NCBI RefSeq assembly: GCF_000150275.1 | Contig: NW_002060943.1 | Span: 13,036,000-13,099,999, forward strand | Direction of reading: 5' to 3' | Source: Trichoplax adhaerens | Taxonomy: Eukaryota > Animalia > Placozoa | DNA: 64,000 bases | Part shown: piece by piece, positions 1 through 64,000 of the stretch | Layout of the letters: each line of letters begins with the position of its first letter | Numbering within the stretch: the stretch's first letter is position 1 | Translations under genes and position numbers: made by a program | Notes under the pieces: generated by a model | Told to the model about the DNA's origin: nothing | Seen by the model: the letters and a program-made list of their open reading frames with translations, nothing else | Database searches by the model: none

Positions 1-13
1 ATCCTTTACTAAC

Positions 14-107
14 CCACGGAGATCCATCTTTCCTCTTGCTTTATTGTAGTGCCATCACTACTAGCATTTTCTTCATCCATAGCATCATCTTGCGGTGTAG
101 AATAGCG
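14..107 (-). CDS. Possible internal exon of a minus-strand gene running off the left edge (RYSTPQDDAMDEENASSDGTTIKQEERWISV)
   Basis: On the minus strand a 94-nt open frame is bounded by the acceptor tatttcag and the donor gttagt. No homology recognised. Confidence 0.35.
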
Positions 108-719
108 CTGAAATAGAGATACATTGAATCCAGTCATTCGGTCAATCCATTTTACATCAACCCGTTTTATCTCGGCTAAAAAAATATTTTGACAAATTTT
201 TCCATCAGCATCAGATCGCTTGGTGCCTGATCATCTTGACACTCTAGGATGAACATCAACAATCGTCATCGCTGTTTGTTAGCGATGATGATCTTTCCCT
301 GTTGATTCCTCCATACCATGACTGCAGTAATCATGTCAATTTGTAGAGTCGTTCCTGATGCCTAGAAGACGTTGCTCTGTCCTAGGCAAGATTGCCATTT
401 TACTCTATCCAATCCATGACATAACCCTATCTGAAATAGAGAAATCATTGACATGGAGATCTCCACCACTGCTTTTGTCGTTGATCGTTGGGATGGATTT
501 CTGTTTTTACATGGAGCATGGCAATATTGAAAATGCAAAGTTCTTAACACATGCTTATCCATGACGCGTTTGTAGTAGACGATGGTCAATTTCAGGATGG
601 ATATCGGCAGGTTGAATGGCTAAATGATTAGTAACCGATGCCCAATAGTAGGCGAAAGATCGCCATTTTACCCTATCTAGTAGATGTTATTGACTCATAC
701 TGATCGACTACTATTTTGA

Positions 720-1300
720 TAGTAGACAGTTGGGATGGTCCGTTTCAGTTTTTTTCATGTGGCATAGCCACCGTTGAAATGGAAAACGATTTACCTCAGA
801 CGATCCACCGCTATCCTTTTAGTAGACAGTTGCGATGGCTCATTTCAATTTTGATGGTAGCATAGCCATCATTAAATTGGAAAATGGTTTACCTCTCGGG
901 TGATCCATTATTATCATTGTATTCATGACGGCTAGAATGATCCATTTCAATTTTGACGATGGCTTAGCCATCGTTGAAATAGAAAACGATTTACCCCAAA
1001 AGATCCACTGCTATCCTTTTAGTAGATAGATGCCATGATCCATTTCAATTTTGATGGTGGCATAGCTATCGTTAAATTGGAAAACGGTTTACCTCTCGGA
1101 TGATCCATTACTATCATTGTATTAATGACGGCTAGGATGATCCATTTCAATTTTGATGGTGGCATAGCCATCGTTGAAATGGAAAACGATTTACCCCAGA
1201 TGATCCACTGCTATCCTTTTAGTAGACAGTTGCGATGGTTCATTTCAACTTTGATGGTAGCATAGCTATCGTTGAAAATGATTTTACATCGGATGATCCA
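720..1300. repeat. Tandem repeat of ~100-bp monomers arranged as an alternating A/B ~200-bp higher-order unit
   Basis: The anchor catttcaa(t/c)ttt recurs at 841, 943, 1041, 1143 and 1241 (spacing 102/98/102/98), with a degenerate copy at 741. Alternate monomers share ctatccttttagtag versus tatcattgtatt. Confidence 0.9.
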
Positions 1301-3124
1301 TTTGTTTGCGCTATTCGGTTCGACATTTTTGAGTCTGATAGGTGGCCATACCAATCGATTGATAAAAGATAGAGTAGCTACGATACCAAATCAGATAGTT
1401 TTCCTTGCTGTAGTCGGTTTATTGGATCGAGGTAATCTTGCCGTTGATAGTCAACACTCTCTCATGGATGAGAACGATTTTGTCCGCTAGAGGATACTGC
1501 TACCGAATAGCAACTATCAGAGAATTTTCTTTGCAGATCAGGACGATTCTATAAGCGCCCATCGGCAGGAATTCTTCCGCTTTTGATAACCTTAGGAAAG
1601 GATCCTGACGAAGGCCAATTCATGTCGATTATACGTATAACTAGAACTGATTTAGTCAAAAGCTTGGAACAACTGAAATCTGAGTTCAGTAATTCGTACC
1701 AGCAATGGCTGAGAATTGAATCATTTTTCTTTTTCGAAATTCATTCTGATAGACTAGTGATACTTCTACATCATTCAAGGTCAGGGTTTAAATTGATTTA
1801 GTTTTGAAAAATTTCTCATCTGCTGTAAGTCATTGGACATCTCCTGTTAGCCGTTAAAGTAAATATCTTCCATTAATCTGATTCAATTTACGCCTGGCCA
1901 ACGTTTGCTTTCAAACGAATCAATTCTAAAGATTTTTTGCAATGGTTGTTTATCAACTATGGATTAGCGTAGTTAATTTAATTTAAAGACCGTTTTTACA
2001 AAGTTGTTTAGAATCAGAACAGTGAACAGCGATCCAGAATTTACCCGAACTGTTCTTGAATCCTAAGTTTTTCCTCTATAACTATATCAATTGATGATCA
2101 ACGCTGTCCTTAATGGCCCTTAGCATACCGATCGATGGACTATGCTTATTCTTTCTAAAACTACTGTACAAGAGTAATCTCGCTGAGCAAGAATATCAAC
2201 ACTCGGGTCCTTTTTGCCACCATGGCACATGATTTTCACACTTAAAATAATAAAAATAGCCATCTTGTAATGCTTAATAATTAATTATTAAAGCATCAAT
2301 CGATAGCGTCTGCCGTCTATACAGAGGATCGATATTATTAATTCCAATTTTATCCTCAGTACTGCATAATCAATGCCTGATAGTTATTGCTTAGACAGGG
2401 TACCGTATAGTGCTCATAGGCAATTGATTTCATGAAGAGGAAAGTACTTGTGTTGTGGCGCATTAAATTCCATCGAGGGAATGAGGGAAGAAAACGTAAT
2501 TGGATACCGGCTAAAGACTTCACGATGACATCAATTTTATTCCTATTGATGTAATCCTTTCTTTCACACAAGAATAGATGGGCAATGTTGATGATATCCT
2601 ATTTGAAAGAACTACAATTAAATACAGACTGTGCGACGCAATGGGATGTTACAATAATTAATGTATAAACACGCCATTAATCACTATCCACTATTGCAAT
2701 CAGACCAGCCTGAATGATCTATTGATCCCAATGTTTGCATTTGATCAACTTGATTGCCTTGTCAGGCTATTCGCCAATCTCGATTGTTTAGTCAAAGGAA
2801 TTTCTAGACACTTTGGTTCATGGATTTTGATGAGACTTTCTATCCGTCTACTATCTTAATTAGACAGTATCCTTCTCGTCTCCTTGTGACTTTCCCAGCT
2901 TTTTTACTATTACATGAGGGCTGACGATCCTAATTGGCTTTGAACATCATCTACCGGTTGTGCAAGTTATGATTGAAAGATTTCCCCTTCACTTTATAGA
3001 CGAATACGTGAATAGTTTTACCTCGATTAAATTATCCATCAATCCACCTCTTATTACTGTAAAGTAACTTTCGTATTAAATATTGTTTTCTTAATAATTG
3101 AAATGTTATTTTCATAATTTTCAG

Positions 3125-6100
3125 GGTCGCATCGCATTTCTTCAAGGAGAACGCCGAGCTCAAGAAAACTTAAAAAATGATTTAGTAAGAAGAATTAAAA
3201 TGCTGGAATACGCCCTCAAACAAGAGAGGTTCGTCAACGTTGATGACAGTCTTGAACTAGTTGTAGTTTTAAAAACTTTCGTTGTTTCTCTTTGTAGCCA
3301 ATACAAGGAGTACAGTGTTAGTTTACTCAAGTATAATTGACCTATCAGTAGTCTTGGGTAGCGCTATTTCAAAATGAAGATAAATGTCCTATAGCTTTTG
3401 CAATACATAGTTTAGTAATAAGAGACTGTTGGATAACTATTCCTAATACCTCTTTGACTACATTTATAATAGGACAAAATTCCATAAATTAAAATACGGG
3501 ACAGATCTAAAATTTGAGGATAGCAAAGCCGATGCAGTAGCCAACGAGGAAGAGAAAAATGGTAACAATTAAACTCTCGTTAGAAAATTGCATATGATCG
3601 ATATTTGCAATTATTACCCGTTCTTCTTTGTATAAAATCAAAGTATTGTATCCTAGTAATGATGTTAGAATTGCTTATTAATGGGAGGATGTAGAAAACT
3701 TCTAGATTGACCTTAGAGAGTATATCACATCAAGTCTATATTGATATTATGTTGAACGATGACAATTTAAAATACTTGCAGTTGCTACCTAATTTATTAG
3801 AACACTTAAATAGAGCTAAAGGTTAAAATACACATCCTCCTAAAGCTGTATAAAGGATGAAAATACTTTAAAAATTAAATTTCTCATACCTTCATTAAAA
3901 CGACAACGATAATTGAAATTACATGCAGTGACTACCAAACTTATTAAACATTTAAGTAAAACTAAAGGTTGAATCACACATCCACCTAAAGCTGTAAAAA
4001 TGATGAAAATACTGTGCTAATTGCATTTCTCATGCTTTAATTTTACTAGCTGGTCCATTACCGAACGAAGAAATCGGAGATTTAACTTGGAGACAAGGAA
4101 GACAATTGCTCAGACAGTAAGTTAATTCATTTCCTTTAATCATATCAAGCAGATTGGCTCAGAAAGGCTACAGAATGATCTGATAATGTAATCTTCATAA
4201 GCAATTACTATGTAAGGTGTGAGATTACTGTACTGAGACTGAGAGATTATGTTATTATCTCTAGCCTTAAAATGGGTCAGGTTGTCAATGAAGTCTTGTG
4301 AACTTAGTTTGAGCCATTTATCTATCTTATGTGCTTAATAGCATACTACTAGACATAGTATCACTATTATACGCGTATGCTTACTGAAAGAATTTCGTCG
4401 GTACGTCATAAAAGTGACCGCTGTAATATGCATCACCATTTACCTTACAGATATTTACATGAAATTGGCTATACAGACACGATTCTAGAAGTTAGATCAG
4501 CACGAGTACGTTCTTTAATGGATCATTTGTCATTCGGGAAAGCTACTTCTGCGGCCAAAGATGAAAGTAACAAGGGAAAACCAGAAGCATCCAGAAAATT
4601 AAACGAAACCCAGCCAAGGTACAACGAGCATGACATGGAATGAATTGCATACCCGTAACAAGCGATGATAAATAGGATTCAGAATTCACACTTGCTTGTT
4701 GTTTACGTGATATGCAGTTCTACCCATAAGATAAATACGATGTATCGTTAATAATTCATTTGTGTAATAGTTACGATAGAGCCGACAACATGATTGCAGC
4801 AGACGATGAAAGTGCTGGAGCCGAAGACGCAATTATGTCAGAGTTCAATTTTCTTGCTATTGAAGGTACATATATACTCGATATTGAAATGTAGCCGATT
4901 TAGAAGCGATGGAAATCAATTCCAGCTTCAAACTGCGCCTAAATTTGCTAAATATTATACAGTGTAATTAAACTATACATGACATATATTCTTTCTTACC
5001 GAATTAGACGACTCTGAAGAAAATGGAGCAACATACTTTGAAGAAGGAGGCAACGATGATGATGACAACGTTGATGGCCTACCTACTTCATCTGATGATA
5101 TCATGTTTGATAACAGTAAAGATGCATCGATAGCATTTATGCGTACTGCTGAAAGTGGTACAGACGATAGTATGATAACCATAATAGAAGATGCTATGGC
5201 TGTCAGCCCAGAAGAAGCTGCTGCTAGAGCGTTAGATGAATTCAACTTTCTAGTTGCAGAGGATAATGAAATTGAAGCTGATGAATCTACAGCTGACAAA
5301 AATGCTGCAAAAAATCGTAGCGAAAAATTAGGCTTAGGTAATTTAGAAATGCAATCTGAATGGAACGTTGATGCATCAGCAATCGAAAAGTTGAAAGAGC
5401 AATACAAAAAGGAAAGAAAATCAAAGAAAGTTTTAAAACGTTAGTTATAGTAGTTAATGCTTACGGTAGTTCTATCTTAATTAGCAATGAGTCCATACAG
5501 CTTAGAAAATTTCGAATTGTAGTCCTGCTCGTACACTCTTTTAAAGTAAATCACAAACGTTATTATTCTTTAGGACCTACAAGATCGTCGTTACAAGCAA
5601 TGCTTGTCAATCTAGGAGAAGATGAAGGTTCCTTCTCATCAAAAGGATTCGGTGGCCCAGGCGGTGACTTTGGTAATCCAGATATGGAACAACCTGGATT
5701 ACGAGGTGTTAGACCGTTTTCTGCTAGTAAACCAATTGTTCTTGGTGATGAATCTGTCGAGGGTGCAATTAGTTTAGGCGATTTAGCTGGTCTTTCGATA
5801 TCCAATGAAGCTGAAGCTCTCAACAACGAGGTAGAACCATCAAAAATTATTTTCTTAATTTTGAAGGCGACTATCATGATATTATAAAAGCTCATTCGTA
5901 TGTCAATTTGGTATTGGTAAACTCATTTTTACATACTTACATTTACTATATAGTCTGCGTCTTCCGGAATAATGCCTCAACATAAAACTTGGACCTTAAA
6001 ATATACCCTCAGAAGGTCAGCTTCTTGTGTAGTAATACTAAAAGTTAAATCTACAGATGTGAACATTAATTTAATCTTATTCTTTTTAAATATTTTGCGA

Positions 6101-7720
6101 GTAGTCATTTCGATTGTGTTCGGTCGTTAGCATTTCATCCTTACGAGAATTTATTAGTATCGGCATCGGATGATCAAACGTTGAAATTATGGAATTTGCA
6201 ACAAAAAGGGTCTAAAAGGTAAATTAACGTGAATTTTGTAACCTGTGTTTAGCGATTGATGATCAATCTTACCAGTTACGATCCCATTGAAGACATGTAT
6301 TATCTTCTTCTAGGAATATGCAACCTGAAATTGAGCCACTTTATACGTATCGTGGCCATAGGTAATTGACTGCAGTTTCTGTAAACTACTTTAGTTGTTA
6401 TTGTTACTATCTAATTACGGCTTACTGGATTGCACTCGTTTCACTATACGATGTTTTTAAATTTGCCCTACTTTATCATTTTAATAGGGGTGCCATTTTA
6501 TGCACTACCATTTCCTCTTCTGGAGATACAGTCTATAGTGGCAGCACGGATGGCGAAATAAAATGCTGGTCACTTCCTTCCATTGAAAGCGATCCATACG
6601 ACAGCTTTGGTAACTAATTTTCTGTTGATAGATTATCATTAAAAAGTTGATCAGTCTGTAATGGCTATAGCTAACGTTATCCTATTGGGCTGCTAGACCC
6701 TAGAATAGAAAAGGGAGCTTTGTCAGGGCATACAAATGCGGTCTGGAGTATTGCCGTACATCCCGATAGTGAACACATTATTTCATGTTCTGCCGACGGT
6801 ACCTGTAAACTGTGGAGACCTGGCACCCTAGCCACACCTTTGATCGCTACTTTTACTGCAAATGAAGGTATTAAATCATGACATAGACAGATCGTGCCAT
6901 TGTAAGTATCTACTCTGTATCTAATTTACTCAATCGCAATCATTCTATAGATGATGGGATGCCAACGTCAGTTACGTTTTTACGTAATGACTGTAATCAA
7001 ATGGCTGTATCCTACACTTCTTCGCAAACTATTATATTTGATTTACATACTGCAAAGCCAATTCTGCGCCTTAATTGCGCTCAAAGCTATGGTAAGATGA
7101 TTTCCCAATTATATACTCTTATCCAAATTATTTTAGAAATATTTTCTTAATTGTATCTCTAAAACGTGTAAACTAATCACAACTTCTTGTTATCACAGAT
7201 GGCACTTTAAAATCTCAGATAAATAAAATTACCTCCCACCCAACCTTACCTTTACTTATCACTGGCCATGAAGATCGATTCATACGCTTCTTTGATACAA
7301 ACAGTTGTAAGCTTTTCTGAACTATAATATTTATCCTATGTTGATCTGTATTGAGTTCTATTTATTGCCATTTGCTAGCTCAATTGGTTCATTCTATAAC
7401 TGCGCATATGGATGCTGTAACAAGTTTAGCGATTGATCCTAATGGATTGTATTTGATTTCAGGAAGTATGTTGGTAGACATCAAATGTGCTAGATTGCAT
7501 TATTTAGTAGTAATTGACGATTTGATATCATTGCCATTGTGTCACACTAGGTCATGACTGTTCGATACGCCTGTGGAATATAGAGAGGAAAAGTTGCATT
7601 CAAGAAATGACTGCACATCGTCGAAAATTTGACGAATCTGTGCATGATGTCGCGTTTCATCCATCCAAACCCTTCGTCGCTAGCTCTGGCGCTGACTCTG
7701 TCGTAAAAGTCTATGTTTAA
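3125..7720 (+). CDS. STRN: Striatin family protein (STRIPAK scaffold, PP2A regulatory subunit). 5'-partial: first coding exon not located. Approximate exons: 3125-3228, 3473-3561, 4050-4116, 4451-4618, 4771-4865, 5008-5439, 5574-5830, 5954-6015, 6105-6218, 6314-6361, 6488-6609, 6697-6867, 6951-7091, 7199-7306, 7379-7465, 7551-7720
   Basis: Coiled-coil signature RIAFLQGERRAQENLKNDLVRRIKMLEYALKQER, calmodulin-binding region WRQGRQLLRQYLHEIGYTDTIL, and C-terminal WD40 repeats ending HRRKFDESVHDVAFHPSKPFVASSGADSVVKVYV*. GT-AG boundaries were read directly. Confidence 0.95.
3813..4036. repeat. Small diverged direct duplication inside a striatin intron
   Basis: ctaaaggtt..aatacacatcc.cctaaagctgta..a..atgaaaatact..atttctcat occurs at about 3815 and about 3962. 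Confidence 0.6.
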
Positions 7721-8841
7721 TAATGATTCGAAATTACTGTATATACCGTATTCAAACTAAATTTCTATAACTTTGTATGTTTTGACTTTGCAATAATATT
7801 ATATATATAACTAATAACTCCATGTTATCGGAGCTTTGCAATTTAAACACAACCGGAATAATAAGCGGACTAGATTATAAAAATTTTTATGTATGATAAT
7901 GTACTAGATTGTACAGTTGCCACTCGACAGATTGTTGTCTTGAGATTGTAAGTCCATATTTTATGAAATGTTGTTGCTGTCGTCATTTTTAATACGGTTA
8001 TCCAAATTGTTTATGTCAAATTTTTGCACGTTTAGAAAGTATTGGAACCTTTTCTTTTCCAAGATGTACAAATTACTTTTTTGTTTAATGTGCTCTACGC
8101 TAAAATTTATCATGATATTACCAACGTGGTTAACATTTCAGTATTAACATTGGAATGAGCTGGAAATGTTGGCTGCGTCGTCAAAAGAAGAAGAGAAAAT
8201 GGTTAGGGAAAGATTTTTTAATTGTCATTATGAAATTACAACTACGCCTTATTGCTCCTAAATTACGAATCGATTGTCACAGTGCATTTATGATAATAAA
8301 TTTTTGACGCGTTTATTTCGTATACTCTTCCATGAAAATCCTAGGAATTGTATTAAGCATGTATAATAATACAGTTTCCTCTATAGCTGCACATGTTCCT
8401 GTATAATTTTAGCAATGTAATAGCTATGGAGAAGGCTTTTTACCTTGCAATCAAGTTATGTCATTGTGTCATAATTATGATAATTTACTGGTATAATAGA
8501 ATTCAATTTTCTTTTTTGATTTGTTGCTTACCACTGTGAATTGGCTGATTTAATTTACTTTTTAAGATTGCTGAAAATGGTTGTAGCCCGCTATTGCAGC
8601 TCTACTTGTGGCTATATACCTGTACGTACGTGGAATATTGTTGAATAGATGAATCACAAAAGTATAAGGAGATTGTTGAATGAATAAATGCAAACTATAC
8701 GTTCTCAAATGGAAGGATTAATCATTGGAGCGATTGTTCTTGGTGTCTCGTTATGCATTGCCAGTACTAATTCAGTAAAGATTGCATTTTAATTTAGTTA
8801 TTAGCCTTCGATGCTATCATTATTTTAAATCGCACTATTGT

Positions 8842-9450
8842 CGCAGTCAACTGTACGTTTACAGCATTTCAAATAGAATTAGACTGTACATAGCAATCAA
8901 TTAATGAGCTAGGATTTCGTTAAAGTATTATAATTTCATTTTTTCATGACGGATTTTTAATATCAATGCAACCTAGCTCAAACGCGTACTGTAGGAGCTA
9001 GCTAAGAGCATGGGCTAATAGCCAAAGATACCTGATTATTGCATATGTTGCAGAATTGACAGTAAAGTCAATGCTCCTACGCCACCGCAGTCAATTGTAC
9101 GTTTACAACGTTTCAAATAGAATTAGGCTGTATACAGCAATCAGTTAATGTGCTAGGATTCGTTAATCCATTATGCTGTAATTCCATTTTTTCATGACGG
9201 ATTTTTAATATCAATGCAACCTTGCTCATACACGTACTGTAGGAGCTAGCTAAGAGCATCGGCTAACAGCCAAAGATACCTGATTATCGCATATACGAGC
9301 AATCAGTTAATGTGCTAGGATTTCGTTAAAGCATTATAATTCCATTTTTCACGACGGATTTTTAATATCAATGCAACCTAGCTCATACGCGTACTGTAGG
9401 AGCTAGCTAAGAGCATGGGCTAATAGCTAAAGATACCTGATTATTGCATA
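8842..9450. repeat. Three tandem copies (two ~200-245 bp, one partial) of a local repeat
   Basis: gacggatttttaatatcaatgcaacc...gtactgtaggagctagctaagagcat.ggctaa.agc.aaagatacctgattat is repeated three times. Confidence 0.9.
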
Positions 9451-10710
9451 AATATATTACCGAATTAACTGTAAACTGTAAAGTCAATATTGACCCCTAA
9501 GGCAATAAGGTTTTTCGTGCAAACTAGAACAATCACCCTCTTAGTATGCCATACGGTGATGATCTAGCATCTATGCATCCGATGGTGTTATTTATGCCAC
9601 TTCTATTCATTCTCACCTAATCCAAGCCAAAAATCGAGCAGAGCTCTGCAGGAACTCTGCACAGCTAACCTTCTTACAAGAGATTGCACATTCTACATGA
9701 TTAGACATACAAATTAGAGTAATTTTCTACACAAGCAATTTCAAAGCCTATTTGCTATTTCAACTCTCTTTTAAAGCGTTAATTGGTTGATTTAAGTACA
9801 ATTTTCTCGATTATAACCATGTTGAAGAGAGAGGGGAAGCATTTATGATGAAGAGAAATGTCAGCAATACGTCATAGTGTAATATATAGGGTATCATAAA
9901 CATTACTACTGACTCAGTACTAATCTTGAATTTGTGCTGATTCACATTGAAATCTTATACTCTTTGACTATAGCAACTGGATCAGTTGTATTCGACCATA
10001 CAAATTGCTGTTACTTTGAGTCATTCCCTTTTTCTGCAGTCAAGCAGTTCTTGTTGTCATTACGACGGTGAAGTCAAAATGTCTCCAGCTTGCTTAGCTA
10101 TATAGTCGATGAATAATGAAATTGCGAGGTAAGAAAAAGGAAATAGGCTGTTATCCACCATGAACAGTAATCTACAGTTAGTTACAGTATAATGGTAGTG
10201 TTCTATTTATAGAAACTCTTCATACTTTTCATTCTTTGCCAATTATAAATCAATAATAATGTCTACTACAGCTTGTCCGTTCTTATCCACTATGGACACC
10301 AAGCTACCCCACTCTTGATTTTAGTACTATAGTATTTACTACTTTATAGAGAGAAGCTTTTAATACTTCCTATCGTTGGCCAACTTTAAATCAATTTCTA
10401 AATATAAAAGTTAAGCCACAGTATATATCAGCCAAATAATCGTCTTTCTGTTGACAAGAGAGAGTTGCTGATGACAACTGCTCTGCAATCCTTTGGAAGT
10501 ATTATAGTTATTAAAGATACGCTATACACGTACCTATTAGCATTAATAGCAGACAAGAAACAGCATTTCTACTGTAATTTAGACTTGACTTTGTGCTTAA
10601 ATTATGTCTGGTTGATGACTATGACACCTTTACGTGCTTTTTATGATAATTGTAGATGAAACCCTGAATTGAGTATAGATCTGAAATACTGATTACAAAC
10701 TATCAAGGAG

Positions 10711-12881
10711 ATGATGGAGGTAGGTTAACTTCTCGAAGCTTAACTCAAGCATTTATACCGCTCTATTCTGTTACAATCTTCAATTATAAATATAGCAATA
10801 TGCTCAACATGCTAACAGGAATGTAGATATCCTTATCAAAAAGAAAGTTATTTGTAATATGCAATTTAAATATCAACCCCTACAGTACAGTACAGTAACA
10901 ATCGATAAACATGTCGATAAAGTTATGTTTAATGATTGTAGAGTAGCACATAGCAAGAGTTGATCAGTTCTGCTCTCTGTAGCAAAATGTTTTCCCACTC
11001 TCCTAGACTACTTTCGTTGTGAATTTTCTACAAAACTCCTCAGAGCCTGATGCACGAGCATGTCGATTAGACGGTGCCAGTCATCATCATCAGACAGTTA
11101 TTGTTTACAAGTAGATCTATTGATCTTAATTACTTTATTAGTATACATCAAATTGAGATATCAATAGCAATAATGATATCTTTCCGTGTACATTCTAAAA
11201 AGGCAGTAATTTTACGGTTACATAGGAGCTATCCCATAAACTCCATCCGAAACATGGACAAGCTATCGACAAGGAATCCAAACAGCAAGATCAACAATAT
11301 GCTAATTATCACACTAGATATCGTCCTCCGTTTCTGCATAACATACCTCCTCCATCTTTTACAATACTAAGGCCTCCTACTCTCCACGGTAAAATGTTGT
11401 ACTGTATACTTGAAATGTTACATGGTATTAAATGTGCGATCTAATATTACATGAAACATCATTAGCAAAGGTTGTTTGTATTACAGAAGAAAAATAAAGT
11501 TGTATGTTATCATTTACTGATACTAGAAAAGAGTGCTGCCATGCCTTCGAAAGTAGCAATGCCAAGTTTGCAAACTCCGCATCTTTTGAATACCTCTACT
11601 GGAGGATTTAATCAACAGTCTCAGCGTAGACTTGCTCAAAGTGGTGATTATAGTAAGAATACCCGCGGTAAGTTTATCAATAATCATTTGATTACAATGC
11701 ACAAAATTATCGCCTCCATGTATATTAAATACTGGTAGTCAAGTAATTTTGAAAAATAAACGCTTTGTAATTAAGGATAGTTCCAATCGACACATAATTT
11801 CTTGCAATAAGTCATAGAATCATAATATAAATATGAGGTATCCCTCTACTAATTTCATTGTTATTCATTTTTCAATGCTATGATGATAGAATATGCATCA
11901 TCTAGTTCACTAGAACAGCTATGCCGAAAAATGGGCGCGTACTTTGATTGCTCAACTCAAAAGCTGGAAATTCCCCCTGATAAAAAGCCTCTATGTAATA
12001 AAACTCAATTTAAAAGGATGAGACGTTACTATTGGGGAATAACCCAACAAATACAACGCATCATGTCCCTGCAACCTAGTGTATATAAAGTAAATATCAA
12101 CATTTCCAAAGTAAATCTTTACCGGCTACGACCCTATATCTATATTAACCTTAAAAAATGCTTCTATTCAGTACCGTATCCAATCAATGTACCCCCAATG
12201 ATAGTTTGTATTACAGAAACCGTTATTGGTCTTATTAAGCATAAGAACTACATGGGTAAACAAGTTGAAGATTATCTGCTGCAGTGCTGTGCCAGTCCAT
12301 TAGCTTGTCGCAAATACTTGGTGCAAATTTGGGAGATGTTACTGGAATCGTCATTTAGCGATCATGGTGTGGCCGATAATATTACCCAATTAGAATTAAA
12401 GGTACAACATAAAGATAACAGTGTTTTAGATTACGCCATGGCATGCTGTGCTGCCATGAAATATATTGACAATTATGTTCTGGAGAACTCGATTGAAACG
12501 AACGACATGCAGAAGGAGGGAAATATCCTTAAATGCAGCTTAGGCCAGCAAGAATACAAACTTGATGACATAAACATTCACTTGGAATCATCATCTCGAC
12601 GTCTCTTGAAGGGATCTGACGATAATTCCAAAGAGCCAAATGTAGGCTCGACAAGTGAAGCAACTGCAAATCAGACTACAGAAGTTATCCATAAAGATGG
12701 AGTAGATATACCCAATACGTCGTCTAACAGTAATATAAATAAAGACATTAGTCGTGTCAGTAACTTATCCGGAAAAATAGCAAAAAGGTCACGTCGAAGA
12801 TCTACATTTGGCCGATGCTCAGCCACAGATAGAAGCAAGCTTTTCTTGCAGTTAACTGAAATGAAAAAGACCTTGATATGA
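10711..12881 (+). CDS. Uncharacterised multi-exon protein. Putative exons 10711-10719, 11226-11388, 11527-11667, 11890-12881 (the last may hide a stop-free intron near 12090-12171)
   Basis: Phase-compatible GT-AG exons join into one open frame (MME-ELSHKLHPKH...-EKSAAMPSK...-EYASSSSLEQLC...) that ends in the 333-aa ORF. No family recognised. Confidence 0.6.
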
Positions 12882-14128
12882 CATATTGCAACTAATGGTA
12901 ATGCTGTATAATGCTTTATACTCCTTTTTTATATCTCTAGGACTGCGGTGATCGCCATTGCCTCCTGTGTTGTTGCTCGTAGGACAGACATCTTCATCCT
13001 ATAGCAAAATTTTGTCGATTCTTTATACCGTATTAGAATATTGTTTTGATTACGATGATGGCAATAGCTACTCTGTTGTGGGTTATAAGGCAAACTTTAT
13101 ATATAATTTTATTAGTCTGCATCTGATTACCAATCCATCACTATCACTTTGTATTGTATGATATTGTAAATACTTGAATTACAGAAATTATAACCTGTTT
13201 TGACTTTTACAAGTTATTATTTATAAATCTTATTTGGCTTATTAAAAGGTTTAATGATTGATTAATCGATCCATCATGACAACGTCTGCTAGCACTAGCC
13301 TTCAATAACCTAAATGCCATAGTGAGATTCAAAAATTTCCAGTAGATATCCTTATACGTATCATTTGAAGTTAATACTTGAACTATTCAAATATTAATTA
13401 ACTATAACAAAATAGATGTATTAGAACTGGATGATTAACTATATATAGCCTAGTGCATAAATATTGTTGTACTTCAATAGTGCAGATATGAAGGTGAGAA
13501 TTGAGAAGAGATCGAAGGGGGGATGAAAATCAATATAATATCTACGCTGTAGAATAGACGTTAGAGTACTGTACTATGTGAGTAATAGGCTACCTGATTT
13601 ACAATAGTTCCTATTAATTTGAACTTGGTCACTCACTAGCCATAGCAATGGATGTGTGCATAGGTATCTATTTAATGTGTTAGCTTAAGTCAGAGCATAG
13701 CACTGCAGTAAATAGATACAACTTTATATTTTATTGGCTATCAATAAATCAGGATTGAATAGTGCACAAGAGAAAGCAAACGCAGAAATATCAGCTAGCG
13801 CAGTCAATATTGATTACTAGAATCTAATAAAAGTAGCTACAAAATAAATCTTCTGTCGTACCATCAGTAGCTAGGGTTACGGCTTGTTATAATTAATAGA
13901 ACGGCTATAGAATATTATAGAATATTAGAATAGTGACTAATAAATTTAAATCATTCTAACCAATAATTCTCAATCGAATAGAAAATATTCACTTACGAGT
14001 ATACATTCAAAATCATCTTGACCTAAAAGTTAGTTACTATAACGGTATAATTATGGAATGGAACTGTTATTACCAAACTTTAAAGTATCCTCACGAAAAA
14101 ATGACAGATCGAAGACCATTATAAGTTT

Positions 14129-15430
14129 TTAGTTGTCATCGAGGACAATAGTTTCATGACCAGAAAACAATCCCTCCACCTTGGATAGAGTTGGAGTCTG
14201 GCAAATTTCTTTGGTGTCCGATCCACTACTTTCATCACTTTGCTCGCGAGATTTTGCTCTAACTAACTCTTCCTCTTTGCTTGTCCTTGTATCCTCTTGC
14301 TGGAATTTGGACGAAGGTATTTCTTTCTGTTGCAGATCAGGATCGATAATTTCTATCCTTCCTGGCATCCTGGTTGGTAATAATATGACCTTGCCTATAA
14401 ATCTTTGCGAATGGATTCGCTCCATAGCAATGTTAAATTCTTCTAGCGGATACATTGCATCAATCCTTGGTCGAACTACTCCTTCACTATATAATTTCAA
14501 GATATCATGCATGGCAGTCCGAACCCAATTGATACCGCTAGCATCCTGAACTAAATGCGTCAAGACAACACCACCAATCATTTTACAGTCCGCAATTAAA
14601 GTACTTAAATCTTGATGGAAAGTATTCCACCATTGCCTTGCAGCACCAAACCAAGTACGACTTTCTGCTGATCGTAAATTAGCACCGCCATACATAATAT
14701 GTTTACCTAATCGTTTGGTTAAGAAATAATTCTTACGATTATCGACACCTCTGTACGGATCCAAGACAATATCCACTCCATTAGGAGCAAATTGTCTAAT
14801 GTCAGTAACATAATCTCTGGATTTGCTATCAACAAGATAGTCATAGCCATGTTTTCGAGTGATAGATTGCCAAGAATGAGGGCAAGTTCCATATAATGTG
14901 ACATGGGGTACAGTCTTGCATAACTGTCCAACGGCTAAACCAACATCATCGAATGCTTGATGACAGAGAATACTTTTACCTTCTTTCAGACCTCCATATT
15001 CAAATAATAAAAAATAGGCTGTCAGGTAGCTAATAGGTATAGCAGCAGCTTCTTCAAAAGTCATCCCATTAGGCATAGAAAAAACCCATCCTAAAGCTAC
15101 TGAGACATATTCGCTCCAGCCACCAGACCAAGCTATGCCAATAACGCGATCACCCACTTCAAAGCTAGAAACACCTTGGCCGCATTCATCAATCGTGCCA
15201 GCTACCTCCATGCCTAAAACGCATGGTGGTCGTATCGTCATGGATAGATTTAACCCTTGTCTGGCCAATATATCATGATTATTGATGCTGCATGCTTCTA
15301 CCTTGATTAGGACATGGCCATTTTTGACATTGGATAATTCTTTCCTTTGTAGTTTGATTTTATTAATACCACCATAGCCGGTTAAAACTAATCTCTTATT
15401 CGTTCTCTTGCTTGGAAAAGCTTCTGCCAT
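14129..15430 (-). CDS. VAT1: Synaptic vesicle membrane protein VAT-1 / VAT1-like, zinc-independent MDR (quinone oxidoreductase-type) family; single coding exon
   Basis: 433-aa ORF with LVLTGYGG, D.LARQGL, PPCVLGMEVAG, GMTFEEAAAIPISYLTAY and PNGVDIVLDP motifs typical of VAT-1. Probable 5'UTR intron at about 15433-15558. Confidence 0.9.
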   Translation of the reverse strand: MAEAFPSKRTNKRLVLTGYGGINKIKLQRKELSNVKNGHVLIKVEACSINNHDILARQGLNLSMTIRPPCVLGMEVAGTIDECGQGVSSFEVGDRVIGIAWSGGWSEYVSVALGWVFSMPNGMTFEEAAAIPISYLTAYFLLFEYGGLKEGKSILCHQAFDDVGLAVGQLCKTVPHVTLYGTCPHSWQSITRKHGYDYLVDSKSRDYVTDIRQFAPNGVDIVLDPYRGVDNRKNYFLTKRLGKHIMYGGANLRSAESRTWFGAARQWWNTFHQDLSTLIADCKMIGGVVLTHLVQDASGINWVRTAMHDILKLYSEGVVRPRIDAMYPLEEFNIAMERIHSQRFIGKVILLPTRMPGRIEIIDPDLQQKEIPSSKFQQEDTRTSKEEELVRAKSREQSDESSGSDTKEICQTPTLSKVEGLFSGHETIVLDDN

Positions 15431-17857
15431 TTCTGCAATATCTGTTGAATGCTGTCTTGGTTCATTGAATGCGAAAAAATCAGAAATTTCATATCGAGAT
15501 AAATTTGCAAATTAAAGTTGGTTCTAATCTACATTAAGAAACGAAATACTAGACTTACAATAGAATGAAGAGGATACTAGGAGGGCGGTATTGGATAATT
15601 CAATTGAGATGAAATATCGTCTAGTTGCTACCTTAGTTAATTCTACGAAAGAAAAGGAAAATTAATTACAAGCTGTAGTTGTTATTTCAAGTTGGTTGTA
15701 CAATATATGAAAATACTAGAAAGATGAATGAAAATGCTACCATAAGGGCATTATTGAATCATTACTGCGTAATAAATGGGGGGAGGGGGAAATAGCGCCC
15801 AGTTACTATTATGGCAATTTTTAGTGACAGAAAATAAGAATTAATTTCAAGGTTGTTATTTAAAGCTCATTCATGCACTCTATTAGAAAAATAAAATACC
15901 TAAAAGAGGAATGAAGAGGATACCAGAATGAGCGTATTGGATGCGCAAAGATGTTAAAGTACATGAAATCGGAATGGAGACAAAAGATCGGCCAGTTTCT
16001 ACCCTGGCTACTTTAATGGCAAGAAAAAGAGAGTTAATTTCAAGATTGATTCCTTATTGAAAGTTCACTCTAGTACTCTACTAAGAAAAAGAATACCTAA
16101 TATGCGTAGAGGAATGCAGTGGATAGCAGAATGATGGTATTGGATCGATGGTGTGTTAAGACTGGGCTATTTGATAGCTTAATTTAGACAAATCTATTCA
16201 ATTTATTCTTAGATTTTAGTCTGCAATGGTAGCAGAGCGCTGTTACTACTGGTATGTTATGATCAATATATGCGCTGAAGAATAGAGTAAAGAAATAATA
16301 TTGGATAAAGTGATTGATGATTTCATACATAAAAAGGATTGATATAACACCTTGTGCTTTTATAATAAACATCTATCCTGTGGGATTATCATGGAGGGAA
16401 TCTTATTAATTGGTGAGATATCCAATCATTAGCGAATAGTGTTGACGATATCTAGGCGTAAATGCCATCCAAATCGTTACTATTGCTTGTCCTTTAGTCA
16501 AGATTGGTTTCTTCTTTTACTATATTCTCATTCTCCTAGCCTAGGTGAAAAGTAATGGTGTCAAAAATAATGTGCAGCCTATTGGTCATTTCTTCTCATG
16601 GATGTGAATGTCTATAAGTAATAGTCATGTAGTATTTGATGCTCGAGCTTATCAATATGGAAGTGGTTTTCTTAGCCATTTCTCGCTAATTGTTATTATT
16701 TGACAATACCATCACTGGCTATCGGCCGCTTTCTGCTCTACCGATATTCCTTGTAGTCAAGAATTTTTCCTGTGCAACGTTAATGAGGAAATTTTATTTG
16801 TCTTTTCCTTGAAAATCACCCCAGACAATGTCATACCTTACGTGCTATGCAGAACATGATCCAAAACGGTGTTTAGTTTGAATTAGTTTGAATTAGTCTA
16901 GCTTAAAGCAAATAGAATTAGTGGTCATGAGCTACAAGCCTATAACATTGTCATTGCGCACTGTTGTAGCTGTTAATTAATTGCCTTTCCTTAGATGAGA
17001 TAGCATTAAGCCCATAAAAGTATGAGCAAAACATGACGAGCGATATTCATGAATGAGAGTTGAATAACACTTTTCGTTAATGCATTTGCTCCTCTGATGC
17101 TGTCAAGACGAGCAAAGGATTATCTCATACGTATGGAATCATGCCCTAATTTATTCTAATGCTGAGTATTTTGAACAGGAATATAAGTCGTTTACTTGAA
17201 ATTCTAGCGGTAGCGATCCTAACCAGCTCTGACACAGAGTATTTTGAACCAGGAGATTAAAATCATTCAACTTGAAATTTAAAAGTGGTAGCAATCACAA
17301 TCTCCTCCGAAAAGGCGTACTTTGAGCAAAGAAATTCAAATCGTTAACTTCAAATCCATGCGGCACCAGTAAAAGTGTATTACGGAATATTCAATTAATC
17401 CATGATGCTATTCCTTGTCCTAAAAAAGTGCAGAAAATGCATCATGCAGCATTTCTTTATTTCCAGACTAGCATAACTAAATATAAAGCATCATATCATA
17501 CTATGGAAGCCAAGGGTATTGAGCAAGAATTGCAGTGTTCTAATATCTATTTATCAATTCAATTAGTTATGAAGCATAAGAATGTCACCTCCATATGAGT
17601 TTTGTACTTGCCCTATACTGCATTAATGATATATGCTTGTAAAAGTACGTTATTTATTTGCAGCTGTGATCATTGAAGGCAATGATTACTACTGTGTAAG
17701 AGTTTTGTACCTCCTTAAGACGATATGGCGAGTAATTATAGATGTCCATAAACGTACACTATTTATTTTCTTGGACGATCAATGCAGGCCATGATAAAGC
17801 ATGCTACTTCATAAGGGTTTTGCACTGTACTTCCAAAACTATATCAAATATATTAGC

Positions 17858-17960
17858 TATATATATATATATAATATATATATATATATATTACATATAT
17901 GATATATATGTTATATATAGATTATATATATATATATGTCAATATATATATATATATAAT
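17858..17960. repeat. Imperfect (TA)n microsatellite
   Basis: Direct reading of the sequence. Confidence 0.9.
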
Positions 17961-17994
17961 GTTCGCTAATAATAATATGCATACGTATACATTA

Positions 17995-18545
17995 TCTAGT
18001 AGTCCATGCATAATTTTTCTAGTAGTCCATAGACAACTTTTCTACTAGTCCATGGTCGACTGCATAATCCCAGCCATCATTGAACAGGTCGTCCATGGAA
18101 ATTTTTCTAGTAGTCCATGGACAACTTTCTACTAGTCCATGGTTGACTCCATAATCCTAGCTATCATTGAACAAGTCGTCCATGGTCAGACCAAGGACAA
18201 CTTTTCTAGTATCCCATGGACAACTTTCTACTAGTCCATGGTCGACTCCATAATCCTAGCTATCATTGAACAAGTCGTCCATGGTCAGACCAAGGACAAT
18301 TTTTCTAGTAGCCCATGGACAACTTTTCTACTAGTCCATGGTCGACTCCATTATTCCAGCAGACCATGGAAATTTTTCGAGTAGTCCATGGTCGACTGCA
18401 TAATCCCAGCTATCATTGAACAAGTCGTCCATGGTCAGACCAAGGACAATTTTTCTGGTAGGCCATAGACAATTTTTCCAGTAGTCCATGCATAATTTTT
18501 CTAGTAGTCCTTGGACAACTTTTCTACTAGTCCATGGCCATTAGT
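17995..18545. repeat. Modular tandem satellite built from ctagtagtccatgg / gtcgactccataatcc / atcattgaacaagtcgtccatgg blocks
   Basis: Blocks recur with variable ~90-150 bp periodicity and are rich in CCATGG, GTCGAC and CTAG palindromes. Confidence 0.9.
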
Positions 18546-18854
18546 CTGCCATGTCTATCCCAGTCTCTATAACTTCTGTTCCACCTCCAGTGGCGATGTC
18601 TATCTGGGCCAGGCCAGGACTCATGTCAGTACTACAGTCAATAGAATGTATCATGTAGTAGTGCGCTACAAGGGTATAGTACTGTGTTGGATCAAAAAGA
18701 CTACCGTAGCCATAGTGATGCAAAGCATTATAGACTCGTCGACTGGAAAGGCTTGCGATCAAACCATTGAATCGGGTAGTAGCGCTGACATTGGCGTTAA
18801 TAAACAAGGATCCATCGTCATTTCTTCTCGCTCAAGCATTTCTCCATTAGGATC

Positions 18855-21800
18855 ATGGCTCATCGTCAAGCAACCCACGCTGGCTCATGGTATAGTAGTT
18901 CAGGTGATGATGTATTGATATAGGATAGTCCACTAATTTGGCGTATTTTTCAATGCATTCGACACGGTAGCCACGCTTGGCTATTGTCACTTTCTTCTCC
19001 ACCATTTTCCACTCTATCCCAGCTCATCGTGCCTATTGATCGTAAAAATTCTCTTCTACCATAAGGCAATTTCCCCTTCTACCTGTATGCCAGTCTTTGA
19101 CTGTACATTATAGACTGAAAGACTTACTCTCATCCACAGCTTGCTAGTAGTTGTTGTTTTTTTCCTCTCATTTCTTGGCCGTTTGGCAATATTACGATAA
19201 TCAACGAAGTCATACTGTATGTAGACAGTTTTGAATGAATAACTTGGACTACCATTTCACTGTTGAAATGATCCAAAAATCCTCATTCAACTTTTTGGTC
19301 TCTTGTTAATGGAATCTAGATGATGTAGACAGCAAGTAAAGCCTTTGAAATGAGCCACAGTGTAGATATCTACATGTAAGAGATTGATGAAGTTTTCATC
19401 GTTAAAGTAAACATTCCATTCCCTTTCTCTCTACTCCGTGGATGGGCTTTGTATTGGATCAAGTAACTTTCTTGCCCAAACAAAAGGAATCAATCCTCTA
19501 TAGAACATGATACTCCAACAAAAAATAAGAGCCAGTCTAATAGCAGTAGAAGACTTCTGTTCTAAACTACCAAGAGTGATCTGTACTCTGAGAAGCCCCT
19601 TGTGCTATCCAGTCAACTGGGAACATTGACTTTGAGCATACTTGATTCCAACAAGATAGCGCTTATCCGGTCGAATAGGGTACGATACTGGTACAAATAG
19701 TACGAATAAAAGTTCAATGTTATGATGGAGATTGTAAATAGGATAGCACGCCATCAAGGTTAAAAAATCGTAAGACTGCTCGTTATGGCAGTAGTAAAAA
19801 GTAGTAATATCAATCAGCCACTTTAGGTTATGTAGGTACCCTTGCCAAGATGGGAAGGATCCTCAAAACTGACATAACTTGAGCCAATAACATAACGTTA
19901 GCCTAGCGTCATCATCATGGTTGATTTCGATAATTGCATACTGTACTGTATTAGAAAATCGATACTGTAAATGAAGATCTTGATAGTGTGGTACCATAGC
20001 TTGGCACATTAATTATGGCTATCTGTTTCCTGCTGTAGGATACTTTTACCAGTAAAACTACACATAGAGATAGACATGAGTGATGTATGAGCTTAGTATA
20101 GACCAGGGTACAAAAGAACTCAAATGAAACTTTTGAAAGGTTAATAGTTTCCCGATGAACCAGGACATGCTACATAAACCATAAGGCGATAGGTTTTTCC
20201 CAAATCATATTTGGCTTCACCGAAAACATGATCCATCTACACTTTAAAGGTACATTACCGTAGGAAATAGTTTAAAATAATAATCAGGCTTCTTATAAAG
20301 AATTCGAGAATGTGACTGTATGATATTCTCTGCAGTAGAGAACCATTCTTAAATGTTAGTTATAGGAACAGTGAATGTAGTAGTAAATATTATTATTTAC
20401 CCTAGATCGATCATCCGTTTTAAGCCATTCCCTATACTAGATCAACTGATAGAAATGCGATCACGAACCTACGTACTATCATGAACTACCACTGTACCTT
20501 GATAGTATTTATAGCTAAAGTAGCATTGTCTCACTAATATTCTATTTTTTATCTAACGGCTCATCCAATTTTCCCACATAGGCACTGAATTATCAAAACA
20601 ACTAGGTGGTTGGTTATCCAAAGTTGCAAATGGCAATACACCTGCTAAAGCGATCATTGCGCCGTAAGCAAATTAATAGTTGTTACTTTAAGGCTAGCAA
20701 CGATATCATAGCGAAATAGTTATCGACTCAGGTCTAGTAATATGGATCGGAACAACGGTCAAGGTTATTGATCGTACATAATCTTAAATGGATCATAACG
20801 ATACCAATCAATACCAAATGATATATAATCGTTAAATGTAGTTATACAACTTGTAGTTCATACGAATTGGTCTTGTGTTCGTTATACTAGCAGCTAGCTG
20901 ATAGGAAAGTACTGAATGCAATCATTTTTACTTCCTTGATAGTATAAATAGAAGTAGAAGAAGAGTTGGTCATTCATAACATGTTTGTTTATTACATACA
21001 CTTGATCAATTGCAATGTGATAATCACTTTATTGCATGTGCTGTATTTTAGGCATGCTGGCTATGCTTATTGTGGAGCTTGTGCAGCTTACGCTTATAAA
21101 CAGATTGACCCAAGAGGAATGTAAGTTTGATGAAATAGCACTTTTACAATTTTAAGAGATTGCCCCTATGACTACCATAATTCCAGTTTAGTCAACATGT
21201 GCAAGTCATCTATGAATTCTTAATAATAATGATAGTCCGAGTATTTTAGAAAAGTTAGCTAATATTGAGTAGGCAACTCCAAAGGTTAACAGTTCCGTTT
21301 GTAATGTTTGGTTACTCAAAGGCTGAAATGGCGACAGAATGATAGCATAAATCGTACTAAAAGTTTACGTCTATTTTCTTCTTTAAAATTGACAGCAAAA
21401 GAATATTCATATTAGGACCTTCACATCATTATTATCTGACCAAATGTGCAATAAGTATGACGAGTCAATGTAATACTCCTCTTTATCCACTGCAAGTCGA
21501 TACCGAAAGTAAGCTTTGCTAGTCATTATTTCAATCGAGGCATAGACTGATTTTTCCCGTTTTATATAACAGTTAATAATCAGCTGTTAAAAACTGGAAA
21601 ATTTGATAAAATGTCCAAAAGTGTTGACGAAGACGAGCATAGTATTGAGATGCACCTTCCATATATTGCTCAAGTCATGTCCAGGTTAGTTGGTCAAGAT
21701 TAATAAAGATTTCATTAAAATAAACAATTGAACCTAATGCAAAACTGATGCCCAAGATATTGCATTTCAATTCATAGTCGATTTAAAATCAACTTCAATA

Positions 21801-23058
21801 ATAAACTATTTGACATTTATTATTTTCTATCAGTTAGTAGTGCATAAACATTGACTTTATCCTTGTATCCATAAAGCCGTATTATCTTATGGCAGCTACA
21901 ATTATCTACAATCCACTGTTGACCTACTACAATTTATCTTAACTGTGATTAAAACCATAAAAATTGTTTCTTGCGCTAGCCGCTCTCCGGATTCCTTTAC
22001 AATTGTACCGATTCTAGTTGGTGCGCTTGGATATAGGGAAGAGCTGATGTACGGAGAAATTTTCAGTCAATACCTTGTTGATCCTGAGAATTTATTTGTC
22101 ATCTCGTCGGACTTTTGTCACTGGGGTAAGTTTTACTTTCTGTTTTCAATGGAACAGTATGCTACTATGCCAAACCTGATTATATAGCGTTCACTTCTCC
22201 TTTATGGACGTATAGAATTAATTTAAGTAGGATTACGCAGACTTAATTTCGCAGACATCACTAGAGGGTTGTATTCAACAACCTAGCAGAGTTTTAATGT
22301 CGGGCGCAATTTTTTCAATATGTACAATAAATAAAATTAGAAGAATACTAATTGTATTATGACCTACTGCAATATTCTAGGTAAAAGATTTAGGTTTACG
22401 TACTATGAAAAATCTCACAAGCATATATTTTCATCCATTGAAGCCTTAGACAGAAAGGTACTTTTCAAAGAAGAGTAGAACACAGTTAAGATTAAATGCA
22501 CGAAAATATACGTGTATAAGTACAATATAATACTGTAGTTTGAAAGTTTCCTACTTGCATTATTGGTATCGCTGATGTGAGTGTTATATACTGTAATTCG
22601 AAATCCAGCAATCACTAGATGTAGTCGGGTAGATTAAAGTTGGATAGGATTGAGCAACATGGCTGTCTTATCTAAAATTTAAATTTTATACTACAGGGAA
22701 TGGACCTGATTGAACAACTGGATCCTGCTGGATTTCGTGAATACTTAGACAAGTATCAGAATACAATTTGTGGCCGGCACCCTATTGGTGTTCTGTTGCA
22801 AGTACGTATGATCATTCTGTAGCTACAGTAAACTAAGGCGATAGGGTAGCTGGCGCATTTATGAATGGATGCAGCCGTACTAGTCTTAATATTAATCATT
22901 TTCCTTTCTTTTTTTAGGCAATTGATGCCGTTAGGAAAAAGCAAAGGTCCAACATGAAAATGAGATTTTTAAATTATGCTCAATCGAGCCAATGTTTAAG
23001 TGCAAACGACAGCTCCGTTAGCTATGCTGCAGGAGTCTTTAATTTATCTACTTCGTAA
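18855..23058 (+). CDS. MEMO1: Protein MEMO1 (mediator of ErbB2-driven cell motility; AmmeMemoRadiSam protein B fold). Exons 18855-18903, 20582-20663, 21052-21120, 21396-21508, 21573-21684, 21980-22125, 22381-22457, 22697-22801, 22918-23058
   Basis: [76 protein letters not shown]...DSSVSYAAG. All introns are GT-AG and in phase. Confidence 0.96.
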
Positions 23059-24683
23059 CTTGTTGGTAACAAAGGCTATCAACGATAGGACATGCTTAAG
23101 TACATTGTAGTTTCTTATCAAGGATCTCCAATGATTTCTTAATTCGTTTCTCTAATATGATTGTCATTTGGCAGTTATGCTGCTGATGCAATTGTAACAT
23201 CTTGACGATTTGAATCGTATGTTGACTCAAAGTAAAATGACTCAGTTAGACTCTGACTAATAACACTAACAAAATACTACTCATGTGTAACTGTAGTTCA
23301 TCGATTCCATGTTCAATTAGCCCATGACATTGAAGTGTGTATTATATCCTTGGATATTATATAAAAGGAATTATTTCTAAAGCGAGCCTTGAATTCTATA
23401 ACTCAATGCTGTTGTAGCAATTGATAAGTAATGAGTCTAAAGTAGGAATCGTGCAAGTATATATATATATATGAATGACACCATCTTCATGTCCTTTTTA
23501 TTAAGTACGTAGCTATTGACAGTTAGGCCCAATACAGAATGAGAAGTTAATATACGTATATCATACTACAGTACGTTAAGGTAAACATTGAAGTTTAATT
23601 AAAGAAGCTCGAATAGTGTAACTAACTAATGTTAATTTAGCAAAGTCATTGATTATATAATTAGGAATTAATAATTCACTTAAATGAGGCTAAAGCCATA
23701 GAAATTGATTTGACAGTTGAAAGTCATCATTTACAGCTACGCACTCAATTATCTAACTCAACTAAAACGGTGAAAAGGATAGAGTTATTGAGAAGATTTT
23801 CTCGAAATTACTACGGACTCTTTCAAACAGAAAAAAATATATAGACACAACACAGTCACTATCATAGTATCAATTTTTCACCAGTCATTATAAAAAAAAA
23901 ATTGCAAATCATCACCAATACTGTTAGAACAGAACAGAACATGAAGTGCCTACATTCTTTAAAGCTTTACAGCACAAATATTCCAAAGACAGTAACAGCA
24001 GTTACAAACGAGTAATTCTGTTGCTGTCACTACGAACAAAGTAACATATTTAGAGGTACCGGTTAACGTTAAACTTTTTCCTTTCCTAAACATAGTTGTT
24101 AGGATAAAAAAAAGGCTAAGCTGAACTGCTAAATAGTAGATACACGTTTTACCGTAATATGTCAGCACCACGCTAATGATTATAGAAGTTGATCACTTAG
24201 AGACCTACTACTTTTACACTCAAGGAAAATGTTATCAAAAGCTACTGTAATCGTTCAGCAAGTACACTACGACCGCATCTAACGTAAATTGAATTTATTT
24301 AAATTGCAAACAGTAATTAAATGTGATTGGACTAAGATTGAAAATTGTTGCATTTCGTTACGTATTTGATAATTAGATTGACGAAAACCTCAACATTTCG
24401 AGTAATCTCACAAAAGATAGATGAAGCTGTCCATAGTCATAATAAATTTTAAGTCATAATTCTACGCCACTAACAAATTTTGCCTATTTACGTTGTATTA
24501 ATGGAATAGATAATCTACTTTTACAATGGTGATAGTACTAATTAAACGATATTAGTATTTCAAAATGTTGCTACTACGATATAGTGTAGTACAATAAGTA
24601 ATTTACTTGTAAGTCACCATCAATGAGCTGTTGTTGATCGTACTTAGAATATTCTATAGACCTTTCAATTTTGATAAGAAGTC

Positions 24684-28651
<3,968 letters not shown>

Positions 28652-29049
28652 GGTGGTTTGGCGATAATTCTATGTAGTTACAGTAATTAAAATGGATATA
28701 AAGGTAGTTGGGTTGAAAGATTTTCCTTGAAAGTGGAAGTGTAACCTAAAAGAAAGAATCAAGAACCGTTAGTTGAAGGCATAACCTGGATCCATTTGCA
28801 TTTTTCTGACTGCCTCCTGTCAAGGCTATTGTCAATGACTCCTTTACAGTCTACTCCAACACTGATTCAACACCTTTTTTCACTGGAACTTGGTGCCACT
28901 GAAAATTTCTCTTTTTTCTTCCTTCAGTACTCTCCAATCGCTGAATGGAGGAATACTGATAATCAAGAGTCTAAATGAAATAATCAATTGTATCTGACTA
29001 ATTGGAAAGTACAAGTTGGACAAGGTGGAAACTTGACAGCGTTGTAAAA

Positions 29050-29900
29050 GTCCTCCTAGCAAGCAAAATCCCAATCCACTGGCAACGATTTTTTTTTCTC
29101 CAACGAGACGTACAGTAAGTATCTGCTGCTGCTGTGGATATGACGTACTGCCCAGTCACCAATCATGCACCGTCTGACAGTGCGCAAACCCTTGTATGCA
29201 AATGAAGACGTAGCAAGGCTTACAGTACATACTGTACAGTACGGTATGGCTGGGTGTCCTTTTTCCCCTCCCAGGTGCATGACTGCTTTTTATCCCATAC
29301 GCCGCCATCAGACTGAAAGGGCACGATCGTACAGTACTGTAGACTGTAGAGTAGGCACGGCACCGGATGGCACCAATACCAAGTACTGTACAGTACGATG
29401 CTGTGTACAAATATGCAGTCTTGATCCATTACCGCGTGTGACCCTCGAAAAATCCTACAGTACTGTAATGTACAGTCTACAGTGCCACTGTAGACTGGTT
29501 TGGTACTGTCCTTGGTGACATGGAGCATGACGCAGCGACCACCCGTACTGTACAGTGTACAGTACGTCGCGTGCAGTACACAACGCTGTCGGATACAGTA
29601 CTATGTACTGTACGTACGACAGTATAAAGCACCTTTTTGGACAGGCAAGAGAAAAGCTCCTTTCTCTCCACGGTACTACAGACTGACTGTCTCCAGGACT
29701 GGAAATGGGTATCAGTTGACAGTGTACTGTGTATGTGTACAATGGACATCCAATTCATCGTGCCCTACCGTACAGTATCAGCTCAAACTGGCAACGTGTC
29801 CTTGGTGAGACTGTACGGTAGAGGCAGAAATCTCAGTTTTACCGCTACTGTTGAGACGCCCGATCGTAAAATTGGGGTGTCATTTCTGACAGTACAGTAA
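29050..29900. repeat. Low-complexity, relatively GC-rich tract dense in TACAGTAC / GTACTGTA / ACAGTACTGT palindromic motifs
   Basis: Many GTAC-centred motifs on both strands. Overlapping stop-poor ORFs in several frames encode repetitive TVQY/YCTV/YSTV peptides. Confidence 0.75.
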
Positions 29901-30104
29901 TGATTTTGCGAGCTTATACCTATCCAAGGTTGAAGGATTTCAACCCATGACTTGCCACTGCAGTGTTAAACACTGCTGCTCTACACTAGCGAAGTTGCTG
30001 CTTGCTCGCAGCTATGATGAAGGAATTTAAGCCCGCCGATAACGGAAGTCAGCAACAACTCGATAGTATGTCTGACCAATGTCCATCAGCTGAGAAAGAA
30101 GAAT

Positions 30105-30154
30105 NNNNNNNNNNNNNNNNNNNNNNNNNNNNNNNNNNNNNNNNNNNNNNNNNN
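30105..30154. other. Assembly gap (50 N)
   Basis: Run of N. Confidence 1.
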
Positions 30155-31589
30155 GACAGAATTGACAGTACAGTACTATACACTATAGTACTGTAGGTAT
30201 CGATAGATTCGAATCATTCCAATGATGGATTATTGTACGCATTTGGTCGATTTTCAGAATAGAATTTTGATACATCTAATTGGAGCACTTAGGATGTTCC
30301 AATTAAATTATTTATACAGTATATCATACTGTATAACATAGTATAGGAAATCAATGGGAAAATAGGATGACATCATGACCTGTAATGAATGCCATAACTG
30401 GTCACAAGTCATTGGGCTATGATATCATCCTGTAAAAATACTCGTAAATGGCAATAGTAACGCTGGAAAGAGAGATACCTTATTAATTAATTAATTAATA
30501 AAAGCATAAAATACATAAAAACAACTATGACCTCATTGATTAGTGCACTACTAGCAATGACGCGCGTACCTTAAGGTTAAAGAACGAAAGCTTATAGTAC
30601 AACAGTACAGTACAGATTGGGATACTCGTCCATAATGAATTCATATGTTACGAATATAATTCAATAATATAATTATCGTAGTAATAGCGCTGCTCGCTGT
30701 TCAATTGCAGAAGTAGAAACGCTGATTTCATGAAGAAATCATGATGATACGCTCATTTTATGAAGAAATCATTTTGATTCTAGTCCATCGACATGTAAGG
30801 AATAGTTTAATAAACGGACAAAGTCAATATGACTCATCATCCAATTCCATGACAGCTTTACAATTTCCAATACCTCTGCGATGGTACAAAGATCATGGCT
30901 GTATTTTAAAACTCTATTAATATGATCTTAACATTCTACTTGGCTGCGTATCATCAGTCAATTCGCTTTCATCATCAAGTGGACATTGACATCATAATTA
31001 GTCTTGGCAGGTAAAATAAAAAAATTATCCATACAACGTGGAATCGGTGGAATATCATCAACCAGCAAGCGCTTAAGCTCGACCACAATATTTTCGAATT
31101 GATGTAGATGATGTAAACGGTCAACCTAACCTGAATATTCATTCATTGTACAAGGGCTACTCTATTCTATTCAGCAACATGTCGGCACTTAGTTGCGCTT
31201 CTTTAGATAATTTTAAGTGCTAATAGGACAATCTACCTTGACTGCCGTGCTCTTGATATGTTGTCACAGTACATAGCACAAGATTATCTTCAAGCCTTGA
31301 AGAAGTTAATACTAAATTTAATATAGTAAACCTGCATGTAAATTACGTGTTGTTTTTTTAACTAGCTTAGCTAAAATGATCGCCTACACCCTGATACCTA
31401 ATTTAAGGCTTTGAGAAAATATTTTCTACCTAATTTAGATAACAGTATTACAATAAAATCAGCCTTTAATTTAGAGTCAATGACCTCACTTTATGGCAGC
31501 GTGATAGAGTCCTGCATAAATTAAAATTGAATAGGACTACCATTAATTAGCACACAGTACCATTCTTGAGCTAAAAATAAGTTGAATTA

Positions 31590-32700
31590 GTTCATATCTC
31601 GCTTGTTATGCTTCGCAGTTATAGCAATGCTGGATCTAAACACAAGCAGAATCACTTACCAAGATCCTTCACGCAAGAATTTACAATATTTCACTGCTTA
31701 TTCTTTGCATGCACTAACATCATTATAACTATAGAAATACAACTGGTACTAGCAATAGCCCGCTACAAACCAGTAGCTAATTACAGCCTTCATACTATAA
31801 TAAATACATTTTACCATCCAATTCCTCTCCAAGCAGTACTATAAATTAGTCTTGAATTAGTAGCATTGCTTTCGCTACTACGTCGTTACAACATGTAGTA
31901 CGTATCGTCCTCGAGTCTTGAATCAATGTAAATTTAATATAGTCCTGCTAATATCAACAATGGCGATGCTATTTCTCGAGAACGACATCATGAGGAGATT
32001 ACATTTTTTCAATAGTTTGGCCTAATGCTGTAGTATTTTTCTATATAAATGCGATGGACAAGAACTCATTCCAAGCTGGACTGAGACATTATTATTCGCT
32101 CATAGGCATTGATAGGGATCTTATTAGATCTATACTAAGGTCAACAAACCAATCATTTGGTACGCTATCAGATACAATTAGTACTCTAATTATTTCCAGG
32201 TCGCAAATTCGTAGAAACGCTAGCTTAGAAACTCATATTTGAGAATACACTGAGCCTACATCGCCAAAATAAGGACAAACTATAACCATTCTTCAAATAC
32301 AGTACATTCTTGGATGCTGGAAAGTCATTGCATGATGATACCAACAGATTCATATCAACTTATTGGTGGTCGCCATTATTATACTTACCAGTATATTCAG
32401 AGCTGGATTAAATCAATGTATTTGTTAAATTGTAGATATTCCAATTTATTACTAACAGTAAATAATCACTGATCGTAGATTCTCATTGTATGTAATTGGA
32501 TGTCTGGAAGAGGATATCTTCTCTTGGATAGTTATGCTTTCCTGTAGGTATTCTCTGACTAATTCTATATTCAATCTCACTTCTTGCAATTCATCTATCA
32601 TTTTCCTGTCCTTCATCGCAACGATAGATATGTTATATGTATGTAATACATACGATCTAAATTACATAAATAAACGCATTTCACATTGGTCCAGTAACGC
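31590..32700 (-). pseudogene. Decayed coding-like segment, copy 1 (paralogous to 38690-39890); possible TPR-protein relic
   Basis: Colinear nucleotide similarity with 38690-39890. Minus-strand peptide REYLQESITIQEKISSSRHPI is interrupted by stops. Confidence 0.45.
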
Positions 32701-33221
32701 CTTGCAAAGTATTACTATTATTATCATCAATAGAAATTAGAATTTAAGACCATCTAACGGCGATAGATCATAACGTATAGAATGATCAAGTTGGCATTGC
32801 ATGCATTGATGAGACAATGCCTACTGTGCTTTACAAAAATAATGTATAGTTAGAAAGTAACTACGAGCTTCGTTTAATCCTAGCATCCTCTCATTCTCCA
32901 CTGATGCTAATTTCATCTTAATAATATGATGCAGATTCTTACGATAAATAAGGCTTTTGACTTTTCGGTTGATGGCCTAGTCTCTATATTAGGTATTAAG
33001 AAATAAGCAATTTGATGAAATACTTTTCTATTTTATACTCTGATGTTTAGAACTGCGATTATTATATCGAACAATTGTTAATTGAGTCTGATTAGCTGCA
33101 ATGAAACCAGTAATGTCTTGAACTTTGCTTGTTACATCGATTCCAGAGAGCAAAATCGAATCATATGTTGACATCGAGTATTTTAATTGATTTTTTCGAT
33201 TCTAGTATACTCGCATATGCT

Positions 33222-33443
33222 TGTGTAAGTGATATTAAGCACTAACTGTATAGGCGGGAGAAAAAACACTAAGCTCCTTTGATACGAGATCTAAAAATAC
33301 GATTCCTAGTCTATCGCTTATGGCTAATCATTTTGTGTAAGTGATATTAAGCACTAACTGTATAGGCGGGAGAAAAACACTAACCTCCTTTGATACGATA
33401 TCTAAAAATACGATTCCTAGTCTATCGTTTATGGCTAATCATT
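33222..33443. repeat. Two-copy ~111-bp tandem duplication
   Basis: tgtgtaagtgatattaagcactaactgtataggcgggagaaaaa...tatggctaatcatt occurs twice back-to-back and is nearly identical. Confidence 0.95.
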
Positions 33444-34504
33444 ACGTCAGATTGACATTCATTTGTAATTGCCACAAAATTAACTTAGAACTACTACCCT
33501 AAACTAATTGATTACTTATTCCTACCTCCACTACACCTGGAGGCCTACTGTGTGGTAGTCCTATACTACTTACGGTCACACAGGGATAAGACTGTTCTAA
33601 GAGTTTAGCATAGTTTTTATTAATAGAGTAGTCGAAATGCTATCGAATCAAGAACTGAGAAGCTGAGCATTCGCTCCTCTTTTTATACCATACCACCAAA
33701 CTTGTGGTGTACACATGGTAATTTAGTAACATAACATTGGCATGGTTCATATAGGGAAACAACCCTCAATAAGCTATATAGTTTACTATAGATACAACTA
33801 GTAAACAACTTTAATTAGCAATAACTAATAAATAGCCAATTAAACGAAGGAGGCTCTGCACGCTTATTGCACGTTACTCGAACTTTGCAGTGGGTAATGA
33901 GGTCTACCAGTAGAAGCGCTATTAAAGTTATATAATTCGATTAACCCAAGTCTTTCGATAATTAATTCATGCAATAGAGTTACATCTATATGTATGCATA
34001 CAACATGTGTACAGTGACATACTGTATAGTCTTAATTACAGCACCATTAAGGGAAAATATTCCCATCGTGTTCAAATATTTCGTTACTTTCGTGTCCGCA
34101 TATGACGTTTATGCGACTATAGGAATTAAAATGATTAAGTTAGAAGTGCAAAAACATAAATTATTTAAGAACATTGTAGTTGGAAATAGTTAACTAACGT
34201 GACGATTAAAGATCTAAATTTATTGCATCATAAGTGCGAAAAAGAATAAGCGATTATTTAAGAAGGAGGTAAATGTTTAACTACTATAGTTAGCAATGTC
34301 ACTGCTAGCTCTAACTCTAAGCATACTGCATTATAACTGGTTCTATGCGTATACGTGTACGAGCTCTCCGTTTATTTTCGAGAATTTTTCTAATATTTTC
34401 CATTCTAGTTATTTTCTTTCCAATCTGAAAAATCGGTAAATAAAATAATAATATAAATGAGATAGCCTAAACATTCATTTCTAAGGTAATCGATCTCTTG
34501 TTTG

Positions 34505-35725
34505 CTATGTTAAATCAAGAGTTGTCTGCAGTTTCGAAGCTTGATAAAGAAATGTTCTCGATACTATCACAGTATACATGAGACCAGAAAAATCTGGAGG
34601 CATTTTGTAGGCAGCATCCCCATTCAAAGGCTTTTTTTCGATAAAATTGGAATTCTTTGTTCTGAATTTGGTCTTTATAAATTTCTTCTCCTGCCATTTC
34701 ATTGGGATACTGTTTATGTGTCGCTGCACAAGCTAGAAATATATCAATAGGACCTGATGCGATGAGTTCCTTTTTCCAGTCATGAACTGACGGAAGATTG
34801 TTAAAATCTCTAGCTGTACTCCCTATTAGAACAATGGCTGGGGTTTCCTTTTTTAAGGAAATGAGGGGTACATTCTGATATCTAGTTAAGGTAGCATCAA
34901 AATAAAGAAAAATCTCGTTTTCTATCTGATAATTTCTATCTTGGCTCTTGAGCTGAGCGTGTAAAACTATAGGGATCTTGTATTTAATAGCAGCTTGAAT
35001 GATTACTTTTCAGACCCAAAAGCATGGCAAGCACTTGAGATGGCGATGAATTATTACAAAATCTGCTGAGATTATTTGTTTTACAGTCTGATCCATTTCT
35101 AATTGATATGCCAAACTTTGAATTAGCTCTACTGAATGTACGGACAAACTTTGTCTTAAATGGCTTACAAGCTTATTAGTAAACTTAGATCCTATGTGAC
35201 TAATTTCTCCAATTTTTTTATGTCTGTATACTCGTTCAAAACTAGGGGATTTTCTTTACTTGGTGGCTTGGATATCTTCACTTTTGTAAGCAAGTAAGAT
35301 TGGATTAGAAAATACTCGCTAAAGTTTAAATGAATTTCAATATCACTTTTGAATAAATCGGATATAGATCTTTTATTAACTATCCGATCCAGATTTTCGA
35401 TAAGGTTTAGGCAATGTATTTTGACTCGGCTTATCTCCGATAGAAGAGCTTGGCTATCTACTGGATATCTCAAGAAAATAAGGGCAATCTGAAGAGATCT
35501 AATTTGGCAAGCATTTTCTCCAACAAGTGGATCAAACCTGTTGATATCTTTCTTCGCTACGATTTCTAAAGCTTGTTCTGCAGCGATTATTAGTAGTAGA
35601 TATTCACGGAGACCATTATCCAATTTTTTGGCTTTATTATTATTAGGATCATAAGGGAGTAAATGACTTAAGAGAAAATCTCTTTGATTATTGAAAGGAG
35701 ATCGAAAATTTTTCTCTAATTTCAT
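34505..35725 (-). pseudogene. Full-length pseudogene of the GENACQIR family (copy A)
   Basis: Aligns end-to-end with the intact 423-aa and ~400-aa ORFs but has a 1-nt deletion in an A-run at ~35213-35219, an in-frame TGA at 35010-35012 (CFWV*KV) and a 1-nt insertion near 34550. The corrected C-terminus is NILYQASKLQTTLDLT*. Confidence 0.92.
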
Positions 35726-35727
35726 AT

Positions 35728-35805
35728 CTGTAAAAACGGAATTAAATCGATTGGCTACTAGTGATGTTCGACTAGAGTTTTAACTAAAAAAGGAAATTAA
35801 CTTAC
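35728..35805 (-). other. Putative 78-nt spliceosomal 5'UTR intron immediately upstream of the ATG of copy A
   Basis: Minus strand reads caaca|gtaagtta...ttccgtttttacag|atATG. Confidence 0.55.
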
Positions 35806-38689
35806 TGTTGGATTTGCACGAGTTCGAACATAGTACGGTATTTTCTGGCAATATATATCTATGAATTTCTCCAGAAATTTAGGAGTCTAAGGGATGACAC
35901 ACTGAACGAATGCTGAAATTAATCCTCAACCAGAAAGGATACAATTCGACGCCAATCTAGCTTGTGAAGACTTTCAATACACCTAAGCGAATTGCGCTAA
36001 CCGAACTTTAAACAATAAAATTAATGACAATTTCTTTCTTATACCAATAAAATATCGTATTGCCGATAATTTCAAAGATTAGACTGTCTACAAATATCAA
36101 TTTTCCAAAAAATCGAGAAAATATACGAAGGCGAAAGATTGTTGCCTGTTCAAATCAGGAACTTTTGAAAAAATTCTTAAATGCCTTTCAAGAAAGTAAA
36201 CTGCATTGCATGCACATGCTTAATGCAAGCACAATAAATGCGCCTGCCGAATATACGAAATCCTCTTATTAGCAAACATAGATGATAATGTCATTTCACT
36301 TAGGAGTATGCGAGACAAAAGTATCCAATAGTCGAAACTACTACACTACCCTGCCAAACTACGCCAATATAATGTTAGAGTAAAGCACCGCCTATTAGAA
36401 ACCATTCAAAAATATCAGACCATATGTTAGGGTTAGGGTTAGAGTCATCGCTATATAAAGTAAGTAAGAAGATATAATACAAAAGAATTGAAAGGCTCAA
36501 AGCGGAAGAATTGTAATTACTGTTGAAATTTAAGCTTGTAATGTTGTATAGTTATATCTAATAATATTAGTCTAGAAGCTGTTATTTTGGAGAAATAATA
36601 ACTTAATTGAATGCAACCAATACCAAAGTATAATGCGCGCGAATGGTTAAATGGAGTTGAGTGAGCCAATCTAAAAAATAGGAGGATATTGCACATCATA
36701 TACGTATGTACTTAAAAGTGGAGAATTATATTATTACCAAAACCAGATGGATAGATTGGTGTACAAATTAATCCCCTGGACTCAGAATGATCGCTTACGC
36801 CAACTGTCAACTGTGTCGTATTATCGCATTTATAGCTATGATTGATTGGATTAAGAATGATAATTAAGTAAAATGCTGATTATTTTGTTTACTCACTCGT
36901 ATTTGTCCTTTAGAATAATTTATACCGCCACGTATTAGCATTAGTATCGTCTTATCACAGACACAAAAAAAACTTAGATATTATGATATTATAACAGAAT
37001 AGTAATAAATCTCAAATAGGTATATAAAATATAGGAGCTCGAAAGAGCTCGCAGTTGAGACGTACGTATGTATCAAATTGTTTATTCCTACAATGACCTA
37101 TGTATGATAACTTAACTATAATAGCATACTTGTTGTTTAAAAGATGCTGATAACGTAGTTAATATGTTTATAACGACAGATGGAGTATATAAGTGAGATA
37201 ATGATCAATAAAATTGTTTTGTGTGTGTGTGTTTGAGTTACGGTATACAGAAGTGGTCTTGCGGACTAAACTAACATTAACTATAAGTACTAATTGGTTT
37301 CTTGTATCGTAAGGCTAGTCATGGCACGTCTTTCCAAGCCAGGTATAAAATAGATAGCTTGACCAAAAGAATGCCTATTGTTGCCCATAACAGCGGCGAC
37401 ATTGATTGTTATATACATATCATATTAGTGGCCGCCAATTGCATCTTGACTGCTGATTGCCACAATTAAATTAAAATTATCGCAAAAGTATGCAGCAACT
37501 GTGATAGTGAAAGACAAAATATCTATAGGTATATATTTGAACAGACTTATATGTATTTAAAATATACGTTAAGAAATATTTATCATAAACCGACGAAATT
37601 ATCTCTCGTTATATGCGTAAAGTAATTTGCTTTATTAGCCAAAAGTTAAATCATTATGTAAATGCAAAAATTTTTCTTATAGGCACAAAATATAATATTG
37701 AATGTTAGTTATAATTAATTAAGGTCCATTATAGATTCTAACGAAAATCATGCCAGTGTAATAATTTAATTTAAATTTTCAATGGATATCAGACAAATAG
37801 AAGTACTTTACCTATTGAGAGGGATAGACTTTATAATGGCTTAAAATAATTACTTAATTGTTTCGAAGAGGAAGGAATGCGACTACGTTTATATAATAGA
37901 TTAATAATTATTAATAATTTAGGATGCTACAATACGTAGGATAATAATCAAATGCAAAGAATTCTGGTAAGCTGTAAAGCAATGCCATCCATATTGAAAT
38001 TTTAATTTCCGATTTTGATGTTGGAGAACGAAGACTAATTATATTATCAATGAGGCACGGTACTTAAATGAAATTATCTAAACATCTGTTTAATGTTAGT
38101 CAGTATTTCTTCGTTACTGTTATAATATTCTTGCAAGTAATATATTCATTAATTGATATACAGTATATATGTACTGTCTACATTTATTCACAAATATACT
38201 AAATGAAAATTTTCTAAAGATTAGCAAACTGCTAGACGACAGTCTGATGATCTTGTGTTTATTCCTGCATAATGTAAACTAACATTCCATATTAATTATT
38301 AAATTCATTTTAAACATATAAGGTGAAAATATCCTTTAGCTAGCTTATTTCTAGCTTTGTCCCTAATCTATTTCTAAATTATTAAAAGCTTTGCAATCGT
38401 ATCAATAATCTTATGATACCGAATATAGCAAAGTATTTGAAATTTCTGGTCTCTACAATGGGCATGAATGATGTAGAAAAGTGAATCAGTTCCATACTCA
38501 TGCTCGGATAAGATATTTTTTATTATAGCAATCATCTCTCTTTCGTTGATATTAGCTTTATTCAGAATAAATTTAATATTTCGTTGGTAAGCATACTAAG
38601 CATAAATTCTTTAGCGTAAATATCAATACAGCCGTGATTGAGAAAGCAACACCGCTTGTTCTATTGTAGCAAAATCTATAAATAGTTGA

Positions 38690-39890
38690 TATGTCTCTCT
38701 CGTTATATTCTGCAGTTACGACAATATCGTATGCAAAACTATCAGAACTAATTACTAAAATCCTTTATGCAAATTCAGGAATTTGTAAACTTTCGTTGCA
38801 TGATCTCTGTACGTACTGGTGTAATTATAAGCAAAGAAATATATTTGGTGCTACTAATATAGTGCATGCTGACTGAATGGTATGATCCATCCATCCATCG
38901 TGTACTATCTCACCTTATTCGGCTACATACTAGCGGCTAATTGCAGTTCTTATACATACTGTAGTCAATACCTACTTTTTACCATCCAATTCCTCTGCAA
39001 GTAGTACTATAAATTAGTCTTTAATTTGATTTTTAGTCTTGCTTTCGTTACGTCGTTACAACATGTAGTACAGATCGTTCTCGAGTCTTGAATAAATGTA
39101 AATTTAATATAGTCCTGCTAATATCAACCATGGCAATACTATTTATCGAGATTGACATGATTAGGAAGTTATAATCGTATATTTTAATAGTCTGGCCTTA
39201 TGGTGTAGTATTTTTCTATATAAACGCGATAGACAAAGCCTCATACCAAGCTGAGTCGAGACACTATTATTCACTTATAGGCATTGTTACAGATCTCATT
39301 AGATCTATACTAAAGTCAATAAACCATTCATTAGGTACGCTATCAGATATAATTTGTACTCTAATTATTTTCAGATCGTAAACTAGTAGAAATGCTAGCT
39401 TAGAAAATCACGTATAAGAATACACTAAGCCTAAGTCGCTAAGGTAAGGACAAACTATAACAATTCTTCAAATACAGTATATTCTTGGATGCTGGAAAAT
39501 CGCAGCCATTATATCATGATGATACCAAAACGTTGATCAATTTGCTGGTGGATGTCATCATTATATATTCAACGGTATATTCAGAGCTGGATTGATTCAA
39601 TGTATTCATTGAATTGTAGATAGTCCAATTTATTACTAACATTAAATGATCACTGATCGCAGATTCTCGTTGTATGTAATTGGATGTCTGGAAAGGGATA
39701 TCGTCTCTCGGATAGCCATGCTTTCCAGTATGTATTCTCTAATTAATTCTATATTCAATCTCGGATCTTGCAATCTATCTATCATTTTCCTGTCCTTCAT
39801 CGTAGCGATAGACATACAGTACTGTATATTTAATACATACGGTCTAAATTAAGTAATTAAATAGACACATTTCATATTGGTCCAGTTACG
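38690..39890 (-). pseudogene. Decayed coding-like segment, copy 2 (paralogous to 31590-32700); probably extends left to ~38330 and right to ~40840
   Basis: Colinear similarity over about 1.1 kb. Homologous peptides FAYDIVVTAEYNERDI versus FRSSIAITAKHNKRDM. Multiple stops. Confidence 0.45.
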
Positions 39891-42800
39891 TCTTATAATG
39901 CATTACTCGGGCCAAATTAAATTAGCAACGTCTTAAAAGTAGTCAGTAATCACTGTAATAAGAAAGAGAGTAGATACAATTTAGTTCAAATAGATCAAGC
40001 AAGCACAAGTATTGTAACGTTGTCGTAGAATATGGCCTTAAATAAACTATCTTTGAGACTCTTCTAAATTAAAAGAGTAAGGCTTTGTATGTAAGAATAG
40101 AGAGACTATGCAAAAATCATGGTACTGACATAAAAAAAGACTTGAAGAGTAGATAATAAAGTACTGCTATTTTAGGAAGTTAAATCTTTGAGAGCAAGGA
40201 TATTTTATTGTAGCTTTACTATCTCTTTTTGGTGGTGGTTTAAAATGCTCGGTTAACGGATTGATATTACCTTGGCTTTGCTGAACTCGCTGCAAATTAT
40301 TTTTTTCAATCTTAATTATACATATTAGTAGACGTAATTCAGTTCAATTTAATATTGCAATTAGTAAAAATTATTTGAGCAGTATTACCAAAATAAAATG
40401 GCATCTTGTTTCCACGTAATTATTTCCTTGCCTTAATTTCAAAATGACAGTGCATATATCCATTGCACAAGCCTCACAACTAGCTAGTCGCCTGCACTAA
40501 ATTAATTTGCGAAAATTATGTTGATTCCAGTCTATCTTCAAGGTCGTACTTGATCTATTCTGGACTGTGCAAATAAATCCTTTTTCCTTAAAGATAATCT
40601 CGTAATCCCCATTCTTCAGAGCAGGATCGACCAGACCAGTATTGTCGATATGAATCATCTTATAGTAATGTCTGATTTTGTCTAGAATATCTTGTTCATT
40701 TACGTCTGCTATTATGATTATAATCATCAGTTTAATCGTATTAGAGATATGATCTTTCTTGGAAAGATAGGATAGAATAACTGATGATTGCTGCTCTATT
40801 GGCTGATACATGAAGATCCATACAAAAGTCATAGTCAAGGCGATCAGAAAAAAGATGTATACAAAGTGGTCTGAGAAATGACTTAGACTTAACTAAATAC
40901 AAGGATAGCCATTTTCATTTTCAACATAATGGTAATCGTTACTTTCTAGCTTCCACCCAATTTTATCACGATTTTGATAAGCCATTAGGATAGGAAGATT
41001 GTCGGTATTATTAGTATGGATTACTGAAAATGCCTTTCGAAGATTTAATAGGGGTAATGTAAGTTTAACACTTCTAATTTTGTTACTAACAAAATGATAA
41101 ACATCGGGCTATAATCTAATAATAGGCGTTAATACAGAAAAGTAAGCTGGCAGTGTTAGATAGATTAGCAAAATAAACAGTCAGCTGAACTAAGACGTCG
41201 TCGCATAAACAGATAGACGGTATTTCTAGTTTTAGGCCAGGTATATCGGATAGTTTAATATTATTGTCTTGGTGCCTTTGGCACATCTTAGCTACGGTAG
41301 GATACCTGCTGAATACTAACAGCATAAATAAAAGCTGATTAGATTGCAGTATTCATGCAAAGTAAGATAAAAAAGAAGCATTAAGTACGCTTCAACACTC
41401 TATTAAATCAATGTTTTCTAATTAAATGTATTCTTACCTAAACTCTAACCCGTAATCTGTTAGCGTTGCAATTGCTTATTCTGAGTTATCTCATTAATTT
41501 TGTTTTACTAATAATTTTTTTTCAACAACCAAACGAAAATAATCAGAGAAGAATGCTGTAGCATACATACAGTATGTGATAAATTTTAATTCAAATAATG
41601 GTTGCTAGATTCAGACTTATGATTACGGTACAATCAATGAAAGTTTGCTATTTTTTCCATTTTCTAGTTTTAGATGTAACTTTTGTTTAAGTGCGTAGCC
41701 TATAAATACTATAGTCAATTTATTGATATGTTAGAGTTCGATACTATATGAAACAGTATATTAAAGCCGAGGAAAAAATTGAAATCATCGCCCAGCATAA
41801 CTATGCAATAATCTTAGTAATAAGTCTACCAATATGATCTCTTCGATGGTTACGGTTCTTGATATAAATTTGTTTATCCTGAGTGTGCGAATCGACAACA
41901 TAAATAATTTAAAATCAGCATTGTAAAGCGTATTACAGACGCATGGCTATTCTAAAAGCTGTAGATTAGAGTAATTTATTATCTATACTGATAATGCAAT
42001 TTAGATGTAGACAAACAATCCGTGAAATTCTATACATGTTCTGATACAGGATTTAAGATTCACAGAGTGCAAGGCGAAAGAATTATAATGATTTAGCTTA
42101 CCGGAATTAGTAACGTATAAATTAAAGACATTATTGAGTTTTAGTTTAATTGGTTAAAATCTGACATATCCTGCAACACATTGTCAAGATTAATAGACAA
42201 CTTAATTAGCAATATGGTGCTAACTTTAAAGATTTCATATCTGCCTTACCGCTATATATTTTCATTTCTTTATTAGATCTAAGCTTTCAGCCAAAAATTA
42301 TTAATAGGATGAACAAAACATGTCATTAATTAATATAAAAAGATTTTCACCTACTATATCATATTCAGCCTTTCAGTTCCGATGATAATACCATTCGTTA
42401 TTAGCTTAAAGCTATGAAGAGGTTGTACAATACAGTTTATTAAATTTAGATATACGTATATTAATCATTTTATATTATTTCAAGTGTGCTTTTCAACTTA
42501 TTTGTTACGATATTTCAATCAGTTACGAGTTAAGATACAGTAGTTTCTAAGTTTGTAACGCTATTTCGTTACTATACCTGATCATAAGGCAAATGGGTTA
42601 AGCTTAAAAGCTCCTAGAGGCAGATATTACGTGCACATTGCAATTGTAAATTTCCGTCATTCTTGGTGAATTAATTATTCATTGATTGTAGAGACTTTTT
42701 AGTTATAAGTTATTTCTAATGTCTCTTGTTTGAAGTACTTTCAGTTATTCTACCGATACTGATAGGATACTTTTACAGCCAGGATATTATATACTGTTAA

Positions 42801-43594
42801 AACAAATAGTACAGGTATTATTAAATGGGTTAGTNTATGGCATAGAATTAATTAATCTCTGTCACAAATATCTTCTTTTGTGAGCGATTAAACTTCTCTA
42901 ATTGCTATTACTCTCGGTGTAAGCTGGCTATTACTGTCGAGGATAGAACTACTAGAAGAGTCTTAATGTTATAATATACTTTATTGGTATAAATCTGGGT
43001 TGCAGGCCTGTCTATTACGATCGAAATTAATGGTTATTTATGTTCATTTATTTGTGTATAGAATTCTACTTACATCATAACTATTACAATACGTTATGAG
43101 TAATGATGTCTCTATCCCAACACTATCTTCATCTGATACTTATAGATAGGTTTATTGTTAGATATACATATAGAAACAATTTGTTAAGCAGTTTGCTATC
43201 ATTTTAATCCTTTTTCTGCCTTAAGAAAGTTAATAATTAAGTAATTCTTAACGCCGAGAATGATTCACGTTCATTTTATTTCTAATCAAAAGTAATATTG
43301 TGATTTTATCGTTAAAAATCAAATAAAAGGCTATTGCAAATATCAAAAATGCTTTGATTTGGTACCTCATCTACTATCAACGAAATAATACAATAATAAT
43401 GTCTCGTAAATAAAAGTTTTCCATACAAAATAAAATTTTCCTTTACGATATCGATAAAATGATGATACAAATCAGATAATGTGTAAGTAACAAAGGACCA
43501 AATATAAGGTGAAATTGGTCATATTAAAGGATTAAAATCTTCATAATATTACTGTACTCCATTTTAGAACTGTCGTGGAAGTTTGGTATAGTTT

Positions 43595-44708
43595 ATTGAG
43601 CATATATAAATTTTACAATAGTAGATATAAGCAGTCTTCTATTCTCAGAAGTAGACCTACTGTTAGATTTATACATGAATTTAATTTATTGATGATGGTA
43701 AATACTTATCCTTCGAGATACGGCATTTGATTAATTTTAAGTGTTAAGAAATTATCTAAGCGAGTGCATCGTAAATTATCAATCTTAAATTTTGATTATA
43801 ATTTTAGCTACGAAGACATCGATTATTTGCGTTCGTCTGTATTATCATTAGTCTTTACGTTTAAGTGAGAGATTTGAAGACTCTTTATGACTGAAGGCTA
43901 GCAGGATCCTGACCTCACAGGGTTAACTTCGGCTAATTTAGTTATTCTCAAATAAATCTTGATTATAGCAATAAAGGCGTGTTATAAATTATAGTACTAC
44001 TAAAATAAAAGAAGCTGGGAAGGAAACACCGCCTCTTCATCATATTTATTTATTAAAAAAACAAAATTTTACTTTCATAATTGAATCTAACAAAATTAAT
44101 TTCAGTATTAGTTCGACATCTTATTTTGTACATTATTTATACACTATTTAAGAGCTAACAATAGCTTCTACTTTCATAAAGTTGAAACGAACAAATAACA
44201 TAGCGATAGCAACTATTAATATGAATGAATTGTTCTTTCATTATTATGGTTTGAAAATAGCAGTGAATGTATTCTGATCGTGTTTGCTATGAATAAATCC
44301 CTATAGAAATATCAAAATGCGTTATACGGCTATGTTGTGCAACGGAAGTGAAAGTTGAGCTAGCAATTGTATTCTCTGCCATAGTATTTTTGAGATGCTA
44401 ACATAACTATCAAAGTTATCTCGTATAACGTGAATGGCCTGGATTGTGAAGATAAATTAAGGTCGCCAAGCATGATTAGTTCTATTGTTGCATAGGAGTA
44501 TGAATCTTTCAAATTCTTGATAATTTAAAATACCCGTATAGGCATAGGAAATGCTATGCTCCAGATAAACATTTAATCAGTTGTTAATAAGATTATAGTG
44601 ATCGCAGCATGAAAACTATGTTATAGTCTAGGTATACGATACCTTCGCTACATACCTAGACCATAACAACTGTTCGCATACCTCACCCGTTAGTTCAGTC
44701 ATCATATA
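43595..44708. repeat. 1114-bp segment essentially identical to 62887-64000
   Basis: Same sequence at a constant offset of 19292 at both ends. The only difference I noticed is an N at 63842. Confidence 0.95.
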
Positions 44709-45519
44709 GATCGCCCTCGTCATCACGATCAGCATACCTATACCGCAATAACTATATCGTGATTATATAGATTAGTAAGCTTTGTCGTCGTAATTTTTCA
44801 CAAAACTGTATAAAAGTAATGCCTTGCTGTATGTATATCATTAGAATAGAATTCTGTATGCATCTTTATATTGAAGAATTTAATACTTCTGCATCTGCGA
44901 CTTGGCCTTTATTCATACGGTCATGATTCATCCTCCATTAATCTGACGAAAAATTCTAGTAAAAAAATTTACAGAGATACTAACACTATTTATTTATACA
45001 AGTTACATTTAAACAATGTCAAGACTTAATTCACAGCTACCAATGTAAACGGAATATGTAAATAGGATTTCGCCGTTTTTATTCTTCAAGTTGTTTGAAT
45101 AAGATATATTTCCTTTATAAGCTACTTTTAGTGAGGCGTAAGTGAATAAATGTACTACAACTAGTATAAAAATAGGTTGACTAACGCTAGCAGTAGTCTG
45201 ACTTAATATTAATCGATTTTGACGGCTTATCACTTTGAATTACTTATAAATAAATATAACATCAGCCTGAATTTAGTCTTGTGGAACCTACATTTGATTA
45301 TGCTATTAGTAGATTTAATTTCAATTTAAATCCAATCTCTGATAGGACTTCTACCCATCAAAATATCGTTGTCGCAATATAGCAAAATTGAAAGTTCAGT
45401 ACCATTAAAAGTACTAAATCAACAATTCTTTATCCATAGCCTGACATACTTTATCATTTTAGCGATATTTCTAAAGGAATTGCTAACTGTTTTATCATAT
45501 TTTTCAATAATAAATTGTA

Positions 45520-45650
45520 GTTTCTTCAGCATTGCGTGTGGAAAATAGGTAGCTTGATCCGATAAATTTCGATGCAATATTTTTAATAGCAAATCCTAGT
45601 TTTTGCAGCGTTGCGTGAAGAAAATAAGTAGCTTAATCCGATAATTTTCG
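45520..45650. repeat. Two-copy ~73-bp diverged tandem duplication
   Basis: cagc.ttgcgtg..gaaaata.gtagctt.atccgataa.tttcg occurs twice. Confidence 0.7.
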
Positions 45651-47110
45651 TATAATCTCCAGTTTCTATATTTAATCTAGAGAGCAAGTTTAGAGGACAT
45701 ACACGTATAGGCAAAGTAAAGAGCAAAAGTATAGGACGCCAAGTATCACGAGCCAGGGCTCAACTAGTATTTAATAGCTATACACTGTACAGCGTACGTA
45801 TACACTTCTGTAGGCGATATTGAGGACGGAGCATGAAGGCTGGAAATTTGCACGACTCTCTTTCGATAATCTATTAAAACCCAACTATGTTATAGTTTAT
45901 TCTTAATAATTATTCTATATCGAGATTGATTCATGATGCAAAGATAGTGACTACAAATACGTTGTGAGGTTATTCAATCTGCTAAAATCTGCACTAACTA
46001 ATATATGAAATTTACGGTATTTAATCCGACTAATTAATACACTACAGAGCTTGTGTGCAACATACTGTCGTATATCGTATTTTTATCGTGTTTAGTTAAC
46101 TTATTCTATTTCTGTTGTAAGTAGTTGATCTCAAGAATTAAGCCGCATTATACCTTAATATATTATACTGTGATATGATTATAAAATAATATCGGTCAAT
46201 GACTACTTACATTAATAGTCTTTACGAGACTTGATGAACTCAATACTACGATACTGTATACTGTATGGCGGTAGTGAAATCATATGCATCCCATATATAC
46301 TGCATATTGGTTGCTGTCATGTTCTGTTTTGCGGTGATAATAATTATTAGTTTGATAGTTTTAATCGAATAAATGTTTTGATCGACCTTCGAGCAATTAT
46401 TGTACTCATTACGTCGCTAGGCTACAATTTGTGATACAGTCGTTAGTAGATCATAGCTACGGCATGGCTAGGATACTGGTTGAATCGACCGTATATGTAC
46501 CAGTGATTATTGACTAATAATAGAAATTTGCTTTTATATTTTATTCTGAAATCTAAAAATGAGCAAAATTTACTTCTTAATATTCGCAAAATATTCCCAA
46601 TGGAGCGGTGCTCACTACGTCGTATACTTGTAAATATACAGTGGTTTAAAGTTGTTAGTTGATAATGGATTCACTTTGAATTCAAGGCGAGACTCAGATA
46701 GAACTTCTCTCTATTAAAATATATTTCATTTATACTTATTTATTTTCTTTCAAATATCAATCAATTTATACAATATATTTATGAAACAACAACAAAGTGG
46801 AGTAATGAAAAGTGATTTACTGCTCAAAGCTCTTAGCTCAAAAAACCTACATTAGCTAAGAATTTAGTAGACGATGCAGATTAAATAAACAAATTAAGGC
46901 ACATTGCATAGTAGAATGGAGTACACGATAACGTATTATTCTGACATCCACTTCATACCTGCAGTATGCTACTACATCTCTTCATTAAAATAGGACATTT
47001 AATAAAGGCACGTTATGACTTATAGAATGGTCATTTACTACCGTATAATCGGCAACGAAAAATGAGATAGTCCAACGATGAATTTTTATGATAATCGACA
47101 ATGGCTGTTG

Positions 47111-47407
47111 CTACTTTAAATGAAGTAGTTGCTCTAATTTCGAGCTTTTTTATAGCATATTCTCGGTATGATCACAGTAGATATGCAATAAAAAAACGGG
47201 AAGAATTTTGCAATCAGCAACCCCATTCCAAAGCTTTCTTTCGATAAAATTTAAACTCTTTGTACTGAATGTTAATTTCAGATATTTCATCAGGATATTG
47301 CGTATGTGCCGCTGCATAAGCTAACAGTAAATCAACTGGGCCTGAAGTGGTTATTTTCTTTATCCAGTCGCTTATGGACAAAAGATTGCTAAAATTTCTG
47401 CATGTAT
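47111..47407 (-). pseudogene. C-terminal fragment of the GENACQIR family (copy B), sister of copy D
   Basis: Encodes ...SDWIKKITTSGPVDLLLAYAAAHTQYPDEISEINIQYKEFKFYRKKALEWGC... with in-frame stops. Its 3' flank matches the 3' flank of 57841-59034. Confidence 0.9.
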
Positions 47408-48953
47408 ACTAACCTTGATGAGCTTACGGAAAGAGCCATTTTACATATGTAATTAAACTAGGATTAAAGATAATCGTTCAATTGGCGTCAGTATTCTTGT
47501 CACCATTAGATTAACTTCAAATTCACTCTATCTAAACTAAATCAATCAATGCTAACGATAATCGTTTTCATGATTATTTCGATAGAGTAATTAGCATGCC
47601 TACATCATACAAGCGAAGCTTTTGAGTAATGTATTGAGCATACGTTCATATGATTAAGAACCGTCTCCGGCTTTCAGTGAATCTCTAAGATTTATTGTTG
47701 ATAGGACTCAATTATTACATACCCATTATGGACTGGCCGCAAAATATTTACGTGTACTGCCGCTAGTGTAGTGCAGAGTTAAGCACATTATATAGCGATC
47801 CAATCTTTAGTTAACGTTCTGTCTAATTTCCAGAATATGTCACGAGCGAAGGTATTGAGAAGGATTATATTCTCATCATATGAGCATCCTTATTAAGATA
47901 CGTTATTACTAACAACTTGTTAGTATAATAAAATTCATCAGTTACATCGTCATTCCTAGTCATTTTTACCATATATTGCATTGCATATAGGCTACTTAAA
48001 AAACAAGATATCATGACATAACGTCCTGCACTATACAGTGCAGAAGCCCATGGCTGCTTTATAATTTCTAGTTATTTAGGCACTGTAATGTGCTTTTAAT
48101 CAGTAACTAAAACTACAATTACTAATATGGCTCATTCTAGCGAAGACAAAGTAGAGAGTAGATCTACACAAAATTGTTACTTGATATCTATTTCGTTCGT
48201 GAAAATTTTATGATACTGCATGGTATTCAGTTCTTTTTGCGACATGAGCACGATGTGATGGCGGTATACAGGATAAACAGTACAGACTATACTGGAGTGG
48301 ATAGTGTACTAAAGAAAAACCGCGATGATATTAAATTCAGCCTGTAAGCCAAAAATCTGTACCTAAATAGGCAACTTATCAGAGTCATTAAAGTCTGAAT
48401 GGTCGTTCGTACCCTGACTTATGGATCGCTAGGAAAAAACTGATTTTATTCTAATATTCCATAGCTGGCTGTATGACTGCATTTTTGGGAAGGAGAATTT
48501 ATTAACTTCATTCTGCAGGTATTTTACACTTTGGCTTAGCAGATTTAACGAAACATTTTATTAATTGTAATTCTAAGCAAAGCATCATGAGTTGGAATCT
48601 ATCGCCGACTGAGTGACAGGACTGTATACTGAAAATAATATCAATTAGACAGTACAGTATCTGTGCAGGTTCGTCTAGCAACTGTAATTTTTACTCTTTT
48701 AGCTACTGTATTTACAGGTGTATCCTTTTTTAGGGTGCACTGGGAGTGAGAAAAGCAGGTAGAAAAAAAACTTGATAATAATATAGGGTCGGTATTTCAC
48801 TTAATAATTATGATTGAACAACGTCTTAGAATTCTGGACCCCCTACTGGAGTTCATGACGATACAACACTGCTAATTATATCTTTATAAACGAATGTAAA
48901 ACACAACATATGTTAATTTTGGGGATTTTTATTCGAGCTAGCTTTCAAATCCA

Positions 48954-50225
48954 ATGCCAGTAAGTGATTGTGTAGTACACATGATTTCAAACGAAATCAT
49001 GTATGAAAAGTATCCCCCATCTCTTTCAAACTGTCATAGAGATTTCCTCCTAAGTCAACTACTTCCGTACGATCCCAATGTTAAGAAAAATAAAAGATTG
49101 ATAGATGGTCTGAAAGAATATCTACTACTTACAGTTGCTGCGGAACAAGTTTTAGAACTTTCACGGAAGAATGACATTAACAAATTTGATCCACTTGTGG
49201 GAGAAAACGCCTGTCAAATTAGAGCTGTCGAGACCGCTCTTATCTTCTTCAAGCCCTCACAAGAAAACAGTACCGCTATTTTACCCAAGATACGTCAAAT
49301 TAAATTGAAATGTCAAAATCTGATTAAAGATGTCGGTCAACTAGCTAAAGAAGGATATTCTTTAGCCGATTTGTTACAAAGAGACAATATCGAAATCAAG
49401 TTAAACTTCGACGAAATTTATCTAATCCAATCTTATCTCCTTACAAAGGTGAAAATGCCTAGACCGCCAAAGGAAGAATATCCTCTCATCAAGAACGAGT
49501 ATACAGATACGAAAAAAATTAAAGAAATTAGCAGTGTGGGATCTATGTTTGCCGACAGATTAGTAAGCCATTTAAGAAAAAGTCTATCTGAGCTTTCAGT
49601 CCAGTTTGTTCAGGAGTTAACATATCAAATAGACTTGGATCAGAATATAAAGCGAATGATCTCGACAGACTATGTAGCAATGCATCGCAACCTTACATGC
49701 TTACCCTGCTTTTGGGTGATGAAAGTAATCATGAAAGCTGCGCTATTTTATAAGATTCCTATAGTTATGCACGTTCAGCTAAAGAGTAAAGATAGAAATT
49801 ATCAACTAGAGCACGAGATCTTCCTCTACTTCGAAGCTACTTCATTTGGATATAAGAGAGTATCCCCAACTTGCTCAAGAAAAGAGTCTCCAGCTATAAT
49901 TCTGCTAGGTAGTACATGCAGAGATTTTAATAAACTTCCATCAGTAAATGAGTGGATAGAAGAAATAGCTACATCAGGCCCTTTTGATTTACTGTTAGCT
50001 TATGCGGCAGCGCACAGACAGTATCCTAATGAAACATCGGAAAGAAAAATACGTCAAATGAATTTACAAGACGAAGAGTTTGAATTATATCAACACAACG
50101 CTTTTGAATATGGATGTAGCATGCAAAACTCCTCTAGATTTTTTTTATCGCATGCTTATTGCGATCGTATTGAGAATATTCTCCATCATACTCCGAAATT
50201 ACAACTAGAACTTGACTCAAAATAG
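48954..50225 (+). CDS. Intact intronless hypothetical protein, GENACQIR family (copy C, 423 aa; the start may instead be the Met at 48999)
   Basis: 1272-nt uninterrupted ORF in very AT-rich DNA, with strong full-length similarity to the other copies in the window. Confidence 0.9.
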   Translation: MPVSDCVVHMISNEIMYEKYPPSLSNCHRDFLLSQLLPYDPNVKKNKRLIDGLKEYLLLTVAAEQVLELSRKNDINKFDPLVGENACQIRAVETALIFFKPSQENSTAILPKIRQIKLKCQNLIKDVGQLAKEGYSLADLLQRDNIEIKLNFDEIYLIQSYLLTKVKMPRPPKEEYPLIKNEYTDTKKIKEISSVGSMFADRLVSHLRKSLSELSVQFVQELTYQIDLDQNIKRMISTDYVAMHRNLTCLPCFWVMKVIMKAALFYKIPIVMHVQLKSKDRNYQLEHEIFLYFEATSFGYKRVSPTCSRKESPAIILLGSTCRDFNKLPSVNEWIEEIATSGPFDLLLAYAAAHRQYPNETSERKIRQMNLQDEEFELYQHNAFEYGCSMQNSSRFFLSHAYCDRIENILHHTPKLQLELDSK

Positions 50226-53200
50226 TATAAGAATTGGTCGATTGCTATTAAGTTTAATATTTGGATTATTTTGTATTTAATCAACTAACTACGAATATTA
50301 CCGATTCGATATGCGAGTATATTGAAATTTCATAATGTTCTATTATGGTATAATATTAGAACAGTGAGGAGATAGTATATTGTAGCCGTTATGTACTCGT
50401 AAATACATATTAGAATAAATCTCATATAATATTGTACTCGTATTCTACTATATGGTAAGGATAAAATAAAGCGCTAACATCTACAATAATTCTTGTCTCT
50501 TGTCAATTACTTGGGCAGTACATATTAAGCAGTAAACTTTTTTAATTTCCGTTGTCCAGTTATTTCTTCAACAAATATTATATTCACTTAATCGAGTTTG
50601 AATGAGAATGAGTGAATAAATATAATGGAGATAAAATTTATGAATGAAATGATCGCAGAAAAATTCTCTAAAAAACAACAGGATAGCTTGAATCCCAAGG
50701 CGATAATTATCATCGGAACGGTAGCTAATGCGAAATATCTACCAGCAAAAATTTGCCAATAAGTTTGCCATACGATCAGCAAGGGGAAAATGATTTTTCC
50801 TTAGGTTAACAGTATCAACTTTTACAATAACTTAACATGTAATCCAAAAAGTATCCGAGAACAACATTGGTGTAATATATGTAATGCTGATCCTACCTCG
50901 GAAGTTTATCTTAAATCAGAGAGAGTCTGAAAGTGCGGCCTAAATCGAAGATTTATCACTTTAAAAGTAAATGATAGAAATCTGAATTAATACTAAAACA
51001 AATTCAAGGAAAAGTTTTATTCAAATTAGGGTTGCTTGATTTAGAATTACAGTGGCGATGTAAATAAGTTCAACTTGGTGTTTTTTTATTATTAATTCTC
51101 GTGCCTTGGATATAGCTTTCCTTACTTAAGCAATAGCAATCGTGCATTAAAACTGCAATCCTTAATTCATGTGGTGAGTTCACTTGCCTAGTAACCCTTG
51201 ATAAGCGATACCACACACTCTCTCTTAGCTCCTTTAGAATAATAACGTGCTTTTGAATTGGTAATTAAGTAACTTACATAATAAAGGCGGTACATAGCGA
51301 TGAATAGATTAGCTTGGTATGTCCTCATCTACATATAGGATAGTTCACTAGTTACAGTAATAAATTTTTTACGTCAACTTTAATAGCTAGAAGTTTGGGG
51401 AATGTAGCTAGGGTTAAAAAAAATGGAAGATTTTACTTAAAATGGAATAAAATTTACTCTAAATCGAAGATAGTGTAGATCGTTTTCTCAAAATTAAAAT
51501 CTTTATGTCTAGAAAGGTACCGGTATTATCGCTGTACTAAAAATATATTAACAGATTTGCTAGGGTCATGCAATTTATGGCAAGTAGCAGATTGCATTTC
51601 GTTACGCTTTTATACCTGGTACAGATACTAGAGCTTAATATTCTATAAATACTGTATAAAGACAGCTGCAAAGTAGAAATATCGCAGTTGGCAAAATAGG
51701 CTTGAAATGTAAGTATAACTATTTAATCGACATAACCAGTATGCTTGTTTGATATTCAGTTTTCAGACATATATTTCAACATAGAAATTATAACTGGTAA
51801 GATCTGGGTTGTAAAATTTATCCAACACTGTTTTTTGTTCATCTTTCGGAGTATGATGTAAAGATATTTAAGATAACTATACGATGGCGTTGATAACTAT
51901 AATATAGTTTAACTAAGCACCGTGTGGTACACGAGGTAGACTAAACTCTTTCGATTCCATCCAAAATGTCTTGTTTAAAGGAGAAATTGAAACATTCATG
52001 AATTATAGCCGCAATAGCAACTAAAATTGGCATAAATTGAAATAATAGAGCCTTGGTGCTTTACGTTTAGATTGATCAAAGACATACTAAATGAATTCGT
52101 CATAATACTAATCTCCGAGTATCGTCTAACAGGAAATGTTGCAGTACTTTTGTACCAACGGCAATTCTTATCGACAAAATATCGGTTAGCTGTTTTTTTT
52201 GTGAGAGTTTTAACCAGCGTAGAAGCGATCAAAGATTCATAGTCAACTAGAATTGTCCTAGAACTTAAAATTGAGCGAAAAAAAAACAAGAAGCAAATAA
52301 ACACTTTCATAGCAACGAAATCTACTTCACTAAATATAGCAACAACGCAACATTGAGAACGAGCTGCTTCACAATAATTGTTTTGGCTATAACATTTATT
52401 TTCTTGTTTTGTTATTACCGTAAAATTACTGATTATGCCCTCCTGCTAATATGCCTTACCTACATATGATGCAAGAACAACTTAATAAAATGATTAGCGG
52501 GGGGTGGGGGTGGGGGGTAGCAATCATAATAACAGTGCTTCTGATAATATCACAGCAAGCCAGCAAGCATCAAGGGTACATAATGGTCTGTTTACTAGCT
52601 CGAAAGGAAGAAATTAAATCATTGCAAGCTATTATGGATCTTACAATATTATACTTGCCCTTGCCTAACACGTGGAGAAGAAATTTACATTCATTTATTG
52701 AATTACCTATACTTGAAGGAAAAGTCTTAAAATTAAATAAAGAAATTTAATGATTAAGGATTCTATCGGGCTTTCGATGAATTATTTAAAATATTTTGTT
52801 AAGATAAGTAACCTACCGGTATATATTCTACTATAGTAAACCTAGCAATCTCAAAAATTACTTTAGCCAATACAGCTATTTACTATCGATTTAAATTTAT
52901 TGTATTACCAATCAATCATGAGTAGCGTTCTGTACAGTTACTTTTATATAAAATCCTGACCCGCCAATGAAAGGAGAAACAGAATGCGAACAGCTGCAAA
53001 AAGCAGTAACTTAGTTACATTTCCATGGCAAGATTGAAAAAATAATCCAGTACATTGACATTGACATATGTGACAATTTCGTAAGGTTTCACTTATATCT
53101 CTTCCAATATTTTTACATATAGGTAGTTCTATGCTGCAGCAAACCATTTTGGGGATCCATACGGTTTTAAAGACAGGTTATTACACGAGAGGATCTATTT

Positions 53201-55242
53201 ATGGCATCTGTAATGTAACTTAGTATTGTGATTGTAGACTGTTAGCCATGTGTAGTATAATGTACGGTAGATATTTATCCTAAGAGATAATTGGTAGCTA
53301 TAACTATAGACTGTAGTGGTTTAGACTCTATGCTAGAGTACAGATGACTATATACAGTAAGGTGTTGAGTTACTAATGAGGCTATAGGTAAAAATAGAAC
53401 TGTAAATCATATATTAGGATATGGTTAATTCATTGTACTTTGGCTGGTGTGAATAATGTCTACGTAAGTACTGTAGTCGTATCCATATTGGATTAATGAT
53501 GATCTGCAGTAGAATAGTCTTTCTAAGAGTAATTTAACTATGTGTAATATTAGGTAAAAGGTTGCCATGCGGATTGTAGCTGCGAATGCTACGAAAAGTA
53601 CAAAAGCATGCAACTTTAGATTATTCAGTTAGTTCTTTCTAGAAGTCTTTAGTAGTAGTATTCGGCTAGAGTGGAGCTATGTGTAGTTAATCTTTGTATA
53701 AGATTCAATAAAGCCATTATTTTTCTAAAATTTGGAATCTCGTGATTGGTATATATCACATTTGGCGCTGCGAGTACATCAAAGTAGTAATAATCATAGT
53801 TTACCAGGCAATAATATTCTATCACTTAACACATGCGTGGCATACAGAGATTTACGCTCCGAAAGTCAGCAGTATATATGTACATTAAATTAAAATTACA
53901 GTGATAACTCTGTTTATTGTAGATACTCTATAGTACTGATACTTGATTGATAATCTTATACAATACATTTAGTTAGTTTCTAACATATTTTTCTTTTAGA
54001 TGTCTCAATTTCTAATTATGCAGCATGTACTATTCTGAGAAAAACTTGACAATTTTTCCTTTTTTCCCATATTAATGATTCCTAGAAGGCGCGATGCACA
54101 CCGCATCCATGCCGAAATATGCATGCTAAGCAATAAAGGTAAAATTTCTCTTGACATCACGTTCATTAACCTAAGACAAGAAACAACTTTGTAAACATTT
54201 TTTATCAGTATATTTTAATCACAGATTAGCAAAATGATTCGTATAACGTATGTAGAGGTTACTGAAAAATTAATAGATTGTGATATGAAAAATAATTCAC
54301 TTAAATATCTTAGTAAAGCTGTAATGTCATTAGCTATTATGGGCGCTATGCAGATAGCATTGGCTGTATATTAGGCTATGCAATCTTTTAATATAAAGGA
54401 AATGGCAATTCTTAGCTGTTTGTCTTGATAAGATGTTTAGGTAAAGGGGAAGTGTCTTGTGATTTATATACTACCGCGTAGTACAACTTGAAACTAATAA
54501 TTAGAAAGCGCCTAAAGTTGCAGTAATCGTTCGTTCTATTTGAAAAATTACGATTAAATTGATTGTTACGGGGATAGTCTACTAGTTGCAATACTTCATG
54601 TATTTTCGATCTGATTTACGCAAATACTATAAAGAGCATAAATCTAGGATATCCCTGCCCTGCACACACATGTCATGTAGTAAGCATTCTTGCTAAATAT
54701 ATCGCATCTTTTATATTTATGTTTACGGGTTGTTAAAAATTGAGGTTTACAAGGAGAAAAATATACTAAAAGATCATATACTTGTATGTCTTAATGGCCG
54801 ATTTATTTGTATTCCATTCATGATACAAATAGTTTATTTATCCAGCTCGTTTCTTGACCGTCCAAAAAGCTGATAGCGAGGAATACAATTCTACTTTGGA
54901 TAACTACGATGTTTATTTTTGTACTACTTGTGATTAACGTCGGAAAAGACTAACAATTTGAGGTAGCCATAAAATTAGAAAGTGATGTCCAAATAAATTA
55001 GTCGCTGTACATTTATTGTACGTACTTGATTCTTTTTTTACCTTCATGAACGTTTAAAAAATATCTAGGAAGCATATACAGTAAGATAATATAGTTGTGA
55101 ATTTTCTTATAATGTCATGCTTCATATGCAATACGTTCTAATTCATTTGAACGGGTATTTAGCTAGTAATAGTACCGTAATAATTAATTAAAGGTATATG
55201 ACACAGTTTTGAATTACTTGCAAACACTGCACTTCAAACTAT

Positions 55243-55279
55243 TCTATTATTATTGTTATTATTATTATTATTATTATTA
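55243..55279. repeat. (ATT)n microsatellite
   Basis: Direct reading of the sequence. Confidence 0.85.
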
Positions 55280-57840
55280 AAGCATATCCAATCTTCTAGT
55301 TCACTTCAACGACACAATAGCAAGTAGAATTGGCCGTTGAGATATTATTAATTTTTTAGATATCGTTACTATTTTTATGATATAATTTTTAGTTGATTTT
55401 AAATTATTAATAAGTTGCACTTCCGTCCAAACTTTCACCATATTATTTACCGATATTTAGATCGAATAGTTTTAATTCAGTTGAATGTATGTAAGTATTT
55501 TCTGCCTATCAATACTCGGAGATAAATATTGTAATCTATATTTAATTGTGCCTATCTTGAAATAATCCTAGTCCTAGTAAAATAAATTGATATCATTCTA
55601 ATTGATGCCGAGTATTGATATCAGTGGCTATTGAATAATCATTCGTCGATGCCTCAATTTTTTTTAATTAAGAAGCTTTATTGTATTATAGTAAAGAGTG
55701 TTTACTGGATCTTAAATTCTAGACTAAATTTTCTTTTCGATATTGCTACCTTTACACACGAAAAAATAAAGGATAATGTTCTATAACGGTTTACAAACAA
55801 TATTTTAATCGTATTCATATGAAAGTTTGTGATCAATGATATTGCAGAGAACTTGTGTGGAATGGCAATCTAGACTATAATACCAATAGTTTAAGTTTAC
55901 AAGCTGAAATACTCGTTTTGGGGCATATGAATCATGGACGAATAACGAACGTATTAATCCGTTCACTGCTGCATACTGCGCTCACGCTGCAAATTAATTC
56001 AAGTAGATTATTCTTAGAGCAGTATTGTATGATATTGTCCATCAAGTGCAAAGAATTCGTTATATAATAATAAGATTGAATGTATAAAATAGACTATTGG
56101 CAGTAGGGAAGGTAATTTATGCGGACGATACCAAGCAAGAAATGTATTAAAAGGAAGTTCAATTGATTGACGATGCTGTGATAATCTGATTCTAGTAAAT
56201 CTTATTTAAATTCAAGATTAGCAAAATACACGAATTTTGTTCCGATTCTATCATATAATTGTGTTCAATAAAAGATTTTGCTTTATACTACAAATTAGGA
56301 TACCATCCAAATTTAATCGAAACTGCTAAACTGCAGGATGAACCTCATACCGATAAGTCAGACTAATTATAATCATGGGCGCGTTTGCTCTTGATATTTA
56401 TGGAGAAACATACGTACCGGTAAGCTGCACAGTAGATTTTAAGCAAGATATAAGAATGAATAACGTCATGGTAAATGATCTTCTTCTTGAAGATACGGCA
56501 AATCTTAAGAAAGCTGTAATTATCGTCGACCAAGCTTCAGCAATGAATTTTAACATGTTTCGAGTGAAATTTTGTCACAAACTGCAATACGGTCTCATAT
56601 GGAAGTAAGCTAAATCTAAGACAATTCAATCGATAAAATAAACTATTCCAGTTTAAGTTTTTCTTGAAGCAAATTCAATTTCGTAATGACAGACTTACTA
56701 AAAAAAAAATGCATTAAACTAGCAACGTGCTCTCACTGAGTACGGCATTCTACTCCAATTTGGTGCTGGGATGCACTACTGGATGCTCTCGTTGATATAA
56801 TATTTAGTGGTCCACGGTGCTAGTAGCTGTTCGGTGTCCGTGCCATTTCATTGCTTTCTTCAGCCTCAAACCATTAATTTACTTATAGAGATTGCCATGA
56901 ATTCTTCATTTACATTTACTTTCTTTCAAATACTGTGCTAATTAATTTGTACAATATATTTATGAAACAAACAACAAAGTGGAATAAAGAAAAAGTGGTT
57001 GCTCAAAACTCTAAGCATAAATAACTGACTGTGATGGAGGGTTCGAAGAGTCTGCGGATGTAGACTCCTCAGGCATTTCACAATAATGATACGAGGGCTT
57101 ATTAGAAAAAGAGATATTTATTGTAGAGAATAACTAAGTACAGTGTGGTAGCTAGTCGTAGATCAGTGCATAAGCTGTTATGAAGTAACGTGTGTAGAAT
57201 ACTAACACTAACAAGTGTAACTGCATTAATCTGAGGCAGAAATCATCAGTATTTAAGTTTTAGAGAGAGAACATATGCAGAGAAGAGGATTATAGAATTA
57301 GATACATCATATACCATAAACAGGCTATATAATAGTAAATGATTGTAGGAAATAGCAAAGACTGTAGGTGCTATAAATACCTAAACATGGCAAGCTATAT
57401 TTGAGCATAGTTGAAATAGACTATAGAACTAAATACCCTACATACTACGATACAAATATTTAACCTATACCACGAAGAGGTATGTATATTCAGAACATAA
57501 CAAAATATCTGTATTTAAGAACATATCTAAAAAACTACAGTGAAAACTAAATACACTACACTGATATTAGCTAAAAATTTCGTAGACAATATAGATTCAA
57601 TACGCAAGTCAATGCACAAGGCATGGTGGAAAAAAGTAAACGATAATATATAATTCTAAAATCCACCATATACCTGCAGTATGTACTACATTTTTTCATT
57701 AAAATAGGACATTTAATAAAGGCACGCTATGACTTACAGAATGGTCATACTACTGTATAATCGGCAATAAAAATATGAGGTAGTCTAACGATGAACTTTG
57801 TGATAGTCGACAAAGGCTCTTGTTACTTAGAATGAAGTTG

Positions 57841-59034
57841 TTATTCTAATTTCGAGCTTTCCTGCAGTATATTTTCAATATGATTACAGTATGCATGCGA
57901 TAAAAAAAAGCGCGAAGAATTTTGTATACAACAACCCCATTCTGAAGCTTTCTTTCGATAAAATTCAAACTCTTTGTCCTGAATATTGATTTCAGATGTT
58001 TCATCAGGATATTGCCTATGTGCTGCTGCATAAGCTAACAGTAAATCAACTGGGCCTGACGTGGTTATTTCCTTTGTCCAGTCGCTTATGGACGGAAGAT
58101 TGCTAAAATCTCTGCATGTACTACCTAGCAGAACAATTGCTGGAGATTCTTTTTGTAAGGAAGAAGGACAAACATTCTGATATTTTGACGAAGTCGCTTC
58201 AAAGTAGAGATAGATCTCATGTTCCAGCTGATAATTTCTATCTTTGCTCTTTAACTGAACGTGCATAACGATAGGAATACCAAAAGACAGCGCCGCTTCC
58301 GTGATTACTTTTGCCGTCCAAAAGCACGGTATGCACTTGAGCTTGCGATGCATTACTACAAAGTCTGCCGAGATCATTTGTTTTATACTCTCTTCCAATT
58401 CTAATTGATAGGCTAACTCCTGAACAAATTGCACTGAGTGTTCTGATAGATTCTGTCTTAATCGAGCTACTAGTTTATTAGCAAACGTAGATCCTACACT
58501 GCTAATTTCTTTGATTTTTTTGGTATCAGTATACTCGTTTTTGACGATGGGATTTTCTTGTCTTGGAGGCAAGACTATTTTCACCTTTGTAAGCAGGTAA
58601 GATTCAATTAGGAAAATTTCATCAAAGTTTAAGTTGAGTTCAATATTCTTTTCTTTTAGCAAATTGGATAAAGAAAATCCTTCTTTAATCACTCGCTCAA
58701 TATCTTGCAGCATGCTTAAGCATTGCAATTTAATTCGATTTATCTTGGATGAAAGGACTTGGTTATTCACTAACGGATGCTTAAGGAAGACAAGAGCAGT
58801 CTGAATTGCTCTAATTTGGCAAGCATTTTCTCCCACAAGCGGATCAAACTTATTGATATCATACTTACTCAGCATTTCCATAACATGTTCTGTAGCTATT
58901 ACAAGTACTAGATATTCTTTGAGGCCATTGATTAATCTCCTTTCTTTCTTAACATTAGGATCATAAGGAAGTAGTTGACTTAGATGGAAATCCCTTTGGC
59001 AATTGCAAAGGGATGGAGGAAGTTTCTTCAACAT
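57841..59034 (-). CDS. Intact intronless hypothetical protein, GENACQIR family (copy D, 397 aa from the ATG at 59034; the ORF track begins at a GTG at 59055)
   Basis: Uninterrupted ORF, roughly two-thirds identical by eye to copy C. The ATG of MLKKLPPSL aligns with MYEKYPPSL of copy C. Confidence 0.9.
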   Translation of the reverse strand: MLKKLPPSLCNCQRDFHLSQLLPYDPNVKKERRLINGLKEYLVLVIATEHVMEMLSKYDINKFDPLVGENACQIRAIQTALVFLKHPLVNNQVLSSKINRIKLQCLSMLQDIERVIKEGFSLSNLLKEKNIELNLNFDEIFLIESYLLTKVKIVLPPRQENPIVKNEYTDTKKIKEISSVGSTFANKLVARLRQNLSEHSVQFVQELAYQLELEESIKQMISADFVVMHRKLKCIPCFWTAKVITEAALSFGIPIVMHVQLKSKDRNYQLEHEIYLYFEATSSKYQNVCPSSLQKESPAIVLLGSTCRDFSNLPSISDWTKEITTSGPVDLLLAYAAAHRQYPDETSEINIQDKEFEFYRKKASEWGCCIQNSSRFFLSHAYCNHIENILQESSKLE

Positions 59035-62000
59035 ATTTTCTTTTCGAAATGTCACTACCTAGACGAGTGCTAGTAATTTCTTGACTCGAGAGCTGGCTCT
59101 ATCCAAAGAATGATCATTCATTTAATAAAAGTAGTATGTGAACTTTTCCGCATGGGCAACTAATCACTTCTTCCAAAAAAAGTTGACGAGTTCAAAATGC
59201 AACACATTCAGTAAGCAGATGCTCAAAATTAATCAAATATATCAGCTCTATAGTAAAGGAGGAACGCCCACAATCTTTCTTGATATTGTAGATGTACCGG
59301 CAATATGGAATCCAATTTAGTACAATGTTCAAATGAAACCTTGACGAATGGGAGCTAAATAATAAAGCAGAAACATTAGCAATCTTCTTACGTATGTGGA
59401 CGTACGGTCAATGCAGAATACGCTATAGTAGAATGGAGCAAGAAATTACGATGAATTGGGAACGATTTTAAACAGAAAACAAGTGGCTCTAACGTCATCT
59501 AACTTGCGAAAACTTTTAGTGAATATTGACGAATGGATCAGGGCTTCACACTATCAACTTGATGTAGTGATGCACTTTGATAGAACCTTCCATAAAATGA
59601 TCGAGTAATACTGTAGACATTGCATAGCTACGTAATAGCTATATATTTACAATACTTACTTTCATGATCGTACGACATCAATCAAAAAAAATCATTGAAA
59701 CTGGTAAAAAATATTGACAAAGCTCAAATATTCGTACATGTATATATATAAAGCAAATATCATTCCATCAGTCATTTCTNTGCATGACGCTACAGATTAT
59801 CAAATTGTCAGGCAGTCTAATATTTACTTTTGTATAATATAAATTTCAATTTTTGTCTTGTTACTATTAAATGATACCTTTCATTATTTTACTCGTAGAA
59901 ATAATGTAATAACTCTTCATAAAATTGATAATGAATTATCGATGACAAAACTACTTCCATATCCAGTTATCATAAACAAAATATCTTTACGCCCAATCAT
60001 AGCAACAATTAGCAATATATAATAATTCAAACTAACATTAATGAACTTACCAAAAGAATCATTTTTGCTTTTGCATATAAACTAGAATTAAAGTTAACCG
60101 TTCAATCGGCACCGGCATTATGGTTCATGGTAAGATTAGTGTCAAATCCATCTTATCCAAACTGAATTAATTCATGCTCATGATAGGCGTCTTCATCATT
60201 ATTTCGATAGAATAATTAGTATGCCTACATCGTGCATGGAATGTATGCTCATATAATTGTTAATATTATTGCAGGGAAATCGGTTCTACGCATACAGTGC
60301 GACCTTGACCATCCTTTGAGCTAAGATGGCGGTGCCAAACCTGAGTGGACTAGTGTTGTCAAAGAATTACGGTATCGTCAATCTTAATTCCTAAGACAAG
60401 TTATCATGAACTATGTGGAGTACTAGCACATAATAGGTATAATGATAAGATCCAATGCAATTACCTAGTTCTATTTATATTCAAGGTTCTGTAACCGTAC
60501 TAGCTAAAAGTGCAGCCGTTGTTAATGTCAACAGACTGGTTGATTATTACGCAGTTTACGTTTTTGTCTTCCATTATAACGTCCACAAAATCCCAGTCTA
60601 GATATGTTGTAATTCACAAACTACACGAGACATGTTTAATGGGTGCTCTAGTACGTTTGGATAAAATTGCCTTTACACATTAGTAAAGTCTTGACCTTAT
60701 AATGTCGGATAGAATCTGTTTCAGCTTGCTCGTGCCCATACTATATCTAGTAAAGACCTCTTTCTAAATTTTACCCTATAACGCGAAAGCGAAGGGGTTC
60801 TAATGATTGTCGGTTCTACTACAGCATGGGATTAGGCGTTCCCTATAACTCAGACAGGCATAGTGTAATAAATGGACTCCCTTTAGCCCCTAGTCTAACG
60901 CATCATCAAGTAATTAGTCTCACAATGTAGTAGTTCAAATAATTTATTACTTAAATATATTATTGAACATTACATTAGTAAAATTTGAGACCACAAAACT
61001 ACAAACAGCTAGCTCGCAAGCTATCGACTGATTTTCTCTCGAAGGAGCCAGCCTTTTATGTTTTTCTTACAGCATGTTGACACACATATTTACCAAATCA
61101 TTTTCACTAGTCCATTCAACTTGGTTGTAGTATGGCTCCTACTGGTACAAGGCCCCTGACGAGGTATGATTGCCGATTCGAAATCTCTCACTCTTAGCTA
61201 ACCGTATCCAAGTTACTGAGATTTATCGATTCCGTCCGGGACAACTTAAGAAAAAAAAGCTATTCTATTACCTCACAAATAAAGACCGGGACGTATTTCT
61301 TACCAATAGATAAACAATTTAAATTGTTTGTCTCGGTATTTTTTATAATATTTACTCTAACCAACTACAAACACAATCGCCAACAAGTGTCAATATTTGC
61401 AGGCGTAGAAATGAAGAATAACTTCTAGCTAGGACAAGATCTTTCTAGTTCCGACTCGCTATAAAGGAAGTTACGATATGGATATAGCAAAAAGTAAAAT
61501 AAATCTTTAATGTTGACTAGAATAATTGTTAATTAATAGAATAGTGTAAATTGTACTTGAAAAACGGTTAATGGAAATATGGTTAAATTGTCAATTGTTA
61601 GGAATTGTTTTAATAAAAGAAACTGGTTAAAAATTATGGTATAGATGGAAATTTAGAGTAATATAATTTAAAATGATTGTTTTCGTACATTAGGCAGAGA
61701 GAGAGTATAGCTAGTTGTTAATTGCCGAATTGAATAGTGAGTAAAATAAAATTAAGAGGATTGACTCTCATATAAATCTATGTTAGATTATCTTATAGAA
61801 ACTATATAATTTATATGTGTTTTGAATATCACTTATGTATGGGCTAATCTTGCTAAAGGTATATAAGAGCTTCACGACTAACTATCAGAAAAGAGAATTA
61901 GATGAAGCTGTAGTAAGAGTATTATTAATAAAGGCTGTTTACCTAATGCAAAACAGTTCTTAAGTATTTAGCTGACTAAGGTAGTTTCACTAGGTTGTAG

Positions 62001-62516
62001 TGACTAAAGACGTTTAGGAGAAATAAGCTTAGGACTAGTAATAATTTTAAACTTGTTGCAATCGTAGTTGTAACAAGTGGTAAATCAAATCAACTTACTT
62101 AGTTACTACATCTTCTTTAATGTCTTTGATAGCCGTTTATTTTAATCATACTTAGGATTGATCTGAACAAGTAAAAACTACTTATTTGCGAATACTAAGT
62201 TGAATTCATCGTATGTTACATTTAGTTCAGACAAGTATTTTATAATAATCGATTTTATAACTGATTATCTAACGATTGAGATACTACATAATGCAATAGA
62301 CCAATAAGCTTTAACAGACTAGGAAAGCTTCTCACAACAGCAGATCTTTAATAAAAAGGATTAAAAACAAGAACAGATGAAAGTAGCTACTTAATTACAC
62401 TATTTAACTTGTTTACAACCTAAAAGAATTGCAAATAAGTTCACTTAAAATTAGCAAAAGTTAGTACGAGAGCAAAACTGAATAAGTAGTAATAAAATTC
62501 TGAGAAGCTGAAATCA

Positions 62517-62836
62517 TTATATTTCTGCAAGTTTTTTAGGATCTGTATGCTCGTTCACGACTAGCGGATTTTCTTTCTTAGGTGCTTTGCATACCTTCAC
62601 TTTTGTAAGCAAGTAAGATTGGATCAGAAAAAGCTCGCTAAAGTTTAAATGAATTTCTATATCGCTTTTAAATAAATTAGATAAAGATCTTGTTTGAGCA
62701 ATCCGATCAATATTTTAGATTAGGTTAAGGCAATTTATTTTGATTTGACGTATCTCCAAAAGAAGGGCATGACTATCTACTGAATATTTCATGAAGATAA
62801 TAGCAATTTGAAGAGATCTAATTTGGCAAGCATTTT
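62517..62836 (-). pseudogene. Internal fragment of the GENACQIR family (copy E), most like copy A; its 5' part is lost in the gap
   Basis: NACQIRSLQIAIIFMKYSVDSHALLLEIRQIKINCLNLI*NIDRIAQTRSLSNLFKSDIEIHLNFSELFLIQSYLLTKVKV...NEHTDPKKLAEI*. In-frame TAA at 62715-62717, and homology ends abruptly at ~62520. Confidence 0.9.
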
Positions 62837-62886
62837 NNNNNNNNNNNNNNNNNNNNNNNNNNNNNNNNNNNNNNNNNNNNNNNNNN
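62837..62886. other. Assembly gap (50 N)
   Basis: Run of N. Confidence 1.
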
Positions 62887-64000
62887 ATTGAGCATATATA
62901 AATTTTACAATAGTAGATATAAGCAGTCTTCTATTCTCAGAAGTAGACCTACTGTTAGATTTATACATGAATTTAATTTATTGATGATGGTAAATACTTA
63001 TCCTTCGAGATACGGCATTTGATTAATTTTAAGTGTTAAGAAATTATCTAAGCGAGTGCATCGTAAATTATCAATCTTAAATTTTGATTATAATTTTAGC
63101 TACGAAGACATCGATTATTTGCGTTCGTCTGTATTATCATTAGTCTTTACGTTTAAGTGAGAGATTTGAAGACTCTTTATGACTGAAGGCTAGCAGGATC
63201 CTGACCTCACAGGGTTAACTTCGGCTAATTTAGTTATTCTCAAATAAATCTTGATTATAGCAATAAAGGCGTGTTATAAATTATAGTACTACTAAAATAA
63301 AAGAAGCTGGGAAGGAAACACCGCCTCTTCATCATATTTATTTATTAAAAAAACAAAATTTTACTTTCATAATTGAATCTAACAAAATTAATTTCAGTAT
63401 TAGTTCGACATCTTATTTTGTACATTATTTATACACTATTTAAGAGCTAACAATAGCTTCTACTTTCATAAAGTTGAAACGAACAAATAACATAGCGATA
63501 GCAACTATTAATATGAATGAATTGTTCTTTCATTATTATGGTTTGAAAATAGCAGTGAATGTATTCTGATCGTGTTTGCTATGAATAAATCCCTATAGAA
63601 ATATCAAAATGCGTTATACGGCTATGTTGTGCAACGGAAGTGAAAGTTGAGCTAGCAATTGTATTCTCTGCCATAGTATTTTTGAGATGCTAACATAACT
63701 ATCAAAGTTATCTCGTATAACGTGAATGGCCTGGATTGTGAAGATAAATTAAGGTCGCCAAGCATGATTAGTTCTATTGTTGCATAGGAGTATGAATCTT
63801 TCAAATTCTTGATAATTTAAAATACCCGTATAGGCATAGGANATGCTATGCTCCAGATAAACATTTAATCAGTTGTTAATAAGATTATAGTGATCGCAGC
63901 ATGAAAACTATGTTATAGTCTAGGTATACGATACCTTCGCTACATACCTAGACCATAACAACTGTTCGCATACCTCACCCGTTAGTTCAGTCATCATATA
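62887..64000. repeat. Second copy of 43595-44708, running off the window edge
   Basis: Essentially identical sequence starting exactly at the gap edge. Confidence 0.95.

Follow-up and report, generated by a model that had tools for sequence, protein, structure and literature searches.

A chlamydial-type gene family with intact and decaying copies in the genome of the placozoan Trichoplax adhaerens

Introduction

The hyu operons for hydantoin utilisation, and related operons of N-heterocycle catabolism, combine an NCS1 permease (Mhp1, CodB) with a hydantoinase and a downstream amidohydrolase, and bacterial effectors of the OTU class include SnOTU of Simkania and wMelOTU of Wolbachia. To our knowledge, well-supported bacterium-to-animal transfers that have been kept by selection are still few, and transfers derived from Chlamydiae are known mainly in plants and algae, not in animals. 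In Trichoplax adhaerens, Driscoll et al. (2013) described 12 candidates for bacterium-to-animal transfer, including a chlamydial-type rsmE on a large scaffold, and chlamydial 16S was not found in the T. adhaerens reads (PMC3641634).

Here we analyse a 64,000-nucleotide stretch of T. adhaerens scaffold DS985241.1 (hereafter the window), which carries a cluster of genes from a family that we call F1. Like the candidates of Driscoll et al., these are bacterial genes on a large eukaryotic scaffold of the same assembly, and one of the earlier candidates was also chlamydial; unlike those 12, the F1 family is absent from that list, has no annotated function, is present in multiple copies with pseudogenes and fragments, can be traced to specific bacterial sister contigs and is under purifying selection. 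Its bacterial loci resemble hyu operons in joining an NCS1-type permease, a hydantoinase-A-family gene and DUF917 to one more soluble enzyme in a co-directional, tightly packed unit, yet the carbamoylases, racemases and deaminases known from those operons are not homologues of F1, and in many Chlamydiae the pair of F1 and its permease (F2) is amplified into arrays without hydantoinase genes. With OTU/otubain proteins (PF02338; Peptidase_C65, PF10275) F1 shares occurrence in intracellular bacteria and a candidate residue order of Asp/Asn loop, helix-capping Cys and C-terminal strand His, but it is larger, has a long helical N-terminal half, has no profile match to them and, unlike stand-alone OTU effectors, is encoded in a permease/hydantoinase operon. 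The reading we prefer, with a probability of about 0.75, is a single transfer of chlamydial type followed by local duplication, F1 being an operon enzyme and a putative cysteine amidohydrolase or acyl-transferase.

Results

Five copies of one family in 28 kb

Searches with tblastn (queries C and D) and with a family profile in all six frames found exactly five family-derived segments in the window: two intact copies (C and D) of the ~400-aa family, one young pseudogene (A) and two fragments (B and E), the same composition that a sequence-only reading of this DNA had proposed; the motifs listed there as shared are invariant or near-invariant columns of the family. Copy C (48954-50225, + strand) is an intact intronless gene with an ORF of 423 aa, or 408 aa from the annotated ATG at 48999, and its orthologue in Trichoplax sp. 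H2 is TrispH2_009043. Copy D (57841-59055, - strand; TRIADDRAFT_52830; H2 orthologue TrispH2_011449) is also intact and intronless; its longest ORF runs for 404 aa from a GTG at 59055, and the start chosen by both the sequence-only reading and the annotators is the ATG at 59034, giving 397 aa. C and D share 66% identity over 404 aa. Copy A (34515-35725, - strand) is a full-length young pseudogene with tblastn matches in two frames; it is 99% identical to the orthologous H2 CDS (TrispH2_009042, intact, 403 aa), relative to which it is broken by a one-base deletion at ~35219/35220, causing a frameshift, and an in-frame stop at ~35010. Copy B (47132-47405, - strand) is a C-terminal fragment (~residues 321-417), frameshifted and with a stop, which at the DNA level is a partial duplicate of the 3' half and 3' flank of D (46851-47406 against 57566-58120, 84%). 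Copy E (62520-62834, - strand) is an internal fragment of the A lineage (~residues 85-192, one stop; 83% DNA identity to the H2 orthologue of A), and its truncation may be partly an assembly artefact because a 50-N scaffold gap (62837-62886) cuts its upstream end. For A, B and E the reading went segment by segment or with an X marking each break, and no repaired or consensus sequence was made.

The intact copies are under purifying selection as judged from their substitutions: dN/dS between paralogues, proposed earlier as a gauge of function, is 0.19-0.28 (at dS 0.9-1.1), well below 1, all 27 family-conserved positions are kept, and D differs from its H2 orthologue by 6 synonymous and 4 non-synonymous changes. 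Hydropathy of C and D (maximum over 19 residues 1.65 and 1.49) gave no evident signal peptide or transmembrane segment, in line with the earlier description. A literature search with the gene and protein identifiers found no paper.

Bacterial relatives and their operon

The F1 family comprises 680 representative clusters, mostly from Chlamydiota and other intracellular bacteria; its named bacterial members are mainly Chlamydiota, joined by Legionellales and Amoebophilus, and labels among 64 non-redundant loci include Chlamydiota (31), 'Verrucomicrobiota' (9) and Pseudomonadota including Legionellales (6). In the bacteria the genes follow one another co-directionally: F1, the NCS1-type permease F2, a DUF917/S-Me-THD-like protein and a hydantoinase/oxoprolinase-A-like ATPase. 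In 46 of the 64 loci F2 is found no more than 10 kb from F1, DUF917 together with hydantoinase A occurs in 19 of them, and the order is fixed (F1-F2-DUF917-HYD or F1-DUF917-HYD) on one strand with gene ends abutting or overlapping; in one locus (L056) F2 and DUF917 are fused in a single ORF. The operon partners exceed Pfam thresholds. F2 is a purine/cytosine/hydantoin-like permease, called a cytosine/purine permease in some sources, matched by PF02133 in few members and weakly matching CytX over its full length. In the subclade nearest the animal genes, F1 and F2 have multiplied into alternating arrays that often have no hydantoinase pair; the case for the operon is therefore strongest in the more distant members. 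Linkage to an NCS1 permease and a hydantoinase-family gene thus belongs to the bacterial homologues; the animal locus is without all of these partners, and no remnant of a permease, a glycine-zipper peptide or any other donor-locus gene or peptide was found in the window.

In 23 of 66 bacterial loci F1 is preceded by small glycine-zipper peptides, which initially suggested a bacteriocin or RiPP-like cluster; their matches are weak and only to glycine-zipper/DUF456-type membrane peptides. Some F1 family members have long extra C-terminal domains. We considered and rejected F2 as a distant F1 paralogue (hhalign probability 0.13%), and also the 820-975-aa proteins as Rosetta-stone fusions of F1 and F2: their extension lacks both an F2 match and transmembrane segments, its alpha-solenoid matches being insignificant, and P0121 and P0122 are F1-F1 tandems. 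The likeness to defence or toxin genes suggested from the letters was not borne out, as PADLOC and PHROGs returned no match for the family and its bacterial context is a permease/hydantoinase metabolic operon.

Conserved residues and predicted fold

Across 118 sequences D79, C87, R90 and H354 are invariant, and the positions fixed in all clades including the divergent F1' clade are only D79, N85, C87, H400 and G387. We compared two confident AlphaFold models that are ~25% identical to each other. In the AlphaFold2 model of copy C (pLDDT 91.9, pTM 0.90), C87 is the first residue of helix 87-99 and H400 falls within strand 397-405, likewise in the second, compact model; the N-terminal ~22-30 residues of the copy C model are disordered. 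The family had no match in Pfam (C, D, A, the 118 members and 15 long fusion proteins), in NCBIfam, in transposase or viral Pfam families, or in PDB by sequence (single proteins and profiles); neither of the identities named in advance as refuting novelty, a widespread metazoan family or a transposon or viral ORF, applies to it. Foldseek gave no significant match against PDB (both models) or BFVD (best E 0.07-0.33, TM <=0.2), and homology to carbamoylases, racemases, deaminases or hydantoinases was found in none of Pfam, NCBIfam and Foldseek against PDB. The predicted layout, with a Cys at a helix N-terminus after an Asp/Asn loop and a His on a C-terminal beta-strand, is of OTU type, and a catalytic role for these residues is a putative assignment drawn from conservation and secondary structure.

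This layout admits a reading in which intracellular bacteria secrete F1 as an effector aimed at the host, namely an OTU-like deubiquitinase or ubiquitin-like protease, and in which the placozoan captured it and gained an additional deubiquitinase, perhaps for use against such bacteria. The Cys-loop motif (D-x5-N-x-C-x-x-R-A) fits OTU proteins, no class recurs more often in the leading Foldseek matches of the two divergent models than otubain/OTU structures (E 0.14-0.9), the Simkania effector SnOTU among them, the family is confined to host-associated bacteria (Chlamydiota, Legionellales, Amoebophilus), its genes form multi-copy arrays, and the extra C-terminal domains and the disordered N-terminus would also suit an effector. 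We nevertheless consider it unlikely: those structural matches are insignificant (probability <=0.15, TM <=0.2), none of the 118 members, nor C or D, matches Pfam OTU or Peptidase_C65 even weakly (E<=1), the family profile finds no OTU among PDB sequences, and F1 belongs to a fixed operon in which its translation is coupled to that of a permease and of hydantoinase-type enzymes, an arrangement typical of metabolism and not of effectors.

Somewhat less probable again is a metalloenzyme in which D79, C87, H354 and H400 could instead bind zinc or iron, the enzyme deaminating or hydrolysing a nucleobase-like substrate supplied by the NCS1 permease. The conserved Asp/Cys/His/His combination is a classic ligand set for a mononuclear metal site, and the partner permease is similar to cytosine/purine permeases, a type often paired with metal-dependent deaminases or amidohydrolases. 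However, 7 of 8 F1' members have Tyr in place of His354 while Cys87, His400 and Asp79 persist there, and F1 has no similarity to known deaminase or amidohydrolase folds.

One placozoan clade inside a bacterial tree

The placozoan copies form a single clade (support 100/99) nested inside the bacterial tree (IQ-TREE). Its sister is the bacterial contig L069 (100/98), and L068 branches off one step further out (100/100); a 107-row tree is consistent with this analysis. L068 comes from the deep-sea Loki's Castle sediment metagenome SDBT01 (PMC7449678). From their tree position and from shared neighbouring genes we infer that both contigs are chlamydial. The one placozoan clade within the bacterial tree indicates a single bacterium-to-animal transfer followed by local duplication. 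The sequence-only reading had anticipated a lineage-specific soluble enzyme, plausibly taken from a source such as an intracellular bacterium and amplified locally, and this idea is supported, all named non-placozoan relatives being bacterial; the retroposition that it offered as an alternative is rejected, as neither an intron-bearing parent gene nor, among the named matches, a eukaryotic homologue outside Trichoplax was found. Base composition was uninformative as a marker of foreign origin, GC being ~34-38% in the animal copies, the bacterial relatives and the host alike.

An old eukaryotic or placozoan gene that moved from the animal lineage to bacteria, or came down by vertical inheritance and disappeared from all other lineages, would accommodate the equal similarity of a placozoan copy to its nearest bacterial sequence (65%) and of the placozoan copies to each other (66%); we regard this as very improbable, and it is strongly disfavoured by the 680 bacterial clusters with several chlamydial families, deep divergence and conserved operon context, by the position of the placozoan clade as a shallow tip three nodes deep with 98-100% support, and by the lack of any eukaryote other than Trichoplax among the named matches, most metagenome matches carrying no name.

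Integration in the host genome

The cluster is carried on a 13.26-Mb scaffold (GCA_000150275.1) and lies beside host genes. A Rab-type small GTPase (24834-27519, - strand), ~7 kb from copy A, has its G1-G5 motifs including TSAK in four separate short reading-frame segments, and the syntenic H2 gene model has Ras/Arf Pfam matches; this intron-split neighbour shows that the cluster sits in animal chromatin, and for the Rab gene it bears out the intron-rich context that had been described. The exons of flanking genes were inspected one by one and not joined into a spliced model. A WD40 motif is present at 6157-6192 (+ strand). The intronless state is not unique to F1 in the window, a VAT-1 homologue at 14129-15430 (- strand) also being a single exon; this ADH-like ORF was considered as a second foreign gene and rejected, its best matches being metazoan. 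Two contigs of Trichoplax sp. H2 align collinearly to the window at 96-99% identity and span the 50-N gap (30105-30154) that separates Rab from A, so the same arrangement of F1 genes contiguous with host genes is found in an independently sequenced assembly, the placozoan comparison being one of two closely related genomes.

Bacterial contamination or an assembly chimera, brought to mind by the symbiont bacterial sequence that the T. adhaerens assembly is known to hold (PMC3641634) and by the two scaffold gaps, is effectively refuted by this H2 arrangement, by the 13-Mb scaffold, by the dispersal of the copies across 28 kb of AT-rich non-coding DNA that includes decayed copies and fragments, and by the lack of any other bacterial gene, permease or peptide remnant in the window.

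Discussion

Under the reading we prefer, all five sequences go back to one bacterial gene, which a Chlamydia-like (PVC) intracellular bacterium passed into the placozoan germ line and which local duplication there turned into three lineages (A/E, C and D/B); at least two copies in T. adhaerens (C and D) and three in Trichoplax sp. H2 are still intact and under purifying selection. The bacterial origin, the single transfer, the integration, the selection, the operon context and the set of conserved residues are shown here, and the chemistry, the substrate and the role in the animal are our inference. In bacteria F1 heads a co-directional nutrient-uptake operon and would be a soluble enzyme, a putative amidohydrolase or acyl-transferase that depends on cysteine and has an active site laid out as in papain and OTU proteins, in which Cys87 at the helix N-terminus would be preceded by Asp79 and Asn85 and complemented by His400 on the C-terminal beta-strand; His354 and Arg90 are candidate substrate-specificity residues. 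Its substrate may be an imported N-heterocyclic or amide compound or its ring-opened product, and a cysteine amidohydrolase acting on an imported N-heterocycle is the most likely function. The animal has retained the enzyme alone, without permease or hydantoinase partners, presumably for cytosolic use.

A bolder version, which we hold as a speculative possibility, is that F1 represents a structurally new class of Cys-His-Asp hydrolase whose relation to OTU or papain is remote if any, that it completes an undescribed heterocycle-scavenging pathway (NCS1 permease, DUF917, hydantoinase A) widespread in environmental Chlamydiae, and that placozoans, after an earlier association with Chlamydiae of which their present microbiome shows no trace, domesticated it for a new activity in the cytosol. 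If so, this activity might, for example, detoxify or make use of a metabolite from bacteria or from the diet, or keep intracellular bacteria in check.

The cluster offers a clean case of bacterium-to-animal transfer: all copies share one origin, the bacterial sister group is marine and identifiable, integration is confirmed in two assemblies, and its intact, decaying and fragmentary copies make it a birth-and-death family. It suggests that placozoans were once associated with Chlamydiae, consistent with the earlier chlamydial-type rsmE (PMC3641634); the placozoan symbionts known today are one rickettsial and one margulisbacterial species (PMC6784892). It also reveals a large bacterial family with no Pfam model, no solved structural relative and a conserved operon, which gives a concrete route to the functions of F1, of DUF917 and of a divergent branch of NCS1 permeases in Chlamydiae.

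Five copies of a bacterial gene family in animal DNA

Within the window (Trichoplax adhaerens assembly GCA_000150275.1, scaffold DS985241.1, 13.26 Mb), a single protein family, F1, accounts for exactly five segments, as established by listing ORFs, by tblastn and by profile searching of all six frames. Copy C (48954-50225, + strand) and copy D (57841-59055, - strand, with the annotated ATG start at 59034) are intact and share 66% identity, copy A (34515-35725, -) is full length with one frameshift and one in-frame stop, copy B (47132-47405, -) is a C-terminal fragment and copy E (62520-62834, -) is an internal fragment whose upstream end is cut by a 50-N scaffold gap; the pseudogenes were read piecewise, or with an X standing at every break. 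The motifs listed in the sequence-only reading correspond to conserved columns of the family. Other Trichoplax members lie on small unplaced scaffolds, and "hypothetical protein" models of the family number about eight per Trichoplax genome. The window also holds a 1.1 kb direct repeat (43595-44708 and 62887-64000, 99.9% identity), one copy of which stands just past the scaffold gap adjoining fragment E; its origin may lie in a recent duplication, in a mobile element or in redundancy of the assembly. An older repeat pair (81%) occupies 31762-32716 and 38922-39907.

The cluster sits in animal DNA. At 96-99% identity, 25.4-45.8 kb and 50.9-62.5 kb of the window align collinearly with two contigs of Trichoplax sp. 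H2, a genome sequenced independently. These contigs carry the orthologues of the family copies and bridge a 50-N gap between a Rab GTPase gene and copy A, and no trace of the other genes of the bacterial loci was found within the window. Exons of flanking genes were inspected one by one, unjoined: the five signature motifs of the Rab GTPase fall in four separate short reading-frame segments (24834-27519, -) of an intron-split gene that lies about 7 kb from copy A; a WD40 motif is present at 6157-6192. An intronless 433-aa ORF at 14129-15430 (-), a homologue of the synaptic vesicle membrane protein VAT-1 in the zinc-type dehydrogenase (MDR) family, was considered as a second foreign gene and ruled out, as its best named matches are animal (amphioxus, fishes, echinoderms and corals, with a second Trichoplax paralogue also among them); this ORF thus represents an animal gene with one exon, perhaps a retrocopy. 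Absence of introns alone is thus no marker of foreign origin here, which is marked instead by phylogeny. A further ORF of 333 aa (11880-12881, +) runs without interruption and is rich in Ser, Leu, Lys and Ile; it has no Pfam or PDB match and may be either an orphan gene of placozoans or an ORF arising by chance.

Distribution and phylogeny

The F1 family is bacterial. An indexed search found 148 relatives and an exhaustive HMMER search 680 representative clusters (146 below 1e-30), and the only named eukaryotic matches were from Trichoplax. Scanning GTDB species representatives gave 62 loci, which with loci fetched via individual proteins, and duplicates removed, made 64 non-redundant bacterial loci: 31 in Chlamydiota (Parachlamydiales, Rhabdochlamydiaceae, Simkaniaceae, Anoxychlamydiales), nine in "Verrucomicrobiota" MAGs, six in Pseudomonadota including Legionellales, 15 unlabelled, and three single loci in Amoebophilus/Bacteroidota and in MAGs labelled Acidobacteriota and Nanobdellota. 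The nearest sequence, P0003, is 65% identical to copy C and comes from the Logan assembly of SRR14234111; the next, P0005 (58%), is on contig SDBT01004304.1, part of the metagenome of deep-sea sediment from Loki's Castle (PMC7449678). Both contigs are bacterial and densely packed, and several of their non-family genes also match labelled chlamydial loci. Some bacterial members have additional regions: P0167, P0187, P0199, P0223, P0233, P0234, P0235 and P0240 are 822-975 aa long, with a soluble C-terminal extension of ~430-570 aa in which conserved motifs, NP.KFLLDH..YW for example, accompany helical segments of repeat-like character and which matches no known domain, whilst P0121 and P0122 each consist of two F1 units fused in tandem.

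Two trees, one of 107 rows and one careful tree of 46 rows, agree. The placozoan sequences group in a single clade (UFBoot/SH-aLRT 100/99), the bacterial locus L069 is its sister (100/98), L068 branches next outside (100/100), and all three are nested within the chlamydial radiation in both trees. The placozoan clade splits into three lineages: E falls with A, B falls with D, and C stands by itself. Similarity between paralogues stops at the CDS boundaries except in B, which copies the 3' half of D together with its 3' flank. Paralogue pairs have a dS of 0.9-1.1 and a dN/dS of 0.19-0.28, indicating purifying selection; the intact copies retain 27/27 family-conserved positions, and D differs from its H2 orthologue by six synonymous and four non-synonymous changes. 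The H2 counterpart of copy A is intact; the two are 99% identical and differ by a one-base deletion and the in-frame stop in A plus nine other substitutions, so A died very recently. The best-supported reading is that a marine Chlamydia-like bacterium passed the gene for a soluble enzyme once to the placozoan lineage, where tandem duplication would have followed and the family would since have evolved, under purifying selection, by gene birth and death. The main proposal of the sequence-only reading, a soluble enzyme gained from an intracellular bacterium and amplified locally, is supported; retroposition, its alternative, is rejected, neither an intron-bearing parent gene nor a homologue in a eukaryote other than Trichoplax having been found.

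Predicted fold and candidate active site

Searches of Pfam, NCBIfam, PDB sequences, PADLOC and PHROGs gave no match to F1. AlphaFold2 models of copy C (pLDDT 91.9, pTM 0.90) and of a compact 304-aa bacterial member (pLDDT 94.9, pTM 0.92) are confident, and Foldseek found no significant neighbour for them in PDB or BFVD (best E 0.07-0.33), so the fold as modelled is without a solved relative. The only theme to recur among the weak matches of the two models is resemblance to deubiquitinases of the otubain/OTU group (OTUB1, OTUB2, a rice OTUB-like protein, Simkania SnOTU, Wolbachia OTU and CCHFV OTU); we treat this likeness as a lead, not as membership. Across 118 sequences, four residues never vary: D79, C87, R90 and H354. 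With the divergent F1' clade added, only D79, N85, C87, H400 and G387 remain fixed; in that clade H354 is replaced by Tyr and R90 is variable, and these two are likely specificity residues. In the predicted models C87 caps a helix and H400 lies within a C-terminal strand, and the conserved D79, C87 and H400 match the layout of a papain/OTU-type Cys-His-Asp triad. The main alternative to such a triad is a metal site. A cysteine amidohydrolase or acyl-transferase is the most likely identity of the enzyme.

Operon context in bacteria

In bacteria F1 is tightly linked to three partners: F2, a DUF917/S-Me-THD-like gene and a hydantoinase/oxoprolinase-A gene (HYD), the latter two both above Pfam thresholds. 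F2 was ruled out as an F1 homologue; it is a polytopic NCS1-type permease family with a weak full-length match to CytX, a few of its members carry PF02133, and some sources call it a cytosine/purine permease. Within 10 kb of F1, F2 occurs in 46 of the 64 non-redundant loci, DUF917 with hydantoinase A in 19, and at least one partner in 51. The operon genes lie on a single strand with ends abutting or overlapping, in the order F1-F2-DUF917-HYD in 13 loci and F1-DUF917-HYD in five, and the subclade nearest the animal genes has alternating arrays (F2-F1'-F2-F1-F2). Such a context is characteristic of a pathway that takes up and processes an N-heterocycle or amide, and not of a secreted effector or defence system; the earlier analogy with defence or toxin genes is thus left without support, as it is by PADLOC and PHROGs.

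Several other features accompany these loci. A 759-aa ORF in a Chlamydiae MAG (L056, 5963-8242, +) joins an NCS1-like permease (residues ~5-325) to a DUF917/S-Me-THD-like domain (residues ~439-750), a Rosetta-stone link of transporter to enzyme. Directly upstream of F1 in chlamydial arrays, at 23 of 66 bacterial loci, is a conserved glycine-zipper membrane peptide of 56-63 aa (motif C..AGGIVG.V.GGP...AGVF.G; L002 6544-6717, +; L004 3670-3840, + and 7781-7972, +), which weakly matches DUF456 and glycine-zipper families. The F1/F2 array in L002 (10571-16432), from the Parachlamydiales MAG 'Ca. Acheromyda pituitae', adjoins a small PKS (KS-PP-TE), an adenylation-carrier protein and an MFS transporter, with an Rce1-like CPBP protease on its other side, likewise in L004. 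In L068 (567-4290 and 1-459), the marine-sediment contig second-closest to the animal genes, the F1/F2 array has as neighbours a resolvase, a transposase of the Tn3 family and an NB-ARC STAND NTPase, which suggests that it sits in a mobile or variable part of the bacterial genome.

Relation to known transfers

Of the 12 candidates for bacterial transfer that Driscoll et al. (2013) reported for this genome, one is chlamydial (rsmE) and none is F1 (PMC3641634). No paper in the literature searched names the F1 gene or protein identifiers, and a compendium of metazoan transfers from 2026 has Trichoplax in its text only within a reference. Transfer from a bacterium to an animal is a kind of event already known; what this case adds is an uncharacterised protein family, a predicted fold without a solved relative and a newly described operon.
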